Part shown: positions 1-64,000 of the stretch, one piece after another
Layout of the letters: the number at the start of each line of letters is the position of its first letter
How positions within the stretch are numbered: the stretch's first letter is position 1
Source: a virus
Virus record (IMG/VR): IMGVR_UViG_3300042197_003184
Coordinates: 64,001 to 128,000 of that record
Reading direction: 5' to 3' (one strand)
Length of the DNA: 64,000 bases
Program-made: the position numbers and the translations under genes
The notes under the pieces: generated by a model
What the model was told of the DNA's origin: nothing
What the model saw: the letters and a program-made list of their open reading frames with translations, nothing else
Databases searched by the model: none

Positions 1-1
1 T

Positions 2-3000
2 AATTCCAATGACGATGGTTTGTCTGCTGCCAGTATTATGTTGGCTCTTAGAGCGCTAACGTCAACTATCGCTGGTGGTTCAAGGCTCTCTGCCGCTGCT
101 AGTACTGGAAGTTTTTTGTCCGGACCCAAAACGGCCTTCTCTCCCTATGGACGTATTTTAGTAAAAAAGGCACAGACCTATGATTTTACCCCGATATCAA
201 CCTCTTTTAATACATGGGGGGTTATCCCGCCACAAGTCAATGCTGAAAACGGAGGAGAATATTGTGAATTTTTGCTGGACTTGTCGGATTTACCAACACC
301 TCCAGAAGATTTCAGAATAAGGGGTCCGGTAGTTAGTATCACTGATTTTCTTAATAGTGTTTCCGAAGCCACAGGGTATGATTATGGAGTAGACCTGATA
401 CCCTTATGTTATAATTCTACAATTTATAATGTTATCAAAGTTAGACATTACTCTCGTTTAAAACAACCATCCACCAACGCCATAGCATCTACTGTTAAAA
501 GCCTATACGACAGCGGATATAACGTATCATCTAGCACAATAGGAAAAGAAAAAAACGAAAGTCCAGCTAGATGTGTTTTGGTTGGCGGACCACAGCAAAG
601 ACTATACCAAGCCAAAGCCTATAGACTGGCCTTTACACAAACAAATTTCATATACGATCCCAATAATGGTCGATTTGTAGACTACTTAGCTCTGGGTAAG
701 ATAACTGCTAGCTATAGCTGTACCCCAGGTAGTAATAGTCTGACCAGAAACACATCGTCATCACCATTTAGGTTCGGGAAGATTAAATTTCCATCATGGC
801 TATCCACAAGAAATCCATCACTATCTTCCTCAATAAACGGAGGACTAAGTGCTTTATTTGCCGATGATGAGACTATAAAAAATAATGTAGATGGTATTAA
901 GTTTTCGGATATGGACACGAACTGGTCCGATTCAGAGATTGCCCCCGCTGGATACGCTCGTATAGCTGGTAACTATGAAAAATCCAGAAAATTTACATAT
1001 ACTTACGCATCAACATGGGGAACATCTGTTCCGCCAGCCAAGCTGAGTGTTCAAACAGACGGTAATGTCTCTTATATCTCAAAACCCCACACGCAAAGAT
1101 TCTTCCCTTTGTATAAAGACACCATATGTCCATTTTTTGGTTTTATGATGGACAAAGATGTTGATATTTCTACGTCTGCTGGTAATCGAGACCTTAGACG
1201 AGTTAGACCAGTCTTTTTGGATACATGGACCGGTCAAATCTGTGTGCTTTTTAGAGCTTCTGAGCTACCTTTGACCAGAGCTAATCTGAACGGACTATAC
1301 GGCGGGTACGGTTTATTCACCAGAGTTGCCAATCAAGTTAATGGCGCTGGTTTGTCTAGCACCTCGGGCAGTGGGTCTGGTGGTTCTGGAACAACATCAT
1401 CGACGAATATAGCTTCTGACAGAAAGGATTGGTTTTTTGTTATTACAGAATCAGAGATGAGAGCCGCTATGGTCGGGTCTGATGAGTTTTTGGTTTATTC
1501 ACTGGCCAAGCAATACAAAACAGACCTCTTCATCATGTTGAATTATGCTTACTATGCTAGTAAAGTTTTGGAATATCAACAAGCAGGAGTTGCCAATCCT
1601 CAAGCTAAAGCCAGAGCAGATACCAACTGGGAGTTTAGTCCAGCTAGAACAAACGTTTCTAATCCAGTATTAGGTGACCAGCCCATACATAATGATAGGG
1701 GTGACGGTTACGGAACAACCGACGAAAGCGCAAGACAAGACTTTGAAATTTTGCATGGATTTGTGAAAAATATAGCAGAAACCTATTATGGCAAAAAATA
1801 TATGGTGGCCGCTCCCTATGTTTCTGCTAGAAAAGACCAGTCGTACTCTAGTACTTTATCTACGGCGGTTGGTACTGCTTATGTGTACAGAGGCGGAGCG
1901 AGACTGACATATAATTATCAGCCTACCAATGACGGGGCATGGGAGGAATATGGAAATATTATAGATGACAGCATAGCTGTTGGAGCCAAAGAATGGCTTA
2001 GCTTAACCAATGAGCAAGGATTAATACAGCCTATTTTGGGATACAATGCATCCGACAGTTTTGACAATGCCAGATACCAGATGTGCAGAAGTGCTAACAC
2101 AGCCAATATTGACAATGCTCTTAATCCTTATTTTAATTACTATTCGTGGGAAAGATTAAAATTAGCAAAGCTCGGTAATTGTACCAGAAGTGATTTTATA
2201 TATCCTTCTTTGAATACTTCAAAATTAGATGCTTCTAGTTATGTTTTAATCAATACCGGACAAACAACAAATGACGCTTTCGGTGACGGCTCGGTGTCTT
2301 TATCTAAAAGAAAATTATATGTACAAACCCAAGTTTCAGATAAGTTTGTGTTCTTGGATCCCGAACAATTAAGAGATCCTAGAATAATAGTTGATGCTCC
2401 GTCTTTGACGCTTAATTCTTCTAGCGAAAGCTTTCAAGAGGATCCTAGCAAAAGCATGGTGTCTAACATAGCTGCTGAAGATTTGGCTATATATTTACGC
2501 TCCAAACCACCAGCCGATTGGGACTGTGAATTTATTAATTTGCAAACACAACGTATCGCTAAAGTTTTTACTAAGTATGGTTACGGTAGAGATAGCGGTC
2601 TAGACCGCAACACATCTGCTCGCAATGTTCGACTCGGCCCAAAGATGGCTCATCCGTTTTTTGCTGGTATACCCATTAAGTCTAATCAGTTTAATTATGG
2701 TCCATGGACTAATTATCCTGCTATTGATATTAATAATGAGGGTATTTTTCCTGATCATAACAATAGTCAGGCTATTAGCGCTATTAATAATTGGGTATTA
2801 CCAACAAACGTAGAGGTGGTTCCTGATTTTGTGCCCTGGAACTATGGAGGAATGAGCTTTCTAGATAGGGTCGCTTATAAAGAAGTAAAAAGTAGAATTA
2901 ATTATCAGTCTATCATCGAGACCGCTAATATTGAGATGGCCGGATTACCAATCTTTAATATTGGGGGAGCCTTCAATGATCAGGCTTTAAATAATGTTTT

Positions 3001-5485
3001 TCCTGTGACTGTCAGTACAGAAAATTTATATTACTCAGAAATTAAACGAACACTACCGGCCGGAGATTTTTCTGGATCTATAACAGAATTCAATCAGCTA
3101 TTAGATATAGATAACTGGACATACTCATCTATATCTACGCTAACATATAGCACATTAAAAACAACATATAATCACGGCTCCAATAGTCCTATTATTACTC
3201 ATATTAATATAGATATAGGATCCAATGGCATAAAAAGCTCGTATGGATTTAGAACCTATACTAGAAAACTTAGCTTATTTAATAAGGAATATTCTGATAG
3301 ACTAAAAAAGACAAGACAAGAGGCCATAGCACGAGATAGACAATTAGCTAAAATTAATCAACAGTTAATAAGTTCCAGATTTGCTCAAAGTAGCGACTTG
3401 GAAGCTCAAAGAAAAAGACAAGATACTAATTTGTCATCTATGAGGAGCAAATTAGCTGATTGGAGTCCTGTTGAAGTTATAGTAGCCTCTGCTGCTCCAT
3501 ATATCAAAGAACCCATAAGAAGTCCTAAATACGAAGCTGAGCAAAATAGTGTTATAGCACCAAAAGATTCTACTGGATCGTCGTCTTCTGTGTCCTATAG
3601 CGTACCATCAGATAATGATATCGGAACCAATGGTATTGTGAGTGATGGATTAGGTGAAGACGCTACTCGTATACCATATATGAGCAGTCGAGGACGAATG
3701 AAAACCCTAGCTCAAATCTATCAAATATCCGAATTGGATAACTTTTTACAGCAAGATTATGGAAGCAAATCGGCTATGAGTTTGGATGGTTTGTTTTCTC
3801 CTATATCTTTTTATCCTACAGATAATTTGTCTACTTTTAGTTTATCTAAATATGAAAGAAACACTTGTCCTGTTTGCAAAGGTACTGGTCAACGCACTTT
3901 GGATTTCAAAAAATTTAGTTCAACCGCGACCCTTAACGGAGGAACAACAGGAACCTACATTATTCCATGTAATGCTTGTTGTGATCCGTCTGATAAATTG
4001 CACTCTAAACTATATGCTAATAATTTTAAAAAGATATCCTCTCAGGCTTTACCTCCATATATTGTAACCAATGACACAGACATAAATGCTATTACTAATC
4101 TTAAAAATCTGACCGGTAGCGATTCTTACAATGGCTCGAATATTCCCATAAATCTGATTAGTTTACAGCCAATAGTTGTGCCTTATAGCGAATTTAAAAA
4201 TCCCAATATACAAAACTATGAGGGATCTCATCCAGAAGGGTACCACGGAGATCTTAAGGTCGGAACAAAAACTAGAATTTTTAAGGATCGATCTAGACAC
4301 AGTATATCTATTGTTGCTAGATCTGCTGTGCCACAAAAGGTATTGCAAATTTACAATACTATCGATGATCCTAAGTATATTGTTGAGTATGGTTCTGGTG
4401 GAGCAAAATATAATCCGGCTTTTTTTCATAAAGACTTAGCAGCAATAAAAAATCTTAAAGAAATAGACGCAACTAATTATGCCTCTACTGATGCAGAAAA
4501 TAACCAAAGATTTATAGGCTTTAGGGGGCCTCTGGTGGTTCATGGTTGGGGCTACGACACAGAAGGATACCCTGTGCCTAATGCAGCCGATGAGCCATTA
4601 GACATTGATCAGTATAATAGACCAAAAAGATTTAAAACAAAAATAACTCTTGGCAGCATGGTACAATACAAAGACCTGATGGTGGGTGATGTTTTTAGGA
4701 TAGCTATGGGTACTCAAGACTTAATTAAAGCTAAAAATTTAGAGATTCAAAACACCATAGGATACGGTCCAGGTGGCATAACCTCAACTACTTCTGTACA
4801 GAGAGTAACATACGAAGATGACCTAAAGGATCCCGGCGGTTTTGATGAAAATTATAAAGGTAGTATTATTAGTAAAACTCAGAGATACGATGCTACTAGT
4901 GGCATGTGGACAGAAAAACGCAAACTCAAAGAGTTTTATCTCAATTGGGCAGAACATCCAGAAAGTTGGCCCGTTGGTCCGGTTGATCTTAGATGGGACG
5001 AGAATAGGAAAGTTTGGACAGCCCAAAACCCAATCCCACAATACAAGCTCGTATACGTTACGCTTGAAGAAGACCTGCTAATAGGACCTAACACCACAGA
5101 GACATATTCTGCTAAAGGGTTTTTGGATGATGTAGAATATTCGGCTATTCCTTTAAATAACGGGTATCGTAGGATGGTTTTTGTCAGAGATAGAGCGGCT
5201 TATACCGCACCCAGAGGAGCTAAATTATTATGCAGATATGATTCGGATTCTGGTTATTACGAGCCAGTAAGCAAACCTTCTTTTTCTGTTATGGGCTTTA
5301 TAGGACAAGGTTCTGCCACAATCAGTATGTCTTATTTGGAGGGTATCAAAAAAGGGGAGAATGCGCCAACGATGCAAGTGGTTTACGACAATCCTCTGGG
5401 TTTTGAAATATCTTCGGACAACGAACAAAAGGGTATTTTTACTTTTATGGGTGGCAAATGGGCTTTAACAGCTACTAAGGGATAA
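2..5485 (+). CDS. Very large hypothetical protein, probable virion structural protein (5' end lies outside the window)
   Basis: >1820-codon ORF; frame is open back to position 2; contains CPVCKGTG...CNAC zinc-finger-like motif; lies in a run of giant ORFs. Confidence 0.6.
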   Translation, partial: NSNDDGLSAASIMLALRALTSTIAGGSRLSAAASTGSFLSGPKTAFSPYGRILVKKAQTYDFTPISTSFNTWGVIPPQVNAENGGEYCEFLLDLSDLPTPPEDFRIRGPVVSITDFLNSVSEATGYDYGVDLIPLCYNSTIYNVIKVRHYSRLKQPSTNAIASTVKSLYDSGYNVSSSTIGKEKNESPARCVLVGGPQQRLYQAKAYRLAFTQTNFIYDPNNGRFVDYLALGKITASYSCTPGSNSLTRNTSSSPFRFGKIKFPSWLSTRNPSLSSSINGGLSALFADDETIKNNVDGIKFSDMDTNWSDSEIAPAGYARIAGNYEKSRKFTYTYASTWGTSVPPAKLSVQTDGNVSYISKPHTQRFFPLYKDTICPFFGFMMDKDVDISTSAGNRDLRRVRPVFLDTWTGQICVLFRASELPLTRANLNGLYGGYGLFTRVANQVNGAGLSSTSGSGSGGSGTTSSTNIASDRKDWFFVITESEMRAAMVGSDEFLVYSLAKQYKTDLFIMLNYAYYASKVLEYQQAGVANPQAKARADTNWEFSPARTNVSNPVLGDQPIHNDRGDGYGTTDESARQDFEILHGFVKNIAETYYGKKYMVAAPYVSARKDQSYSSTLSTAVGTAYVYRGGARLTYNYQPTNDGAWEEYGNIIDDSIAVGAKEWLSLTNEQGLIQPILGYNASDSFDNARYQMCRSANTANIDNALNPYFNYYSWERLKLAKLGNCTRSDFIYPSLNTSKLDASSYVLINTGQTTNDAFGDGSVSLSKRKLYVQTQVSDKFVFLDPEQLRDPRIIVDAPSLTLNSSSESFQEDPSKSMVSNIAAEDLAIYLRSKPPADWDCEFINLQTQRIAKVFTKYGYGRDSGLDRNTSARNVRLGPKMAHPFFAGIPIKSNQFNYGPWTNYPAIDINNEGIFPDHNNSQAISAINNWVLPTNVEVVPDFVPWNYGGMSFLDRVAYKEVKSRINYQSIIETANIEMAGLPIFNIGGAFNDQALNNVFPVTVSTENLYYSEIKRTLPAGDFSGSITEFNQLLDIDNWTYSSISTLTYSTLKTTYNHGSNSPIITHINIDIGSNGIKSSYGFRTYTRKLSLFNKEYSDRLKKTRQEAIARDRQLAKINQQLISSRFAQSSDLEAQRKRQDTNLSSMRSKLADWSPVEVIVASAAPYIKEPIRSPKYEAEQNSVIAPKDSTGSSSSVSYSVPSDNDIGTNGIVSDGLGEDATRIPYMSSRGRMKTLAQIYQISELDNFLQQDYGSKSAMSLDGLFSPISFYPTDNLSTFSLSKYERNTCPVCKGTGQRTLDFKKFSSTATLNGGTTGTYIIPCNACCDPSDKLHSKLYANNFKKISSQALPPYIVTNDTDINAITNLKNLTGSDSYNGSNIPINLISLQPIVVPYSEFKNPNIQNYEGSHPEGYHGDLKVGTKTRIFKDRSRHSISIVARSAVPQKVLQIYNTIDDPKYIVEYGSGGAKYNPAFFHKDLAAIKNLKEIDATNYASTDAENNQRFIGFRGPLVVHGWGYDTEGYPVPNAADEPLDIDQYNRPKRFKTKITLGSMVQYKDLMVGDVFRIAMGTQDLIKAKNLEIQNTIGYGPGGITSTTSVQRVTYEDDLKDPGGFDENYKGSIISKTQRYDATSGMWTEKRKLKEFYLNWAEHPESWPVGPVDLRWDENRKVWTAQNPIPQYKLVYVTLEEDLLIGPNTTETYSAKGFLDDVEYSAIPLNNGYRRMVFVRDRAAYTAPRGAKLLCRYDSDSGYYEPVSKPSFSVMGFIGQGSATISMSYLEGIKKGENAPTMQVVYDNPLGFEISSDNEQKGIFTFMGGKWALTATKG

Positions 5486-5490
5486 TACCA

Positions 5491-8400
5491 GTGTATGCAG
5501 ACAGAAACGACAACTCTTGTAATATATATGATTCTTCTTTTTTAGGAGACCTGAAACCATATACGTTTTTTGAAGATGATGCGTCTTTTGGATTCAAATA
5601 CGAAGACGGATCTCAGTCTACTGGCTTAGGTAGTAGATTATCATACATAAAAACCATAATAGATTCCAATACTCCTGCTTCTACTGATATTGACGATATT
5701 TGGTTGCCAGCTATAATAGACACTGGATCCTATGTCAATAATAAACAGGTTCTGATGGGTACTGTTATAGGTAATAGTGTTTTTGGGATAGAAAATGTCT
5801 TATCGTTTAGTAATCTTAAATTCAAAAATTGGAATATGCCTTCTGATGTTCAGCTTTCAATAGATTGGTTTATTAATACAGACCTATCTCCTATTGATAT
5901 AGATTATGGATTATTGTGTTGGTATAAAAAAAACACCAATCATGATCAAACCCATACTATCGAGAATGTGCCATCTAATATACCGCTTAAGTGTACAGTG
6001 GCCGTTAGTTATACCGAAAATGGTCAAACATATGAAATTCCAAAAGATACTATTGTTATTAAAATCGATAACTATAAACTAGAAAGAAAAGACACAAACG
6101 CCGTTATTGTATCCGACACAGTACGACCAAATCCCAATAGAATATTTCAATTTTCTAAGGTCACAAATTTTACATCACTAAGTATTTTTAAGATAGTAGA
6201 TAAGACTAACACCGTCGCCAGTAGTCTTAGTTCGTATAGTCTCTGGATACCAGACGGGGATGTGAATAGTTTCTATAATTCGTCTAAAGATAAAGCCAAA
6301 AGAATTTCAAAAAATATAGTATCTCAGACATATCTTTCCCCATCACTATATCACATATATAGATCTTTGTACCAAGCTCTTACCGTTAAAAAAATCAGAC
6401 CCTCGGTACCCGGATCGTCTCCATTAGATAAATCACAGTCTGGCAGACTTCGTAAGCTGTGTTCTTTTTTGGCAACATCACCGCTTATAGATAAGGTGTC
6501 TATTAATAGGCTCATAGATTCTTCTTTATATGATCAAATTTATAGTACCTATATATATGGTACTAACCCTAATACAGAAAAACAAGACCTAGTAAATGTT
6601 TTGTGTACCATATTTCAAAAATACCGCAATGAATCAATTAATTGGGGTAAAAAAAACCTATCAAATAACTACGTGTCTTCTAAACAAGAGCTATTCAATA
6701 AATTAACACAGAAATACGGCGCGTTCCTATCTATTAGCGGATCTAAAAATATAGACTTTGTACCTCCTTTATCTAATGGCGCCCACGCTCTTATCAATAT
6801 GGGTATTAGAACTTTTGTATCTAAAGCTGGATCTGGACCGTTTTATAACAACTGCTCTATTACATTGGGCAATATCAAAGCCCATACTAATATGTCTACA
6901 ACAAAATCTGAATGTCAATTTGCTTATATCAAAGAAAACAATACAGAAGAACCTTTGAAAACCCTTCCTCTAGCAGATATATCGATCAAGAGAAAAGATA
7001 AGCTCAAATTAGATATCGGTCCTGATCTGATATTACCGACTAATAGCAGTTACGATTTTAGTGTTTCAGATCTAGATAGTACAACAGCTACGGCTTATTG
7101 GTTTTTGCCGGATGGCCCTGACTGTATAAGATTTTCAGACTACAATATTACTCCAGCCCAAAGAGGAGGTAGACTATGGAGATTTAAGTCTTCCACTCAA
7201 ACAAATCCTACTATTTATACGAAAGATAGGGGGTGTTATACCCTGAGTTGTGTAGCCACAGAATCAGGAGCATTAAGAAAAAGCGATAGTATTAATGTAT
7301 ATGTTGTAGATGGTAATGGTGAGTATGCCCCAGGCAAAACCCCAACAGTCTTTGGTGGTTCAGACAATACTGTGTCTACTGAATATAAATGTATGTGCCC
7401 TAATTGGAGACAAATAGCAATCAACAAAAGAGGCATGGTTTGGTTCATTGATACCGATATGTATGTTACCCTTCAAGGGGCAGTGAGTTGGCTCAGAACT
7501 CCCGAACGATGTATAAATAAACAGATTCCTTTAGAGTATTTTACAGAATTAGACAGTGGTGGCTCATTAAAAGCTTCTATTGTGAATGCCAATGCTAATT
7601 TATCTATTAACCTTAACGCCAATAGTACTGTCATTAAGTTAAGTTATATTAGTTTACAAAACATGAGAGATAAAGATACTATTAATAGTGATAACTCAAT
7701 TACCAAATATAATGCTTGTGGTAGTTTTCATGAAGACAGAATATATCGCAAAAGAGAAACATTTTCTTCTAGTCAAGGAGCCATTACCGGAGCTATGCGA
7801 TATTATCGAAAATTTGACCATAGAGAATCATATTATAAATATACTACAGACAATAATATTGATTGGTTTATTTCTAATGAAACTGTTGAATTTAATTTTC
7901 CTCCACTATCTACTGTTTTTTCTCCTTCTGTACCTAGTTATGGAGGATATTCTCAACAAGTAATAAAAGATCTTGGCATAGACATCCCGTATCACCCGAT
8001 AAGAATTAATGATCAAGATGAGGTTTATGCCTCCGCTTCTAATCTTACCTGGGATTGTCCAGTGGGTTTAATGTGCGACGAACCAGCACACATGCCAGCT
8101 CTTTCCGACCACAATGATATGGGAGGTTCAGACCCAAACATTCGGTGTCATCTCAAAGAAATACCTATTAGTAATAGCTTAACATTCACAAAAGGATATT
8201 TTCATCCGGGATCGGGATGGATATATAATAATGATTCCAGATATGCTGAATTCAATAATAAAACATCGGTACAAAAATATCGTACAGAAGATTATGGATC
8301 TTATATCTTTTCTGGCACTAGCATTACGGATCTCAAGTCGTCTTATAACGACAAAGATAATATTTCTAATTTTATAGGCTCAAAAATCAGATTCAATGGA

Positions 8401-11400
8401 TCTATACCTTACAGCTCGACTTACGGCCTAGCCAGATACTATGGGTATCGATTGCCGAATGGTTATCTAAGAGGTATGATGCCCTATCAAGACGATATGT
8501 ATGTTGATGGAGAAGGTTTTTCGTATGTAGATTTTGTTTGTCCTTACGGAGATTATAGCAAATACTACAGTCTTATAGACCATCCGGACACTAGTAGTCT
8601 GACCATAGAAGACATAGAAGTGCGTGTTAATTTTTTGAATTATCCTAATCCCAAAAATCTAGTTATGTATTTGGAGGTTACCGGTAATAGTATGCCAAAT
8701 CCACAACCAGACTACACTAAGTTTTATAGAGAATACAAGGACGCTAGTACTCTTGGTCCAGTAGAATTACAAAACTATATTGGTGCCCTAAATACGATGA
8801 ATAGCGGCAATAGACTATATTTATTAAATGGAGACAATATAGATAATTATGGCTACTTTTTTTCCCTCAAGTTTTCCGATAACTATGGGAATAACGTAGT
8901 TCTAGATGATAAAAATAAAAAAACGACCAATATTTATGGAGACCAGGATATAGCTGATAGTTCCGTTCCGGTTAGACCCACCCTGTCTGCTCCAGGATAT
9001 AATGATTTAGATGTATCAAGATATGTTAACATCATTAATAATAATAACATGGTTATTCCTTCCTGTTCTTTTAGCAAATTTCGTGGCATGAATTTAACAG
9101 GTACGACATTTACGCTTTATGTTGGTACGACAGAAGAAACGGAACAAAGCTCTGCAAAAGATTATACAAGTGGCAATAATAATCTTTCTGGTTTGAGTAC
9201 TATTTATAATAGTCCTAACTCTAATAGTATAGTCAATAATATTTGTAGTTGGGAAATTATAGTACACACCAAGAAGAATAAACAATTTAATACTGCGGAT
9301 ATTTTAGGATTAATAAGTTATAGTGATCACAAAACCTACGATGGATATAATTTTATATGTGACATGACCAATAAGGAGTATATGATACCTTTTGTGAATA
9401 TGAATGCTCCTTTTAATTATTTAGCCAACATCAACTCTTGCTCATCTTCTGATCCGGACGACGCTTCTAAATCATTAACGTACAGAAAAATTGAATTTCC
9501 TTTCTTTTACTTACCGTTTACTCCATTCTTTACTCTTGTAGGCGCTTTGGTCGCCACCTTTGAGTTGCAACAAATTTTTGGGGCTGGAGGAAGATCTGAT
9601 CCTGTTGTAAATATGTTACTGGATCTTAGTTTTCAAAGGAGACAAGCAGAAGTGGAGAGCGCTGTTTTTCAGCCAATCTATACTAATTATGGCTATCCCT
9701 ACAAGGCTCCCGTTCAGATTAGTACAGACAACACTAACTGGGTACACTCTGACGTATCTATTTTCAAATATGACCACTGCCCTATTCTGACACAAAACAA
9801 ATACAAGTATATTAAATTAACTAGTAATTTTGGTATGGCTAAATTTATAGCTAAAAAAATTAAGTCTCTAAGAGAACTTATTGATCCAAAAACCATATGC
9901 GCTTCAATAACAGTCGCAACAGTACCACCAGCAGGATTGTCCGTAAGCGACACAGCAGGTAATCAGCATACATTTTATCAGGACGATATGGTAGAAGTTA
10001 ATGGAACGGTCTATGTTGTCAAATCTCAAAACTGGGTCGTGGCCCCAGACACCGCGTCTTTGCAATACTTGGCGACCAATAAAGTTGCTGGCAACACCAC
10101 ATTTACACAAGCTTATATTAGCGCTAAACAATTAGTTATGATAGATGGCGCTAGGGCATACTATTATTTTAGTGAAAATGATAATATAAAACACACAGAT
10201 GGTTCTACTAAGATAAATAAAAAAGCATTAATTAATATAGGTGGTCAATACAAAACGATACTAACCTTATCAGATCCGATACCCAACGATATACTAGAGA
10301 TATATAAAAACGATAATGACTCAAATGTTATTTTAGTTTATAAAGACTACATCACAGACAAAGACCTTGCACCAATCAGCAAATGGTCTTTTGCTAAAAC
10401 AGCACAACAAAGATCGGTTAACTTTCCAGTATTTCACTACCACTCGGCCCTTGGAGAAGGGTCATGGAGTTACGGTACTAATTTTTTGGAACCAGAAATT
10501 TTCCAGAAACTCTATCTATATGATAATGAGATATTAGATGCACCTGAAATGCTAGATTGTAAATATAATAATAAATATAAACCATATGATATTTCTGTTA
10601 TAGATGCTAGTAATGGAAATATTACTAAACTTATATTTGACCCTAAAAACGACGATGCAAAAAACAGCCTAACTGGTTATGCTTTTTCTACTAATGATTT
10701 TGGTTTAAATATACACGATAATTTTCTAGTCAACCATAAAATAATATCTCCCGTTAAATTTCAGGAAATAGAAAAAATTCTTAAACAGAATGTCGTGCTT
10801 GAATCTTCCAATGGTGCTCCGTTTTTTATGGACTTGAAATCCGATAAGTTTAAGTCTATACCAGCTTCAGGAGAGATTATTATAGAAGATGATTTTATAT
10901 CCAAAACACCACTCCCCAAACTGACAACAAGCGAACTTACTATGATTAGCGACAGACTCGCTACTCTAGAAAGCAGTATAAAAACTAGACTAACAGAATA
11001 CCATAAAACTCCGGAGGATCCTATAGACTGCCTTGCCTCTGAGCCAACTTCGGATTGTCCCAAGAAAGAATTATTGTCCACAATAAATAACTTAACAGAC
11101 GAGAGAAATAGCCTAAGAACGGTTTTATCGCAGAATGATAACGCCATAGATGGGCTGTCTTCTGTTTCTAGGACCATAACCCAGGATTCTACAACTAAGA
11201 AAATAAATATTCAATACGACTATAAAAACTACTATTGGATTAATATAGATAAAAATCAAGAATTTTTCCAATCGCAGGACGCTATACCAAAAATCTTATA
11301 TAAGATCAGATATAATTGTGTTCCAGTTGTAGAATTTTACACCCCACCGGCTTGTGATAGTATTTGCGGATCTTCTAGGCAGGGAAGTTTAAATACCAAT

Positions 11401-12060
11401 ATAGATGAAATCATGCAAAACTCTATAGAGTATACATTACCAGAGGATCAAATTGCCAAAGAAAAAGCCAAATACCCATCCGTAACAGATTGGGCTAAGG
11501 AAGGAAATAATAAGTATGCTATTTATGAAAAGAAATTCTTTCTTGTTTGTAACGACGCAGAAGCTGGTTATGGTAACTCTCCTGATGTTTTGGTATATGT
11601 TACAGAGGAGTATTTGTATCCTGTTGGCACTAATATGTTTGATTACGCTACCAACAAGAACTTAAATTTGGATAATAAAAATTCTATCAACTTAAGATTT
11701 AGAAATATACCCAGAAAATTAAAAACTATAGATCCTATATATTGGGTTTATAGGTATGATTATAATGGTAATCTTGGTAGAGACGTTACTCCTTCTCCCG
11801 GAGGTTTTATGTCAAGCAACCTTGCCTTTTGGCACTGTTTCGGTCATAATGATATTGGGGCTGAGATTCAGTCTGGCAATAATTTTTATGGTAAATTAGT
11901 TGAGCCTCCTGATTTCTATAAAATGCAAAATGAAATGATTTTTAGGGCATTTTTTGGTAGTGTAGATGGTGTGGAACACAAGAATAGCGATATTAGTAGC
12001 ACCAAGGAAATGTGGGAATGGATACCGTATGAATACTACAATAAGCCCTTTATAGAATAA
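5491..12060 (+). CDS. 2189-aa putative virion protein with PKD-like and proprotein-convertase P-domain-like segments
   Basis: Long ORF with GTG start 5 nt after the previous stop; AYWFLPDGP..TNPTIY..GCYTLSCVA resembles PKD/Ig; TIEDIEVRVN..NLVMYL..FSKFRGMNLTGTTFTLYV..ICSWEI resembles a P-domain with insertions. Confidence 0.55.
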   Translation: MYADRNDNSCNIYDSSFLGDLKPYTFFEDDASFGFKYEDGSQSTGLGSRLSYIKTIIDSNTPASTDIDDIWLPAIIDTGSYVNNKQVLMGTVIGNSVFGIENVLSFSNLKFKNWNMPSDVQLSIDWFINTDLSPIDIDYGLLCWYKKNTNHDQTHTIENVPSNIPLKCTVAVSYTENGQTYEIPKDTIVIKIDNYKLERKDTNAVIVSDTVRPNPNRIFQFSKVTNFTSLSIFKIVDKTNTVASSLSSYSLWIPDGDVNSFYNSSKDKAKRISKNIVSQTYLSPSLYHIYRSLYQALTVKKIRPSVPGSSPLDKSQSGRLRKLCSFLATSPLIDKVSINRLIDSSLYDQIYSTYIYGTNPNTEKQDLVNVLCTIFQKYRNESINWGKKNLSNNYVSSKQELFNKLTQKYGAFLSISGSKNIDFVPPLSNGAHALINMGIRTFVSKAGSGPFYNNCSITLGNIKAHTNMSTTKSECQFAYIKENNTEEPLKTLPLADISIKRKDKLKLDIGPDLILPTNSSYDFSVSDLDSTTATAYWFLPDGPDCIRFSDYNITPAQRGGRLWRFKSSTQTNPTIYTKDRGCYTLSCVATESGALRKSDSINVYVVDGNGEYAPGKTPTVFGGSDNTVSTEYKCMCPNWRQIAINKRGMVWFIDTDMYVTLQGAVSWLRTPERCINKQIPLEYFTELDSGGSLKASIVNANANLSINLNANSTVIKLSYISLQNMRDKDTINSDNSITKYNACGSFHEDRIYRKRETFSSSQGAITGAMRYYRKFDHRESYYKYTTDNNIDWFISNETVEFNFPPLSTVFSPSVPSYGGYSQQVIKDLGIDIPYHPIRINDQDEVYASASNLTWDCPVGLMCDEPAHMPALSDHNDMGGSDPNIRCHLKEIPISNSLTFTKGYFHPGSGWIYNNDSRYAEFNNKTSVQKYRTEDYGSYIFSGTSITDLKSSYNDKDNISNFIGSKIRFNGSIPYSSTYGLARYYGYRLPNGYLRGMMPYQDDMYVDGEGFSYVDFVCPYGDYSKYYSLIDHPDTSSLTIEDIEVRVNFLNYPNPKNLVMYLEVTGNSMPNPQPDYTKFYREYKDASTLGPVELQNYIGALNTMNSGNRLYLLNGDNIDNYGYFFSLKFSDNYGNNVVLDDKNKKTTNIYGDQDIADSSVPVRPTLSAPGYNDLDVSRYVNIINNNNMVIPSCSFSKFRGMNLTGTTFTLYVGTTEETEQSSAKDYTSGNNNLSGLSTIYNSPNSNSIVNNICSWEIIVHTKKNKQFNTADILGLISYSDHKTYDGYNFICDMTNKEYMIPFVNMNAPFNYLANINSCSSSDPDDASKSLTYRKIEFPFFYLPFTPFFTLVGALVATFELQQIFGAGGRSDPVVNMLLDLSFQRRQAEVESAVFQPIYTNYGYPYKAPVQISTDNTNWVHSDVSIFKYDHCPILTQNKYKYIKLTSNFGMAKFIAKKIKSLRELIDPKTICASITVATVPPAGLSVSDTAGNQHTFYQDDMVEVNGTVYVVKSQNWVVAPDTASLQYLATNKVAGNTTFTQAYISAKQLVMIDGARAYYYFSENDNIKHTDGSTKINKKALINIGGQYKTILTLSDPIPNDILEIYKNDNDSNVILVYKDYITDKDLAPISKWSFAKTAQQRSVNFPVFHYHSALGEGSWSYGTNFLEPEIFQKLYLYDNEILDAPEMLDCKYNNKYKPYDISVIDASNGNITKLIFDPKNDDAKNSLTGYAFSTNDFGLNIHDNFLVNHKIISPVKFQEIEKILKQNVVLESSNGAPFFMDLKSDKFKSIPASGEIIIEDDFISKTPLPKLTTSELTMISDRLATLESSIKTRLTEYHKTPEDPIDCLASEPTSDCPKKELLSTINNLTDERNSLRTVLSQNDNAIDGLSSVSRTITQDSTTKKINIQYDYKNYYWINIDKNQEFFQSQDAIPKILYKIRYNCVPVVEFYTPPACDSICGSSRQGSLNTNIDEIMQNSIEYTLPEDQIAKEKAKYPSVTDWAKEGNNKYAIYEKKFFLVCNDAEAGYGNSPDVLVYVTEEYLYPVGTNMFDYATNKNLNLDNKNSINLRFRNIPRKLKTIDPIYWVYRYDYNGNLGRDVTPSPGGFMSSNLAFWHCFGHNDIGAEIQSGNNFYGKLVEPPDFYKMQNEMIFRAFFGSVDGVEHKNSDISSTKEMWEWIPYEYYNKPFIE

Positions 12061-12101
12061 ACAATAGGCTGGACTGCTAATATTTAGATTAACTAATCAT
12101 T

Positions 12102-15017
12102 ATGAATGATCCTTTATTTTTAATACGTTTTAGTGCTGATGTTGGTGCCTACGACAGTTCTTATCCGCAAAAGGATTTGAGTAGTTATAATCTTGCTTTT
12201 AATGTAGGGCTCGGCAGATTCACCGAGGCTGCATCATTTAATGGACAAGACAGTCATGTTTTGATTCATGATTCATTGCCCGCTAACGATTACACTATAG
12301 AGATATGGTTCTATACTATAAGCAGTAACAATAAACACGTATTATATCAATATAATAATCAAAATAATTCTAAAACAGTTATTGTTTATGCTTATAATCA
12401 AAATTTATATGTTAGCATTAATAATGTAACTAAATTAATTTTACCTATTACCTATAATCAATGGACACACTTTGCGTTAGTTAAAAAGCCTGACCTTATT
12501 AAGTGTTACATACAGGGAATACCCGGTGACAATACCATACCGGACATCATTAATGATACCGAAATTAACATGATCATAGGTAATACTTTCGGGTTGGGCA
12601 ATACAGCCAATAGCGATTTGTTTGGTTGGTACGGCTATATAGACGAAATCAGAGGAATGCCAGAAATAGTATACATAAATGGAGGATTTCCTGTACCAAC
12701 CGCCCCTTTTCCGGATGTGACCCCAAGTCCCATTCCAACGCCAACCAATAGCGAGACTCCAACTAACACCCCCACCATTACGCCCACTGAAACTCCAACA
12801 GAAACTCCAACAGAAACTCCAACAGTAACGCCAACCGAGACCCCAACGGCAACGCCAACAGCAACTACGACAGTTACTCCGACTGAAACGCCAACTACTA
12901 CTCCCACAGTAACTCCTACCACAACCCCAACCAATACTCCATCGATAACCCCAACCGAAACACCGACCAATACTCCAACAATAACGCCAACTGAGACCCC
13001 AACGGTTACGCCGACCAATACTCCAACAATAACGCCAACTGAGACCCCAACGGTTACGCCGACTAATACTCCAACAATAACGCCAACTGAGACCCCAACG
13101 GTTACGCCGACTAATACTCCAACAGTAACGCCAACTGAGACCCCAACGGTTACGCCGACTAATACTCCAACAATAACGCCAACTGAGACCCCAACGGTTA
13201 CGCCGACTAATACTCCAACAGTAACGCCAACCAAGACACCCACAAATACACCAACAACAACACCCACTACGACCCCCACAAATACTTCTACTCAAACACC
13301 GTGGTACACGCCGAGCACAACCCCCACAAACAGTCCGACTAACACCACGACTCCAACACCAACTGTTTCTTCTACAGCTACAGCTACCCCAACAGTATCG
13401 GTGTCGGTATCGTGTTCTGCGACCCCTTCTGCAACAGTTACTCCAACAGAAACCCCGACACCTACGGCTACTCATACCCCTGTTGTTTCCGTAACTCCTA
13501 CCCAGACTCCTTCCCCAACAGCAACAGCAACAAATACTCCTCAACCAACAGCAACACCAACAAAAACAGTCACCGCCACACCAACCAATACGCGTACACA
13601 GCCCATATCTGGTACTCCAACACAAACTCCAAACCCAACATCCACACCCACATCGACTCCCACTGTTTCTCCTACAGCTACTAGCACGCCCACTAAGACA
13701 GCCACACCCACCAGAACGCCATCAAGAACACCCAAACCCACCAGGGCTATTGTCACGAAACCCAAACTAAAGGGCTTGGGCACTAAAAACAACCCTGTTA
13801 TTGTTAATACCTTAAATAAAGACGAAATTATTACATTCTTTCCTAATCTCAATGGAGAAATCAAATATACTTCTGATATTTCTGGGGCTGTCATTGCTGC
13901 CAAAAAGAATGGCTTGGTTATAGCTTTAACAACCCCCACTCCTACGCCAACATCCACAAAAACACCGACACCAACCGCGACACCGACCAGAACAGCCACT
14001 TCTACTGTTACTCGTACGGTAACGCCAACAGTTTCTTCCACCCCTTCCAATACCCCAACAACATCCGTAACTGCGACCCCAACAACTACAGTAACCAACA
14101 CACCGTCTACCACTAATACCCCCACTGTAACCCCATCATTAACATCAACAGCTACGCCAACACCGTCTATTAGTCCGACAACAACAGTCACGGCAACACC
14201 AACATCCACAACATTTCGGACACCTACACCAACAACAACGGTCACTGTATCTAGTACTCCCACCACCACAGTTAGCGCTACGCCTACCGTAACACCCACC
14301 CCAACTACCACCGCCACCCCCACCTGTTCCGTAAGTCAATCAATAGGATATATACCTTCCCCCCAAAACATACCACCTACGGCAACTATAACTCCCACCA
14401 CTACGGTTACAGAAACCATAACACCCACCGTTACTACAACACTTACTGTCACGCCAACAGTTAGTATTACAACCAGTAATACAGAAACGCCATACCCAAC
14501 CGCCACACCAACGCCTACTATTACCACAACCAATACAACAACCCCAACAAGAACCGCTATTGCTACACCCACCCCAACCGGCACCGCATACGAAACGCCA
14601 ACCCCCACCCAGACAGTATCCTCAACCCCAACCGCTACCCTAACCTCAACAGCAACAATTACGCCGACACCCAGTATCACAGAATCTCAAACCCCAACTC
14701 CTTCGCCGACCAATACTCGCACCGCAACTCCCACCCCAACAAGCACCACTACCGGATCAACGACTCCCACGCCGACCAAAACACCAAGACCAGGAACAAA
14801 TACAGGTCCTGGATGTGCATTATTTGTTACAACAAGAGATCAGATACAGATTTATTTAGATGAGTCATTCACAGGAGAAAGCTCTAGCGGAGAGATTAAG
14901 ATATGGATAGAACCAAAAGTTAGTTGCAATTCTATTCCTAACAGAAGGGGTTTTTCTCCGCCACCCACCCCAACATCACAATCTTCTCAAACTAATTCAT
15001 CACCATCTACGAGTTGA
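12102..15017 (+). CDS. LamG/ConA-like domain protein with long Thr-Pro mucin-like tracts
   Basis: [24 protein letters not shown] LamG motifs, then about 650 aa of TPT-rich low-complexity sequence. Confidence 0.8.
12963..13231 (+). repeat. 48-bp coding tandem repeat, about 5.5 near-identical copies ([16 protein letters not shown])
   Basis: tactccaaca recurs at 12971, 13019, 13067, 13115, 13163 and 13211. Confidence 0.9.
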
Positions 15018-15019
15018 TT

Positions 15020-15412
15020 ATGCAGCATATTGTTCTGGATCAGTTTATATTTTGTAATTTTATTACTAACAATATGATAGACTTTACGTGCTCTATCTGT
15101 GGAAGAAAGATAAAAGCCCAAGAAATACAAACAGAGATACCAAAATTTATATGTTTGGGCTCTAAGAACGGAGAAGACATTATCGACAAAATTAAAACAA
15201 TATCTGCTATGTCTAATCAAAAGTCTTCGGGGTCATTATGTAATGATCAAGAGATACAAAAAAGATACAATATATGCCAATCATGTATACACTTCAACCA
15301 CAGCACATGCTCGTTGTGTGGGTGTCCATTGAGCAGAGAGAGGGATTTTGTCAATAAGTTAGCATTTAAAAAAGAAAAGTGTCCGGAAGGAAAATGGGAC
15401 CAAGAATCTTAG
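15020..15412 (+). CDS. Small Cys-rich protein (DUF6171-like C-terminus)
   Basis: RYNICQSC..TCSLCGC..KL..EKCPEGKW pattern; start uncertain (15014, 15020 or 15074). Confidence 0.65.
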   Translation: MQHIVLDQFIFCNFITNNMIDFTCSICGRKIKAQEIQTEIPKFICLGSKNGEDIIDKIKTISAMSNQKSSGSLCNDQEIQKRYNICQSCIHFNHSTCSLCGCPLSRERDFVNKLAFKKEKCPEGKWDQES

Positions 15413-15732
15413 TTCTTGTCCTTGGTCCATTTATGCCAACCCTTATTTTGCAAATAATTACCGTCGTCGTCTTTGCGTTTTGGAAAAAGAGTTCCTCCCT
15501 TTTTGTGTTGGCCAAAGGATAAAACACCCCCGCAACCATTACATCTGAGTTCGTAATAGTCGTTGCCATCAACATTCCTAACCACAAATCTCAGATTATC
15601 CTTATCGCACAATCCACAAGATTCTTCCGAGAAAATCTCTTGTATAAGAGCCAACTCCTTAAAAATTTCTTTTTGGCCCGAACCCTCTAATTCAAAAGAC
15701 AACCTATCATTTGCTTTAAAAAATACTTTCAT
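15409..15732 (-). CDS. Hypothetical zinc-ribbon protein
   Basis: CGLC...CNGC pairs; ATG just downstream of the upstream gene's stop. Confidence 0.65.
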   Translation of the reverse strand: MKVFFKANDRLSFELEGSGQKEIFKELALIQEIFSEESCGLCDKDNLRFVVRNVDGNDYYELRCNGCGGVLSFGQHKKGGTLFPKRKDDDGNYLQNKGWHKWTKDKN

Positions 15733-15734
15733 GA

Positions 15735-16481
15735 TTACTTCCATTCGTTGTGATAGCCAATAATATTTTCTGATATATTGGTCATATCTTGTTGGTATGA
15801 AGACAATAACCTAATAACCGTTACTGCATCATCATGGGACAGAGCATAGATATTCTGATTTTCCATGTTGTTTTCTTGCAGTAATTTGGTCACATTTATA
15901 TTAAGTCTTTTTGACAATACGTCAATGAAGTTAATCTGATTATTTGTAATTTTTGATACAGAATTGTGGTCAGGATGATCTTCGATATCTTTGGCCAATT
16001 CTTCAGCAGCCACCACTTTTCGTAACTTAAGAGCCCTTCTCAGAGCCCTACCTTCTGCTCTGGTTTCTGCTACGGCCACTGGATGATTACGATACACCTT
16101 ATCACAGTTACCCCAATAAACGTCTGCTGAGCCATCTATAGACACGGTATTTAATTCTGGTCTCTCCGGATTACCAGTATTTAAACAGTACGTTATGGAG
16201 TGAACCACAGTGGCTCTTTTTTCATTATCCGGACTAGGAGACTGAACCACAGAACTAGTAGACATAATAATCTTACAATCCAGAGCCTTCTCAAATACTC
16301 TCCTTAAACCATCCGTAGTAGGATTGCCACTAATTTTTTCATCATCGCTCAATAAGCTTAGAACATGATCTGTCCACTCCAGATCATTAGGTGTGACAGA
16401 TACCTGACTCGGTGTTGATATATTTTGTTCTTCTGTATTGACAACATCTTGCTGGGTTTCTTTCTTAGTAGCTTTAGCCAT
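15735..16481 (-). CDS. Putative single-strand annealing protein (Rad52/Sak/ERF-like)
   Basis: GSADV...AVAETRAEGRALRRAL..AAEE motif typical of phage SSAPs. Confidence 0.5.
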   Translation of the reverse strand: MAKATKKETQQDVVNTEEQNISTPSQVSVTPNDLEWTDHVLSLLSDDEKISGNPTTDGLRRVFEKALDCKIIMSTSSVVQSPSPDNEKRATVVHSITYCLNTGNPERPELNTVSIDGSADVYWGNCDKVYRNHPVAVAETRAEGRALRRALKLRKVVAAEELAKDIEDHPDHNSVSKITNNQINFIDVLSKRLNINVTKLLQENNMENQNIYALSHDDAVTVIRLLSSYQQDMTNISENIIGYHNEWK

Positions 16482-16486
16482 ATAAT

Positions 16487-17293
16487 TTAATCCTCTATTA
16501 AAAACTTTCTATTGTCTGCTGTTGGAAATTGAGATGAAATTTGTTTGATAATATCCACTAAACGATTATAAATAATTGTGGCTCTGGTTTTTGAGAAGTC
16601 CTTGGTCTGCTTGATCCTGATTAAAACCATTCCTCTACCCAAGATCAGACCTTCTTTTTTTTGATCATATGCTATATTTTTTTGCAGAGCATCCTCTCCC
16701 CAAACTGGTAAAAAGTGAGACGGACCATCCACTTCTATAGCTGTAGATATGCTAGGAACAAACAGATCTATTTGCAACTTGGTATTTGATAGGGTTTGCT
16801 CTTTATGAAATTCAATCTTATAGCCGTCCTCCAATAACCTATTAAGCAAAAAACTCTCCAGTTTCGATCCTGTTTTACTGGCTTTTCTAACCGCGTTATT
16901 GGCTGATTTAGTAATGTTTTGTTTCACATTGTCGTCTAGGTTTTCCCAAGCCTCCTTGCATTTTCTTTTTCTATCGGCCAGCTCTTTTGACGTTAGATTT
17001 TCCCATGATGTCATAACGCCCATACCTATTTTTTGCTTGGTTAGTTCGTTCCTTTTTGATCCTTTGGTTGGATGTTTATGTTTACCTGTTTTCAAAGCAT
17101 TTTTTTGAGCATCAGATTTGTCTCTGATTGGTATTTTGAGAGATATAGCGTCTCTTCTGATTTTATTAGGGTATGTATTGTATTCGTGGGCTATATCGGC
17201 AAAGCTCTTATTCTGATTTATATACATACCTTGAATAAGGTCTTTTTTTTGATCCTTAGATAATTTATCATAGGATTTTGATAATTGATTCAT
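16487..17293 (-). CDS. HTH plus basic repeats plus DUF559/Vsr-like PD-(D/E)XK endonuclease
   Basis: N-terminal SFADIAHEY HTH, NUMOD3-like KIGMGV region, IDLFVP..AIEVDGPSH nuclease core. Confidence 0.65.
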   Translation of the reverse strand: MNQLSKSYDKLSKDQKKDLIQGMYINQNKSFADIAHEYNTYPNKIRRDAISLKIPIRDKSDAQKNALKTGKHKHPTKGSKRNELTKQKIGMGVMTSWENLTSKELADRKRKCKEAWENLDDNVKQNITKSANNAVRKASKTGSKLESFLLNRLLEDGYKIEFHKEQTLSNTKLQIDLFVPSISTAIEVDGPSHFLPVWGEDALQKNIAYDQKKEGLILGRGMVLIRIKQTKDFSKTRATIIYNRLVDIIKQISSQFPTADNRKFLIED

Positions 17294-17762
17294 GATTAAA
17301 TTCCTCCATAATACCTACCGGTGTTTTCCAGCATATGCTGTATATGTCATTAATTTCTTTATTTTTTGCTATTATACTCAAATTGTCTTTCATAAAAATA
17401 TCATACCATTCCTGATATGATCCGCTGATGTGTTCTGTCCATGGAATGTTTTCAGCATACCAATATCTAGCATGTATATTGGGACAATTTTGAGTGAGTA
17501 CGATAGATGTTATATCGAATAAAAAAAGATTTCCATAGAAGAATTTAGATTCATTTAAGTGCAATATTGGAACGTTATGCGTCGATATGCGTTCATTATA
17601 ACTAGCAAAAACACAAATATGTCTGTCTATTTCGGCGTCTATCAAAGACTTAACAGATCTTAGTATGTGATCATGGGCATTATTGTTTAATAGTTTTGGT
17701 ATTACAAATCCGATATCTTTTATGCTTGGATCGATTTTTCTTTTTTTTGTTTTAAGTGTCAT
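17268..17762 (-). CDS. Hypothetical protein, possible partial GT-B glycosyltransferase fold
   Basis: ORF coupled to neighbours; weak resemblance to the N-terminal Rossmann domain of GT-B enzymes. Confidence 0.4.
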   Translation of the reverse strand: MTLKTKKRKIDPSIKDIGFVIPKLLNNNAHDHILRSVKSLIDAEIDRHICVFASYNERISTHNVPILHLNESKFFYGNLFLFDITSIVLTQNCPNIHARYWYAENIPWTEHISGSYQEWYDIFMKDNLSIIAKNKEINDIYSICWKTPVGIMEEFNHESIIKIL

Positions 17763-18517
17763 GGTAATATATTTTTGGTTATGAAATCTGCATAAGATAC
17801 TGCCGAGGATAGTTTTTGTTTCCAGTATTTATTTTTATTGGTGTCTATTAAAAAATTCTTAGTTTTTGTGTTTTTCGATACGTTAGCAGAACTAACGAGG
17901 CTACAGCCGCACGACACAGCCTCTAATGAATAGTAATCATTGATATCTACAAAAAAACTACTTTTCTTCAATATGTTGGCCTTATGGAATTCATTTAATA
18001 AGCCTAAATTTTGTTTATGCTTGATATTGATGTTATTAAACATTTTTATAGGCAATTGACTATTAGGGTATAGGTATTTGGTCAAGGTGTCTGGAATCTC
18101 ATTACCACATTGATCCAAAAATACTGTAGCAAAATTTTCTTTAGTGGTTGTTTTGTCGGCTATAAACAACGATGTATTTAAAATATTTTCTGGGATAACT
18201 ATATTAGTATTATCGATAGCAGACCAATGAAAGGTTTTACAAACTCTATTAAAATCCATAAGTTCAGTATATTGACTATTATTAGGATAGTACAACATAA
18301 ATGTTTTGTTTTTATTATGATATTCTGATATGAATTGTGCTATTTCGTTTGAAAATAAATCTGATATAAAAACATATGCATCAAACTTATACAAATAGTC
18401 TAGCTTATAAAGAGTATTGTTTATATTGGCGGATATAGTTTCAGTAGATAATTGACGTAAAGATATAATTAGATTATTAATAAATTTATCATTAAATTGT
18501 TGTACAAATATTTTCAT
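17759..18517 (-). CDS. Divergent glycosyltransferase-like protein
   Basis: C-terminal YSLEAVSCGCSLV resembles the GT4 'EA.acG.pv' motif. Confidence 0.5.
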   Translation of the reverse strand: MKIFVQQFNDKFINNLIISLRQLSTETISANINNTLYKLDYLYKFDAYVFISDLFSNEIAQFISEYHNKNKTFMLYYPNNSQYTELMDFNRVCKTFHWSAIDNTNIVIPENILNTSLFIADKTTTKENFATVFLDQCGNEIPDTLTKYLYPNSQLPIKMFNNINIKHKQNLGLLNEFHKANILKKSSFFVDINDYYSLEAVSCGCSLVSSANVSKNTKTKNFLIDTNKNKYWKQKLSSAVSYADFITKNILP

Positions 18518-19200
18518 ATAAATGCCTTGGCTTTGGATATGTCCTTAAGACCAGTTACTTTCATAATTTTTTGCTTAGGTATGATACAGCTATCAAAACC
18601 ATGACCAGAGTCTATCAAAAGATTAATAATCTCGAACAGATATAGCTGATCCATATTGTGTTTGTCCAACAGGGATTTTAGTCTGGTTATTGCAGAACTA
18701 TTGAGATATACGCATTCTGACCATTTTTGGGGAAGATCATAAAATAGATAATCCACCGTTGTTGTGTCATGACACCCAACATCAAAATAGTTTTTAGGTT
18801 TACTGAGTATATAAATTCTAGAATGTTTTTTATTGATCGTAAAAACATGCTTAAACATAATTCCACTACTTAATATTAAAGCATTGTCGAGCTTGCCAGA
18901 AACTATACACTGCACAATACCCTTGCCCTGATTACTGTTTTTATAGTCCTGATTATACATTATTTCTATATTTTTATACTGTTGTGCTATTTTATGTATT
19001 TTTTCAGACTCAAACCCTGTAGAAATGTATATTTTACTACCAGGATAAAATTTTTGTAGTGATATGATTTGGTGTTCTATTAAAGATGTTGAGTTCTTAA
19101 GTTTTAGCAAAGACTTGGAACCAACCGACTTCATGCCTTTGGTGATCTCGGCTGCTGTAATAATAATATTAAGTTGTTCTTTTTTATGTTCCATATTCAT
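18514..19200 (-). CDS. Sugar-phosphate nucleotidyltransferase-like protein with degenerate signature
   Basis: IIITAAEITKGMKSVGSKSLL..LIEHQI..TGFE..YNQDYKNSN matches the NTP_transferase/LicC-type N-terminus, but GxGxR is altered. Confidence 0.7.
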   Translation of the reverse strand: MNMEHKKEQLNIIITAAEITKGMKSVGSKSLLKLKNSTSLIEHQIISLQKFYPGSKIYISTGFESEKIHKIAQQYKNIEIMYNQDYKNSNQGKGIVQCIVSGKLDNALILSSGIMFKHVFTINKKHSRIYILSKPKNYFDVGCHDTTTVDYLFYDLPQKWSECVYLNSSAITRLKSLLDKHNMDQLYLFEIINLLIDSGHGFDSCIIPKQKIMKVTGLKDISKAKAFI

Positions 19201-19945
19201 ATGAAATAATTTCTGGCGTACTATTAATAGCATTCAAAATATTTTCTTCTGCTCTCCGTGCCGTAAAATAGTTTGTATAAGATATTAATAAGCCAGTAAA
19301 GTCAGTATTATCATGGCCTCTTTTTTTCATAACATGGAAATCTCTTTGTTCTATAATACAAATGGTATTGATTTCGTTAATGTCTTGTTCTAGTTCTGAT
19401 GATTTATCAATATTGTAAATCAGGACAAACTTAGCGCCATTAGCGTTTTTATTTCCACCGATTATAGAATGTAATGCTTCGGTGTATGAAGTGCCTTCTA
19501 AAAATACATGAGTCTTCCATGGAATGTCCAATGCTAGTGTTTTACGTATAGTTTCTATTTTTTCTTGATTGTGTTTACTATGAGAAAATAAACAGAACGA
19601 TATAAATTTGGGGAGTATAGACCCACCACTGATGGTTTGACAGTGTTTTGTCAGAGTTTCTGTATTAATATCTGTAATATCTAAGACGAGATGTATTTGA
19701 ATAGCAGCATTATTTAATATAGATCTTTTAATATCTTCTATAGAAATAGAGTCTTTGTTAGTTTCGAAAGTCTCTTTGGAGAAACCCATTCTACACTGGT
19801 AGTCTTCTATTTCGTAGTATTCATCTACTACTGATAGTTTTTTATGGTTTGTAGACAGCAGATGTTCGACAACTCCGTGCTCGCAGGCTTCGTTTTGTAA
19901 CGCTGGGTGTGCAAAAAGACATTTTCTACATGATGTTTTTTTCAT
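19184..19945 (-). CDS. Hypothetical protein with Cys-rich N-terminus, possible degenerate GT-A fold
   Basis: SCRKCLFA..AC..YQCRMG; position within the sugar-enzyme cluster. Confidence 0.4.
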   Translation of the reverse strand: MKKTSCRKCLFAHPALQNEACEHGVVEHLLSTNHKKLSVVDEYYEIEDYQCRMGFSKETFETNKDSISIEDIKRSILNNAAIQIHLVLDITDINTETLTKHCQTISGGSILPKFISFCLFSHSKHNQEKIETIRKTLALDIPWKTHVFLEGTSYTEALHSIIGGNKNANGAKFVLIYNIDKSSELEQDINEINTICIIEQRDFHVMKKRGHDNTDFTGLLISYTNYFTARRAEENILNAINSTPEIISYEYGT

Positions 19946-20355
19946 ATAAGATTGATTCTAGTAATAGTTGCTAATATATGATAGTCTTGATATTCTATTC
20001 TTGAAATAATAAAATTATCATCAATTAAAGCGTTTAATTTATCAATACTGAGTAATGACTTGTTATCCTGAAAAAATAACACAATATCATCATCTGATAT
20101 GCTATTATCATAGTAGGCTTTAGTAATAATTTTCGCATTAATAAATTTGAATACGGCAGTACCCCCAACCCTAATTTTAGACATAATGGATGATACTAGG
20201 TTTTGTCTTTGCTCGTTATTTAATTCATTAATATTATCGCAATATAAAGTATCTACGGAATGATTGATTATTCTATCGACCATACCAACAGAGATACTAT
20301 CGAAATTAGCAATTGATCCTTGTTTATTCCCATAAAGATAAATATTTCTACTCAT
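19942..20355 (-). CDS. Small methyltransferase-like protein (degenerate)
   Basis: NHSVDTLYC...IMSKIRVGGTAVF resembles motifs II/III of class I SAM methyltransferases; no clear GxG motif I. Confidence 0.45.
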   Translation of the reverse strand: MSRNIYLYGNKQGSIANFDSISVGMVDRIINHSVDTLYCDNINELNNEQRQNLVSSIMSKIRVGGTAVFKFINAKIITKAYYDNSISDDDIVLFFQDNKSLLSIDKLNALIDDNFIISRIEYQDYHILATITRINLI

Positions 20356-21197
20356 ATTGTAAATGGCTCCCCTGCTTGTTTAATAAAAATCTCCGATATA
20401 GCTCCATCAAATACCTCAAAGCTATGAGACTGTAAAAGGCGGTTTCTTATATCTAGGTTTCTTTTTTTATCGTAATTTTTTATGGATTTCTGTATACTGT
20501 CATTCAGGCTATTACTGTCTTTAAAGGTTAGTATATGATCATGATCATAGGTATGATTAGATATAATAGAACATCCACAAACAGAGGCAAACAAAGTATT
20601 AACATAACCATCAAATATCAGAGCAACTTTATATTGATTCAGATTGTCCGCTATACTGTCTAAATTATTAAATTCCGTTATTATACCCGCATCTGGTAGT
20701 ATATCTAAAATTTGCTGATGAATAATTCTGCATTGTCTTATATTCTGATTGGATACTAATACTATAGATTTTCTGTTCTGTTCATTGATAGGGTATTCTG
20801 GAATACCAATTTTCATAGTATCTATTTTTATGGGCCAAGCTTTAGCTACAGACTCATTGAAACATATCTTGGTTATGTTTTTAAGAGAGTTATTCAATAT
20901 AATGAGGTCTTCTTTTTTTAAATAGGTCGCCGGTAAATTATCTATAAATACTAGACCATTAATATATTCTTGAAACATAATGGTTTTGATACTTTGATGA
21001 TCTAAGTAGTTGGTAGATACGCACAGTGACCAGTCTGTGCTTACTCCGCAACTAGAGTGTAGTATGTTAGCTTTTTTTATTTTGTATAATATTAGGTCTA
21101 TAATAGAACTATTTGAGTTGCTAATAATATTCAAACCATGATTGTGTTTAATCTTGGCTGCTGTATTAATAATATTGGCTGTGGCTGAGTGTTGCAT
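20352..21197 (-). CDS. Divergent glycosyltransferase-like protein
   Basis: LNQYKVAL..TLFASVCGCSIIS and C-terminal helix pattern of GT-B enzymes. Confidence 0.45.
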   Translation of the reverse strand: MQHSATANIINTAAKIKHNHGLNIISNSNSSIIDLILYKIKKANILHSSCGVSTDWSLCVSTNYLDHQSIKTIMFQEYINGLVFIDNLPATYLKKEDLIILNNSLKNITKICFNESVAKAWPIKIDTMKIGIPEYPINEQNRKSIVLVSNQNIRQCRIIHQQILDILPDAGIITEFNNLDSIADNLNQYKVALIFDGYVNTLFASVCGCSIISNHTYDHDHILTFKDSNSLNDSIQKSIKNYDKKRNLDIRNRLLQSHSFEVFDGAISEIFIKQAGEPFTI

Positions 21198-21198
21198 A

Positions 21199-22206
21199 TT
21201 ATATTAATCTAGATATCGGTATAGTATTTTTTTGACGAGGTTTTTCTGGTTGTTTATAGACAAATTCTCTCATATTGTTAATCAAAGAGTTGGTGAGAAC
21301 AGAAGCGTGATTATCATCTGGTAAATATTTTCTATGTTCGTTAGAGTAGCACGGAACGTCAACAATAACGGTATTATCTTCATCCATAATATGATTATTC
21401 ACAACTTCTGCAATTTCTTTGTGAAGAACTGTCGTACTACGAGAAAAACAAAGCAGGGTTTCACAAGTTTTATGTAAGGCAATTTGGTCTTGTATGCTCA
21501 TAGGGGTGAATAAGAACAGCTCTACTAGACTCTTATTAGATACATTAATATTGAGTTCTTGTTTGGTTTGTTGAATAAATCTGGTCAGATCCTTCTGGTC
21601 CTCAGAGTCTCCGGTAATTGACAGAATAATACTCTGTCCATCTCTGCATCTAAAAGCTATGTAGAAAGATAGTAGTATTTTTTTTATTAAGTCGTGTTCA
21701 CGCTTATAGTGAAAAAAACCATAGAATTTATGGTTGTAGTTGTGTGCCCCAAAATTAAATCTTTTATCTCCTATCGCAGATATTGTTTCAGATAAATCCA
21801 CGTCTGTTTTAAGTATTTTAGACTTGATCTCCGACTTTAGCAATAGGCTTATATCCTGATCTGTATTAACTATAACTTTATCAAACCTATTTAAATTTTC
21901 GATAATACGATCATCTGTTATATTAGAGTAGCCTCCAAATATTGGTATCGCAACGTGTTGTGGAAAAAAACCAGAATAAGCTAGTTTATCTATTGGGAGA
22001 TGCTGTATGCAGCAATCATATTTCTCAGACCCGGACGTTTTTTCTAGTTTAGAGATTGATTCGTTAATGGGACTATATGGGTTATTTTCCAAATAAAATG
22101 GTCTTAAATGTAACATATGACTATCTTGTAACGTTTTTATATACCGACGACTAATTTCGCCATAGTGCGTGTCGTCCCTATATGGTCCCAGATATAAAAT
22201 ATTCAT
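21199..22206 (-). CDS. Glycosyltransferase family 4-like protein (catalytic motif not evident)
   Basis: MNILYLGPYRD.THYGEISRRY N-terminus; ALHKTCETLLCFSR where EGFG would be expected. Confidence 0.6.
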   Translation of the reverse strand: MNILYLGPYRDDTHYGEISRRYIKTLQDSHMLHLRPFYLENNPYSPINESISKLEKTSGSEKYDCCIQHLPIDKLAYSGFFPQHVAIPIFGGYSNITDDRIIENLNRFDKVIVNTDQDISLLLKSEIKSKILKTDVDLSETISAIGDKRFNFGAHNYNHKFYGFFHYKREHDLIKKILLSFYIAFRCRDGQSIILSITGDSEDQKDLTRFIQQTKQELNINVSNKSLVELFLFTPMSIQDQIALHKTCETLLCFSRSTTVLHKEIAEVVNNHIMDEDNTVIVDVPCYSNEHRKYLPDDNHASVLTNSLINNMREFVYKQPEKPRQKNTIPISRLI

Positions 22207-23873
22207 GAAGACCCCTTGATTCTAGCATACTCTAAGTAGTCATCATTGAATACAACCTTACCATGCCTTACTCTCTCCGAATTATTGATGTTATCTATAT
22301 AAGTAGAGATAGTTTCTTCCATATTGTTGAGGCCGTATGAATCGATAGTGGTTCCGCTTTGAACGAATCCATAATCTAAATCCTTAAGCATATCTAGAAA
22401 AAACATAGAAGACATTAGTTGATAGTTGTGTAGATGGTTATTGCATATGTTTATTAGAAGATCAAAATATTGACCATTAATTTGTTGTTTATCTAGGGAT
22501 TGGATAGGTACCAAATGTCTGGGATCAATATCCCAATTTGATCTGAAACCTTTGGCATCTAATTTATCTAGATACGCCTCCCACTTTTTTGCAACATCAT
22601 CCCAGTTATAATATTTTTCTGTGAGTTTTCTGGTTTTAGTTTTGATCTTATCGAGTTCCTCCGAAGACATAGCCAACAAACACAATAACTTATCTGCTAA
22701 ATCGTCGTTATCGGGGTAGGCCCTAAAGGCTTTAGTTTCTAGCTCTTTGAATTTTGTCTGTACTTTAATTTTTTGAGCCCCTAACTTTTCTATAATATCC
22801 ACCATAGCGCTATAATCAACAGTTAGAATTGGTAATCCACTAGCACCAGCTTCTACTTGTGGCATACCGGCTCCTTCGCATATGGCATATTGTACATAAT
22901 AGTCGAATATGTTATATATAGAAGCTAGTTGTTTGCTACTAATTCCTCTGGTCACAGTGGGAAAAGCACATGAAACCTCCATACAATTTTGGCAACCCGT
23001 AGCTGGACCACAAAATGTTTTGGCTATAATGTCATTACATTTTTTACAAGAATAGGTAAAAAAGACCCTATTAGATAGTCTATTAGATTTCAGTAGTTCT
23101 GGTATATCCCATCCGATATCTGGATAGCTTGTATGTAGATATAGAAAAGTTTTATTATATAGTGGGGAATTTTGTTTCTTTAGGTTGTCAAGTACTTTGC
23201 GAAAAGATATCAATAGATCTGGGATGAGTTTTCTTTTTTGGTTCCTCATAACGGACCCAACGATTACAGAATCTTCTGGTAACCCAAGATTTTGTTTAAT
23301 AGTGCGCTTTATAGAATCATTAACGGGTTTAAATGTCTCAAGATCCACACCCGGGGCTGCTGTATCAATATAATTTATTTGATTCGATGTTTGGTCTAAT
23401 AAAACCTTCGCACCCCAGTCCGAATATGTAAAGACGGCATCCGCGGAGAGATACGTGTCTAGCCATGATTCTTGTTGAGGGGCCGAATCAACTGTTGGCA
23501 TTAGTATCCAATGAAAATATTTTCTCAGAGGAGATGTTGCCTGATAATGGCTCATCCAGTAGTCTCTTACGTCTATTACTACATCTGGTTTAAAGTCCAA
23601 CAGAACCTTTTCGAATCTCCATCTACCAAATTGGTTATCTGGTCTAGATGTATATTCCTTATGTCTGGGGTCGTCGTTACCGACAGCATTGGCATAATAT
23701 CTCCATTTGATGGTTACGTCCTTGGGATCATTCACCAAGCCATACGAAGCAAATTCAGCTATTTCATATTTGTTGGTGGAGTGTAGCCGAGATAAAAGCT
23801 CTTTTGCATAGATTGCGAATCCGGAACTCAGGAAGCTTGCTTCGGAGCACATCAAAATTTTCATCTTAGACAT
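22203..23873 (-). CDS. Glycosyltransferase family 4 (GT-B) with Cys-rich insertion
   Basis: SGFA, PGVD, RNQKRK, EGAGMPQVEAGASGLP and YNWD motifs; start placed at MSKMKI because the longer ORF runs through a hairpin. Confidence 0.9.
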   Translation of the reverse strand: MSKMKILMCSEASFLSSGFAIYAKELLSRLHSTNKYEIAEFASYGLVNDPKDVTIKWRYYANAVGNDDPRHKEYTSRPDNQFGRWRFEKVLLDFKPDVVIDVRDYWMSHYQATSPLRKYFHWILMPTVDSAPQQESWLDTYLSADAVFTYSDWGAKVLLDQTSNQINYIDTAAPGVDLETFKPVNDSIKRTIKQNLGLPEDSVIVGSVMRNQKRKLIPDLLISFRKVLDNLKKQNSPLYNKTFLYLHTSYPDIGWDIPELLKSNRLSNRVFFTYSCKKCNDIIAKTFCGPATGCQNCMEVSCAFPTVTRGISSKQLASIYNIFDYYVQYAICEGAGMPQVEAGASGLPILTVDYSAMVDIIEKLGAQKIKVQTKFKELETKAFRAYPDNDDLADKLLCLLAMSSEELDKIKTKTRKLTEKYYNWDDVAKKWEAYLDKLDAKGFRSNWDIDPRHLVPIQSLDKQQINGQYFDLLINICNNHLHNYQLMSSMFFLDMLKDLDYGFVQSGTTIDSYGLNNMEETISTYIDNINNSERVRHGKVVFNDDYLEYARIKGSS

Positions 23874-23889
23874 AATTAGCTCTCTATAC

Positions 23890-23916
23890 GAATAAGGGGG
23901 CGCGTGATACGCCCCC
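23890..23916 (-). terminator. Hairpin, probable intrinsic terminator after ssb
   Basis: GGGGGCG-7nt-CGCCCCC stem followed by TTATT on the minus strand (weak U tract). Confidence 0.55.
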
Positions 23917-23939
23917 ATATCGCTTCATCTTTTTAGATA

Positions 23940-24314
23940 TTAGAAACTAACAGGTTCCTCTTCAGCAGAAGCCTTCGATGGCTTGCTTAGCTTAGTAATC
24001 TTAGAGAAATTATTTACTCTAACCTTGAGACTACTATGCTTAACTCCGTCCTTTTCCCAGGAATCATTCCTTAAAGAACCCTCTACCAATACCAAGTCGC
24101 CCTTCTTAAAGGATGAACCTATAATCTCTGCTCCAGTATCCCATGCTTCGCAGTTAATAAAAGAAGCAACCTTATCCTTTTCTCCGTTGGACTTAGTATA
24201 CTCTCTAGACACTGCAACTGTGAAATTAACCACAGATGTCTGCTTACCGCCGGTATTAACCACTCTTAGTTCTGGATCACGAGCTAGGTTACCTCTCAGA
24301 ATTGTAATATTCAT
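23940..24314 (-). CDS. ssb: Single-stranded DNA-binding protein
   Basis: LRGNLARDPELR, NFTVAV, FINCEAW, KGDLVLVEGSL and acidic tail EEEPVSF; AAGGAG RBS. Confidence 0.95.
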   Translation of the reverse strand: MNITILRGNLARDPELRVVNTGGKQTSVVNFTVAVSREYTKSNGEKDKVASFINCEAWDTGAEIIGSSFKKGDLVLVEGSLRNDSWEKDGVKHSSLKVRVNNFSKITKLSKPSKASAEEEPVSF

Positions 24315-24355
24315 ATCTATCTCCTTGAATCAAAAATTAAAAAACACAACACTCT

Positions 24356-24383
24356 ATCATAAAACGCCGCGCACGGGTGTCAA
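24356..24383 (-). promoter_or_regulatory. Sigma70-type promoter for ssb
   Basis: TTGACA-N16-TATGAT on the minus strand, about 40 nt upstream of the ssb ATG. Confidence 0.6.
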
Positions 24384-26005
24384 GACGATGGAATAAAACA
24401 CTTATCTACAACGAAAGCGTCTTTATTCTTGGTTTTGCTACCAATAAAAACCAGCACATTACCACTAAAGATATGGTGCTTATATTCTATCCACTTTTCT
24501 GGAAACAGTACAACAGAATCCACAATACCCGTATTATCCTCTATGGTTGTGAAAGCCATTTCTTGACCTGGATTTTTCCCCTTTTTTGTTTTCACTATAT
24601 TAACATTTGTAACTTCTCCAGCAATAATTATATTCTGTGATACTGTAGAGTTTTTTAGTTCTTTGCAATTAGCATTGGTCATACTAATGTCGTACGTATC
24701 CAATTTTGAACAGGTTATGGCTGCACCAAGTAGGGAACTTTCCGAATCGGATAGCCATTCTATCTTGTCAATTAAGGAATATGGCGGCTTCTTTATAAGG
24801 TTTACTAAATTAGATATAACGTCTTTTCTGTTCTTGTTGATCTTTCCATACTGTATAATATGTTCTAATGAGTGTATAATGTTTGTATTATTAGTCGCGT
24901 ATGCTGTAGAGAATTGTTCGAGTTCTTTTTTTGTAAGAGTTGATAGTATGTCGAAGTCGAATAACATCTCAGTTCTGTTTTTCTTAAAATAGTCAAAAGC
25001 CCCACACGATATTAGTGCTTTAGCTGCTGTGGATGTTATATTCATTAATACTTTAGTTAGAATATCTAACCAGCTATATGTATTGATATCTTGATTTTTG
25101 ACCAAATCTGTTAACTTGGCATATACAGAATCCCCCACACCTTTAATGTCTGTGAGACCAAAGTATATTTTATTGTCTTTGATCAGAAATAATTTATTCA
25201 TATTTCTAATATCTGGAATATGAATATCAATATTCATCTCATTAGCATTACGTACCAATTCTTTGATTTCTTGCTGAGGATCTATTTTATCTTTAGCAAA
25301 TCTTAAATACGAAGCAAAGAAAACTTTTGGAAAGTGGGCTTTGGTATATGCAGATAAATATGCATTGATAGCGTACGATACAGCATGGCTTTTATTAAAT
25401 GAATATCTCTGGCTTTTTTCGATCCAGCTAAAAATCTCATCGGCCTGATCGTCGGTTACCACTCCTTGTGTTTTGGCTCCTACTATAAACTTCTGTTTGA
25501 TCTTGGCCATTTCTTCTGGTTTCTTTTTACCAATGGCCTTTCTTAACATGTCTGCCTCTTTAAGATCGAATCCTGCTATGTTTTGTGCTATTTCCATAGC
25601 TTGTTCCTGATAAATCATCTCCCCGTATGTTGCACCAAGGGTGGTTTCCAAAGATGCATGAAAATGGTCTATGCTTTCTTGTCCATTTTTTCTGTCTATG
25701 TAGTGATTGGACACGCTTTTGCCATCTCTGATAGCCTCTAAGCACCCAGGTCTTAATATACTAATAAGAGCAGATAGTTGTTCTATATTTTCTGGACGTA
25801 ATTTTTTTGCCATAGATTGCCCAAGTCTGCTCTCCAGCTGAAAACACCCTTTGGTATTACCGCTAGATATTAAATCCCATGTTCTGTGACAATCCAAATT
25901 TATTGCTTCGATTCTAGGATCGAAATCCAAACTAACAGTACCGTCTTGTTTTTTTTCCAAAACTTTAAATTTACAACCACAATCAAATGACAAAAAATCA
26001 GGCAT
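24380..26005 (-). CDS. dnaE: DNA polymerase III alpha subunit, C-terminal part (fingers, HhH, OB fold)
   Basis: GCFQLES, LRPG, TYGEMIYQEQAM, ADMLRKAIGKKK, YSFNKSHAVSY, GLTDIKGVG and MAFTTIED motifs. Confidence 0.93.
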   Translation of the reverse strand: MPDFLSFDCGCKFKVLEKKQDGTVSLDFDPRIEAINLDCHRTWDLISSGNTKGCFQLESRLGQSMAKKLRPENIEQLSALISILRPGCLEAIRDGKSVSNHYIDRKNGQESIDHFHASLETTLGATYGEMIYQEQAMEIAQNIAGFDLKEADMLRKAIGKKKPEEMAKIKQKFIVGAKTQGVVTDDQADEIFSWIEKSQRYSFNKSHAVSYAINAYLSAYTKAHFPKVFFASYLRFAKDKIDPQQEIKELVRNANEMNIDIHIPDIRNMNKLFLIKDNKIYFGLTDIKGVGDSVYAKLTDLVKNQDINTYSWLDILTKVLMNITSTAAKALISCGAFDYFKKNRTEMLFDFDILSTLTKKELEQFSTAYATNNTNIIHSLEHIIQYGKINKNRKDVISNLVNLIKKPPYSLIDKIEWLSDSESSLLGAAITCSKLDTYDISMTNANCKELKNSTVSQNIIIAGEVTNVNIVKTKKGKNPGQEMAFTTIEDNTGIVDSVVLFPEKWIEYKHHIFSGNVLVFIGSKTKNKDAFVVDKCFIPSS

Positions 26006-26693
26006 TTACAAAAGATCCTTTAAATTTTACCTTTTTGGACATGTTACGATGTAATTTAAGAAATCTAATCAACAAGTTTGCTGTATCCTTAACGTCTTTT
26101 AAAGCGTCGTGAGAACCTTCGGCACTTAAGCCAAAATATTCTCTTACATGATCCAGAGTATAGTTCTTAAGTTCGTTGTTTCCTTCAAACCAATAAAACA
26201 TCATGTTCATAAGATCTATAACGTCTCTAGGATAAAAAAGAGAACTTCTGCCTTCTTTATTAAGGTTATTATATTTGATACTAAGTCTTTCTACAATTCT
26301 TAGATCGAATCTGTTTATGTTGTAACCAGCAGCTATAGGAGCAGTAAAGCAAGATTTTTTATCGGATCTTGTATGATACATGCTCAGATAAGAAACAAAC
26401 ATTTGCCATCCCTGATCCTGTTTTTGGAATTCTTTCCAGCTGTCCAGAATAGCAGCCTTAGTAGAGTTACGAACCTTGGCATGAAAGTCTAGCACATCAC
26501 TATCGGCGTAGTCATAGTCTGGATTGTCTTGTAGAGCAGACGGTTTGAGACTTATATTGAATTCTGAGTCTTTTACTATCTCTAACTTGAGAGGGTCCAC
26601 AATCACAGCAGCTATTTGAACTGGACTACAAATATCCGGATTCGCCCCGTCTGTTTCGAGATCGAAAACGCACAGTTTTTGAAAATTAGCCAT
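25998..26693 (-). CDS. DEDDh 3'-5' exonuclease (DnaQ/epsilon-like)
   Basis: VFDLETDG (ExoI), GYNINRFD (ExoII), SHDALKD (ExoIII). Confidence 0.9.
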   Translation of the reverse strand: MANFQKLCVFDLETDGANPDICSPVQIAAVIVDPLKLEIVKDSEFNISLKPSALQDNPDYDYADSDVLDFHAKVRNSTKAAILDSWKEFQKQDQGWQMFVSYLSMYHTRSDKKSCFTAPIAAGYNINRFDLRIVERLSIKYNNLNKEGRSSLFYPRDVIDLMNMMFYWFEGNNELKNYTLDHVREYFGLSAEGSHDALKDVKDTANLLIRFLKLHRNMSKKVKFKGSFVNA

Positions 26694-26865
26694 TAAATGT
26701 TACCTTTGTGTCGTCTGAAAAATATGTCTGATTATTTGGGTTGGTAACCGCCTGAGCATTGGTCACCTTACAACAGCTAATTCTGTTATCTTGCGTTCTG
26801 ATATACTCGATATCGTTATACAGGAAGCGCTGTCCAACCCCGATATCCCTAAAGTTTTTCTCCAT
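26686..26865 (-). CDS. 59-aa hypothetical protein (not in the ORF track)
   Basis: Hand translation MEKNFRDIGVGQRFLYNDIEYIRTQDNRISCCKVTNAQAVTNPNNQTYFSDDTKVTFNG; fills the gap exactly and is coupled to both neighbours. Confidence 0.7.
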   Translation of the reverse strand: MEKNFRDIGVGQRFLYNDIEYIRTQDNRISCCKVTNAQAVTNPNNQTYFSDDTKVTFNG

Positions 26866-26867
26866 AA

Positions 26868-28736
26868 TTAAATTGCTCCAGTTTTTAAAATATCTGATAT
26901 GGCCATAATTTTATCTAACATTGCTATACCCAATACGTCAAATTTAATAATACCCAAAGCTTCCAGGTCTTGCATTTCCATCCCGGCTATAGGTTGTTTG
27001 TTTTTGGTATCGTAGACCATTGGACATAGATCGCTTAATTTATCATTACTAATAACTATGCCAGCGGCATGTTTAGACTGGTTGGACTTGGTGCCCTCCA
27101 ATCTTATTGCTTGCTCAAACCTTTTAGATAACGGTCCCGAAAGCTGGCCTTCACTATCAATATAACACCACTCCTTTAGTTTGTCAACGTTGTTTTCCAA
27201 CGCCCATCTGATAATGGAAGCTTCTCCGGTATCTTCTTTCATTTCCTGAAGTTCGTCAGCAATCTTGGCTTCGTCCGGTATGCATTTGGTAATACGATTC
27301 ATCTCTTCAAAGGATATATTTCCGTAAACCCTTAAAACCTCTTTTAATGCTCCTCTCCCTTTCATAGTATTAAAAGTGATCATCTGAGATACTTTATCTG
27401 ATCCGTATTTATTTTTTATATACTCTATGATTTCTTCTCTTTTGTTAATAGGAACATCTACGTCAATATCTGGCATAGAAATTCTATCTGTTGTGTTTCT
27501 ACCAGCATTATAAAATCTCTCAAAAATTAAGTTATATTTTATGGGATCTATAGATGTAATACCTACTAAATATGAGACCAAACACCCTGCTGCCGAACCT
27601 CTTCCTGGGCCCGGTAGCCAACCCTCTTTTCTGACTTTATCCAGAATATCACCAACTATTAAAAAGTAACTAGATAAACCCGCACCTTGTAAAACTTCTA
27701 GCTCATATTTTATTCTGTCGGTATAGGTGTTTTGTTGGTCTTTATCTATGATGTTGGATATTTTTTCTCTCCATCCTTTGCGACAAAGTTCTCTTAGATA
27801 TTCATCTGGATTTGTATTATTAGGACACGAAAATGGAGGTAGGACTGGTTTGCTTAATATGTCATATTCTTCGCATAAACTATCTACGTATATAGTATTT
27901 TCTATTTCTTCCGAAGTATGAAGTTCTTGTATTTCCTCAGGCGATAGAATATGGAAATTCTCTGATCTAAAAAAACATTCCATCGGTATTTTTTCATTAT
28001 TTAGCATCTTTTTGTTAATATCTACCAACGTGGTTTTTAGATTATTACAAAGTAATATACGTTGGTCTATTGCGTCTTCTTTCTCGCAATAGTGGGCATC
28101 TGGCGTACAGATAACCTTAGTGTTGGTATTTTTTCCCAGCCTGCGAATCATGTCTGTGACTTCTTGTTGTATTGGGGTGTGGACAACATCCATTAGCTGG
28201 GACTCTAAGAAGAAATTATCTTTGCCAAAAATCTCTTTCATTTTATCAACATAGCTAGTGCCTATGTTCATAGCGTCGTCTTTGTTTTGTAGCATAAGGT
28301 CCGTAATATGGGATCCCAAGTGCCCGGCTATGCCTATCATATTACCGTCTAGCAGGCCGGATAAGGTTTCGATATCGAGTCTAGGCTTATGGTAAAAGTT
28401 ACCAGCTTCGTTGGATGCTGATACTATGCGTATCAGGGTTTTCCATCCTTCATGGTTTTTGGCCAGTACGATAAAATGACTTAGATCGCTATTGTCGCTA
28501 TTTTTTATAGTACAATTCTGGTGCGAAACATAAATTTCGCAACCCAAAATAGGCTTGATACCGGCAGATTTCATTACTTGGTAAAACTGTACAGTGCCAG
28601 AGATAGTACCATGGTCTGTTAATGCACAAGACTTAACTCCTATTTTTTTGCACCTATCAGCAATTTGTTGCGGTTTACTAAGCCCATCCAATAAAGAATA
28701 ATGAGAATGTACATGCAAAGGAATATATGGTTTCAT
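26868..28736 (-). CDS. dnaE: DNA polymerase III alpha subunit, N-terminal part (PHP, palm, thumb)
   Basis: LHVHSHYSLLDG, LTDHG, GPGRGSAAG, FERF, MPDIDVD, HAAGIVI and KFDVLG motifs. Confidence 0.95.
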   Translation of the reverse strand: MKPYIPLHVHSHYSLLDGLSKPQQIADRCKKIGVKSCALTDHGTISGTVQFYQVMKSAGIKPILGCEIYVSHQNCTIKNSDNSDLSHFIVLAKNHEGWKTLIRIVSASNEAGNFYHKPRLDIETLSGLLDGNMIGIAGHLGSHITDLMLQNKDDAMNIGTSYVDKMKEIFGKDNFFLESQLMDVVHTPIQQEVTDMIRRLGKNTNTKVICTPDAHYCEKEDAIDQRILLCNNLKTTLVDINKKMLNNEKIPMECFFRSENFHILSPEEIQELHTSEEIENTIYVDSLCEEYDILSKPVLPPFSCPNNTNPDEYLRELCRKGWREKISNIIDKDQQNTYTDRIKYELEVLQGAGLSSYFLIVGDILDKVRKEGWLPGPGRGSAAGCLVSYLVGITSIDPIKYNLIFERFYNAGRNTTDRISMPDIDVDVPINKREEIIEYIKNKYGSDKVSQMITFNTMKGRGALKEVLRVYGNISFEEMNRITKCIPDEAKIADELQEMKEDTGEASIIRWALENNVDKLKEWCYIDSEGQLSGPLSKRFEQAIRLEGTKSNQSKHAAGIVISNDKLSDLCPMVYDTKNKQPIAGMEMQDLEALGIIKFDVLGIAMLDKIMAISDILKTGAI

Positions 28737-29776
28737 TCTGTGCTTCCTGGGGCTTTATATTTTCCAAATGAGTGAGACGGATTCTTATATTGTTGTACCA
28801 CAAAATCCATGCCGTGCAAGTCCATATCGTGTTTGACTTGTTCGCATTTGGTCATAGAGGAACCCATATTGCATATTTGTTTTTCTCTATATTCGATTTG
28901 TGGAGAAATGTGAGAGTTTTCAAATGTGGTCTTTCCAAAATGACACAATTTGGTACACATCCAGCTTTTGTTGAGTCTGGGTTTTCTGGTGTTTTTTACT
29001 ATTTCAAATTTTTGTCTTAACATTTCCTCCGTAGCCTTAAGGTCAGATTTGTCAAAACATATAGAAAAAGGACCGCCATCATTAATAAAATATATTGAGA
29101 ATATAATATGGTTTATATGAGGGTATAAATGATTTATGGCATAGTGATATATTCTTAACTGAGGGTCTTTCTCTAGTTTCTCTTGGGTTTTTTCTTGACC
29201 CGTTGCCCAATCAAGCCTTCTTCCTGTTTTCCAGTCTATTATCTCTATCGTGTCTTCGTTGACTAATGTAATTAAGTCTATAGTACCTTTAATAGCCAGA
29301 TTACCTTCTAGTTTGCCTTCATTGGTATCATAAGAATACGCAGACCAAGGTTTTTTGATTTCTATATCAAAATGTTGTTCAGGACATAGTATAAGTCTGT
29401 TTCTTGGATCGAACATACCCCCATTAAAATTGATAGCCTTATAAACCCAACTATGACAATCTTTGTAATCTTTTAGTGACCACTTGTGATGTGTTGTGGC
29501 GTCTGTATAGTGTTTATATACTTTTTCTATTAGGGTGTCCAAACTATACTTATCGCAATTGATGTTACCAACCACATCGTCGGTAACCTCATTTATATTG
29601 TCTTGCTGTGCTTTTTTTATTACCGCCAGAATCTCTAATACTTTATGTACAATGGTTCCTTTGTCTGCCTTTTGACCCGAAGGCCCACGATAGCCAAGAA
29701 CGTACTCAAGAAAATACTGTTGTTCGCACATGGAGTGCGTGTTATAAGAACTACTCCTAAAATATGTGACTATAAT
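28733..29776 (-). CDS. PD-(D/E)XK exonuclease (Cas4/RecB-like), probable Fe-S Cys
   Basis: GTIVHKVLE, GTIDLI, IIDWKTG and QLRIY motifs; N-terminal Cys plus C-terminal CxxxC; start proposed at ATT 8 nt after AGGAG. Confidence 0.85.
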   Translation of the reverse strand: MIVTYFRSSSYNTHSMCEQQYFLEYVLGYRGPSGQKADKGTIVHKVLEILAVIKKAQQDNINEVTDDVVGNINCDKYSLDTLIEKVYKHYTDATTHHKWSLKDYKDCHSWVYKAINFNGGMFDPRNRLILCPEQHFDIEIKKPWSAYSYDTNEGKLEGNLAIKGTIDLITLVNEDTIEIIDWKTGRRLDWATGQEKTQEKLEKDPQLRIYHYAINHLYPHINHIIFSIYFINDGGPFSICFDKSDLKATEEMLRQKFEIVKNTRKPRLNKSWMCTKLCHFGKTTFENSHISPQIEYREKQICNMGSSMTKCEQVKHDMDLHGMDFVVQQYKNPSHSFGKYKAPGSTE

Positions 29777-30513
29777 GATAAGGTCTCCTGTAAAAACTTT
29801 TGAATATCCATGCATTGATCATATATTGTCATGTTTTCATTATTGATAATATAATCAAAATTAGTCCAATCATAATTGTAAGAGTCTAGTGCTGCTTCGG
29901 CTGTAGCAGACGAATTGAATGGGTTTCTTGTCAAACGTATAATTTTACCACCGTGGGTCTTAATACTATCTACTTCATTCGGAAACCTACAATCAACTAT
30001 CACAGCAATCTCTGCTTTATCTTGCTGTATTTTACGTAAAGTTGTGGATACCCATACATCGCCTTTTATTTTGCGAAACAGGTCCGTTCCAACAACCTCC
30101 ATAACTTCTCTGGCTGTCATAGGTCCTTGTTTGGATATATTTCCTGGTATGTTTTCCCAAAAGATATCTGTTATACTGTTTTTGTCGTCGTCCGAACCAT
30201 AACACTGATCATATGATAGTCCTAGCATATTCATGCATATGTCCTGTTTAAGAGGATCAGCAAAGCTATATACTTTGATATATGGATCAAGAAGATTATA
30301 CAGCTTATTTAGCATAAAATCATTATTTCTTACTGATATGTCTAGTATACCCGAATAATTTTTATCACCAAATAAATCCGACACTACTATGCGTCCACAG
30401 TGGTCAATGTCTATTTTCTCACAAATGCCGAGTTCGGCCAATTTGAGTGATACAATAAAATTACCTGTGGTTGTTTTTCCCGATTGTTTACGTCCAGAAA
30501 TACCAATTATCAC
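29770..30513 (-). CDS. Deoxynucleoside monophosphate kinase (T4 gp1-like)
   Basis: IGISGRKQSGKTT P-loop, FADPLK, TAREVMEVVGTD, DCRFPNE. Confidence 0.85.
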   Translation of the reverse strand: MIIGISGRKQSGKTTTGNFIVSLKLAELGICEKIDIDHCGRIVVSDLFGDKNYSGILDISVRNNDFMLNKLYNLLDPYIKVYSFADPLKQDICMNMLGLSYDQCYGSDDDKNSITDIFWENIPGNISKQGPMTAREVMEVVGTDLFRKIKGDVWVSTTLRKIQQDKAEIAVIVDCRFPNEVDSIKTHGGKIIRLTRNPFNSSATAEAALDSYNYDWTNFDYIINNENMTIYDQCMDIQKFLQETLSL

Positions 30514-30520
30514 AAATACC

Positions 30521-31660
30521 TCATCTGATTAGAGAAATAATATTATTACGAATATAATCCACACTGAGTTCTCCAACATCATCAGCAGGAATTTCTATGT
30601 TTTTAACGTTGTATGTTTTGTGGCACTTTTGCCTGATTTGTTCTGTGGCTTTGTGACCAGCAGTATCGTTGTCCATCATAGTAATGATAGTCATGGCTCC
30701 TGATGCATCAAGTATCATTTTTTGTCTATCGCTCAACGAAGAACCGAATATCGCTACGCTGTTTTGTATACCTGCCTCTGCCAAGCGCCATACATTACCA
30801 GGGCTCTCTACAAGAATTACGACGCCAGTTTCCAAAATAGATTGCTTAGCGAACCATATGTTATATAGGTGGTTCTGAGACTGAAAATTAAAACTATGCT
30901 TCCATTTCGAGTAGAACCTTTGATTTTCCGCAGATGGGCACGATTCGGGCTCTGGATGATAGGCAGAGCACTTAGGACACTTATCAAATATGCTTCTGCC
31001 TGTGCATCCGACCATATATTGGTATTTATGATCATAAATAGGAACCACTATTCTATTGCTCATTTCTTTATTTGGTTTATCACATAGTCCCACGTCATAT
31101 CTGTCTAGTATTTCTTGCGAATACCCCCTATCGAGATAATATTGTGCTGGTATTTTGAGATTTTGTCTAATTTTGACTCTAGTGATTTTATTATTATCTT
31201 CTGGTGTTTTGGTCACAGACATATGTTTTATAGCACCAATAAAAGACTTCTTATTGCGTTCAGTATGAGATATACGAATCTTACTAAGATCCTTATTAAT
31301 AAAGCTTAGACAAAAAGCCAGAGCTTCCTGAAAAGAACACTGATTGTCTCCTGGCTTTGTCCATCCATACTTAACGTTGGATATAACACCCCTAATGAAG
31401 CCTATGATAGATCCTTTAAAATGCTTTTCACACCCGTGTGTTCGGCATTTCCAATTACCTCTATATACTTCTCCATCCGGATATATATTTAATGCTGATT
31501 GGTTATCTCCTCCATGTATAGGACATGGCATTATAATCATTTTACCATTGGAATTGTATTCCAAATTAAAATGATCCAAAATCGGCTCTATTTGATCACA
31601 AATGTCATCGCAAACAACTTTTAGTTTTGCTTGATCATTCGAAGAGTATTTCTTCTTCAT
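30521..31660 (-). CDS. dnaG: DNA primase (zinc finger plus TOPRIM)
   Basis: CPIHGGDN..WKCRTHGC zinc domain, RIVVPI, VILVES, MMDNDTAG TOPRIM. Confidence 0.88.
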   Translation of the reverse strand: MKKKYSSNDQAKLKVVCDDICDQIEPILDHFNLEYNSNGKMIIMPCPIHGGDNQSALNIYPDGEVYRGNWKCRTHGCEKHFKGSIIGFIRGVISNVKYGWTKPGDNQCSFQEALAFCLSFINKDLSKIRISHTERNKKSFIGAIKHMSVTKTPEDNNKITRVKIRQNLKIPAQYYLDRGYSQEILDRYDVGLCDKPNKEMSNRIVVPIYDHKYQYMVGCTGRSIFDKCPKCSAYHPEPESCPSAENQRFYSKWKHSFNFQSQNHLYNIWFAKQSILETGVVILVESPGNVWRLAEAGIQNSVAIFGSSLSDRQKMILDASGAMTIITMMDNDTAGHKATEQIRQKCHKTYNVKNIEIPADDVGELSVDYIRNNIISLIR

Positions 31661-33101
31661 CGCTAGTGTCTGTTTCATTGACTAAAAATCCACCTTTATC
31701 TTGTTTATTATTGTGCATTAGTTCCAGTCGTGTTTGACCTTCTGTAATTTTAGCACACCAACCCTTCATATGACAATTAATATAATCGTTATCGTCCAAA
31801 CCTCCGCCATGACGACTAATTAAGGGAACCAATTTACGATTACCATGATTAGGTCCGTCTTCAGCTATTTCCTCGTCCGATTTTCTTTTGAAAATAGAGA
31901 AGTTGCTACATAACCAAATAATCCTGTCCGAACCGCTTGCCGTATCAGTGCTTTCTTTGGTGATGCCGTCTCGATTTAATTGTATGAATGCCACTATTGG
32001 TACTTGATATCTAACGGCAAAATTATGTAGTGCAGTCATCATAAATCCAAGCACCTGATATTCTTTGAGATCCTGACTAATCCCAGCACTATCCATAAGT
32101 TTTAGGTAGTCATAAAATATCACGCATTCTTTTGCTGTTCCGTCGTCATTTAAGCCAACCTCTTTAAGAAGCCACCTTCTCATAATCGCTAATTGTTCCT
32201 CGAATGGTTTTCCGGCTATAGATTTATGATACCATCTGCTTTTCTTAAGCACCCCAGCGGCCTGCTCTATTTTAGCTTTCTTGTCTGGAGAATCTGCAAA
32301 TTTACCTGTTTCTATAGCATTAATTTCTGTTTCTGTCATCATGGCTAAAATTCTATGAATATGATCCTCTTTATTCATTTCTGTATCCATATTCAAAACA
32401 GGCAACCCTGCTGTATTAGCTATGTATTGACCCATATTGTCTGATAAAAGAGTTTTACCTGTTTTTGGTCTGGCAGCAATAACATTTACAGTACCCTTTC
32501 TTAAGCCTCCTCCGATTGACTGGTCGTATATAGGAAAACCTGTGGATATACCAACCTGATCAACTTTATTGTCAACTAATCGAACCAAATAATCATCTAT
32601 GTCTTTACCAAAACATACAGGATGATTGTCTGTATCATTTAGTAAAGAAGAGAAATTAAAAACGGTGTCTTCCGCTATTCCTAATATAGAGGCTATTGGT
32701 TCGCTACCGTTGATCTCTAATAGCTTGTCTTGTGCCTGCTCTAGCTGTTTGCGTAAAAGCCTAGTGATTTCTAGCTTTCTAATTTTAGCAGCAAATTTCC
32801 TAACATTTTCTATGTTAACAGGAAAATCTATTATGGCTTTCAGATGTTGAATTTCTTCTTTTTTGGATAAGATGTGTCCAAAATTTAATTCTTGTGCTAC
32901 AGAAAAAATCGAAGCTATATCTATGCTTGGTTTGTGTTCTTTTTCGCATATGGTTTTAAGACAAGTATATATGATACTATTGCTGTCGATAGTAAAAGTC
33001 GAGGGTTGTAGAATATCTGTCACATCCAGATATGCGTCTTCTCCAAACTTACATATACCAGCCAATACGGCTCTTTCAGCCGAAGGATCGCACAAAATCA
33101 T
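31635..33101 (-). CDS. dnaB: Replicative DNA helicase
   Basis: AERAVLAG, GISTGF, AARPKTGKT, FYDYLKL, QLNR. Confidence 0.92.
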   Translation of the reverse strand: MILCDPSAERAVLAGICKFGEDAYLDVTDILQPSTFTIDSNSIIYTCLKTICEKEHKPSIDIASIFSVAQELNFGHILSKKEEIQHLKAIIDFPVNIENVRKFAAKIRKLEITRLLRKQLEQAQDKLLEINGSEPIASILGIAEDTVFNFSSLLNDTDNHPVCFGKDIDDYLVRLVDNKVDQVGISTGFPIYDQSIGGGLRKGTVNVIAARPKTGKTLLSDNMGQYIANTAGLPVLNMDTEMNKEDHIHRILAMMTETEINAIETGKFADSPDKKAKIEQAAGVLKKSRWYHKSIAGKPFEEQLAIMRRWLLKEVGLNDDGTAKECVIFYDYLKLMDSAGISQDLKEYQVLGFMMTALHNFAVRYQVPIVAFIQLNRDGITKESTDTASGSDRIIWLCSNFSIFKRKSDEEIAEDGPNHGNRKLVPLISRHGGGLDDNDYINCHMKGWCAKITEGQTRLELMHNNKQDKGGFLVNETDTSDEEEILFE

Positions 33102-33114
33102 AACGGTTCCTTAT

Positions 33115-33498
33115 TTATCCAGCTTGTGTTGCACAATTATTGCACTTGTATCTTTCTGGTGCCTCAAATAACAGTGATGGGCTTATGGTTTCTTTTCTGC
33201 CACACACACGGCACGTTACATCAATCATATGAAAAGATCTGGATCGTGCAACGGGAGGAAACTTAGACAGTTTCTTATCCACTGAGATGTCGTCTTTATG
33301 CATATCTTTTTCCGACATTTGCAAAAACTTATTACTTGATTGTTCGCCAGCCTTTGTTTTTCTTCTGCCTCTAGTTTTTATAGGAGAAGACTGTTTTTCG
33401 CTGGTAATATTGCTATCGTCGCTAGGTAACATACTTTGTAACAAAGTTATGAGACTTTTTAGTTGGTCGGGATTTTTAGTTAAATCATTGAGATCCAT
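33115..33498 (-). CDS. Hypothetical protein with C-terminal zinc ribbon
   Basis: CRVC...CNNC. Confidence 0.6.
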   Translation of the reverse strand: MDLNDLTKNPDQLKSLITLLQSMLPSDDSNITSEKQSSPIKTRGRRKTKAGEQSSNKFLQMSEKDMHKDDISVDKKLSKFPPVARSRSFHMIDVTCRVCGRKETISPSLLFEAPERYKCNNCATQAG

Positions 33499-33970
33499 GT
33501 TTCACCTTTGTTTTTTGAATTGACAACATAATATCCGATAAGTGTTTTATACTATTAGCCAAATATTGAAGTCTATCGCTGCGTTGTTTGGCGTACTTTT
33601 TGATCTTATTTAAGGCAGTAGCTTTCTCATTATTATTGATGGCTTGACCAGCCTTTTCAACGTACCCATACCCTTTATAATTATTCAATTCATTGGCTAT
33701 GGTTTCTTTGATGGTTTCGTCAGCCCAATTCAAACGAGATATTTCTCGATTAATGGATCTTTGCACATGAAAAGCAAATTGTCCTAATCTGTAGGCTATT
33801 TCACCGCAAGTCTCCGGTGTAGTTTTCTCCAGTTCGTCCCTACTCATCTGAAAATAATTGTTAAGTTCTTCCTCAGGAAAAGCATCGGCTCTGTATGTTC
33901 CAAGACCGATACTTTTTTCGTATTCGTCTAGAACTTTATCCCACTCATTCACTTGTTCTTTAGTGTTCAT
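33485..33970 (-). CDS. Helical hypothetical protein, possibly UvsY-like recombination mediator
   Basis: Coiled-coil character and position near recA; function is speculative. Confidence 0.45.
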   Translation of the reverse strand: MNTKEQVNEWDKVLDEYEKSIGLGTYRADAFPEEELNNYFQMSRDELEKTTPETCGEIAYRLGQFAFHVQRSINREISRLNWADETIKETIANELNNYKGYGYVEKAGQAINNNEKATALNKIKKYAKQRSDRLQYLANSIKHLSDIMLSIQKTKVKHGSQ

Positions 33971-34367
33971 TTTTGATCCTTGATACCCACTGTTCCATTT
34001 GGTCGAACGGTAATTCGATATATTCAATACCGTTTAATTCACACCAATCTTTTTTGTCTTGATCTCTTTTCTTGTGTCTTATGAAGCCTAATGCTGTGTT
34101 ATGGAAAAACCTACTAAATTTGTAATGTTGTTCGCCATGAACTTCTACGCACCGTTTAATTAGTGGCAAATAAAAGTCTAAATATAAAGTTTCTGATCTT
34201 CTAACATTAACGGGTACTTCTTCTAATACTTGCAGTGTTGGAAAACACTCATGAATTAAATTTCTGGCCTGTAAATGTAGACTAGATTTATTTTGAATAG
34301 ATCCATGAGCAATATTACCAATTAGTTGCCAATTATAAGAATTACCATCTAAATCTTTTACTTGCAT
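33960..34367 (-). CDS. DUF559/Vsr-like endonuclease
   Basis: LDFYLP..VEVHGEQHY..RDQDKKDWCELNGI. Confidence 0.75.
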   Translation of the reverse strand: MQVKDLDGNSYNWQLIGNIAHGSIQNKSSLHLQARNLIHECFPTLQVLEEVPVNVRRSETLYLDFYLPLIKRCVEVHGEQHYKFSRFFHNTALGFIRHKKRDQDKKDWCELNGIEYIELPFDQMEQWVSRIKNEH

Positions 34368-35377
34368 TTGATTCCCATAGTATCCTTAACCTTTGTCCAT
34401 AAGTCTTCATAGACTTCGGGATGATCAACTAGATATTGTCTCGTTTTTTCAAGTCCCTGGAACTTGGGCTTGTCCTCAACAGACGACATAGTATACCATG
34501 CTCCGCCCTTTGACACAAGCCCCAAATCTACAGCCAGAGTCAATAATTCCATCTGCTTATCAATTCCCTGTCCGTATCTGATATAGCTGGTAATCTTGCC
34601 TCCGGGAGCACCCAAAGCAGAACAAACTACCTGCCAATGTACCTCTTGTCCAATCTGAGGACTATCAGTACTTAATGTCCATGGACTAAAATAATTAGCT
34701 TTAAGCTTTATGTCTGTCTGATATGCAATGGCCTGACCTGATTTCTCTTTCCATTCGCTATGACCCATACCAGGATTACCCATTTGGTGAGTGATTCCTA
34801 TCACAATATTTCTATTAACAGGGATAACATTAGCCACCTTCCTGCAAAACTTAGCTAATAACTTAGCACCATCAGCTCTTTGCATCTTGTTCATTTCACT
34901 AGTAATCTCAGCTTCTGTACAAAGAGCAGAATAAGAGTCTATAATCACCACAGACCCAGGAATCTCATTAATAATTCTTTCACCTATCTGTAGATATTCT
35001 TCTGCATGTAAAATCTTACCTTCTTGAGATCCTATAATATTGAATCTGTCTAGATCTAATCCTGGTATACCTTCTAGATCTCTCTTTTTCAATCTACCTT
35101 CGATATTTAGGTAGTACACTTCTCTACCATCCTTGAATGATCCGTGGGCGTACTCTTTCTTTTGAGCGGTGGCACAGAAGTCCAAAGATGTTGTAGTCTT
35201 GCCGCATTTGGGCTGTCCCGTAAAGATAACAAAACTTCCCTCTGGGATACCCCCATTTAAAACAACGTCCAGTGCGGGGCTGACCGGAATATTGATCAGC
35301 TTTTTATCGATAACAGAATTAGCTGTCAACATAATATTGTCGCCAAAATTTTTCTTTACGTCTTCTTTAAGTGCCAT
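34358..35377 (-). CDS. recA: RecA/UvsX-like recombinase
   Basis: LDVVLNGGIPEG, GQPKCGKTT, IIDSYSAL, YGQGIDK, KGGAWY. Confidence 0.9.
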   Translation of the reverse strand: MALKEDVKKNFGDNIMLTANSVIDKKLINIPVSPALDVVLNGGIPEGSFVIFTGQPKCGKTTTSLDFCATAQKKEYAHGSFKDGREVYYLNIEGRLKKRDLEGIPGLDLDRFNIIGSQEGKILHAEEYLQIGERIINEIPGSVVIIDSYSALCTEAEITSEMNKMQRADGAKLLAKFCRKVANVIPVNRNIVIGITHQMGNPGMGHSEWKEKSGQAIAYQTDIKLKANYFSPWTLSTDSPQIGQEVHWQVVCSALGAPGGKITSYIRYGQGIDKQMELLTLAVDLGLVSKGGAWYTMSSVEDKPKFQGLEKTRQYLVDHPEVYEDLWTKVKDTMGIKCK

Positions 35378-35792
35378 CGTCTAGGTCCTTTAATTTGGAA
35401 AGTATATTTTTTTTGTCGATACTATTGATTTTGTATGTTTTGTTTTCTTTTCTGTCAAGCTCCAGACTTAGTGTCTGGTTTTGGCTGTCTAGAATTTTCT
35501 GTTGTTGCTCTATAATAGGTAAGAGATGAGGAGCACGTAAGGAATAAATTTTTGATGCTTCCGGTGTGTTCAATGCCTTAACTATTGCCATTTCCGAATA
35601 TGTTTTTAGCAGCTTATTGGCGCTGCCGATTTGATTCCTATAATAAGCAGCCCATTTGGCACTGGCCCAAAACCTGTGATGCAAGTCTTGGCCTGTCATT
35701 TTAGCCTTCTTCTCGCATATGATCTCTGTGATGTATTGTGCCGCAGAAACTAGCTTACCATTCGAATATTTCGAAGGGTATTTATTGGCCAT
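35367..35792 (-). CDS. Hypothetical protein
   Basis: 141-aa ORF in the tightly packed operon. Confidence 0.65.
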   Translation of the reverse strand: MANKYPSKYSNGKLVSAAQYITEIICEKKAKMTGQDLHHRFWASAKWAAYYRNQIGSANKLLKTYSEMAIVKALNTPEASKIYSLRAPHLLPIIEQQQKILDSQNQTLSLELDRKENKTYKINSIDKKNILSKLKDLDDGT

Positions 35793-35795
35793 GGA

Positions 35796-36146
35796 TCATC
35801 CGTTGGGTCTAAAAATATTTTTCTGGATATTAGGATTCGTTTGATATTGCTGTCGAGCGTGATCGTTTACTTCGGACGCTTCTTTTGTCATAATAGCCAC
35901 ACTGTTGGTTTTTTTAGCAGAAGTGTGTCTTATCATTAAATCTTTGGATGATTGTTTAGTGTTTTGACCAACGGGTTCTGCTTTGGTCGGTATGCTAGCA
36001 TTATTTGCTAAATTTACATTTTTTTCCAAGACACTATTGATTTGTTTATTTTCTAGACTTAATTCTGTTGATATATCATCAACGGACATGCCAGTGCTAT
36101 TTAACCATAAAATTGCATATTTTTGTGTTTTATTTAGTCTAGCCAT
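35796..36146 (-). CDS. Hypothetical HTH protein
   Basis: GMSVDDISTELSL HTH-like N-terminus. Confidence 0.55.
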   Translation of the reverse strand: MARLNKTQKYAILWLNSTGMSVDDISTELSLENKQINSVLEKNVNLANNASIPTKAEPVGQNTKQSSKDLMIRHTSAKKTNSVAIMTKEASEVNDHARQQYQTNPNIQKNIFRPNG

Positions 36147-36529
36147 TACAAAATCTCTCTTTCTGCATTATGTAACCATGATGTGTTTTTGGTTCTTAAA
36201 AAACTAATATACATATCAAAAACCTTTTGGTTTACTTCTCGGAATTTAGATCCAGGTTTACAAACCCTGTCTAGGAAACTACTGGTTTTATCTCCATATA
36301 AAGATATTGGATTATAAATATTGCCATTAATGTTGATCTTAATATAGTTTTTATGTGTCCCGTCCGCCCTATAAACCTTCTTAGCTAATACTTGATCTGT
36401 TTCTTCTGATAATCTTGGATTATTATCATTATCTTTATAGTCTTCTGTGCCCGTTATGGTATAGAATTCATCTGGTTTGGACTTATTAGAAACAGTATTT
36501 TGTTTTGGTTGGTATATGTATTCACTCAT
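36146..36529 (-). CDS. Hypothetical protein, paralog of 37233-37637
   Basis: Shared FYT..G..D..D....PRL, F.D..CK..FREV and Y...L.TK...WL..A.REI. Confidence 0.7.
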   Translation of the reverse strand: MSEYIYQPKQNTVSNKSKPDEFYTITGTEDYKDNDNNPRLSEETDQVLAKKVYRADGTHKNYIKININGNIYNPISLYGDKTSSFLDRVCKPGSKFREVNQKVFDMYISFLRTKNTSWLHNAEREIL

Positions 36530-36896
36530 TAATAGAGTCCTTAGATGTGGTTTTTAGTTCCGCTTGTTCTATAGAAGCCTGTAAGGTTGTTTCAAAAAAA
36601 CCAAAGAAAGCATCCATATACTCTTTATAGTCTTTGTGTGGAGGTATGGGAATGTGGTATGTTCTAACACAAAGCTCTTTGGATCCTATTGTTTGTCCGT
36701 CTTCGTTTTGTTCTAATACATTAGCATTAATAGAAAATACAATTTCGTGTGGACAATCTATAAGTTTAGTGTCCTCAGGAAAAAAATTCGATTCTCCTTC
36801 AAAAATTCTTTCTTTGATAAGTTCGTATTGTTCTGGGTCCAGAATACCCCTAAGTTTATCTAGGATATCTCCATTATGATTTTCGTTTATGTCCAT
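36522..36896 (-). CDS. Hypothetical protein
   Basis: 124-aa ORF overlapping both neighbours. Confidence 0.6.
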   Translation of the reverse strand: MDINENHNGDILDKLRGILDPEQYELIKERIFEGESNFFPEDTKLIDCPHEIVFSINANVLEQNEDGQTIGSKELCVRTYHIPIPPHKDYKEYMDAFFGFFETTLQASIEQAELKTTSKDSINE

Positions 36897-37231
36897 TTAG
36901 TTCCTTTACTTTTTTGCATTCTTGTCATACCGCTTGGCAAATCCGACAAAGGCCCGGTATCTCTATAGGCGTTGTGTTTTGTATGTAAGGCTTGTTTTTG
37001 GTCTTCACTCATTCTGTCCCTATTCCTATTTGCCAGATCTCCAAGTGTTTTTAATTCGCTGTCTGTCTTTATAACAGAAGCGGCCATATTAGTTAAGTCA
37101 TCTTGATACGATCTGTATGTTTGAGAAGCTTTGCAATGAGCACATTGTGGATTCTCTTTGTATTGAGCAATGGTGAAGAATAGTTCGAATTTGTGATGAC
37201 ATTTATCACATTGATATGTATATGTCGGCAT
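36887..37231 (-). CDS. FmdB-family zinc ribbon protein
   Basis: MPTYTYQCDKCHHKFE...CAHC. Confidence 0.85.
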   Translation of the reverse strand: MPTYTYQCDKCHHKFELFFTIAQYKENPQCAHCKASQTYRSYQDDLTNMAASVIKTDSELKTLGDLANRNRDRMSEDQKQALHTKHNAYRDTGPLSDLPSGMTRMQKSKGTKWT

Positions 37232-37232
37232 T

Positions 37233-37637
37233 TTATCTAATTTCTCTTTGAGCACTAATTAGCCATTGTGTGCTCTTGGTTTTTAAATAGTTAATATACT
37301 TATTGAATATAGATTCACTCACTTCTCTAAAATCTGATTCTGTTTTACATATCTTATCTATAAAAGAAGCTTTGGGTTTTTCTATGGTATATAGTTGCAC
37401 GGGGTCTACTATATTTTTATTAGGGTCTGTTCTGATATAAAATCGATAACCATAGGTTGTGCTGTTCATATGTTTCGATTGTTTATTCTTAATAGCTTTT
37501 GCAAACACTTTGGTATTCTCTGTGTTTAGTCTAGGTGCTCCATCGTCGTCGTAGAAGTCTTGTGAGCCATTAACGGTATAAAACTTGGTATCTGGTTCTG
37601 TTTGTTTGGTGTTGAATTCTTGTAAATTAACTCGCAT
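37233..37637 (-). CDS. Hypothetical protein, paralog of 36146-36529
   Basis: Motifs shared with 36146-36529. Confidence 0.7.
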   Translation of the reverse strand: MRVNLQEFNTKQTEPDTKFYTVNGSQDFYDDDGAPRLNTENTKVFAKAIKNKQSKHMNSTTYGYRFYIRTDPNKNIVDPVQLYTIEKPKASFIDKICKTESDFREVSESIFNKYINYLKTKSTQWLISAQREIR

Positions 37638-38232
37638 AATATGTACTGTAAAAAGGATATGAGTCTGGTAAAAATAGTTTCCACTCTTGTGGTATGTCTG
37701 ATCTTATCCTAACTAAAAACGATGAGATTGGCAAGTACTTAGGTCCTTTATTTGGTATGGTAGGTAAATTTTTTAATGGCATATTTGCTTGTTTGGGTGT
37801 TTTATTTCCCTTTTTATGGTTACAGCTTATACAGGCAGTTACTATGTTTTGCCAGTTAGTAGGCGACCCTTTTTCATAATTCCATGCAGATTTTGGTATA
37901 ACATGATCGTATGTCAACATTTTAATATGATATTTATCGCCACAATATTGACACGTAAAATCATCTCTAATGAAAAGATTTTTTCGAGAAAAATTAACCT
38001 TCTGATTATGCAAACGAAAATACTTTGCAGTTTTTACTACTGCTGGTATTGGAATTTTTTTATTATTAACACCACATATAAAATCATCTTTATAAAAATC
38101 AATGATTTCCACCCCCAGTTGGGGGTTGTGTTCGTGTGTTACAGACCAAACTATAGCTCTTTTCCAGTCTATTATACTTAGTGGAGAATAATCAGCATTA
38201 AGTACTAGACATTTACTGTTGCGAATTTGCAT
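37627..38232 (-). CDS. HNH endonuclease
   Basis: LVLNADYSPL, RDDFTCQYCG, TYDHVIP, NIVTACISCNHKKG. Confidence 0.92.
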   Translation of the reverse strand: MQIRNSKCLVLNADYSPLSIIDWKRAIVWSVTHEHNPQLGVEIIDFYKDDFICGVNNKKIPIPAVVKTAKYFRLHNQKVNFSRKNLFIRDDFTCQYCGDKYHIKMLTYDHVIPKSAWNYEKGSPTNWQNIVTACISCNHKKGNKTPKQANMPLKNLPTIPNKGPKYLPISSFLVRIRSDIPQEWKLFLPDSYPFYSTYYAS

Positions 38233-38944
38233 TTTCGTATGAGTCTAATCGTCCTATGATTTTTCCTATAATTGGATGTCTAACAATATCTGAGTGATCC
38301 AGTCTGGATACTCCTATACCTTCTAGACCTTCCAGAACACTGATCATATTATAGAAGCCTCCCTGCATATGTCTATGTAGGTCTGATTGGCTTACGTCTC
38401 CTGTCAGTACCATCTTACTGTTATTGCCTATTCTTGTCAATAACATTTTAAGTTGGTCATATGAGGCATTTTGACATTCATCCGCAACGATAAACGCATT
38501 ATGAAAATTACGACCCCTCATCAGTCCCAATGGCACTATTTCTATTTTATTATTAGTTTTCAAACCTGTATATTGCGATGTAGATATAAAGTGATTAACC
38601 TCATCTAATAAAGGCAATAAATATGGATGTATCTTTTCTTCGGCTGTTCCTGGTAAATAACCTATTTTTTCTCCGGACTCTACTACTGGTCTGGTGATAA
38701 CAATCTTAGATATTTTTTCATCTAACAAATATTCTAAAGCCATACCTATAGCAATATGTGTTTTGCCACTACCGGCAACACCTTGACAAAAGGTAATAAC
38801 GTTTTCAGCAACAGTACGAATATATTCTTTTTGATTAACTGTTCTGGGTTTTAATCTGTTTCTATAGATTGGTGAGGAAGGGAGGAGATCATTGGTGGCG
38901 TCGATAACCTTATTTTTTTTCTTAGAGTTTTTTCTGTTTCTCAA
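38213..38944 (-). CDS. phoH: PhoH-family ATPase
   Basis: GVAGSGKT, RPVVESGE.IGYLPG, MRGR, DECQN, LTRIG, GDVSQSD, DIVRHP. Confidence 0.95.
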   Translation of the reverse strand: MRNRKNSKKKNKVIDATNDLLPSSPIYRNRLKPRTVNQKEYIRTVAENVITFCQGVAGSGKTHIAIGMALEYLLDEKISKIVITRPVVESGEKIGYLPGTAEEKIHPYLLPLLDEVNHFISTSQYTGLKTNNKIEIVPLGLMRGRNFHNAFIVADECQNASYDQLKMLLTRIGNNSKMVLTGDVSQSDLHRHMQGGFYNMISVLEGLEGIGVSRLDHSDIVRHPIIGKIIGRLDSYENANSQQ

Positions 38945-38990
38945 GTTATGCCCTTTACTACAGAGGATTAGTGTACCAACATACTATTAA

Positions 38991-38998
38991 TATACACC
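38991..38998 (-). promoter_or_regulatory. GGTGTATA intergenic motif (candidate phage promoter) upstream of phoH
   Basis: Same motif recurs in five other intergenic gaps and at one gene end. Confidence 0.5.
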
Positions 38999-39014
38999 GC
39001 TTACTGTAGTTATG

Positions 39015-39443
39015 TTATTTTATACCACTAGAACCAAATCCATTAACCGATCTATTAGAATCAGTCAAATCTTCTACTTCGGTCAAAGGTAGACAAAGAT
39101 GTTGTTCAAATATAATTTGAGCAATCCTGTCTCCTTGTTTGATTTCATATGTGTTGTCTTTGTCTGTATTGAAAAGCAGAACACATATTTCTCCTCTATA
39201 TCCGGAATCTACAACACCGGCTAACACATCAATACCGCGCTTTAATGCAAGGCCCGATCTTGGGGCTATTCTTCCGTAAATTGATTGTGATGGTATCTCT
39301 AGACTGATTCCCGTATGTATCAATGCTCGTGACAAAGGCGGAATGTCAATATTTTCAATCGAGTATAAATCGGCACCAGCATCTGTCTCATTAGCTCTTT
39401 TGGGTATTGTTGCTAACGGATGGATTTTTTTGACTTTAATCAT
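39015..39443 (-). CDS. dut: dUTPase
   Basis: AGADL, GRIAPRSGLA, GVVDSGYRGE, GDRIAQ, GFGSSG; TAATG overlap with the RNR stop. Confidence 0.95.
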   Translation of the reverse strand: MIKVKKIHPLATIPKRANETDAGADLYSIENIDIPPLSRALIHTGISLEIPSQSIYGRIAPRSGLALKRGIDVLAGVVDSGYRGEICVLLFNTDKDNTYEIKQGDRIAQIIFEQHLCLPLTEVEDLTDSNRSVNGFGSSGIK

Positions 39444-41638
39444 TATAGTAAACATGCCCCGCCAGCACAACTTATCTCTTCAATACCTGCCGTATTGTCT
39501 TCTGTTTCCAATAGTTGTGTATAGTCTACCTTCTTAAAGCTATTAAATAGATCACAATATATTTTCCAATTATAAACATCTTTCATACAATAGGTTAATC
39601 GTTTAACATCTCCTTCAAAATACTTACCTGCAAAATTCTTCATTTTAGTAACAAACTTTAACCTACTAGCGTCATCATCTTCTTTTGCTTGATTCATACT
39701 AACATAGTCGCAGGCTGCCCATAGATTATTATTAAAAGCATTTAAACCCAACTCTATTAGTCCAGAACACCACAAAGCCGCATCTCCGTATTCTTTTACT
39801 ATCTCACGACTAGAATAAACCGTAGTAAATGGAGCTTGTGGATAATCCTTATCTCCGCTTTGAGGAATAAGACTAATTCCGGCAAAATACTTTCTATTAT
39901 TGTAGATATATTTTGTTACATCATCCCATTCATCAGGTTTAACGGTAACGGTATTACTCACATTATGACTCAGATATTCCTGAGTACACAATGATCGATT
40001 TTTACCAGAATAGACCCAATTCTTTTGAGTATCTTTGACTATAGATAGCATTTCTACTGCTGGTAATTGATTCTTTAGTTTTGCACCATCTGGGACCTCT
40101 ATTGGGAATTTAACAACCTCATCTGTATTATTGGCCGACCACGAAGACTTCTCACAGGCTTGTGGGTTATAAGATTTAAAGTGTTGGTATGGTGCTTCTA
40201 AAATATTGGCTTGTACGTGTCTTATATATCGTTTAGCGTGATGCGGATGAATACCAGACGATGTTCCCAACATAGAACTAGAAGTTCCTTCTGGCTTTAA
40301 GCAGGTTACTCTAGCGGCCTGATTGATACCAATCTTTTTAGATATTTCCTTGTTAGTTTCTACCGCTATTTTAGCCCCTTGCTTGAGAGTTTTTTCTGTT
40401 AGTACAACATCATGCTTTTCCATAATACCGGTCAATGATACTCCTAGCAAAGCTTCTCTTTCAAAGATTTTTTGGCTAATTTCGCCCAAATAATCTAACT
40501 TGGTAAAACCAGCTTGTAATGTACCTATAATTGCAGCAGCCTTGCAACGCTCATAAAAATCGTCCTCATCTGCAACACTAGAGCAATTAATGGTTGATAG
40601 ATTACAGCCCTGCCACCCACTCTTTCCGCTTTCCTCATCCACCGGCCACATACCCACCTCTACACACGGATTAAAAGTCATCTCTGTGGAATCGCTCCAT
40701 ATAAATCCTGGCTCTCCGAATTCTTTAACGCTTTCCATTAGAGTTTGAAATTCTTCTAGAGATGTATCGTCTTTGAGTAATAAGGCTGAATTGTTGCTTC
40801 TTGCTCTTTGGGGATTTTCCATATACCAATTACCGGTTTTGGCTTTTGCCATTTCTTCATCATTAGCACTAAATAAAGCTAATGACGCACTACGCCGAAC
40901 ACCACCCGATAGGACAGCATCACTGCTGTGCATAATAATATCATATGCGTCTAGCGGACGTAGTTTCTTTTGTCCAGATGCTACACATCTATCTAATAGC
41001 GCTCTAATTTTTTCAAGACCATTTTGTAACGGTTCAAATCCTGGAGCTTTGCCTACTCCAGACGATAAAGAGGCGCCTTTAGATCTAATATTAGAATAAT
41101 CAAAAACTACATAATGATCTTTGTATTCTTTGAAACGATCTTCTGCTGGTTTAACAAAATATGAGCTTAATAGAACACCAAGAGCATCTGCCCAGCCTTC
41201 GATACTATCTTCAATAACATATTTCTTGCCTTGTTCAGCTTTTGGTTCGTGAGATAATGCTGGTAGTTTAGCCACATGGTGCTTCTGCACACTAAATCCT
41301 GTGCCGCTACCACACAACAATAACCAAAAACACTCTTGGAAAAATCGTAGACGATCACAGTAAGAGCTTGTACAGTTATAGATCTTGGCGTGACGCTTTA
41401 GAATAGGGTCTCCGCCAAACTGTAGGGCTCTTTGAGATCCTAATACTTTCTTTTTATACATCATGTCGTATGCCCAATCTATATCATTTCCGATATTTTT
41501 ATCAGCATACATAGTGTGCATCATATCTCGCACTCTATCAACTGCTTCTTTCCATGTTTCTCTGCGATTCTTGTCTTCTAACCAACGAGCATATTTACTA
41601 ACAAATGTATAGTTCTGTAATTCTTGAAGCGCAGACAT
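39443..41638 (-). CDS. nrdJ: Class II (B12-dependent) ribonucleotide reductase
   Basis: YNC, GGVRRSA, NPCVE active site, GCNL, TCLKPEGT, C-terminal CAGGAC; no small subunit nearby. Confidence 0.9.
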   Translation of the reverse strand: MSALQELQNYTFVSKYARWLEDKNRRETWKEAVDRVRDMMHTMYADKNIGNDIDWAYDMMYKKKVLGSQRALQFGGDPILKRHAKIYNCTSSYCDRLRFFQECFWLLLCGSGTGFSVQKHHVAKLPALSHEPKAEQGKKYVIEDSIEGWADALGVLLSSYFVKPAEDRFKEYKDHYVVFDYSNIRSKGASLSSGVGKAPGFEPLQNGLEKIRALLDRCVASGQKKLRPLDAYDIIMHSSDAVLSGGVRRSASLALFSANDEEMAKAKTGNWYMENPQRARSNNSALLLKDDTSLEEFQTLMESVKEFGEPGFIWSDSTEMTFNPCVEVGMWPVDEESGKSGWQGCNLSTINCSSVADEDDFYERCKAAAIIGTLQAGFTKLDYLGEISQKIFEREALLGVSLTGIMEKHDVVLTEKTLKQGAKIAVETNKEISKKIGINQAARVTCLKPEGTSSSMLGTSSGIHPHHAKRYIRHVQANILEAPYQHFKSYNPQACEKSSWSANNTDEVVKFPIEVPDGAKLKNQLPAVEMLSIVKDTQKNWVYSGKNRSLCTQEYLSHNVSNTVTVKPDEWDDVTKYIYNNRKYFAGISLIPQSGDKDYPQAPFTTVYSSREIVKEYGDAALWCSGLIELGLNAFNNNLWAACDYVSMNQAKEDDDASRLKFVTKMKNFAGKYFEGDVKRLTYCMKDVYNWKIYCDLFNSFKKVDYTQLLETEDNTAGIEEISCAGGACLL

Positions 41639-41639
41639 A

Positions 41640-41783
41640 TTATCTCCTACTTGATAATGCTAAAAATGCTAGGGTAATGGTGATCAAAATATTCATCATG
41701 ATTGTGCTGTTTGAATCACCTTTGTATATTGAATGAATAGAGCACATTAAAGATATGAAAAAACAAACCGTAGATGTATTCAT
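41640..41783 (-). CDS. 47-aa putative membrane protein (not in the ORF track)
   Basis: Hand translation MNTSTVCFFISLMCSIHSIYKGDSNSTIMMNILITITLAFLALSSRR; ATGA overlap with the upstream gene; its end supplies the AGGAG RBS of nrdJ. Confidence 0.55.
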   Translation of the reverse strand: MNTSTVCFFISLMCSIHSIYKGDSNSTIMMNILITITLAFLALSSRR

Positions 41784-42247
41784 AATACACCACAGAGGTT
41801 CTTGATCCAAGATAGATCTGGTGTTACTTTAGAAATTTTTATACCACTCATCTCAACAAAAGTATCAAATATTTTTTTTGCATTTTCATCGAACAAGTGA
41901 GTACCATGATCATCGATCATATAAACTGTTTGAACTCCTTCTTGCCATAAGGCCATAATACAATCATTACAGCATTGACCAGTAACATAAGCGATGCCGT
42001 TGTCTGGCCTTACAACACAGTTGGACAAGGCGTTTCTTTCACTATGAACCATCCACGGATATTTATCCGGGCGATTTTTGGGCAGCTTTGAATCATCCAA
42101 TCCTCTTGGATAACCATTATATCCTACGCCCAGAATTCTATTATGTTGATCAGTAATTACACAACCGTGCTGGGTGTGTATATCATGACTTCTTTGGGAA
42201 ATAACTTTTGCTAATCCCAAAAAATAATCTGTCCAGTTTGGTCTCAT
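41780..42247 (-). CDS. dCMP deaminase
   Basis: WTDYFLGLA, GCVI, GYNG, HSERNA, CCNDC. Confidence 0.9.
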   Translation of the reverse strand: MRPNWTDYFLGLAKVISQRSHDIHTQHGCVITDQHNRILGVGYNGYPRGLDDSKLPKNRPDKYPWMVHSERNALSNCVVRPDNGIAYVTGQCCNDCIMALWQEGVQTVYMIDDHGTHLFDENAKKIFDTFVEMSGIKISKVTPDLSWIKNLCGVL

Positions 42248-42262
42248 TCCTTTTGTTTTTGA

Positions 42263-42508
42263 CTATTTTTCTAAGAGTTTTTTGTAAAATACCAAAGAAG
42301 CCACTGCTCCTGCGACTCCCATGATTACGCCAGATGGTTGTAAGGGCGTCATGCCCAACAGATAGGTTATTATACCACCGGCGTACGATCCTGCAACCCC
42401 TAGTGCTATAGTTTTCCAGAAACCGAAATTTTCTTCCCCTGGAACTATACTCTTGGCTATGGACCCTACAAATAAACCATAAACACTCCAGACCATTAGA
42501 CTAAACAT
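42263..42508 (-). CDS. GlsB/YeaQ/YmgE (transglycosylase-associated) small membrane protein
   Basis: GLFVGSIAKSIVPG..TIALGVAGSYAGG..GVAGAV. Confidence 0.8.
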   Translation of the reverse strand: MFSLMVWSVYGLFVGSIAKSIVPGEENFGFWKTIALGVAGSYAGGIITYLLGMTPLQPSGVIMGVAGAVASLVFYKKLLEK

Positions 42509-42896
42509 TTGCTGCCTCCACTAAAGTAGCTACCTCATCATCCGTGAGAAATTCTCCTGTATCTAACAAAGCACTCAATATCGGTATAGAATACTTATTA
42601 TAATCTTCTTTGCTCATTTCCTTTCGAAGAATTTTTTTAATTCTCATTTTAGTAAACCATCCCTTGCGTATGCTATATGAGCGTATTTGTTCGCCATATA
42701 ATTGACATTTTTTTTGAGCCGTACAATATTCGTCGGCTTTGTCTTTGTTGCATTCTTGTAATATGCGAACACAAGTTAATACTATACTGATAATCATTAA
42801 AACGGTGATAATAGCAAAACCGTAATTATCTTCTTTTGGTATATTGGTTTTAGATAGTATTTTAACGGCAATATTTTTTAGTTTTTCATTAGGCAT
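42501..42896 (-). CDS. Hypothetical single-TM protein
   Basis: FAIITVLMIISIVLTCV hydrophobic stretch. Confidence 0.65.
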   Translation of the reverse strand: MPNEKLKNIAVKILSKTNIPKEDNYGFAIITVLMIISIVLTCVRILQECNKDKADEYCTAQKKCQLYGEQIRSYSIRKGWFTKMRIKKILRKEMSKEDYNKYSIPILSALLDTGEFLTDDEVATLVEAANV

Positions 42897-42929
42897 TCTG
42901 TTGTTCTTTCTTAAATATTGGTAGTATAT

Positions 42930-42937
42930 TATACACC
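42930..42937 (-). promoter_or_regulatory. GGTGTATA intergenic motif (candidate phage promoter)
   Basis: GGTGTATAATAT about 34 nt upstream of the 42896 ATG. Confidence 0.5.
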
Positions 42938-42943
42938 ATAGAA

Positions 42944-44074
42944 CTATCTAATATATATCTCTACTCTCATGCTACGATTAAGTCCTTGAGTACCGGCGGT
43001 AGAATACCAGTCACCAGCGGAGTATGATGCTCCATTGACAGATAAGCCTATTCCACCACTAGCATCACAAGTATTAGCGTCATTTTCATTATTCCACACA
43101 AATCCCCACCTAGCATTAACAGAAGATCCAGAAGTATTCCCTATCATATTAAATCCATATCTTTTATATCCTGTTTGATGACTCCAGATAGCAGTATTCA
43201 TACCAGGAAAATTTAGAGCATTATTAGAAATTTCTCTGGTATTTTGAAATAGATTTAATAGGGTAGATGGAGTAGTTATATCTTCTTTCCATATCCATCC
43301 ATAAGACGGGGCGTATAGACTACCGCCTACCACTCCAACATCAGGCCAAACAGCCATAACCTGAGTACCTACATAAGTATTGAAAATATGGTACTTAGCA
43401 TCAGCGTCGTTTCTGGTGGTATCGCTTGGATTTAAAGTATTGTTGGTGGTCCAATAATTGCTGGAATAATTAAATGTTGTGTCTCTGGTAGCTTTCATAG
43501 CAAGCATCCAGCCACCGTTTTCCAAAGAAGGATCCATTAAGCAATAGGTGTTTTGTCCGTTGATTAGATAGGTTCCGTTATTGGCCGTGCCGCCCGATCT
43601 GTCTAGTATGGTTTTTGCGTTTGGCCAATTATATTCAGATGTCAACATTAAATCTCCACTTAAAATCCATTTATTAGTATCTATTTTAGAGATTGCTGCT
43701 ATGCCATAATTAATAATGTAATCACCTAGAGAGGAATTTATGGTTACTCCTGTATCCCCGACTATTCTTAAAGACGACAGACTATTATTGGAGATATCTA
43801 TAGATGCACCAATAGGAATATTTTCATTATCATTATTGGGTAAAATAATCTGAATATTGGATCCCTGAGTAGGATTAAAAACTATTAGGGATTTTCTGTC
43901 CGAATCTGTTAAGGTATAATCTACCGTACGATAGTATGCTTCTTTTCCAACTATAAAATCAGCAACGTTTTTAAGAGAAACCTTGTAGGTCTTATTGTTG
44001 TTCGTTGCTGGAAACACCATAGATTCGCCGATGTTAACAACGTCTGGTAATAAACTGAGCTTATTATTAATCAT
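42944..44074 (-). CDS. Fibre protein: N-terminal anchor-like domain plus fibrinogen-like C-terminal domain
   Basis: N-terminus paralogous to 62734-63639 (DY.L...D.KS..P.G...G..INS..W..SGDL); TYCLMD...GGWMLAMK fibrinogen-like motif. Confidence 0.7.
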   Translation of the reverse strand: MINNKLSLLPDVVNIGESMVFPATNNNKTYKVSLKNVADFIVGKEAYYRTVDYTLTDSDRKSLIVFNPTQGSNIQIILPNNDNENIPIGASIDISNNSLSSLRIVGDTGVTINSSLGDYIINYGIAAISKIDTNKWILSGDLMLTSEYNWPNAKTILDRSGGTANNGTYLINGQNTYCLMDPSLENGGWMLAMKATRDTTFNYSSNYWTTNNTLNPSDTTRNDADAKYHIFNTYVGTQVMAVWPDVGVVGGSLYAPSYGWIWKEDITTPSTLLNLFQNTREISNNALNFPGMNTAIWSHQTGYKRYGFNMIGNTSGSSVNARWGFVWNNENDANTCDASGGIGLSVNGASYSAGDWYSTAGTQGLNRSMRVEIYIR

Positions 44075-44075
44075 T

Positions 44076-44345
44076 TCAGAGAATTTCTATATTAAACAAA
44101 TTCTGTAATCCATTTTGTAGATCTTCGCCCAAAACCTCTAATACTCTATCTTCTAATTGAGCTTGAGTATAGTCTCCAGCGTTATCATACTCCGGACCTC
44201 TCCACACCATTAGTGGTCGGGCTGCTGGATGAAGTCTAACTAATACTGTTTTTCTTGACGGATGATCAAAAATAACAATATCTAGATCGTCAAGCACTAT
44301 TTCCGAACCATTTGCATTAACCGTAATTGGATTATTTAATTTCAT
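44076..44345 (-). CDS. Small fibre-associated hypothetical protein
   Basis: 89-aa ORF between fibre genes. Confidence 0.6.
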   Translation of the reverse strand: MKLNNPITVNANGSEIVLDDLDIVIFDHPSRKTVLVRLHPAARPLMVWRGPEYDNAGDYTQAQLEDRVLEVLGEDLQNGLQNLFNIEIL

Positions 44346-44358
44346 AATTGATACCCTT

Positions 44359-45213
44359 TTATCTAACGTAAATTTCTACTCTCATACTTCTATTGTATCT
44401 TTGCGTCCCAGCGGTATTGTATTTATCTCCAGCAGAATAATTCACTCCATAGCTCATACCAATTCCACCACTAGCATCACAACTATTAGCGTCATTTTCA
44501 CCATTCCACACAAATCCCCACCGAGCTGCTGCTGAACCAGCACCACTTACTCCATTATGTCCGCCAGAAGCCCCCTGAACATTAAAGCCATATTGTCTAT
44601 ATCCGTCTTGATAACTCCAAACATTACTATTAAAACCACCAAAATTAAATCCTGTGCCATAATATGTAGTGGTTTGAAATAGATTTAATAATGTAGATGC
44701 TGTTGGCATGGTTTGTTTCCATATCCATCCATATGCTGGTGCATTTATACTACCACCTGTCACATTTAAATCTGGCCATATAGCCATAACTTCAGTACCA
44801 ACAAAAGTATTAAATATATGATATTTAGCATCAGCATCATTTCTGGTAACATCTGTTGCATTTAGTATGTTATTAGTAGTCCAATAATTTGCACTATAAT
44901 TGAATGTTGTACCTCTCGTAGCTTTCATAGCCAACATCCATCCTCCTCCGTCTACCGCACTATCCATAATACAGTAAGTTGGGTTATTATTAATTATATA
45001 AGATCCATTGTCTGCTGATGGTATAATATTTTTAAGAGCAGAGGCACTATTCCAAGATGTTTCTGTTAAGTCCGTAAATCCTCCAGAATATGGAACTACA
45101 CCAGTAACTGCTGTGGAATAATTTCCTGTGCCTATTGGGTTTACGGCTGCCACTTGGAATGAGTAGGACAAATCGTTAGTTAGTCCTGTAAGTAGTTTAT
45201 TGAGTTTGGCCAT
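44359..45213 (-). CDS. Fibre protein: orphan FN3 C-half plus fibrinogen-like domain
   Basis: Starts LTGLTNDLSYSFQVAAVNPIGTGNYS; C-domain closely paralogous to 42944-44074; AGGAG RBS. Confidence 0.75.
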   Translation of the reverse strand: MAKLNKLLTGLTNDLSYSFQVAAVNPIGTGNYSTAVTGVVPYSGGFTDLTETSWNSASALKNIIPSADNGSYIINNNPTYCIMDSAVDGGGWMLAMKATRGTTFNYSANYWTTNNILNATDVTRNDADAKYHIFNTFVGTEVMAIWPDLNVTGGSINAPAYGWIWKQTMPTASTLLNLFQTTTYYGTGFNFGGFNSNVWSYQDGYRQYGFNVQGASGGHNGVSGAGSAAARWGFVWNGENDANSCDASGGIGMSYGVNYSAGDKYNTAGTQRYNRSMRVEIYVR

Positions 45214-45221
45214 ATATTCTC

Positions 45222-47102
45222 CTAGAATGTGATGCTCCCGCTGCCTGTGAACGTGTAGTATGTGTATCCGCCGCTCTCGGTGCGCGTTGGCGAGCCGGTT
45301 GTAGACGCAGCAGTCACGGAGCCAAGCGTTCGCAAAATCACAACGCCAGAACCGCCAGCGCCGCCGCTTCCAGCAACGCCACTGCTTGACCCACCACCAC
45401 CGCCGCCCGTGTTAGCGATTCCAGCCGAACCGGGATTGTTGGGATTCCCATTTCCGCCGGCACCGCCTCCGCCGAGTCCGGCTGCGCCGACCGTGCCGCC
45501 GTCCCACAGACCCCCAGAGCCACCGCCCGCGTAGTAGGTTCCGTTGAGCCACTGCGACCCGTTGCCACCAGCGCCGGAGTACCCAGTATTAGATGCACCA
45601 CTTGCAGCACCGCCAGCGGCACCTGCGCCACCACCGCCACCACCGTGTCCAGCGGTTGCGTCGGACGAACCTGCGCCGCCGCTGTTGCCCTGTCCTGACG
45701 TGCCGGTGCCAGCCGTTGTGGGATTTGTTCCAGCCCCGCCACCACCGGAGCCTCCGGTGCCGCCAGCGTAGGTTTGCCCGGTGCTTATGCGAGTGCCGCC
45801 GCCACCACCGCCGGCCGATGTAACCGTGAAGGCCGATGAGTTGCTTCCAGCAACACCAGCGCCGCCGATGTTTACCCCGCCAGCGCCACCAGAACCGACC
45901 GTTACCGTGTATTGAGTACCGGCCGTCAACGTCGTTGAGCCAGACCGATACCCGCCAGCGCCGCCGCCACCGCCGTGCGAGCCGCCGCCACCGCCACCGC
46001 CTGCTATGACGAGGTATTCAACCGTAATGGATCCAGATGAAGAAACAATTAACGTTGCAACACTGCTAATGAGGCTCACTCCTCCTGTTGATTTGACTAT
46101 ACAACGATAAATTTCTCCATTATTATCAGCTTCAGTTAAATTTGATAAAGATAATGTACTGCTAGTGGCTCCAGAAATATTAGAAAAAGATGAATTGCCT
46201 TTCTTTTTCTGCCACTGATAACTTAGTGTTGCTCCTAATGTAACACTAGCGGTTATGCTAAATGAAGCATTTCCAGCACTAACAGTTTGATTAGATGGTT
46301 GAGAGCTTATGGTAATAATTGGAGAAACTGGGAATGGTACAGGTGATGGTGTGAAGTTGGATGAATAACGGGCTATTCCTTTGGTTATTCTGATTTCGTC
46401 AATATATCCTGATAATAGATAGTTAGTATCATAATATCCTCCAACACAAAGATGTTGACCAGAACAGTTGCCACTAGCTGTGCCAGAAGCTGCAAGATTA
46501 CCATTGACAAATATTCTAATAATCCCAGACTGTCTACAGACCGCAATATGATACCACTGATTAGTATTGATCAACGATGCTGGTGTTGCGATGCTTGTTC
46601 CGGCAACATTTACTCTAAGAGCACCATTATTATAATTGATTATAATGCCGGTTGTATATGAGGTTGATAGTCCTCCGGACTGATTAGTGGTTTGGATCCA
46701 GCCTCTTTGGGTAGTAGAAGATACATCACTGGAATAAACCCAAGCTTCTACTGTAAAATCACCAGTATCAAAAGCAAAAGACGAACTACTAGCCGACAAA
46801 TAATCTCCAGACCCATCAAAATAAGCCGAAGACCCACCGAACTTGCTCTGATCTGACGATTGAGTAGCATCCCCCGATACTGTTAACGTATGATTATACG
46901 ACGAACTATCAACAAAAGAATTTCCAGTTCCGTCCATATGCATCAACAAACTCACATTACCAAAATAAGGATCTGGTACTGGCATAGCAGTATATAATGT
47001 ATTGTAAGCTCCTTGTCCAATACTATTAAGAGCAGCAACTCTAAAAATATAGTCGCCACTAGGAAGAGGAGAAATATTAGCTGTAGTATTAAGTGTTGTC
47101 AT
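45222..47102 (-). CDS. Fibre protein: orphan FN3 C-half, LamG, Ig-like and Gly-rich domains
   Basis: TAATG overlap sets the start at 47102; DYIFRVAALN, DPYFGNVSLLMHMD..GYIDEIRITKG, LSYQWQK, VEYLVIAGGGGGG. Confidence 0.8.
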   Translation of the reverse strand: MTTLNTTANISPLPSGDYIFRVAALNSIGQGAYNTLYTAMPVPDPYFGNVSLLMHMDGTGNSFVDSSSYNHTLTVSGDATQSSDQSKFGGSSAYFDGSGDYLSASSSSFAFDTGDFTVEAWVYSSDVSSTTQRGWIQTTNQSGGLSTSYTTGIIINYNNGALRVNVAGTSIATPASLINTNQWYHIAVCRQSGIIRIFVNGNLAASGTASGNCSGQHLCVGGYYDTNYLLSGYIDEIRITKGIARYSSNFTPSPVPFPVSPIITISSQPSNQTVSAGNASFSITASVTLGATLSYQWQKKKGNSSFSNISGATSSTLSLSNLTEADNNGEIYRCIVKSTGGVSLISSVATLIVSSSGSITVEYLVIAGGGGGGGSHGGGGGAGGYRSGSTTLTAGTQYTVTVGSGGAGGVNIGGAGVAGSNSSAFTVTSAGGGGGGTRISTGQTYAGGTGGSGGGGAGTNPTTAGTGTSGQGNSGGAGSSDATAGHGGGGGGAGAAGGAASGASNTGYSGAGGNGSQWLNGTYYAGGGSGGLWDGGTVGAAGLGGGGAGGNGNPNNPGSAGIANTGGGGGGSSSGVAGSGGAGGSGVVILRTLGSVTAASTTGSPTRTESGGYTYYTFTGSGSITF

Positions 47103-50100
47103 TATACTATACCCCATTTAGATATTAGATACGCTTCAACAAGGTCGGCTTCGGCGTCGCTGATTTTGCTGTTATAGGCGACGATCTCGCAGATGTACCC
47201 GCTCCACGGATATTCATTGTTATAGGGGTATGCGCCGATCTGCGTCGGTTGGTTTGTTGTTGTAATGCCAGAAACGTTAGTATCTGCCGTGCCGTCAACA
47301 CCATTTAGGCCCACAAATCCGTTGTCGGCACCCAGCCTGAGCGCGGCTAGGAATGTCGTGTTTGCAGAAATACTGCCCTTCGTTGGCGCGCGAAGACTCG
47401 GGGTCCACCAATGCGTTTCAACATTAGACCCGTTGATGCGAAGAAACTGATGGGCGCGTGGGTTGACATTAGGGTTGTCCTTGTTCACCAGCAAACCAAT
47501 GCTTGACGTGGATGTTTTTTGTGCGACAACAAACAGCGACACATGCCCAGACCCGTTTTCAATATTGCCACTGAACTCCAGCCCGTCGTTACTGCCGTCA
47601 AAAAACAGCGCATCCTTAGCGCTGACGACGCCCGCCTTTCGCAGCGGCCGATTTGCACTCGTCCCCTGCGTCGCGTGCCGCCCGTTCCCCGACTTGTCCT
47701 CCCACCGCGCCACGCTGCCATCGGCTGCGACGAGACTGCCCCCACTAGTCGAATCATAGAGCGTAGAAGCATCACTACTATCTAGCCACAACTGCAATCC
47801 TGATATTGAGCTGGGACTAAATGTTGGGGGTGTTGGCGGCGTTTCAATATGAGAAGTCCAATTATTTCCTCCATCATTACTATATTGTACTAAGTATCCA
47901 GTTATTGCTGGTAACACTAGTTCATTAGACCAATTTAATTGGACACCACTAACAGAAGTTTGGTTAATAGTAAAGTTTGGTGGAGGTGGAGGAACTTCTT
48001 GATAATCTATCCAATTATTACCACCGTCAGTAGAGTATCTAACATTATAAGAAATTGGCAATGAACGACCATCATCCGCTGGACTGTCCCAAGTTAATAA
48101 TGCTCTACTATCACCAGCAGCTCCTGTCAAGTTGTTGATGATTGAAGGCACAGTAGCCTCAGAAATATTAGGAGTAGCAGAAATTATAGAGGTATAGCTA
48201 CTTGAACCAACACTATTTACAGCTTTCATTCTGAAATAATATGTTGTTCCATTGGTTAGTCCCGTAACATAAATACCACTATTTGAAAATGCTAAAGTAT
48301 CAGTAAAAGTAGTCCAATTAGTTTGATCAGTACTATATTCTATAGAATACGTTGTGCTAGATGGCAATCCACCGCTATTTCCTTTTGTCCAAGATAGTGC
48401 TACTAGCTGATCTCCTGGATCAGCAGCAAAATTAGTTACTGATGATGGGACTATAGCGGTAAAGTCTATGTAAAAATAATTATTGTAACCGTCTTGAACT
48501 ACAGAATACTCGGATTCTGTTGTGGAACTTGACCCGTTAGTAATACCACTATACGGCCATAAGTCTTTTAATACTGTTCTAAAATATACTCTTCCACTCA
48601 GATCTACCAATGGAGTTAAATGATTATCAGTATTTCCGTATGATATATATTTAAGATTTATGTCGTTTGCAGAGTTTGTGTATGTCCATAATCCTTCGGC
48701 AGGATTTAATGAATATTGGAATTTTAGAGCCGTATCATTGCCTGTATACCAACTATTGTCTGGCGTTGGACCATATCCATTAGCGTATACACCTATATTA
48801 AGTCTTTCATTAGCATTAGCATACAAACCAAAATAAGATTTATTATTTATAGTTTCATATTGTCCGGTATGTCTATTATAATCATGATAGAACTCATAAT
48901 TATAATAATTGTAACTTAGATTGACTAATCTAACAGCTGGTGTTACCACAGTTGTTGAGTATGCAGAAGTTACTACGCATCTTACAGGATCTTTTCCTGC
49001 TGGACTATTATAAGAATAGTTATTTGCAGCATTAAATGATTGAGTATTAATAGTTAAACTTGATGATGTGGCACCATCAATATTTTGCCAACTTCTTCCA
49101 TAGTCTCCATAATAGTTATTAATGTCTGTATCGTATTTTTGCCACTGATATGTTAATGCAGAATTGTCCGGGATTGTCGCGGTAACAGTGAAAGTTGTGC
49201 TTTCATTATAGCTTATTACTCTATCGTTTTTCGGTGCTGAAGTTATTGTTAGTACTGGAGGAGGAGCAACCAGAGTCGAAGAGCTTGTTAGATAATTGCT
49301 ATATCCTCCACTATTTTGTGCTCTAACTCTGAAGATATAATTTTTATTATTTGGCAAGTTAATTACTCTAGCATTAGCAAATTCCGTACTGAACACAGCC
49401 GTAAATGCTTCTGTGTACAATGCCTCTCCAACGGTATATCTTAATTCGTCTAGTCTTCCTAGTATATAGTTGTTTGGATTATGAGATGCTGATTCTCCTC
49501 CCATAATAACAAGACCTCCGGATGAGAAATTGTCATTATTAGTATCTGCTATTTCTAATATCTTTGCTCCTTCGAGGAAAATTCTCATTGTTCCATTATT
49601 GCGACAAAAGGCTAAGTGTATTGGTTTCTTATTGTATTGACCGACACCGTAATTATTTGTATTACCTCTTAATGAACCAGATACATTGACACTATAAACG
49701 GAAGACCCATTAACATATTTATGAATTCTAACAGTATTCCAGTCAATATTTTGTATACCAAAATATGATCCAGATGAACCGTTGTGGGAGCCAAATAGTC
49801 TACCTATACCACCAACAGCATATGGTTCATCAAACATGACAAACATTTCAAGAGTGTAATTCCCTGTCCCGGGATTTAGATCACTAGAACTGTCAACTTT
49901 AACAATATAAGGAGAAGAGTATCCTGATGTTCTATTGTATTGTATGTCTAAACATCCTGTTCCAAATTTTTGATATGTACCAGCAGATGATGCTCCTCCA
50001 ATGAATGCTGGATTGTTATTAGTATTCCAAAGAACATTTCTATTATAAAGAGAATAATCTTTAACTTTAGCATTACCTCTAATATCCCCCTTATTAAAGT

Positions 50101-51874
50101 GGAGCAATAGTCTGGTTGGAGATGACGAAACCGATGTCCATGATTGGGGATCTGTATCTTCTGTATATTGTAGATCATAAGATACTAATACTGATTTGTC
50201 GCTTGGAGGAGCAGAGAAGTCTATTTCTGCCGAAGCATCTCTACCATAAGCTGTTATACTAGGTGGAGCTTCTGGAGCAGTTATGGTTGGGGCTATATTT
50301 GAGAATGGTAGGGTTGGAGGTGTGAATATTGTGCCATCCGGATATCTGCATACTCCGCGAGTAATACGAATATCATCTAGATAACCTGCATAAAATGCAG
50401 TGTTATGGTATCTTCCAATATTTAAAGGACCAGTACCAGTAGCTATTCTACCACTAGAAGATCTTGTTGTTATTTGAGTACCATTCTGATAAGTTCTTAA
50501 AGTATTGCCTTGTCGAACAACAGCATAATGAACCCAATTATTTAAACTAATAGCGCCCATATCCATTTCGCTAGCAATATTCCAATTGTCATAGTTAGGA
50601 TCTTGACAAAAATAAGCCCGAACTCTGTTATTAGCTGCATAGCCTATTAAAAATGGGTTATATCCTTGATCGGTATTTGTGCGACACATTACTGATCTAC
50701 CACTAGTACTATCAGTTCTATATTCCCAATACTCTATTGTGAAATCTTCAGCACCAAAATCAAATCCAGGATGATCCGGAATCGTCACATAGTCTCCACT
50801 ACCATCAAAATACATACTTGATCCACCAAATTTATTTCGTGCAATACTGATTTTGGCATCGCCTTGAGCTGTGGAAGTTTTGGGTAAGTACGATGAGTCT
50901 ACAATGTTTGTACTATTATGACTTTCGTCAAAATGCAATAACAGCGAAGTGCTGTAGAAATATGGGTCTGGGTTGGTGTCAACTGCTGGTTCTGCTGGAA
51001 CTAGATTTGATTCGCTAACATATGAACCAATACCAGTATAATTAACAGCACCCACTCTAACGCTATATGTTGTGCCGTTTGTGAGTCCCGTAACACTAAT
51101 AGCAGGAACAACACTGGGAGAGTGAGCAAAATCCGTCCAGTTAGTGCCGTCTGTTGAATATTGGATACTATAATCAGTTATTATTCCACCATTATCCTCA
51201 GCGGGTGCTGTCCAAATCATATTAATTTTTTGTACCAATGGACCAGCGATAAGCTCTGTTGGAGCATTGGGCGGGGTGACAGGAGTTCCAGTAGAAGGAA
51301 ATGGAGCATGTAGTGTTTTGATATCAAAATTAGATGTATATTTGGCAGATCCTATGCCTTTGGTGATTCTGATTTCGTCCATAAAGCCACTAAAGGTTTC
51401 ACTACCATTAGTACGTCCCCCAATGAATAATGACTTGCTTGCTCCTAGATCACCACCATTACTAATAGACAATGATGCTGTACCATTAATAAAAACCTTA
51501 ACGGTGCTGCCGCTTCTAACAAGAGCCAAATGACTCCAAGAGTTTAAAGGAACATTGCCAGGATTCCAATTATATTGAGAGTTATTAATATATAGATTAT
51601 CACCACCAGTACCCATTCTCCATAGTATACCGCTTGTATAAGATCCTATTTCAAATAATGTTCTCCAATTATTATTATCATAAGCGTAAACCCATAATTC
51701 TACTGTAAAATCACCGGTTCCGAAACCAAAATCAGTATTATCAGCAACTGAAGCATAAGCCCCATTATTCAAGTATAAAGAAGCTCCACCAAATCGACTT
51801 CTTAGGGAGCTGATAGCTGCTCCATTATTTAGTGTGACGGTTTTAGGTTTTGGTGACGAATCTATTATACTCAT
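47102..51874 (-). CDS. 1590-aa fibre/adhesin protein with LamG, FN3 and Ig domains
   Basis: Repeated DFT.E.W, W.H.A..R and DEIRITKG LamG motifs; FN3 W/Y patterns; C-terminal LQLWLD..W.DKSGNG domain. Confidence 0.85.
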   Translation of the reverse strand: MSIIDSSPKPKTVTLNNGAAISSLRSRFGGASLYLNNGAYASVADNTDFGFGTGDFTVELWVYAYDNNNWRTLFEIGSYTSGILWRMGTGGDNLYINNSQYNWNPGNVPLNSWSHLALVRSGSTVKVFINGTASLSISNGGDLGASKSLFIGGRTNGSETFSGFMDEIRITKGIGSAKYTSNFDIKTLHAPFPSTGTPVTPPNAPTELIAGPLVQKINMIWTAPAEDNGGIITDYSIQYSTDGTNWTDFAHSPSVVPAISVTGLTNGTTYSVRVGAVNYTGIGSYVSESNLVPAEPAVDTNPDPYFYSTSLLLHFDESHNSTNIVDSSYLPKTSTAQGDAKISIARNKFGGSSMYFDGSGDYVTIPDHPGFDFGAEDFTIEYWEYRTDSTSGRSVMCRTNTDQGYNPFLIGYAANNRVRAYFCQDPNYDNWNIASEMDMGAISLNNWVHYAVVRQGNTLRTYQNGTQITTRSSSGRIATGTGPLNIGRYHNTAFYAGYLDDIRITRGVCRYPDGTIFTPPTLPFSNIAPTITAPEAPPSITAYGRDASAEIDFSAPPSDKSVLVSYDLQYTEDTDPQSWTSVSSSPTRLLLHFNKGDIRGNAKVKDYSLYNRNVLWNTNNNPAFIGGASSAGTYQKFGTGCLDIQYNRTSGYSSPYIVKVDSSSDLNPGTGNYTLEMFVMFDEPYAVGGIGRLFGSHNGSSGSYFGIQNIDWNTVRIHKYVNGSSVYSVNVSGSLRGNTNNYGVGQYNKKPIHLAFCRNNGTMRIFLEGAKILEIADTNNDNFSSGGLVIMGGESASHNPNNYILGRLDELRYTVGEALYTEAFTAVFSTEFANARVINLPNNKNYIFRVRAQNSGGYSNYLTSSSTLVAPPPVLTITSAPKNDRVISYNESTTFTVTATIPDNSALTYQWQKYDTDINNYYGDYGRSWQNIDGATSSSLTINTQSFNAANNYSYNSPAGKDPVRCVVTSAYSTTVVTPAVRLVNLSYNYYNYEFYHDYNRHTGQYETINNKSYFGLYANANERLNIGVYANGYGPTPDNSWYTGNDTALKFQYSLNPAEGLWTYTNSANDINLKYISYGNTDNHLTPLVDLSGRVYFRTVLKDLWPYSGITNGSSSTTESEYSVVQDGYNNYFYIDFTAIVPSSVTNFAADPGDQLVALSWTKGNSGGLPSSTTYSIEYSTDQTNWTTFTDTLAFSNSGIYVTGLTNGTTYYFRMKAVNSVGSSSYTSIISATPNISEATVPSIINNLTGAAGDSRALLTWDSPADDGRSLPISYNVRYSTDGGNNWIDYQEVPPPPPNFTINQTSVSGVQLNWSNELVLPAITGYLVQYSNDGGNNWTSHIETPPTPPTFSPSSISGLQLWLDSSDASTLYDSTSGGSLVAADGSVARWEDKSGNGRHATQGTSANRPLRKAGVVSAKDALFFDGSNDGLEFSGNIENGSGHVSLFVVAQKTSTSSIGLLVNKDNPNVNPRAHQFLRINGSNVETHWWTPSLRAPTKGSISANTTFLAALRLGADNGFVGLNGVDGTADTNVSGITTTNQPTQIGAYPYNNEYPWSGYICEIVAYNSKISDAEADLVEAYLISKWGIV

Positions 51875-51889
51875 TTTATTATGGCCCTA

Positions 51890-54800
51890 TTAATTTGAAT
51901 CTAAATGTAATAGTAATCTTGTTTTGTTATATGTGTTGTCTTCTCTAAGAACCGTTAGTGTCGGAGAAACCGTTGAAACATAACTTCCTGTACCAGCTAT
52001 ATTAATCGCTGCTACCCTGAAAGAGTAGCTAGTACCAACAGTTAATCCGTCAACCACAATAGATGTACTTATACTAGGACTATGAATATAGTCTGTCCAT
52101 GTGCTTCCATTATCTGATGAATATTGTACGGAATAGTCTTTGATAGCCGAATTATTAGCTGTTGGAGCTGTCCAACTTAAATAAGCTCTATCGCTGTCTG
52201 GTATAACATTAAGGTTTGTTGGTGCTCCTAAAGTACTGATAGCGCTAGTGGTTGAAGAACTATAATTACTAGCTCCTATAGCATTAACTGATCGTGCTCT
52301 AAAAGTATATGGAGTACCAATTGTGGATAGTCCGGTTATTCTATTAGCAGGGGCCTGTGGTAGTGATCTTGGGTCAAAATTACTTGTATATCTTGCTACC
52401 CCTTTAGTGATTCGTATATCGTTCATGTGTCCATAAAAATATTCATTTCCAGCAGGCCAGCCACCAACATACACCTTACGATTAGTATTATAGACAGTAT
52501 CTGCAACAAAATTTAATACCGAAATACCATTAAGATACAGAGTTATGATTCTGCCACTACGCACAACAGCAACATGATTCCAAACATTAGCATACGGTAC
52601 GGCACTGCTTTCTTGTTGACCGCCAGTTACGGCGGTATAAAAAGATAGCACACCAGTACTCTGTCTCAAATATAGCTGCCAGTCTCCGTCCGTGCCTTCG
52701 CTTCCACCATTACCTCGTTTACTTATGACGGTATTGTATTTACTCCAATCTCCTGTTGGCCTTATCCAACCCTCTATAGTCCAGTCTTGATTACGCAAAT
52801 CAAAAGCCGAGTTATTTTCTATTACTAAATTATCATTAGATCCATCAAATACTACGCTACCATTACTAAACCACCCTTGAGATGTAGTAATTTTTGTATC
52901 TCCAACAATACTAACATTATGATTGTGTTTTGAATCATCAATAATATCAAAAGAGTTATTGGTTCCCGTCATTGGTAACAATAATGATACCTTGTCATAA
53001 TAAGGATCAGAAACTACTGACAAGTTATTCCATGTTGATCCGTCTTCCGAATACTGAAAATTATAAGCCGTTATAGGAGAACGACCATCGTTTGTTGGTG
53101 GAGTCAAGGACACTTTAAAGATATTGTCTCTTTCGGTAACAGCTAATCCGCTAGGAGATGATGGTGCTGTTGGGGCAGGACCAAGGTTTGGTGCGGGGGC
53201 TGCTGGTTTTGTAAAGCTTGAGGTGTATCTTGATATTCCTTTGGTTATTCTAAGGTCGTCAATATATCCTTTATAATTATCTGTTATAGAGTTACTAGAT
53301 GATCGACTAGCTCCTACTGTTAGACCGTTGGAGTTGATTCTGTTTATGTTATCTGTAAATGGTCCTTGGTTTGGAAATGAACTGCTGGGTGGAGTAAAAT
53401 TAGAAGTATAGCGAGCTATACCTTTAGTGATACGAATCTCATCAATAAAGCCACCACCCCACGACGGATAACCAGAACTTCGTCGTCCTGCAACATCTCC
53501 AATCCACAAAGCCTGACCATTCAAATTAGCATTGCCAATATCAGCTGGGGTTCCGGCCACGCCATTAACCCATATGGTTGCGATACTACCGCTTCTGGTC
53601 ATAGCAATATGAGTCCATTGACCAACAGCCAAGCCAGTAGAATGAGAAGCGTAACTTGCTGTGACAGCGAAATATGTGGACATACCATTCGTACCTCCTG
53701 CCAAAACCCAAGGACTGCCCACTGCCGAAGAACGAAAATCCATAATGTTTCTAGAATCGAACCCAACATCAAGATAAATCCATGCCTCTATCGTAAAATC
53801 GCTCGTTCCTAGTTGTAGATCCGAGTCGCTGGCAACAGAGATAGCTCCGTCTGTACCAAGGCTTAGACTAGTTGCTCCAAACTTGCTTTGTGCTGTCGAA
53901 AGTTTAGCAGTTCCATGGACAGAGATGGCTCTTGTGTCAAGACTGGAGTCTGTTAAAGAAATAGCTTCATCGACCCCATCCATATGCAACAATAACGACA
54001 CATTACTATAGTATGGGTCTACTGCGGATGTTCCTAGTTCGTTGCCGTCTAAGAATAGCTTCAAACTATCGCTAGAACGACTGGCGGCTAAATGATACCA
54101 TGTTCCAGAAGCTAATGGAGGAGATACTTCTTTTTCTACTATTGTAGTATTGCCATTTCGGAATTGTACGATAGAAGAATTTACTGTGCAGCCCAGTATC
54201 TCTTTACGTGTGTACGAGAAAGCTCCTCCACCACCACTTTGCCAGCTCGTAAACTTAATTGCCCAATATCTATTGGTGGGTACATGCTTCATTATGAGTT
54301 CTTTACCAACCATCTCTGGAGTAGAATAACAGCTTCTTACAATGCCATAGTCTCTCCAATTACCATATGTTCGTGTGGTGTAATTACAAATATTGGTCCA
54401 GTTATTAGCATCTTCAACGCAACAATTATAATTATCTGATTGATATTGTCTACATCTATTCCAAACAGTATTAGCAGGAGAAGAACTCTGACTATAACCA
54501 CCTTCTATAGCACTATTATATATACCTTGCCCATCTCCTCGTGTAATTTCCAAAACGCCAGGAATAATCACATCCACTTCATTACCATAGTTTGTTGCAG
54601 TAAAGGAGACCTCTGGTCCGTAATTGACCGTGCCACCAGTAGACGGCGAGCCTACTGCTAATCTCCAACCCCCATCAGCTCCATCATAATTACCAACAAT
54701 AGCTTTGGTGCCATTCATATCATCTGGATTGATCCAAGCTTCTACGGTAAAGTCATCTGTACCTAATTGCCAAGCCTTATCTCCTGGAACGCTCAGATAA

Positions 54801-55447
54801 GAATTGCCGTCGAAATATGCGCTAGTTCCACCAAATTTACTTTGTGCCGAACTAATAACAACAGGACCTTTGTTTCCTACTGGTTTATCAAAACGTGAGC
54901 CGTCATCAAACGAAGAAATTGTTGCAGGATCGAGGGGGTTGGGTACAAAATTAGCAGTGTATCTTGCAACACCCTTACTAATGCGCAATCCGTCTATCCA
55001 CCCATCAATAGGATAAGATCCTGTATCTCCGTTACCTATGGCTAAATTTCTAGAACTGTCATTAACTAATGAGGAGCTGTTGTTCCATGATGATGTAAGA
55101 GATCCGTTTACAAATGTTCGAAAAGTTGAACCTGATCTTGTAACAGCAACGTGGTACCATGTATTCAGAGTTATGCTAGGCGCAACAGTTTGATTATTAG
55201 CAATGTCCCAGCTTGATCCGTTGCTAGAAGCATAAAATGCTATTCTAGAATCTCCTGTGGCATATATTAAAAAAGCACCAGTATGAGAAGGCCAGCCTTT
55301 GGTTACTATACCTCTGTCATTAAGCCAGCTATTAAACTTTACCCAACACTCTATAGTAAAATCCCCTGAGCCAAAGTTAAAGTCTTCGCTATGAGGAACT
55401 CTTAAAGATGAACTATTAGATACTCTAAGACTACTAGGTAATGGCAT
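51890..55447 (-). CDS. 1185-aa fibre/adhesin protein with four LamG and two FN3 domains
   Basis: LamG and FN3 motifs, several nested inside each other. Confidence 0.85.
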   Translation of the reverse strand: MPLPSSLRVSNSSSLRVPHSEDFNFGSGDFTIECWVKFNSWLNDRGIVTKGWPSHTGAFLIYATGDSRIAFYASSNGSSWDIANNQTVAPSITLNTWYHVAVTRSGSTFRTFVNGSLTSSWNNSSSLVNDSSRNLAIGNGDTGSYPIDGWIDGLRISKGVARYTANFVPNPLDPATISSFDDGSRFDKPVGNKGPVVISSAQSKFGGTSAYFDGNSYLSVPGDKAWQLGTDDFTVEAWINPDDMNGTKAIVGNYDGADGGWRLAVGSPSTGGTVNYGPEVSFTATNYGNEVDVIIPGVLEITRGDGQGIYNSAIEGGYSQSSSPANTVWNRCRQYQSDNYNCCVEDANNWTNICNYTTRTYGNWRDYGIVRSCYSTPEMVGKELIMKHVPTNRYWAIKFTSWQSGGGGAFSYTRKEILGCTVNSSIVQFRNGNTTIVEKEVSPPLASGTWYHLAASRSSDSLKLFLDGNELGTSAVDPYYSNVSLLLHMDGVDEAISLTDSSLDTRAISVHGTAKLSTAQSKFGATSLSLGTDGAISVASDSDLQLGTSDFTIEAWIYLDVGFDSRNIMDFRSSAVGSPWVLAGGTNGMSTYFAVTASYASHSTGLAVGQWTHIAMTRSGSIATIWVNGVAGTPADIGNANLNGQALWIGDVAGRRSSGYPSWGGGFIDEIRITKGIARYTSNFTPPSSSFPNQGPFTDNINRINSNGLTVGASRSSSNSITDNYKGYIDDLRITKGISRYTSSFTKPAAPAPNLGPAPTAPSSPSGLAVTERDNIFKVSLTPPTNDGRSPITAYNFQYSEDGSTWNNLSVVSDPYYDKVSLLLPMTGTNNSFDIIDDSKHNHNVSIVGDTKITTSQGWFSNGSVVFDGSNDNLVIENNSAFDLRNQDWTIEGWIRPTGDWSKYNTVISKRGNGGSEGTDGDWQLYLRQSTGVLSFYTAVTGGQQESSAVPYANVWNHVAVVRSGRIITLYLNGISVLNFVADTVYNTNRKVYVGGWPAGNEYFYGHMNDIRITKGVARYTSNFDPRSLPQAPANRITGLSTIGTPYTFRARSVNAIGASNYSSSTTSAISTLGAPTNLNVIPDSDRAYLSWTAPTANNSAIKDYSVQYSSDNGSTWTDYIHSPSISTSIVVDGLTVGTSYSFRVAAINIAGTGSYVSTVSPTLTVLREDNTYNKTRLLLHLDSN

Positions 55448-55459
55448 TATAATCTTTCC

Positions 55460-55822
55460 TTATGTTGTTAGTTCTACCCAATTTTGAGACTCTTCATCCC
55501 ACTTGTAAACCTTGCCGTCTGTTGGGTGGTCTACTGGGGCTTTCCATCGACAACTGTTAGTATCCAAAGTCCATGAAGCAAAAGGCTGGGGAGCAACAAA
55601 AGCATCCAAACCCTCATTATAACTATACCCTATACCAGCATAATTTTTCCTAATTTTGCCGTTGTACGATGTTTGTTTCCATCTATTATGACCAAATAAA
55701 GAGGCTAAGAAATTTACTCCTTTGCTCTCACTTTCTTCTCCATTATCAATTAATTCATTATTGTTAACAACAATCACTTGAGTTACAATATTATTGTCAT
55801 CTAATTCAGCAAAATGGGCCAT
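55460..55822 (-). CDS. Small fibre-associated protein (possible assembly chaperone)
   Basis: MAHFAELD..IVTQVIVV..WKQTSYN..RKNYAGIGY..F..PQPF.SW..Y.WDE pattern, commonly found next to Gly-rich fibre genes. Confidence 0.7.
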   Translation of the reverse strand: MAHFAELDDNNIVTQVIVVNNNELIDNGEESESKGVNFLASLFGHNRWKQTSYNGKIRKNYAGIGYSYNEGLDAFVAPQPFASWTLDTNSCRWKAPVDHPTDGKVYKWDEESQNWVELTT

Positions 55823-55835
55823 TTTATTCTCCTTC

Positions 55836-58800
55836 TTAGAATGTTATAGAACCTGTTCCTGTGAAAATATAAAGTTTACCACCGTCACTGTTAGAATCAG
55901 GGAATTGGGAATCCGGTACGCTTATAGAGGATCCTGTATAATTCCTGCCACTGCCGATAGTAAATCTTACATCATCTATATAGTAGTTGGGTGATGACCA
56001 GCCATAACCAGTAAAATCAAAATTTGCTCCTATAAACCCATACGGTAAACTAGCTAGATTATAGTTGTTGTTATCTGTGGTACTATCCACTAGTATTCCG
56101 TCCACATAGGTTCTAGTAGTACCAGATGTGCGAGCAATAGCAATATAAACCCATTGAGATAAAGGCAGGGTAGCGATCCATTGTCTACCATTAGATGGTA
56201 AATTTAAAGATAGTCTTCTGCTCTGATCTATTTCTACATTAAATCCTGTGACACCCGGATATCGAAAATCGAAAAGAGCACTATTATCAGATTGAGACCC
56301 AGCAATAAATACCCAGCTTTCCAGTGTGAAATCTTGAGTTCCTATGTTAGACATAGAGCCTATTCTTAAATAAGATCCATTACCTAATAATGCTGCGCTT
56401 TTACCTCCCCATTTAGATTGAGTCGATGACTGTGTAGCAGAACCGAATGCCGTAATAGTCTTTGGATTTGGTGAGACATCTGTAAATACTGATGCATTGT
56501 CGTTCATATGTAATAATATTGATACATCTTTAAAATAAAGATCACTAGCTGGACTAATAATAGGGGATCCGGTTGTTGATGTTGCTGCTACAGAAGATTT
56601 GATTACTACTACGCCAGAGGCACCTGAGCCAGCAGCGTTGTTGCCGGAACCTCCAGCGCCTCCACCTCCGCCGGTATTTGCGACGGCTGCTGTTCCGGTA
56701 CTTCCGGCTCCTCCTGTGCCGCCACCCCCACTACCGCCAGAACCAGCCGTTGCGCTGCCGGTATTGGTACCTCCACCACCACCACCTGCGTATGTTGTTC
56801 CGTACCACGACCTACCATTGCCTCCAGAACCACCTACAGAGCTGGTTCCATTGCTGCCAGCCGTCTCTGCCCCGCCACCGCCACCTCCTCCATATGCTGG
56901 GGAATTATAGTTTGACGATCCCCCGTTATTTCCGTATCCTATAAATGGTCCGGAACTGGTTTGTGTAGCGGTGCCGCCAACAGATCCTTCGTTATTTGAT
57001 CCTCCGCCAGAACCTCCGTTTTTGCCGTTGGCATTAGGAGAACATCCGCCACCACCACCACCATTCGCCGTATGACCAGCAAACGTAGAATCAGATCCGG
57101 TATTGCCAGCATTGCTGGATACTGCTGTTCCACCAGCACCAACAGAAACAATGTAGGTTTCTCCCACAGTAAGAGATAAAGCAGTAGCTTCTAACAAACC
57201 TCCAGCGCCGCCGCCACCGCCTCCACCATTACCAGAACCGCCAGCGCCGCCTCCTGCCACAACTAAGGCTTCAACAGAAACGTCTGGAATTGGTAGAGTT
57301 ACTGACTTAGCTTTCCAACCTCCTTGGCCATTACTATTAATGGCCGCCACTCTAAAATAGTAGTTTCCATCAGCTAGTCCAGAAATTGTAACACTATTGG
57401 TGCTAGATGTTCCGTCGTTTACGGTAGTCCAATTAGATTCGTTTTCTGTACGGTATTGAATCACATAATCAGTAGCTCCGTCTATAGAGTCCCATGATAG
57501 GGTCGCCTCTCCTGGAGTGCTAGAGCTGGCAGTTATATTGGTTGGAGGAGTAGGGGGAGATGCTGATGGAAAAGTTATGGATCCAGTACCAGTAAACATA
57601 TAAATATTGTATAAACCATCAGCTGATACTGTTGGGCTTCCTGTTGTTGAAGTTGCGGTGGCTTTTGTTCTTAGAATAACAGCACCAGAACCTCCAGTTC
57701 CTCCATAGTTATTAGAATTGTAATGAGAGCCTCCACCACCACCTCCTCCAGTATTAGCTCCACCATTTCCACCAGGAGTATTAGTTTGAGAATTTGTACT
57801 ACCTCCACCTCCAGATGCTCCATTATTTATGCCAGCTCCACCAACCGTTGTACCAACAGCCCCGCCACCTCCACCACCAATACCTCCGTCTCCTCCGGTA
57901 GTAGTATAACCAGAACCACCGCCGCCACCTGCCCAGTAATAAAGAGTTCCTAATATTCTGCTAAGTACTCCAGGACCGCCGTGGCCTCTTACGCTACCAT
58001 TTCCAATACCAGCACCTCCGGCTCCACCACCGCCACCAGGATACCAGTGTGGTCCGCTGCCAGCACCATCATATCCTTGTTTGGCAGTACCGCTTCCAGG
58101 CAAGCCACCATAACTACTACCGTTTTGACGACCACCTGATCCACCACCACCACAACCTCCACTATTTGCATTCCATCCGTTACCGTTATGTTGACTAGCC
58201 CCGTAACCTCCGCCTAGTGCTGTAACCAGAGCGTTGCCTATTACGGAAATAATACTGTTACCTCCATTGGTGCCTGACCCACCACTACCAGCAGGTGCTC
58301 CAGACCCACCAGCACCCACAACCACATTCAGAGTACTAACATTTGCTAAATACATAGGAGATTCTGCTGTTGATCCTCCGCCAGAAGTTGCTCCCTCAAC
58401 GTTGGTGATCAAACCACCGGCACCACCGCCACCACCCATATCGTTACCTCCGCCTCCTCCACCAGCGACCACTAGATATTCAACAGAAATTCCTGTTAAT
58501 GGCAGAGCTAGATCTATAGAAGTCCAAGAACTTTGTAGATCTCCATTGGTACCAGCTATTCTAAAAGTATATGTTCCATTGGGTAAATTATTGATAGTGG
58601 TACTATTATTAGATGATACTCCGTCATTAACGGTTGTCCAAACTATTCCTCCGTCTGTGCTGTACTGAATAATATAGTCTGATGCTCCTGGAGGTAGTGT
58701 GGGTGCTGTCCAAGACAGCGTTAACGACCCACTTTGTGGTTGAGATGGTACAATATTAGTTGGTGCAGGTAGCGGGCCTGAGTACGTTGATGTTGAGGGG

Positions 58801-59765
58801 CCGTTAATGGCATAAATAGTTTTGGGGTTAGGAGACAAATCTCTAAAAGGATTAGAAGGATTAGGATATGCCGAAGTGGGTAATGTAATATTACGAGCAA
58901 CACCGTTGGTGAATCTGAATTCATCTATCTGACCATCAAAACCACCAACACTAGCCACCCTACCAACACTAAATCCATTCTGATTAAAATTAGTAGAAGA
59001 GAAAATAGTACTATTACTTACTGTTTGTTCTACTCCATCAATAAATATTTTTATAGTACCGCTTTGTCTAAGTATGGCTAAGTGATACCACGTATTTGTT
59101 GAAGCAGACCACGGGGAGGTGCAATAATTACTCGTGGCGTGTTGTCCAACCATCAGATTACCAGAACTATACTGAATATACCATTTGCCACCATCTGCAC
59201 CATTAGGGTCTGATGTTGGATTACAAATAGGGTTTGCACTATTGATAGATCTAAACTTAACAAATAACTCAACAGTAAAATCTCCTGTCCCAACACTAAA
59301 ATCATTAGACGAATCAAAAGTTAGATAATTAGACCCATTAAAAGATAAAGAGCCTGTGCCAAATCTACTGTCGGATATTGTTTGAACTGGTACGGCCCCG
59401 TTAGTATAAACATTTTTGTTACCAAGAGAAGAGTCTGTTAAAGCTATACCATCGCCATGTAATAACAATTTTGTTTCTAAAGAATAGGGATCATCATTAG
59501 GACCGTATTGAGTTGTTCCCAGGATAAAAGCATCATTGCCATAATATGAGTCTCCATTAATTACCTCATCCATATTTAGCAATAATTCTACATTATGATA
59601 ATTGTCGTCTATAGCAAATAAAGACGGCGTTGCTAATACATAGTCTGTAAATGGGCCAACGCCTATAGAATTTACTGCTGCTACTCTAACTCGATAAGTA
59701 ACATCGTTAGTTAAGCCGGTAATAGTGTAACTTCTATTAGCACTATTGGTATTAATAGTTGGCAT
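55836..59765 (-). CDS. 1309-aa fibre/adhesin protein with FN3, LamG and two Gly-rich domains
   Basis: FN3 C-half start, LamG motifs, two VE.LVVAGGG.GG...FTGTGSITF domains. Confidence 0.85.
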   Translation of the reverse strand: MPTINTNSANRSYTITGLTNDVTYRVRVAAVNSIGVGPFTDYVLATPSLFAIDDNYHNVELLLNMDEVINGDSYYGNDAFILGTTQYGPNDDPYSLETKLLLHGDGIALTDSSLGNKNVYTNGAVPVQTISDSRFGTGSLSFNGSNYLTFDSSNDFSVGTGDFTVELFVKFRSINSANPICNPTSDPNGADGGKWYIQYSSGNLMVGQHATSNYCTSPWSASTNTWYHLAILRQSGTIKIFIDGVEQTVSNSTIFSSTNFNQNGFSVGRVASVGGFDGQIDEFRFTNGVARNITLPTSAYPNPSNPFRDLSPNPKTIYAINGPSTSTYSGPLPAPTNIVPSQPQSGSLTLSWTAPTLPPGASDYIIQYSTDGGIVWTTVNDGVSSNNSTTINNLPNGTYTFRIAGTNGDLQSSWTSIDLALPLTGISVEYLVVAGGGGGGNDMGGGGGAGGLITNVEGATSGGGSTAESPMYLANVSTLNVVVGAGGSGAPAGSGGSGTNGGNSIISVIGNALVTALGGGYGASQHNGNGWNANSGGCGGGGSGGRQNGSSYGGLPGSGTAKQGYDGAGSGPHWYPGGGGGAGGAGIGNGSVRGHGGPGVLSRILGTLYYWAGGGGGSGYTTTGGDGGIGGGGGGAVGTTVGGAGINNGASGGGGSTNSQTNTPGGNGGANTGGGGGGGSHYNSNNYGGTGGSGAVILRTKATATSTTGSPTVSADGLYNIYMFTGTGSITFPSASPPTPPTNITASSSTPGEATLSWDSIDGATDYVIQYRTENESNWTTVNDGTSSTNSVTISGLADGNYYFRVAAINSNGQGGWKAKSVTLPIPDVSVEALVVAGGGAGGSGNGGGGGGGAGGLLEATALSLTVGETYIVSVGAGGTAVSSNAGNTGSDSTFAGHTANGGGGGGCSPNANGKNGGSGGGSNNEGSVGGTATQTSSGPFIGYGNNGGSSNYNSPAYGGGGGGGAETAGSNGTSSVGGSGGNGRSWYGTTYAGGGGGGTNTGSATAGSGGSGGGGTGGAGSTGTAAVANTGGGGGAGGSGNNAAGSGASGVVVIKSSVAATSTTGSPIISPASDLYFKDVSILLHMNDNASVFTDVSPNPKTITAFGSATQSSTQSKWGGKSAALLGNGSYLRIGSMSNIGTQDFTLESWVFIAGSQSDNSALFDFRYPGVTGFNVEIDQSRRLSLNLPSNGRQWIATLPLSQWVYIAIARTSGTTRTYVDGILVDSTTDNNNYNLASLPYGFIGANFDFTGYGWSSPNYYIDDVRFTIGSGRNYTGSSISVPDSQFPDSNSDGGKLYIFTGTGSITF

Positions 59766-59810
59766 ATTTATCCTAAAAAGAAAGCGTATGACTAAACTTA
59801 GTTATTTATG

Positions 59811-59818
59811 CATACACC
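59811..59818 (-). promoter_or_regulatory. GGTGTATG variant of the intergenic motif
   Basis: 2 nt after the recombinase stop, about 46 nt upstream of the 59765 ATG. Confidence 0.45.
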
Positions 59819-59820
59819 TT

Positions 59821-60678
59821 TTATGATATTAACTGCGGAGTTTGTGGAATTCTAGTAGTAATTTGACCATAATCAATATAGCTTTTTTCTGCTAATCCAC
59901 TAGATCGGTGTCCTAGGTGAAATTTAGCCATACCCGGCTGGTTTATTTCTATATGGGTAGCTCCGCTACGTCTTAAGAATTTACTGGAGCCTTTTATATT
60001 GCAGAATTTAAGAAAATCATACATAATAATTTGAGCCCTTCTTTTACCACACAACCATCCTAATATTCTATTGTCGTCAGAAGATTTGTATGATAATAAT
60101 TCATTAATACTATCTACGCAAGCGGAGCTTAAGACCTTAGTCATAGGATCGCCAGTTTTGCTCATGGTCCAGCGTAATATGTTGTTATCAATATGGTCTA
60201 TTGTAAAAGTTAATAAGTCTCCAAAACGAGCACCACTTTCATAACCTAATAATAACCATGCTCTAATAAAACATCCTAATGGAACTCCTTTTTTACTAAT
60301 TTTATCAAATTCATAACTTTTATCTATCAACATTTTACACTCATCAATCGTCCAAGCTTTTGTTGGGGCTTTTCTAGCTTTAATAGACACAATATTTTTG
60401 GGAGCAAATTTTACCAAATTATTTTCATAAGCATAATTCCATAAGGTTAACAAAATGGTACGCTCTGATTTAACAGTAATAGAACTAGCTTTAGTTAGAC
60501 GATCTTTTAAATAGTTATTAACAACATCTTTTAAGATATATTTACATCTTTTAGCAATTCTATAAACATTGCTCTCATATTCTTTAGACACTATATGATT
60601 ATTCATATAATGCTTAACAATACTAACAAAAGTTACATTCTTAGTTTTAGTCTTGGTCTTGGTCCTGGTCTTAGTCAT
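59821..60678 (-). CDS. Tyrosine recombinase/integrase
   Basis: ESGARFGDL (R), SKTG (K), KFLRRSGAT (box II, usual His replaced by Lys), LGH, SYID (Y); AAGGAGG RBS. Confidence 0.88.
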   Translation of the reverse strand: MTKTRTKTKTKTKNVTFVSIVKHYMNNHIVSKEYESNVYRIAKRCKYILKDVVNNYLKDRLTKASSITVKSERTILLTLWNYAYENNLVKFAPKNIVSIKARKAPTKAWTIDECKMLIDKSYEFDKISKKGVPLGCFIRAWLLLGYESGARFGDLLTFTIDHIDNNILRWTMSKTGDPMTKVLSSACVDSINELLSYKSSDDNRILGWLCGKRRAQIIMYDFLKFCNIKGSSKFLRRSGATHIEINQPGMAKFHLGHRSSGLAEKSYIDYGQITTRIPQTPQLIS

Positions 60679-60699
60679 ATTAATATCCTCCTTAGAGGT

Positions 60700-60748
60700 A
60701 TTATAAGACTTTGTAACGAATAGTCAGCAACGCTTTTATTATTCGTTA
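60700..60748 (-). promoter_or_regulatory. Sigma70-like promoter of the recombinase overlapped by a 9-bp inverted repeat
   Basis: TATAAT at 60705-60700 with CTGACT 16 nt upstream; TAACGAATA (60714-60722) N17 TATTCGTTA (60740-60748). Confidence 0.55.
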
Positions 60749-60766
60749 TCTTTGTCGTATAGCGCA

Positions 60767-61777
60767 CTAGGCGCCAGGGAACGCTTCCGTGGGCGGCGTG
60801 AACGTCGTGCCGTTGGGATAGCGACACGCGGCAGTGAGTCGCACATCGTCAAAGCTATGGGTCTGCCACAGAACCAGATTGGACATCGCAATATTTGTGA
60901 ACTCACCAGAGTGTATCTGCTGACCGTTGTAATACCACCTGCCGGTGCTGCCCTGTCGCACGAACGCAAAGTGATACCACTGTCCGTTCGTTGCGGCGGA
61001 GGTGGACACGTATCCGCCATCAAAGTTTTCCACTTGGAAACCACTGGTCGTTACTTGTAACTCAAGAAACAGCCCGGAGCCTATATTGCCCAGCAAAACC
61101 GCCCTGTTGCCGACGCCGCCGTTGAATTTTTTGACCCAGAACTCCAACGTGAAATCTGTGGACGCCGGAGCCGTGACTCCGTAGGTAAGTTGAGTGTTTG
61201 AAGAGAGAGTTGCCGCATTTCCAAATTTACCTGCGGCATACGAGATATTGCTGTAACCCAGATTGGTATATGACGGCAGGCGACTGTCTGGCCCAATGTC
61301 GTTCGGAGTATTGTCAAATGGAACGAGCAGCAGAACGTCTCCCCACAGAGGGTCGCCGGGCGAAACGGTCAGCGTGGCGCTGCTGCTCGTCACGCTCTCG
61401 GCACCACCCGTTGCGCTGACCACCACTCGGTACACATCGCCGTCGTCATCGGCGTGCGTCAGGCCGGACAGCGCGAGAGTGCTACTTGTCGCGCCGCCCA
61501 CGTTAGTGAACGAACCAGAACCGCTTTCTTGCTTCTGCCACTGGTAAGACAGGGTGGCATTTTGCGTGACCGTCGCCGAAACGCTAAACGCGGCACTGCC
61601 GCTAGAGGCTGTTTGATTGCCGGGCTGGCTGGTGATGGTGATAGCCGGTGCCACTGGCCACGCTGCCGCCCGTTTCTGCCGCTCGGCCGTCCGCAAGTCC
61701 CAGATGCCGCTGGCGACACTCGTCGTCGGCCCATCCGGTCGCGGCCCGATGTACGAACCGTTCGCTCGCAGACTCAT
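60767..61777 (-). CDS. High-GC fibre-type protein with Ig-like and LamG domains
   Basis: SGIWDL N-terminus, LSYQWQK Ig, DFTLEFW..WYHFAFVR..DDVRLT..RYPNGTTFTPP. Confidence 0.8.
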   Translation of the reverse strand: MSLRANGSYIGPRPDGPTTSVASGIWDLRTAERQKRAAAWPVAPAITITSQPGNQTASSGSAAFSVSATVTQNATLSYQWQKQESGSGSFTNVGGATSSTLALSGLTHADDDGDVYRVVVSATGGAESVTSSSATLTVSPGDPLWGDVLLLVPFDNTPNDIGPDSRLPSYTNLGYSNISYAAGKFGNAATLSSNTQLTYGVTAPASTDFTLEFWVKKFNGGVGNRAVLLGNIGSGLFLELQVTTSGFQVENFDGGYVSTSAATNGQWYHFAFVRQGSTGRWYYNGQQIHSGEFTNIAMSNLVLWQTHSFDDVRLTAACRYPNGTTFTPPTEAFPGA

Positions 61778-62235
61778 TCCGCACCTCCCGCGCTCAACGC
61801 CGCCCGAGCCGCACCATACGCGAGCATCAGCGGCTCAAACTCCGCGAACGTCATGGTGTGCCGCTCGCCCGCCATGTCGGTGACGATGACCGGCTGCGAC
61901 ACGCCCAACTCGGCCGCCCGAGCCGCCAGCACATAGAGGCCGGTGAGCAACGCCACGTCGTCAGGCTGCCACGCGAGCCGCCAGCCGCCTGGCGTCTCCC
62001 AGCCTGCCTCAAACGGCGACGGCTCCGGTGGTGGAGGCGGTGGGGGAAACAGGGCGTCTAGGTCGTCCTGCGTCAGCGTGGACGCGGCCCAGCCGGTCGC
62101 CTCCAGCACTGCGGCATCCAGCGACCACTGCGCCGGGTCGGTGCGGGTGCTGCCATCAGGCATCCGCACCCGGAAGGGCAAGGCCAGGGCGGCTACGCCG
62201 TTACGTCGCCAGCAGGGATCGCCGAGAGCAGGCAT
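61774..62235 (-). CDS. High-GC small fibre-associated protein (DUF4376-like C-terminus)
   Basis: 153-aa ORF with ATGA overlap to the next gene; LMLAYGAAR end. Confidence 0.6.
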   Translation of the reverse strand: MPALGDPCWRRNGVAALALPFRVRMPDGSTRTDPAQWSLDAAVLEATGWAASTLTQDDLDALFPPPPPPPEPSPFEAGWETPGGWRLAWQPDDVALLTGLYVLAARAAELGVSQPVIVTDMAGERHTMTFAEFEPLMLAYGAARAALSAGGAE

Positions 62236-62302
62236 GGAAGTTCTCTATTGTTGTGAGGTAATGTACTATCAAACTTATACGGTGATAGTGTCCGTTAATT
62301 TT

Positions 62303-62310
62303 TATACACC
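62303..62310 (-). promoter_or_regulatory. GGTGTATA intergenic motif
   Basis: 4 nt after the 62315 stop, upstream of 62235. Confidence 0.5.
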
Positions 62311-62314
62311 AGAA

Positions 62315-62680
62315 TCAAGAGATCTCTTCATACACTATTATAGCGCTAACATCTCCACTAGCGCTGCATTGTAGATACAACGAATCTCCTTCCATCATGT
62401 ATATGTTGCTATCTTTAGTTAGAGGTAGTAAACTAGCGTCTGCTGGAACACTAACGGTTTTAGCTAAATAGCCCGTATTATTTTGAGCATTTGTCATATA
62501 GACACTTATATCAGCAGCATTAGCTCCATCAATATTTGAACAATAAATACTACTAAGTCTTAGTGTTTTGCCACTATCTGCCGAATTGGTAAGGTATGAT
62601 GTTGCTGATGCGGGAACATCTGAAACCAAAACATTTTTTCCTTCTACTTTAATTGGATTATTTAAATTTGGTATGGCCAT
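62315..62680 (-). CDS. Small putative virion structural protein
   Basis: SGK..LSSIYCSNIDG..A.IS..LAKTVSVPADASL..IY..EGDSL..YEEIS pattern typical of small proteins in phage fibre modules. Confidence 0.65.
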   Translation of the reverse strand: MAIPNLNNPIKVEGKNVLVSDVPASATSYLTNSADSGKTLRLSSIYCSNIDGANAADISVYMTNAQNNTGYLAKTVSVPADASLLPLTKDSNIYMMEGDSLYLQCSASGDVSAIIVYEEIS

Positions 62681-62719
62681 GATTTTCTCCAGACTTTAGA
62701 TATAAGATTGATAACTATA

Positions 62720-62727
62720 TATACACA
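62720..62727 (-). promoter_or_regulatory. TGTGTATA variant of the intergenic motif
   Basis: About 40 nt upstream of the 62680 ATG. Confidence 0.4.
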
Positions 62728-62733
62728 TTTTAT

Positions 62734-63639
62734 TTAATGCCAGCTATATATTTTGTTTTTATCATATAGTACAGATTGAACCACTACAAATGACCCGGAA
62801 CTTGGGGTTACCGAAGGTGTTACGGTATTTGTTGGGGTAACTGTTGGTGTGGGGGTGTTTGTAGGGGTTTGTGTTGGGGTTGGTGTGGGGGTAGGCGTTG
62901 GCGTAGCACTAGGATTCATCTCATAATCAACAACATAATCAATAATATCTAAACGACCATTACTAGCTGGAGAATTCCAAGATAATAGTATTTCTTGATT
63001 ACCTCCATAGGCCGATAGATTTTGTGGTGCGCTTGGCGCCCCGTATCTTGTAGAGGACGGAGTAACAGTTTGTGTGGGTGTTTTTGTTGGTGTTGGTGAA
63101 CGAGTTGGAGTAACTGTTGGAGTGGGAGATCGAGTCGGGGTAACTGTTGGTGTTGCGGTAGGTGTTGGGGTAGCAGTTGGAGTGCCTGTGGGCGTTGGAG
63201 TAGCACTTAAAGCAAGGTCTCCGCTAACAATCCAGGTGTTATTGCTAATCTTTGACAATACGGCCTTACTATATACTGCTCGTAAAGTCCACCCAGAAGC
63301 AGAATTAATAACTATACCTTCTGCTCCAGTCACATTAACAATACCCTGACCTAATCTAACCAATTCTACAGTTGTGCCTACTGGTAGAGACTGATTAGTA
63401 TCGTTCGGAATAGTAACCAATACCGGTTCCGTATTGGTAAATGTTACTATGGATTTAGCATCAGTTTGAACCAGATTATAATCGGTAGTTGTGGTGTTTT
63501 TAACGCTCTTTAAACTAATCCAATCTGATAATTGTTCTAAACTAATTTTATAGGTAGAATTAATGCTACTAATAGGAAATATGTAACTTCCTGATACTAC
63601 CGGGGCTGGTTGTAGTTCACTAATTCTAATATTGGCCAT
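62734..63639 (-). CDS. Fibre anchor-like protein with Thr-Pro linkers and an orphan FN3 N-half
   Basis: [10 protein letters not shown]-terminus paralogous to 42944-44074; [28 protein letters not shown] followed directly by TP repeats. Confidence 0.75.
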
Positions 63640-63669
63640 AATGTTTTTCCGTTAATATAATATTTAGTT

Positions 63670-63677
63670 TATACACC
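63670..63677 (-). promoter_or_regulatory. GGTGTATA intergenic motif
   Basis: About 31 nt upstream of the 63639 ATG. Confidence 0.5.
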
Positions 63678-63688
63678 TTAATAATAGA

Positions 63689-64000
63689 TTACCAAGTGGT
63701 ACAGATGAACCCTTTCGAAACCAGGCTTTCGGCTTTTCCCGTTGCTGCTCCGCAGTCTGGAAAAAACTCGTTTGGATTGTTCTTCATGAATTCTAGATTA
63801 GTAGCATTGTAGCTAGTAATTTTATCTATAGTTGCGATTTTAATAGGGGTAGCATCTGGGCTGTTGGGATTGTTACATTGTTTAGGAATACTATGGGCAC
63901 CGCAACTGATAGGACCAGAATCGCAAGCATAAGAAGATCCACCAACAGACACAGAATACCATACTTTGCACATATCACACTCGTCACCAATTTTTTCATA
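63689..64000 (-). CDS. 3' end of a Cys-containing hypothetical protein that starts outside the window
   Basis: Frame stays open to the window edge. Confidence 0.55.
   Translation of the reverse strand, partial: YEKIGDECDMCKVWYSVSVGGSSYACDSGPISCGAHSIPKQCNNPNSPDATPIKIATIDKITSYNATNLEFMKNNPNEFFPDCGAATGKAESLVSKGFICTTW

Follow-up and report, generated by a model that had tools for sequence, protein, structure and literature searches.

Fibre genes of a phage cut within FN3 and LamG domains: a candidate split-domain docking system for a branched fibre

The fibre/adhesin cluster of a phage of about 140 kb raises the question of why its genes should begin and end in the middle of domains, since FN3 and LamG domains are cut there at gene boundaries. 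The window analysed is a stretch of 64,000 nucleotides of this phage, and positions in Table 1 are counted from its first letter. The reading that we consider best, with a probability of roughly 0.68, is a multi-subunit, branched fibre or adhesin in which the subunits would be docked by completion of the cut domains in trans.

The six array genes (g301, g1309, g1185, g1590, g626 and g284) are intact open reading frames on the minus strand, each with its own ATG. This is in agreement with the original prediction, as are the RBS-like spacers and the TAATG in which the start of g626 overlaps the stop of g1590. An AGGAG- or AAGG-like motif lies ahead of each downstream ATG, and the downstream proteins begin inside a fold and have no other N-terminal domain. 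The N-terminal domain of g301 (residues 1-145) is shared with the unsplit paralogue g376 (33% identity), and its residues 47-142 hit PHROGs that carry a minor tail protein or tail fibre annotation. The tip DNA of g376 and that of g284 share 74-93% identity (repeats D3 and D11); the link between the g284 tip and Fibrinogen_C comes from Atlas leads only. The body of g1309 runs LamG, FN3, Gly-rich, FN3, Gly-rich, LamG, and g1590 ends in two tandem FN3 N-halves and a C-terminal LamG-like cargo. Five genes are interposed, namely g121, g153, g336 and g285 (phrog_1 integrase, E 3.6e-16) between g301 and g1309, and g120 between g1309 and g1185. The first four are no part of the joint between g301 and g1309, whose socket ends the gene directly upstream of the plug gene, with no gene between them, in L009, L149, L150, L152, L155 and L156. 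The g120 protein is matched by at least 592 stretches of viral contigs and is found wherever the g1309 body is found; g120, g89 and g121 are small conserved genes that accompany both the array and its relatives.

Table 1. Positions of the array genes, domain pieces and neighbouring features in the window.
Feature	Position	Strand	Description
g301	62734..63639	-	N-terminal domain (residues 1-145), PT-rich linker, FN3 N-half, PT-rich linker, short tail
FN3 N-half, strands A-B-C-C', socket 1	62914..63051	-	g301 residues 197-242; HMM 3-47, E 1.6e-8
g121, g153, g336 (Ig + LamG), g285 (tyrosine integrase)	59821..62680	-	between socket 1 and plug 1
g1309	55836..59765	-	FN3 C-half, orphan LamG head, body (Pfam; local HMMs)
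FN3 C-half, strands E-F-G, plug 1	59622..59765	-	g1309 residues 1-48; HMM 57-100, E 1e-9
Orphan LamG head	59502..59621	-	g1309 residues 49-88; first strand ..VELLLNMDE.. and second-strand-like segment
g120	55460..55822	-	small conserved protein between g1309 and g1185; phrog_7759
g1185	51890..55447	-	headless LamG, interrupted LamG-A (nested complete LamG inside), FN3[LamG] nest, FN3, C-terminal orphan LamG strand
Headless LamG of g1185	54935..55447	-	residues 1-171; without profile positions 1-58
Nest of g1185	52250..53170	-	FN3 N-half, complete LamG, FN3 C-half; residues 760-1066
FN3 N-half	within g1185 nest	-	g1185 residues 760-808 (FN3 HMM)
FN3 C-half	within g1185 nest	-	g1185 residues 1032-1066 (FN3 HMM)
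Orphan first LamG strand	51893..51958	-	g1185 C-terminus, residues 1164-1185, ..NKTRLLLHLDSN
Stop-stop-spacer cassette	51875..51892	-	TAA TAG + 12 nt ahead of g1590 ATG; in frame
g1590	47102..51874	-	headless LamG, FN3, LamG, FN3[LamG] nest, Ig-like region, FN3, then tail
Headless LamG of g1590	51302..51874	-	residues 1-191; starts at profile position 24
Nest of g1590	49274..50284	-	FN3 N-half, LamG, FN3 C-half; residues 531-867
FN3 N-half	within g1590 nest	-	g1590 residues 531-586 (FN3 HMM)
FN3 C-half	within g1590 nest	-	g1590 residues 832-867 (FN3 HMM)
FN3a N-half, outer socket, cognate to g284	47996..48160	-	g1590 residues 1239-1293; HMM 4-57, E 2.7e-9
FN3b N-half, inner socket, cognate to g626	47831..47995	-	g1590 residues 1294-1348; HMM 3-61, E 2e-9
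LamG-like cargo after inner socket	47105..47830	-	g1590 residues about 1349-1590
g626	45222..47102	-	FN3b C-half, LamG, Ig-like domain, Gly-rich domain
FN3b C-half	46980-47102	-	g626 residues 1-41; HMM match 4-41, E 3.6e-7
g284	44359..45213	-	FN3a C-half and fibrinogen-C-like tip domain
FN3a C-half	45094-45213	-	g284 residues 1-40; HMM 67-96 (residues 8-37), E 1.4e-6
g376	42944..44074	-	unsplit paralogue; g301-like N-terminal domain joined directly to g284-like tip

An HMM built from five intact FN3 copies of the array located five N-halves (profile positions about 3-60) and five C-halves (about 57-100), and their order along the genes, ( ) ( ) ( ) ( ( ) ), is balanced. Three of the five pairs span gene boundaries; in each of the other two, both halves belong to a single protein and flank an inserted complete LamG. 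Paired halves are complementary and do not overlap (profile 3-47 with 57-100, 3-61 with 61-99), and the FN3 core positions are kept in all of them. The mapping, in which the HMM match spans residues 5-48 of g1309 for plug 1 and residues 1290-1348 of g1590 for FN3b, confirms the FN3 split between g301 and g1309 and indicates true partial domains at the termini rather than complete domains in each protein. In L009 the FN3a N-half (70% identity) is the last domain of its protein and the next gene opens with a g284-type plug, while L148 has the same tandem sockets with two plug genes behind them, ordered as here, and its orthologue of g626 starts MTTPNTT.. at the same position. The nested pairing expected at the fork, the inner N-half with g626 and the outer with g284, fits the relatives that have only the outer pair.

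The LamG pieces are also complementary (about 4-22 with 24-222 for g1185/g1590, about 4-48 with 59-218 for g1309/g1185). At the g1185/g1590 boundary the proposed split was recovered: the ending of g1185, ...NKTRLLLHLDSN, corresponds to LamG profile positions about 4-22 (LamG HMM), and g1590 opens at position 24. The terminal strand is 91% identical to that of L009 (dN/dS 0.03), as against 87% for the first 23 residues of g1590, and such an ending is present in every relative with a readable upstream gene end (the gene calls of L157 and L158 are broken by N gaps). The orphan head of g1309, kept in L009, L154 and L155, covers profile positions about 4-48, its HMM match (4-31) being weak (E 0.08), and the headless LamG of g1185 (residues 10-171) matches positions 59-218 with E 1.8e-32. 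Of two head/body pairs supposed to link g1309 and g1185, one is ambiguous. What had been taken for a second headless LamG in g1185 is in fact LamG-A (178-260 + 425-471 + 699-754), a domain interrupted by an unknown insert and a complete LamG, so that one head with first and second strands stands against two LamG bodies that each lack the first strand. Because LamG-A lacks the first strand only, the LamG first-strand count does not close cleanly, and the supposed balance of all orphan halves holds for FN3 but not for LamG. An orphan first strand is also found in relatives whose next LamG is complete.

The cuts are old and fixed: they recur in 13 further sequences, viral or metagenomic, that come from other samples (L009/L010, L125 and L148-L158; JGI, ENA and Logan). 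The array is rich in repeats and comes from a viral contig of metagenomic origin, which would suit assembly chimeras via repeated FN3/LamG, sequencing errors or recently broken pseudogenes; identical cuts in the 13 sequences, and intact reading frames of 1185-1590 codons with dN/dS of 0.16-0.23, make such an artefact or decay scarcely credible, in line with the original view that the genes are not decaying. Compared with the closest well-sampled relative, identity is 62-80% with saturated synonymous sites, and dN/dS of the halves is 0.03-0.21. Against L009 (pS about 0.63, saturated), g301, g1309 and g1185 are 63%, 65% and 71% identical to r399, r1093 and r951. Plug 1 is 85% identical with dN/dS of 0.03, the sockets have 0.20-0.21 (socket 1, 67% identity and 0.21), and the nest halves of g1185 are 94% and 83% identical with dN/dS of 0.03 and 0.07. 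The half-domain values do not exceed those of intact domains. Judged from these substitution rates, the half-domains evolve under purifying selection. At 58-91% identity, the g1590 orthologues form about 19 clusters; 18 begin MSI[IV]D[SF]S, and the remaining one, P0267, starts later.

In 14/14 sequences, the tail of the g1590 orthologue has as many FN3 N-halves as there are genes downstream that open with a C-half, with states of 2/2 in two, 1/1 in eight and 0/0 in four, and a tree of the first 1120 residues requires at least four changes of socket/plug state. For joint 1, both sides are present in 7 sequences and both absent in 2; in L154 the last 147 residues of the gene upstream of the plug-first g1309 orthologue hold no FN3 N-half, and the contig ends there. 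These counts are not independent trials, because the lineages are related and the proteins mosaic. The joint conservation, gain and loss of the halves suggests that the proteins plug together by completing each other's folds.

Fused versions were also found, as the unsplit g1309/g1185 joint occurs in six relatives (L149, L150, L151, L152, L153 and L156). In these, a single protein holds both the segment equivalent to the orphan head (g1309 residues 49-88) and the g1185 orthologue, whose N-terminal LamG has its own head, and in 4/6 (not L151, L153) the g1309-type FN3 plug comes first. Among g1590 orthologues, which reach 2783 residues, no g1185-g1590 fusion was found. The AF2 model of g1590 525-870 (pLDDT 71.5, pTM 0.73) indicates that the single-chain nest folds as proposed, with an FN3 across both halves and a jelly roll between: the solved FN3 domain 5x83_C spans both halves (Z 13.1, 94 residues, rmsd 2.0, range 7..346), and jelly-roll domains align to 62..306 (Z 16.9), between the halves. 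In a read-through model of the g1185/g1590 junction the segment encoded by g1185 forms strand 117-121, and complete jelly-roll domains align across the junction from 111-116 to 317 (5ho0_A, Z 21.3; 5hon_B, 192/206 residues).

Complex prediction with custom alignments and three controls was applied to one FN3 pair, g301 190-301 with g1309 1-90. The cognate pair stood apart from the controls (0.48; best of the three controls 0.00), with runs agreeing in 81% or more of contacts and a partner pLDDT of 59 or higher, which gives weak support. The mark was reached by 58/80 solved complexes and 2/110 mismatched pairs, and scores of 0.60 or below comprise only 7/80 solved complexes plus both mismatched pairs; the pass may reflect likeness, because FN3 is a well-known fold. 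This score, the unbalanced LamG first-strand count and the small genes that go with the array would all suit another role at the protein level, in which the halves stay unpaired and serve a homo-oligomeric strand swap in a trimer, binding of an assembly chaperone such as g120 or g89, or cleavage. We regard that as distinctly improbable, since it leaves unexplained the joint gain and loss of sockets and plugs, the exact complementarity of the halves in profile coordinates and the union of the same pieces in the cis forms.

The cassette between g1185 and g1590 falls in the loop that separates the first LamG strand from the second, and the spacing is in frame here and in most relatives. This would be expected if recoding (stop-codon read-through, frameshifting or ribosomal bypass) yielded one polypeptide with its domains complete in cis. 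However, the junction carries 1-3 stops in the relatives, followed by AAGG or AGGG ahead of the ATG, with two or three stops in succession, and its spacing breaks the frame in L150 and L155. The other junctions are the TAATG overlap, gaps of 8, 35 and 49-55 nt, or 3.1 kb with four genes; a suppressor tRNA is absent from the window, Rfam matches, introns included, are absent in 42-64 kb, and every downstream gene has the ribosome-binding-like motif described above. Recoding is therefore very unlikely.

Plugs and sockets are portable. The g284 plug is 61-65% identical to that of r314 in L009 while the remainder is unrelated, and plugs of this type carry either a fibrinogen-like tip (this phage, L156) or a Gly-rich domain (L009, L148, L149, L151, L153 and L158). 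Socket 1 is carried by a g301-like protein or, in L152, by a 1081-residue protein with four LamG domains, and in L148 the g1590 orthologue ends directly after the socket, without cargo. The g1590 cargo matches Laminin_G_3 at profile 21-149 with E 4.7e-6, below the family cut-off. Its GC3 is 0.5-0.8, against about 0.2 in the remaining g1590; the Gly-rich domain of g626 likewise has 0.5-0.8, and g153 and g336 have 0.81 and 0.67, against about 0.25 for the array.

Such foreign and mosaic cargo beyond the joints, with different cargo on the same plug, is what would be seen if the half-domains were recombination boundaries and nothing else, offering shared homology for swapping fibre cassettes between phages, with independent proteins whose halves are unfolded linkers that need no partner. 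L125 and L009 are in line with this, being 81% identical in the g1590 orthologue and 95-98% in the two genes after the joint, as is the DNA around the g1185/g1590 cassette (161 nt), which is 92% identical to L009 although synonymous sites elsewhere are saturated. On the other hand, the synonymous sites of most halves have diverged as far as those elsewhere (pS 0.54-0.76) while their amino acids are kept, and the constraint is therefore on the protein and not on the DNA. Recombination alone does not require the match in socket and plug number or account for the conserved FN3 core, and would leave the downstream proteins without attachment. As the sole function it is unlikely; a recombination role is compatible with docking, and the two probably coexist.

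In the docking reading, each gene boundary would cut a beta-sandwich domain whose two pieces fold only together, and for this reason the subunits are probably held together. In one type of joint the FN3 domain would be cut in the C'-E loop, the upstream socket (A-B-C-C') often leading into a linker or cargo domain before the stop codon, and the downstream protein opening with the plug (E-F-G). In the other, LamG would be cut behind its first strand or its first two strands, with the head strand(s) in the upstream protein and the rest of the jelly roll opening the downstream one. The g1309 plug would enter the g301 socket, and the headless N-terminus of g1185 would dock on g1309 at its LamG head(s) (residues 49-88); the body of g1309, roughly 1220 residues, would therefore be a side branch, with only the first 88 residues on the path. 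The last strand of g1185 would complete the first LamG of g1590, whose tandem sockets would take g626 (inner) and g284 (outer), the LamG-like cargo being borne on the inner socket. The linear chain of products in the original prediction thus keeps its joints but becomes more branched. From these features we infer binding of the halves in trans, as well as stoichiometry and location in the virion. The origin was probably a single-chain nest, with LamG inserted in the C'-E loop of FN3 as still seen twice in the array, and the chain may have been broken by short stop/Shine-Dalgarno-like/start cassettes or by cassette insertion. The joints would double as module boundaries for swapping distal cargo.

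No description of split-domain docking in phages was found in the literature searched. Engineered FN3 fragment complementation is reported by Dutta et al. 2005 (Protein Sci 14:2838). The proposed LamG joint, with its head strand supplied by the upstream protein, resembles donor-strand complementation.

Every protein of the array was mapped with local HMMs built from its five intact FN3 and seven intact LamG copies; the genes are named here by the length of their products in residues, and the feature positions are collected in the table. The half-domains that had been proposed at gene ends were borne out by this mapping. All ten FN3 half copies match a partial profile only, five as N-halves (profile positions ~3-60, strands A to C') and five as C-halves (positions ~57-100, strands E to G), here called sockets and plugs, respectively; the complete copies (PF00041 fn3; two in g1309, one in g1185 and two in g1590; Pfam E 6e-25 to 1e-17) span positions 1-102. 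In gene order the FN3 halves read ( ) ( ) ( ) ( ( ) ), and the pairs do close like brackets as in the original prediction, but two of the five close inside a single protein, with a complete LamG between the halves, and three cross gene boundaries.

Genes of the array and other features (nucleotide positions in the window; FN3 half-domains in residues, from the local HMM)
Feature	Position	Strand	FN3 N-halves	FN3 C-halves
g301	62734-63639	minus	197-242	
g121, g153, g336, g285	59821-62680	minus		
g121	62315-62680	minus		
g285 with the adjoining g153 and g336	59821-62235	minus		
g1309	55836-59765	minus		5-48
g120	55460-55822	minus		
g1185	51890-55447	minus	760-808	1032-1066
Cys-rich segment of g1185 (residues 261-424)	54176-54667			
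g1590	47102-51874	minus	531-586, 1239-1293, 1290-1348	832-867
g1590 LamG-like C-terminal cargo	47105-47830			
g626	45222-47102	minus		4-41
g626 Gly-rich domain	45225-46010			
g284	44359-45213	minus		8-37
g284 tip	44359-45051			
g89	after g284 in the run	minus		
g376 (after g284 in the run)	42944-44074	minus		
tRNA-Pro (anticodon AGG)	14894-14974	minus		
971-codon ORF	12102-15017	plus		

LamG contributes two or three further splits at gene boundaries. The C-terminus of g1185 (..NKTRLLLHLDSN) is the first LamG strand (positions ~4-22) and g1590 starts at position 24, the DNA between the two genes reading TAA TAG, 12 nt and ATG, in frame. The first LamG of g1185 lacks positions 1-58, and residues 49-88 of g1309 are an orphan head (positions ~4-48). 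The second headless LamG of g1185 lacks its first strand as proposed, but the domain is itself nested and interrupted, and the rest of it is present. A Cys-rich segment of about 165 residues without family match lies inside the interrupted LamG-A of g1185, and relatives carry an insert at the same place. Within the array the spacers ahead of the downstream ATGs are -1 to 15 nt, with AGGAG-, AAGG- or AGGG-like motifs. The genes of the proposed chain stand in the proposed order, but five other genes sit between its members.

The virus record has 139,964 bp (completeness estimate 94%), of which the window is bases 64001-128000. The Pfam domains of the array (Laminin_G_3, fn3, Gly_rich_2, Ig-like) and the match of g301 residues 47-142 to PHROGs whose annotation is minor tail protein or tail fibre make a fibre or adhesin role plausible; dCMP deaminase and ribonucleotide reductase genes lie downstream. 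Laminin_G_3 (PF13385), a ConA-like jelly roll, has 14 matches in the genome, 13 of them above the family cut-off, and AF2 models align with solved ConA-like domains at Z 16.9-21.3. Past the window end (genome 127689-139264), upstream of g301 and on the same strand, are large ORFs of 884, 1134 and 1456 residues, and the adhesin cluster therefore exceeds the stretch in the finding. The first two carry Ig-like repeats and are homologous to the 864- and 933-residue proteins (r864 and r933) of the related sequence L009; after the three ORFs comes a 372-residue protein with an RCC1-like repeat pattern. Of the small proteins, g120 (phrog_7759, no assigned function) has at least 592 matching stretches in viral contigs; several phages that differ in other respects carry homologues of g121 1-2.5 kb upstream of those of g120, and the N-termini of g121 and g89 are alike; all three may be fibre-associated small proteins or chaperones. 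Elsewhere in the window, ARAGORN placed a tRNA-Pro within the span of an opposite-strand ORF of 971 codons, and the GC skew between 12000 and 16000 is unusually strong (-0.32 to -0.35), with GC above the surroundings. A megablast of 44-64 kb against phage records gave no match, and the promoter/terminator scan gave about the shuffle expectation, with no intergenic terminators seen at the joints.

A search with g120 retrieved L009 (237,915 bp) and a second copy, L010, with the same array at 62-80% protein identity; the gene boundaries in L009 are at the same places as here. There, a g301-like protein with an FN3 N-half is followed, with no gene between, by a gene opening with the C-half; the g1185-like protein ends ..LLLHLDSN and the g1590-like protein starts MSIIDSS.. 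15 nt on; and the latter stops right after one FN3 N-half, the next gene opening with a g284-type C-half. In the comparison of this genome with L009 the synonymous sites are saturated (pS ~0.63) and whole-gene dN/dS is 0.16-0.23; constraint on the half-domains is no weaker: dN/dS is 0.03 for both the g1309 C-half (85% identity) and the g1185 terminal strand (91%), 0.21 for the g301 N-half (67%) and 0.20 for the outer g1590 N-half (70%). The same cuts in relatives and this purifying selection (0.03-0.21) agree with the earlier view that the split genes are not in decay.

A word-indexed search with g1590 residues 1-200 gave about 19 orthologue clusters at 58-91% identity; the start MSI[IV]D[SF]S occurs in 18 of them, and the 19th (P0267) starts later. 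Genomic context was read for eleven orthologues (L148-L158), and L125 came from a separate scan. Wherever both sides are readable, the upstream protein ends NKTR[IL]LLHLD[ST]N, sometimes with one more residue, and between it and the ATG come one to three stops and an AAGG or AGGG motif; a run of N interrupts the call of the upstream gene in L157 and L158, where the junction DNA reads alike. A recoded single ORF was considered and rejected. The junction is in frame in most sequences but out of frame in L150 and L155, two or three stops are consecutive, and other junctions overlap or are out of frame. Since the frame is lost in two relatives and stops and motif precede the ATG, it is separate initiation and not read-through that is conserved. 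An Rfam scan of 42-64 kb (E <=0.1) matched no family, and there are thus no introns or known recoding elements in this region; a search for a suppressor tRNA was likewise negative. Together, the comparisons disfavour decay, misassembly and recoding of the split genes. As a separate observation, the DNA around the g1185/g1590 junction (51800-51960) is 92% identical to L009 over 161 nt, with synonymous sites elsewhere saturated, and pS in the first 23 codons of g1590 is 0.36 versus 0.62 for the whole gene, which could reflect an initiation or coupling constraint, or recent gene conversion.

In a survey of about 140 loci with homologues of g120, the g284 tip or the g301 domain, terminal split FN3 was found only in the L009/L010/L125 group, and it is therefore lineage-specific and not general to carriers of these domains. 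A representative-library search with g1309 residues 1-90 returned mostly proteins with multiple FN3 repeats, only its own cluster matching from residue 1; a word-indexed search with g284 residues 1-50, a query too short for the method, gave three matches only.

The two kinds of half appear and disappear together. We compared the FN3 N-halves in the tail of each g1590 orthologue with the downstream genes that open with an FN3 C-half. Both counts are two in this genome and L148, one in L009, L125, L149, L151, L153, L156, L157 and L158, and zero in L150, L152, L154 and L155, an agreement in 14/14 sequences that are not independent trials, as the lineages are related and the proteins mosaic. On a maximum-likelihood tree of the first 1120 residues (13 of the 14 sequences), at least 4 state changes are needed. 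In L148, two tandem N-halves are followed by a stop, a g626-like gene and then the gene with the g284 plug. This order supports nested pairing, and with it the fork as first proposed (inner socket with g626, outer with g284). In L153, L156, L157, L158 and the 399-residue protein r399 of L009 a cargo domain stands between N-half and stop, as in g1590; this order of socket, cargo and stop is what the nested design gives when its chain is interrupted behind the cargo. At joint 1 (the g301 socket and the g1309 plug) the two genes adjoin in L009, L149, L150, L152, L155 and L156 and are both missing from L151 and L153; the upstream gene fragment of L154, where the contig ends, has no N-half.

Joint 2, the LamG head of g1309 with headless g1185, exists in unsplit form. 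In L149, L150, L152 and L156 a single protein starts with a g1309-type FN3 C-half followed by the orphan first strand (..YYYDNTLLMHFDD..), carries next a complete LamG, 43-48% identical in its body to the headless LamG that opens g1185, and continues as a g1185 orthologue to ..LLHLDSN; this protein is also found in L151 and L153, where its N-terminus differs. The fused versions for which the original prediction had suggested a search are therefore present in six relatives at this joint, and what is a single protein there is divided here into residues 1-88 of g1309 and g1185, as the bracket reading would predict. The g1309 body and g120 separate the two parts in this genome, L009, L154 and L155, so that joint 2 resembles a cassette insertion relative to the cis relatives. 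For the proposed linear chain this means that g1309 residues 1-88 keep their place on the main path but that the g1309 body branches off sideways. The cis proteins, too, have the orphan first strand, and in all of them the interrupted LamG-A begins at profile position 24-25; most likely the strand belongs to LamG-A, giving a LamG nested in a LamG, and there would then be one first strand here for two bodies without one.

The connectors carry different cargo in different relatives. The g284-type plug is 61-65% identical to that of L009, the remainder of the protein being unrelated; in this genome and L156 it is followed by a fibrinogen-C-like tip (Atlas leads only), and in L009, L148, L149, L151, L153 and L158 by a Gly-rich domain. 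The joint 1 socket is carried by a g301-like protein in most relatives and by a 1081-residue protein with four LamG domains in L152. GC3 is ~0.2 along g1590, including both sockets, and likewise in the rest of g626, but 0.5-0.8 in the LamG-like C-terminal cargo of g1590 and the Gly-rich domain of g626, which suggests that these two modules are recent acquisitions from a GC-richer source; in the Gly-rich domains of g1309, GC3 is native. Inside the array, between g301 and g1309, lie the tyrosine integrase g285 (phrog_1, E 3.6e-16; GC 0.31), g153 (GC 0.71, GC3 0.81, no family) and g336 (GC 0.59, GC3 0.67, Ig-like and LamG). The portable plug and joint 1 socket, together with the foreign GC3 of cargo, g153 and g336, indicate that cargo is exchanged and connectors stay native. 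The half-domains may also act as boundaries for recombination, a role that is likely to coexist with docking. The tip, which gave nothing in a Pfam scan of g284 and g376, resembles fibrinogen-C in its Atlas features and structure (TM 0.86 to viral clusters with PF00147 in 12-26% of their members); a solved-structure sequence search with g284 matched only a titin FN3, to the plug. In g376 a paralogue of the g284 tip (stretches of the DNA are 74-93% identical) directly follows a g301-like N-terminal domain, and the two ends of the proposed chain thus match the two halves of a simple fibre.

Insertion of a mobile element does not account for the splits. Only joint 1 of this genome has interposed genes, the other joints having -1 to 15 nt, and in six relatives the same joint 1 split occurs with no gene between and a spacer of 18-54 nt; the split is therefore older than the insertion. 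The g301 product is without a C-terminal domain of ~100 residues present in its L009 orthologue, and a search of the genome found no remnant of it. Shufflon-like rearrangement by g285 was also rejected, as the repeat search at the junctions found coding repeats only (Gly-rich, PT-rich, LamG/FN3 paralogy), with no junction-specific direct or inverted repeat, and relatives that have no integrase keep the splits. In L153 (JGI 3300071516, a contig of 487,183 bp and either a very large phage or a host contig) the array lies beside radical-SAM, glycosyltransferase and methyltransferase genes, and the different N-terminus of its g1185-like protein has no FN3 plug.

Structure models are in line with the domain assignments. 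In the AF2 model of g1590 525-870 (FN3 N-half, LamG and FN3 C-half; pTM 0.73) the solved FN3 5x83_C aligns across both halves (94 of 95 residues, rmsd 2.0, Z 13.1, model 7..346) and ConA-like jelly rolls align to 62..306 (Z 16.9); the nested form is thus predicted to fold as expected, the FN3 halves making one fold around the inserted LamG. As a stand-in for the trans joint, the g1185/g1590 junction was folded with both stops read as Q. The g1185-encoded segment is modelled as a strand (residues 117-121), and complete jelly-roll domains align from 111-116 to 317, across the junction (best 5ho0_A, Z 21.3; 5hon_B, 192 of 206 residues). Complex prediction, which the original prediction had named as a check, was applied to joint 1 (g301 190-301 with g1309 1-90, each with a supplied alignment of 19 half-domains) and gave a weak pass, with a score of 0.48 in three runs versus 0.00 for the best of 3 controls, contacts agreeing to at least 81% and a partner pLDDT of at least 59. 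The mark passed is reached by 58/80 solved complexes and 2/110 mismatched pairs in a calibration made without supplied alignments, where scores of 0.60 or below include only 7 of the 80 solved complexes and both passing mismatches; the FN3 fold is moreover well known to the model, and we regard the prediction as weak support that adds little to the comparative evidence.

Overall, the HMM maps and the relatives confirm the observation of split FN3 and LamG domains, and the half-domains are, judging from sequence comparison, functional at the protein level, complementary, co-inherited and portable. We consider it probable, at roughly two chances in three, that they are plug-and-socket joints which assemble a branched adhesin by fold complementation. 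We lean only slightly towards a wider proposal, in which tree-shaped adhesins of >5000 residues would be made by a widespread large-phage lineage (contigs of 74-487 kb, many samples) from giant proteins translated separately, with natural split beta-sandwich domains as sole connectors. Two connector types would be used, an FN3 divided in its C'-E loop and a LamG divided behind the first strand(s); the joints would nest like brackets, could hold side cargo and could act as universal adapters, and new receptor-binding tips would be swapped by recombination at a gene boundary with no redesign of an interface. If the halves pair, this would be a new phage route to assemble and diversify receptor-binding organelles, using fold completion instead of docking domains, and would explain how very large branched adhesins are made from separately translated pieces and how tips are exchanged on a constant connector (the same plug with a fibrinogen-like or glycine-rich tip). 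It would also give protein engineers natural split FN3 and LamG pairs, possibly mutually orthogonal, and phage engineers a ready-made plug for new tips. For annotation, partial-domain matches at gene ends in phage fibre clusters are not necessarily pseudogenes or misassemblies.

Fold completion between subunits is known from chaperone-usher pili, in which an incomplete beta-sandwich is completed by a strand of the neighbour (donor-strand complementation and exchange) to give a non-covalent, very stable fibre; type V pili also use strand exchange. The joint from g1185 to the g1590 LamG would be similar, as one terminal strand would complete the next jelly roll, and incomplete LamG domains with matching orphan strands were mapped here. 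However, the folds of the array are the LamG/ConA-like jelly roll or FN3 instead of the pilin Ig fold, the donor strand would come from the C-terminal end of the subunit ahead, a half domain of three or four strands and not one strand would be exchanged at the FN3 joints, and the subunits are heterologous giant proteins in fixed order with no homopolymer. Pfam scans of the array found no PapD- or usher-type families, and the array, which may work similarly, stands outside the chaperone-usher family.

RTX adhesins are described as having "split domains" from which ligand-binding domains project (Graham et al. 2024, Proteins 92:933, via PMC13059738; PMC12077191; PMC10865825). The array likewise has a fibre-axis beta-sandwich interrupted by a sideways-projecting domain (g1590 531-867, g1185 760-1066), and its order of socket, cargo and stop, then start and plug, is that design with a chain break behind the cargo. 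A split domain of an RTX adhesin lies within one polypeptide, whereas here three FN3 and two or three LamG splits coincide with gene boundaries and the proteins are phage-encoded. Pfam scans of the array proteins showed no RTX or haemolysin-type calcium-binding repeats and no secretion signal; its nested parts work as in the RTX design, yet the array is no RTX adhesin.

Branched phage receptor-binding complexes are represented by the Ackermannviridae/CBA120 tailspikes TSP1-4, G7C gp63.1-gp66 and the K1-5 adapters (PMC11721090). As in the CBA120/G7C type, receptor-binding proteins of neighbouring genes would attach to each other, instead of all binding the baseplate, in a branched complex with exchangeable distal modules. 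Those systems use complete dedicated docking domains that bind each other, whereas the proposed joint is a single domain with its halves on different proteins. Pfam and PHROGs gave no T4 gp10-like or XD-type docking family in the proteins scanned, where remote homologues are possible, and the downstream array proteins begin directly inside an FN3 or LamG fold.

Phage genes in pieces, such as that of T4 topoisomerase (gp39/gp60), offer another comparison. In Aeh1, NrdA is split by homing-endonuclease insertion (PMC3045599). The array is similar in that one ancestral gene would have become two with products that reassemble, and in that the joint 1 halves here have four genes between them, one an integrase and two foreign in composition; it differs in that the cuts are recurrent and nested and affect structural adhesin domains, most with a spacer of only 1-55 nt and no mobile element. 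Engineered fragment complementation of FN3 was reportedly achieved by Dutta, Batori, Koide and Koide in 2005. In constructs of this kind, as in split domains of the SpyTag/SpyCatcher type, two fragments of a small beta-sandwich reconstitute the fold with high affinity. Unlike these laboratory-made constructs, the split in the array would be natural, conserved and repeatedly used, and nothing points to a covalent isopeptide bond; the split-domain joints, if true, would be a natural modular equivalent of such engineered tags. Literature searches on strand complementation, donor strands and split domains in phage tail fibres returned no paper describing such joints. By analogy, the proposed joints would be donor-strand-like and a trans version of the RTX split domains, but they belong to neither family.

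Follow-up and report, generated by a model that had tools for sequence, protein, structure and literature searches.

Complete LamG domains nested in loops of host domains, and domains divided between genes, in a putative tail-fibre locus of an uncultured tailed phage

We analyzed a window of 64,000 nucleotides from a 140-kb virus record of an uncultured tailed phage and found that many LamGs are complete guests in surface loops of host domains and do not follow one another in series, and that related phages have gained, lost or exchanged guests precisely where domains begin and end. In this phage, the FN3 C'-E loop is occupied twice, one LamG hosts guests in three of its loops, and a glycine-rich domain hosts one ahead of its final two strands. 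Blocks with a stop and a new start also occur in these loops and split several FN3 and LamG domains across consecutive genes (Table 1). Since guest loops double as gene-cut sites, the gene products probably form a branched adhesin, which may be held together by half-domains that join between its pieces. Taken as a whole, a tail-fibre/adhesin locus with nested guests, guest turnover, gene splits and assembly in trans is the explanation that we consider best and likely to be correct.

The array lies between replication genes, and the PHROG matches of protein A are minor-tail and tail-fibre families; by analogy with relatives, we regard it as a putative tail-fibre/adhesin locus. Four module types make up its proteins, namely FN3 spacers, LamG, a Cys/Trp-rich domain and glycine-rich tips. 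The LamG domains score above the Pfam PF13385 threshold and appear to be concanavalin-like, lectin-type modules that would bind glycans as their relatives do, and the glycine-rich modules resemble receptor-binding tips of the Pam3 gp24 / S16 gp38 type. Domain halves and pieces were delimited with purpose-built HMMs for FN3 (91 positions) and LamG (212 positions). Pairwise identity among all LamG units in the locus is only 23-39%, which argues that the insertion events are old and that the units were not recently copied.

Table 1. Genes and domain features of the array, in window coordinates (model, positions in the purpose-built HMMs)
Feature	Position	Strand	Details
Protein A	62734-63639	minus	ORF
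Orphan FN3 N-half (strands A-C'), protein A	62908..63036	minus	near C-terminus; model 2-43; then Pro/Thr linker and stop
P0003	55836-59765	minus	ORF
Orphan FN3 C-half (strands E-G), P0003	59646..59753	minus	extreme N-terminus; model 51-86
Two orphan LamG first strands, P0003	59508..59606	minus	b1a aa 54-70, b1b aa ~72-86; LamGs completed in P0002
Full LamG, P0003	58884..59492	minus	aa 92-294; LamG HMM 1-209, 240 bits; Pfam PF13385
Second glycine-rich domain core, P0003	56556..57290	minus	aa 826-1070; TNF-like with polyglycine lattice; Pfam PF21722, 95.8 bits
Guest LamG of glycine-rich domain	55932..56543	minus	P0003 aa 1075-1278, ahead of last two strands; HMM 1-210, 229 bits
Displaced glycine-rich tail (DGGKLYIFTGTGSITF)	55839..55889	minus	matches uninterrupted tails of P0003 aa 705-732 and P0005 end
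P0004	55460..55822	minus	small conserved gene, phrog_7759, in block splitting LamG between P0003 and P0002
P0002	51890-55447	minus	ORF
N-truncated LamG opening P0002	54938..55423	minus	aa 9-170, model 54-211; AF2 pLDDT 73-93
Host LamG of P0002, three pieces	53204..54913	minus	aa 179-260 (model 21-104), 427-471 (116-159), 702-748 (166-211); own first strand missing
Cys/Trp-rich guest domain	54176..54661	minus	P0002 aa ~263-424
Full guest LamG in P0002 host LamG	53384..54019	minus	aa 477-688; HMM 1-212, 286 bits
P0002 split FN3 and guest	52253..53164	minus	FN3 aa 762-809 (model 2-49) and 1032-1065 (model 56-88 of 91); guest LamG aa 814-1028, model 1-212 of 212, at 53008-52364
Orphan LamG first strand closing P0002 (...NKTRLLLHLDSN)	51893..51952	minus	
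P0001	47102-51874	minus	ORF
N-truncated LamG opening P0001	51323..51871	minus	aa 2-184, model 21-209; lacks exactly the strand closing P0002
P0001 split FN3 and guest	49283..50275	minus	FN3 aa 534-586 (model 2-53) and 832-864 (model 55-88); LamG aa 587-825, at 50116-49400
Two tandem orphan FN3 N-halves, P0001	47831..48148	minus	N2 aa 1243-1293, N3 aa 1295-1348
Orphan FN3 C-half, P0005 start	46998..47096	minus	only in this phage, as is N3
Protein F	44359-45213	minus	ORF
Orphan FN3 C-half, protein F start	45112..45192	minus	model 61-87; Pfam fn3 53-83, E 0.017

A sequence-only reading of this DNA had placed a LamG in the FN3 C'-E loop twice (53011-52349 and 50116-49379), and both placements are borne out, with collinear FN3 halves around a LamG in P0002 and in P0001. 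The P0002 guest is a complete jelly roll (VIA Z 21.9 to AbnA domain 4, 5ho2), its FN3 halves are modeled with strands (AF2 pLDDT 71-84), and the orthologues P0026 and P0028 carry an uninterrupted FN3 at the site; the nested FN3 halves of P0001 are kept in all orthologues examined. As had also been proposed, FN3s are split between genes at the C'-E loop too (model ~50-55), the in-frame insertion site thus being the cut site. The two ends of a LamG lie side by side, and therefore one can be inserted into a loop without breaking its host.

The claim that one LamG of P0002 carries two inserts (about 54643-54175 and 54022-53360) likewise holds, since its three pieces are collinear and, joined in silico, align to full LamGs over 183-201 residues. 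These pieces are modeled with strands and AF2 pLDDT 65-90, within a P0002 model of mean pLDDT 79 and pTM 0.39. In fact, this single LamG holds three guests, in the b1-b2 loop, a middle loop and a late loop, and the deepest nesting reaches three levels, LamG-a(LamG-b(LamG-c)), which exceeds the earlier description. The Cys/Trp-rich guest had no match in Pfam or the Atlas; AF2 predicts it to be rich in beta structure, with two short helices (pLDDT 62-92). It is exactly missing from P0015, an ordinary LamG segment takes its place in P0017 and P0019, and the block pattern of P0020 is alike. The inner guest LamG is exactly missing from P0010, P0011, P0013, P0015, P0026 and P0028 and, judging from BLAST blocks, also from P0008 and P0014. 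Among P0002, P0006 and P0012 it is far more divergent than its flanks, the innermost guest being the most variable part.

The second glycine-rich core of P0003 is mostly modeled at AF2 pLDDT 84-98 (54-69 at construct residues ~101-120), and gave VIA Z scores of 13.2 to the cyanophage Pam3 fibre (7ypx_A, 164 aligned) and 12.9 to the Bxb1 tail tip. Its guest LamG follows the TTGSP motif and precedes the last 16 residues, DGGKLYIFTGTGSITF. The displaced tail, behind a 220-residue insert, is predicted as two strands with pLDDT 96-97. The window and orthologues contain three uninterrupted copies of this tail, and the P0003 tail orthologues of L002 and L084 lack the guest, which upholds the proposal that a LamG at 56546-55890 splits the domain's tail. 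Among the best 150 of 11,595 glycine-rich family matches, most alignments run through to the final tail residue; some members stop short of the tail, which may therefore be a semi-independent hairpin. In a second AF2 model the LamG was poorly predicted (pLDDT 27-64) because the alignment was shallow. Collectively, structure prediction yielded folded, confident host pieces, and their probable pairing in three dimensions is based on pLDDT, DSSP and homology.

LamG domains are also divided between genes. In P0003, b1a is a weak LamG HMM match (model 2-18), and b1b and a b2-like segment (aa 296-325, window 58791-58880), between which the full LamG of aa 92-294 is nested, were recognized visually and by alignment to P0007, without a significant HMM match. 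In the unsplit allele P0007, a single ORF unites P0002 with the first 325 residues of P0003; the strand order of P0007 is the same but contiguous, its LamG is intact, and the counterpart of the N-truncated LamG of P0002 is joined to its first strands. P0004 has an orthologue at the matching place in L002 and L084 and is absent from L001 and L085, where the ORF is unsplit. An orphan b1 upstream of a LamG without b1 was also found in L034, L081, L082 and L084. At the junction of P0002 and P0001, the orphan strand leads into a double stop, TAA TAG, and the P0001 ATG comes after four more codons; the DNA of L001 and L002 has the same double stop. The strand ranks 1 among 1174 12-mer windows for conservation (45 orthologues) and, given its AF2 pLDDT of <50, is predicted not to dock in cis. 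The truncation of the P0001 LamG is shared by orthologues in L034 and L081-L085, and the P0001 orthologues of L001 and L002 have an identical MSIIDSSP... start. This LamG split and the FN3 splits are present in every relative examined.

Orphan FN3 halves are balanced 3:3, with three N-halves and three genes opening with C-halves. L001, L002 and L084 have orthologous N-halves in their A-like genes; between P0003 and its L002 orthologue, identity is 85% in the C-half but 61% over the 370 residues that follow. N2 is orthologous to the lone N-half of L001 and L002, and the protein F C-half to those opening the genes after their P0001 orthologues; N3 and the C-half of P0005, whose probable start is the TAATG stop/start overlap at 47102, stand in bracket order inside this conserved N2...F pair. 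Downstream of N2 and N3, P0001 ends with a divergent LamG-like domain and a stop. The pattern is repeated in eight relatives: across the nine genomes, 15 N-halves and 16 C-halves were detected by HMM and a sixteenth N-half by eye, and each C-half opens a gene downstream of an N-half.

If the divided halves re-associate in trans, which we judge about equally likely to be right or wrong, A, P0003, P0002 and P0001 would dock in that order, and P0005 and F would both attach to P0001, giving a branched fibre. Its shape would then be a stalk with lateral lectin branches, not a thread.

The architecture is repeated in the independent contigs L002-L005. Empty-site alleles at exact domain boundaries were found, in orthologues from independent metagenomes, for four inserts, namely the inner LamG, the Cys/Trp-rich domain and the guest LamGs of an FN3 and of the glycine-rich tail. 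In addition, relatives have guests in the FN3 B-C loop and in the glycine-rich core, both empty here; L082, L083 and L084 fill sites that are unoccupied in this phage and in the rest of the relatives examined. In a tree built from the shared core, insert states flip repeatedly, requiring gains and losses, or recombination. Growth of the array by in-frame insertion, as the sequence-only reading had it, therefore finds support in the presence/absence alleles and in the few loops used, but the tree calls for more than gains. Likewise, stop/start-carrying blocks do lie in loops and P0007 is unsplit, as expected if such inserts made the split genes, but the other splits occur in all relatives examined. 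Guest turnover would fit diversification of host-surface glycan binding, should the LamG modules bind glycans.

The insert junctions revealed no signature, with no microhomology above 3 nt, no target-site duplication and no flanking repeats. The DPY/DLY start and Pro-rich end do give reproducible insert boundaries, but are also found on tandem, non-nested LamGs; they are the termini of a LamG subfamily and thus mark domain boundaries, not an insertion signal. This bears on whether a dedicated recombination system moves the guests as cassettes, in the manner of a shufflon or cassette integrase, with the boundaries as recombination sites. A tyrosine-recombinase-like gene does lie inside the array (59821-60678; phrog_1 E 3.6e-16; PF00589 weak), and the boundaries are reproducible. 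However, this gene and its neighbours form an island absent from L001, L002, L084 and L082, relatives whose loci cover the A-like gene to the next fibre gene and which have the same architecture; together with the lack of flanking repeats, the motifs on tandem units and the low identity among LamG units, this makes such a system very improbable. Even less credible is a beads-on-a-string arrangement, in which LamGs lie between separate small segments and the apparent halves would be decayed linkers or partial matches by chance. The half-FN3 matches are indeed individually weak (iE 1e-3 to 1e-5 with the FN3 HMM), and Pfam fn3 lists only one full FN3 stretch in P0002. Nevertheless, N-halves end and C-halves resume at matching model positions (49/56, 53/55), the uninterrupted FN3 of P0026 and P0028 lies exactly there, the three LamG pieces rebuild a full-length domain, and both FN3 halves are modeled with strands; this arrangement is largely refuted.

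Two further alternatives accept the nesting. The split domains may be relics of decay or rearrangement, with orphan halves that are unfolded and have no docking role, and proteins that join, if at all, through other surfaces. AF2 models the N-truncated LamG with high confidence without its missing strands, so the truncation might be tolerated without a partner; in addition, trans association is a proposal, and the tree gives no single direction of events. We nonetheless consider this reading unlikely, because splits occur in all relatives examined, even the most distant, L034 (28% identity match), the orphan halves are balanced in number and order, the additional N-half is accompanied by an additional C-half, and both the strand closing P0002 and the P0003 C-half are unusually conserved. 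The other alternative is loss only, whereby a maximally nested ancestor shrank by precise deletions that left the empty sites. The Cys/Trp-rich insert, present in all deep branches and missing only from derived ones, is compatible with it, as are the at least two losses of the inner LamG required by the tree. However, P0021 and the entire lower clade lack the inner LamG, consistent with its having been gained at the base of one clade; L082, L083 and L084 have guests at otherwise empty sites, N3 and P0005 are found only in this phage, and every nested state must start with an insertion. We therefore regard loss alone as quite improbable and retain turnover of nested guests.

Large LamG-rich phage proteins, annotated as tail or structural, are likewise found in S-SKS1, PhiJL001 (gp88) and S-PM2. 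All matches to multi-LamG phage proteins were <35% identical, no record covered 80% of P0002, and none of the cultured phages in the collection had an orthologous nested and split layout. The glycine-rich domain of Pam3 is the distal receptor-binding tip (PMC9608196). The P0003 and P0005 domains belong to PF21722 and resemble the Pam3 gp24 and S16 gp38 tips and the ALK TNF-like/glycine-rich domain (PMC9608196; PDB 7ypx, 7lir); they match 7ypx_A (Z 13.2, 28% identity) and, weakly, ALK (Z 5.3-5.4). Whereas a Pam3 fibre chain has 250 residues and a single tip, three tips occur here in chains of 631-1309 residues; unlike in Pam3, one tip is cut by a LamG before its last hairpin, and another, in L084, is cut in its core. 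AbnA domain 4 (5ho2) and Hc-N of clostridial neurotoxins and NTNH share the LamG jelly roll (Z 18-22, ~190-200 residues), but with identities of only 12-18% and no toxin domains here the likeness is one of fold only.

In the donor-strand complementation of chaperone-usher pili, strands of the following subunit fill in an incomplete beta-sandwich and thereby set the assembly order. As a working analogy, an incomplete sandwich here would be completed by the next gene product. Unlike in those pili, up to half an FN3 (three strands) or one to two LamG strands would be donated, and the partners come from adjacent phage genes, with no chaperone or usher identified. The closest general precedent is domain insertion, which combines a discontinuous host with a contiguous guest and is catalogued in protein structure classifications; it has reportedly been surveyed by Aroul-Selvam, Hubbard and Sasidharan in 2004. 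As in the catalogued cases, the guest is complete and contiguous, the host is split in a surface loop, and the guest termini are adjacent. Unlike in those cases, one host LamG has three guests with a nesting depth of three, one guest family occupies at least six different host sites, and the sites are filled or empty among close relatives, in loops that also carry gene breaks.

The fibre genes form a run of large genes on the minus strand beyond the replication genes, which encode a ribonucleotide reductase, a UvsX-like recombinase, a DnaB-like helicase, a primase, and a DNA polymerase (two genes). The whole virus record is 139,964 bp long (94% complete by CheckV), and the window covers its bases 64001-128000. 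The polymerase is of the family-B type and is split into genes at 26868-28736 and 24380-26005, with a 231-aa ORF (25998-26693) between them (window 24380-28736). Pfam searches revealed that Laminin_G_3 (PF13385, here LamG), fn3 (PF00041, here FN3), and Gly_rich_2 (PF21722) all score above threshold in the large array proteins. LamG reaches 220 bits in P0002, 149 in P0001, 101 in P0003, and 75 in P0005 (gathering threshold 27.6), uninterrupted fn3 units score 65-88 bits and match positions 1-90 of our own 91-position HMM, and the glycine-rich domain scores 95.8 and 70.2 bits (cut-off 24.3). In addition, protein A matches minor-tail and tail-fibre PHROGs. We conclude that this is a modular, multi-lectin tail-fibre locus, and the fibre it encodes is probably branched.

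Genes of the fibre array and the island within it, from high to low window coordinates
Feature	Coordinates	Strand	Protein length
A	62734-63639	minus	301 aa
Island, four genes	59821-62680		
P0003	55836-59765	minus	1309 aa
P0004	55460-55822	minus	120 aa
P0002	51890-55447	minus	1185 aa
P0001	47102-51874	minus	1590 aa
P0005	45222-47117	minus	631 aa
F	44359-45213	minus	284 aa

Several other features of the locus were observed. The island between A and P0003 is absent from the related loci L001, L002, L082, and L084; it carries an integrase-family gene (59821-60678, ~30% GC, phrog_1 E 3.6e-16), and two of its genes, one encoding an Ig + LamG protein, lie in a stretch of 60-71% GC (60750-62250) in a genome of ~37% GC. 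Either it was acquired recently from a foreign source or the assembly is chimeric here. In protein A (62734-63200), long Pro/Thr-rich linkers (PTPT repeats) flank an FN3 N-terminal half on both sides, with a strong local GC skew. The only DNA similarity between the region and a cultured phage (Pelagibacter phage Greip, 65%) lies in P0004 (phrog_7759), a gene that co-occurs with the block that separates P0003 from P0002 and might encode a fibre assembly factor. At the far end of the array, F and the next large protein (42944-44074) have a common C-terminal domain of ~225 residues (phrog_1325, unknown function) for which no Pfam match was found and which contains a DGGGWMLAMKATRGTTFNY stretch reminiscent of fibrinogen-related lectin domains.

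The sequence-only reading had claimed that whole domains lie inside other domains of the array proteins, and our data confirm this, with HMM positions falling within a few codons of the coordinates it had assigned. A 212-position LamG HMM and a 91-position FN3 HMM were built from the window's uninterrupted copies and run on all array proteins. In P0002, one FN3 is found as aa 762-809 (model positions 2-49) and aa 1032-1065 (56-88) around a complete LamG at aa 814-1028 (1-212); in P0001, another is found as aa 534-586 (2-53) and aa 832-864 (55-88) around a LamG at aa 587-825. The flanks of these interrupted copies are jointly collinear with the profile, and those in P0002 correspond to a single FN3 in the orthologues P0026 and P0028. 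P0002 also contains a host LamG, that is, one interrupted by guest domains, in three collinear pieces: aa 179-260 (21-104), aa 427-471 (116-159), and aa 702-748 (166-211). Between the pieces lie a Cys/Trp-rich unit of ~160 residues, which has neither a Pfam nor an Atlas match, and a complete inner LamG (aa 477-688). When the pieces were spliced in silico, 183-201 residues aligned to full LamGs at 25-37% identity. Finally, a LamG at aa 1075-1278 of P0003 separates a TTGSP motif from the final 16 residues, and motif and tail are contiguous in the window's other two glycine-rich domains.

Further analysis revealed that the nesting is deeper than had been described. The P0002 host LamG begins at model position 21; like its counterpart in every relative, it lacks a first strand of its own. 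The LamG that opens P0002 begins at model position 54. P0003 opens with an FN3 C-terminal half, followed by an orphan first strand of a LamG (model 2-18, at aa 54-70) and another motif that, by eye, resembles such a strand. Next come a complete LamG at aa 92-294 and a segment resembling the second LamG strand (aa 296-325). In the orthologue P0007 these parts belong to a single ORF: P0003 aa 17-325 aligns with P0007 aa 17-323 (66%), and P0002 aa 5-200 aligns with P0007 aa 334-532 (52%). This one-ORF allele implies the layout LamG-a(LamG-b(LamG-c)), in which LamG-a additionally holds the Cys/Trp-rich unit and the inner LamG. In the phage studied here, a ~4-kb block containing the rest of P0003, a stop, P0004, and a new start interrupts LamG-b.

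Structure prediction supports only indirectly the packing of host flanks as one domain in space. The AF2 model of P0002 (45-sequence alignment; mean pLDDT 79.2, pTM 0.39) predicts strands in both the split FN3 halves (pLDDT 71-84) and the host LamG pieces (65-90). Its guest LamG (aa 813-1031) is modelled as a jelly-roll beta-sandwich that matches domain 4 of AbnA (5ho2; Z 21.9, rmsd 2.5, 194 aligned, VIA), and this fold family points to putative carbohydrate or ligand binding by the LamG domains. In a model of P0003 aa 826-1309, the glycine-rich core has a pLDDT of 84-98 that falls to 54-69 only around construct residues ~101-120, and the 16-residue tail behind the guest LamG forms two strands at 96-97; the guest itself is poorly modelled (27-64), which we attribute to a shallow alignment. 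Fold searches with the models reported just a guest LamG or the glycine-rich core, and the search with the whole P0002 model returned only the best guest LamG. The core resembles the fibre of cyanophage Pam3 (7ypx_A, Z 13.2) and the tail tip of Bxb1 (9d93_Qa, Z 12.9), and a phmmer search of PDB sequences with the glycine-rich domain gave no match. The distal receptor-binding tip of Pam3 gp24 is built from TNF-like strands together with a glycine lattice (PMC9608196). Structural alignments to 7ypx_A end at model residue 238; among the best 150 of 11,595 representatives of the glycine-rich family, most align to the last tail residue and a subset ends at ~position 242.

P0002 was searched against 5.8 billion proteins, and the many orthologues recovered were compared by BLAST blocks and MAFFT alignment. 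These relatives provide empty sites for all four kinds of guest. P0002, P0006, P0007, and P0012 carry the inner LamG. In the MAFFT alignment, P0010, P0011, P0013, P0015, P0026, and P0028 lack exactly this unit and have a continuous host LamG; for P0008 and P0014, the corresponding gap is seen in the BLAST blocks. The Cys/Trp-rich unit is precisely absent from P0015 and replaced by an ordinary LamG segment in P0017 and P0019, with the same block pattern in P0020. P0026 and P0028 lack the LamG in the FN3, which is uninterrupted, and the glycine-rich tail is uninterrupted in the P0003 orthologues of L002 and L084. Sites that are empty here are filled elsewhere: in L082 (9980-13276) and L083, the next (second) FN3 holds a LamG in its B-C loop, at model position 27/28, and in L084 (6865-8520) another LamG interrupts the first glycine-rich domain within its core. 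The nested LamG of the L084 P0001 orthologue also holds an extra insert. The architecture recurs on independent contigs (L002-L005) and is therefore not an assembly artefact. Phage GenBank searches found no orthologues in cultured phages. An IMG/VR scan with alignment gave 77 loci, most of them unrelated LamG phages, with only L004 and L005 close and split FN3s only in L034.

A further level of presence/absence variation was observed within the Cys/Trp-rich guest. This phage shares with P0010 and P0012 an 18-residue Cys-rich mini-insert (54370-54425, P0002 aa ~336-353) that is missing from P0006, P0011, P0013, P0026, and P0028.

How these sites come to be filled and emptied can be judged from the history of the inserts and from their junctions. 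Growth of the array by in-frame insertion into tolerant loops, as had been suggested from the sequence, is supported in part, by the empty and filled alleles. On a tree built from 263 shared columns, the Cys/Trp-rich unit is ancestral with at least 2 losses, the inner LamG fits either one gain plus losses or recombination, and the FN3 guest state flips many times. In addition, the inner LamG is much more divergent than its flanks among P0002, P0006, and P0012. LamG units within the window are only 23-39% identical to each other, so the insertion events are old, and an origin of the guests in recent intragenomic duplication is ruled out. The junctions carry no signature: microhomology does not exceed 3 nt, no target-site duplication was found, and no insert has direct repeats of ≥7 nt at both edges, the inner LamG being flanked just by a shared GGA codon. 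The DPY start and Pro-rich end that had been taken as reproducible insert boundaries are indeed present, but tandem units carry them too, and they are the termini of this LamG subfamily. Counting 'opening' and 'closing' LamG motifs in the relatives by regex proved too insensitive to be of use.

A recombinase-like gene is present, as shufflon- or invertase-type fibre variation would lead one to expect, but flanking repeats were not found; recombinase-driven shuffling is further opposed by the lack of this gene in L001, L002, L082, and L084, which share the architecture. Given the flips in the tree, the old divergence, the signature-free junctions, and the identity of the boundary motifs with LamG termini, we favour rare illegitimate in-frame insertion combined with precise loss or exchange. 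As a general property of LamG domains, the termini lie together, and selection would filter for loops that tolerate a guest with adjoining termini.

The breaks between genes also fall within domains. The last element of P0002 is the first strand of a LamG; after it come the stops TAA TAG, then four codons, and then the start codon (ATG) of P0001, whose LamG begins at model position 21 and lacks exactly the strand that ends P0002. This junction is kept at the DNA level in L001 and L002, and of the 1174 12-mer windows compared across 45 orthologues, the one formed by the final 12 residues of P0002 is the most conserved (majority fraction 0.94 versus a mean of 0.65). Stop-codon recoding or read-through at this junction is ruled out by the two consecutive in-frame stops here, which differ in kind, and three TAA stops in L001; at the P0001-P0005 junction, the genes overlap at TAATG in different frames. 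In the AF2 model of P0002 the orphan strand (aa 1169-1185) has a pLDDT of <50 and is therefore not docked in cis there.

FN3 domains are divided likewise, into N-halves (strands A-C') and C-halves (E-G). Three orphan N-halves are found here (one in A and two in tandem in P0001, N2 and N3), and three genes start with a C-half (P0003, P0005, and F). Across nine genomes, the HMM detected 15 orphan N-halves and 16 C-halves. Every C-half opens the gene that lies downstream of an N-half; the missing N-half, in L034, is recognizable by eye only. N2 and the F C-half are represented by orthologues in L001 and L002. Between N2 and F lie N3 and the P0005 C-half, both of which are found only in this phage, an arrangement to be expected had a cassette carrying its own split FN3 entered an existing split site. 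Incomplete domains in one chain are thus matched in number by the missing strands in another. Collectively, junction conservation, half counts, and cognate pairs argue for a function of the orphan halves, and the simplest reading of these sequences is that the halves would dock in trans.

We tentatively propose, with slightly less than even confidence, that fibre assembly follows a 'bracket grammar' encoded in the genes, in which FN3 and LamG domains would open in one gene and close in a later one in properly nested order. Each split domain would be a specific non-covalent joint, FN3 strands A-C' pairing with E-G, and the first LamG strand, with or without the second, pairing with the remaining body. 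A cassette that brings its own split domain could add a new fibre branch and leave the old joints undisturbed, and a single process, insertion into a shared set of tolerant loops, may account for both nested in-frame guests and split genes.

If the halves do dock in trans, phages would have a new way to build and re-wire branched receptor-binding fibres, and natural split FN3 and LamG pairs could be used as protein-ligation-free connectors. For annotation, domain callers under-annotate the discontinuous domains here, and fragments at gene starts and ends in the fibre genes of this locus should be considered functional candidates and not necessarily errors. Many polymorphic insertion sites, three nesting levels, and gene breaks in the same loops together offer an unusually clear view of the way in which modular adhesins can grow sideways and not lengthwise. 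A literature search on LamG domain insertion in phages and on fibre assembly by split domains or strand complementation found nothing relevant. Domain insertion and nesting as such are already known; what is new here is the degree of nesting, its polymorphism, and its coincidence with conserved gene splits, which makes the locus worth experimental follow-up.
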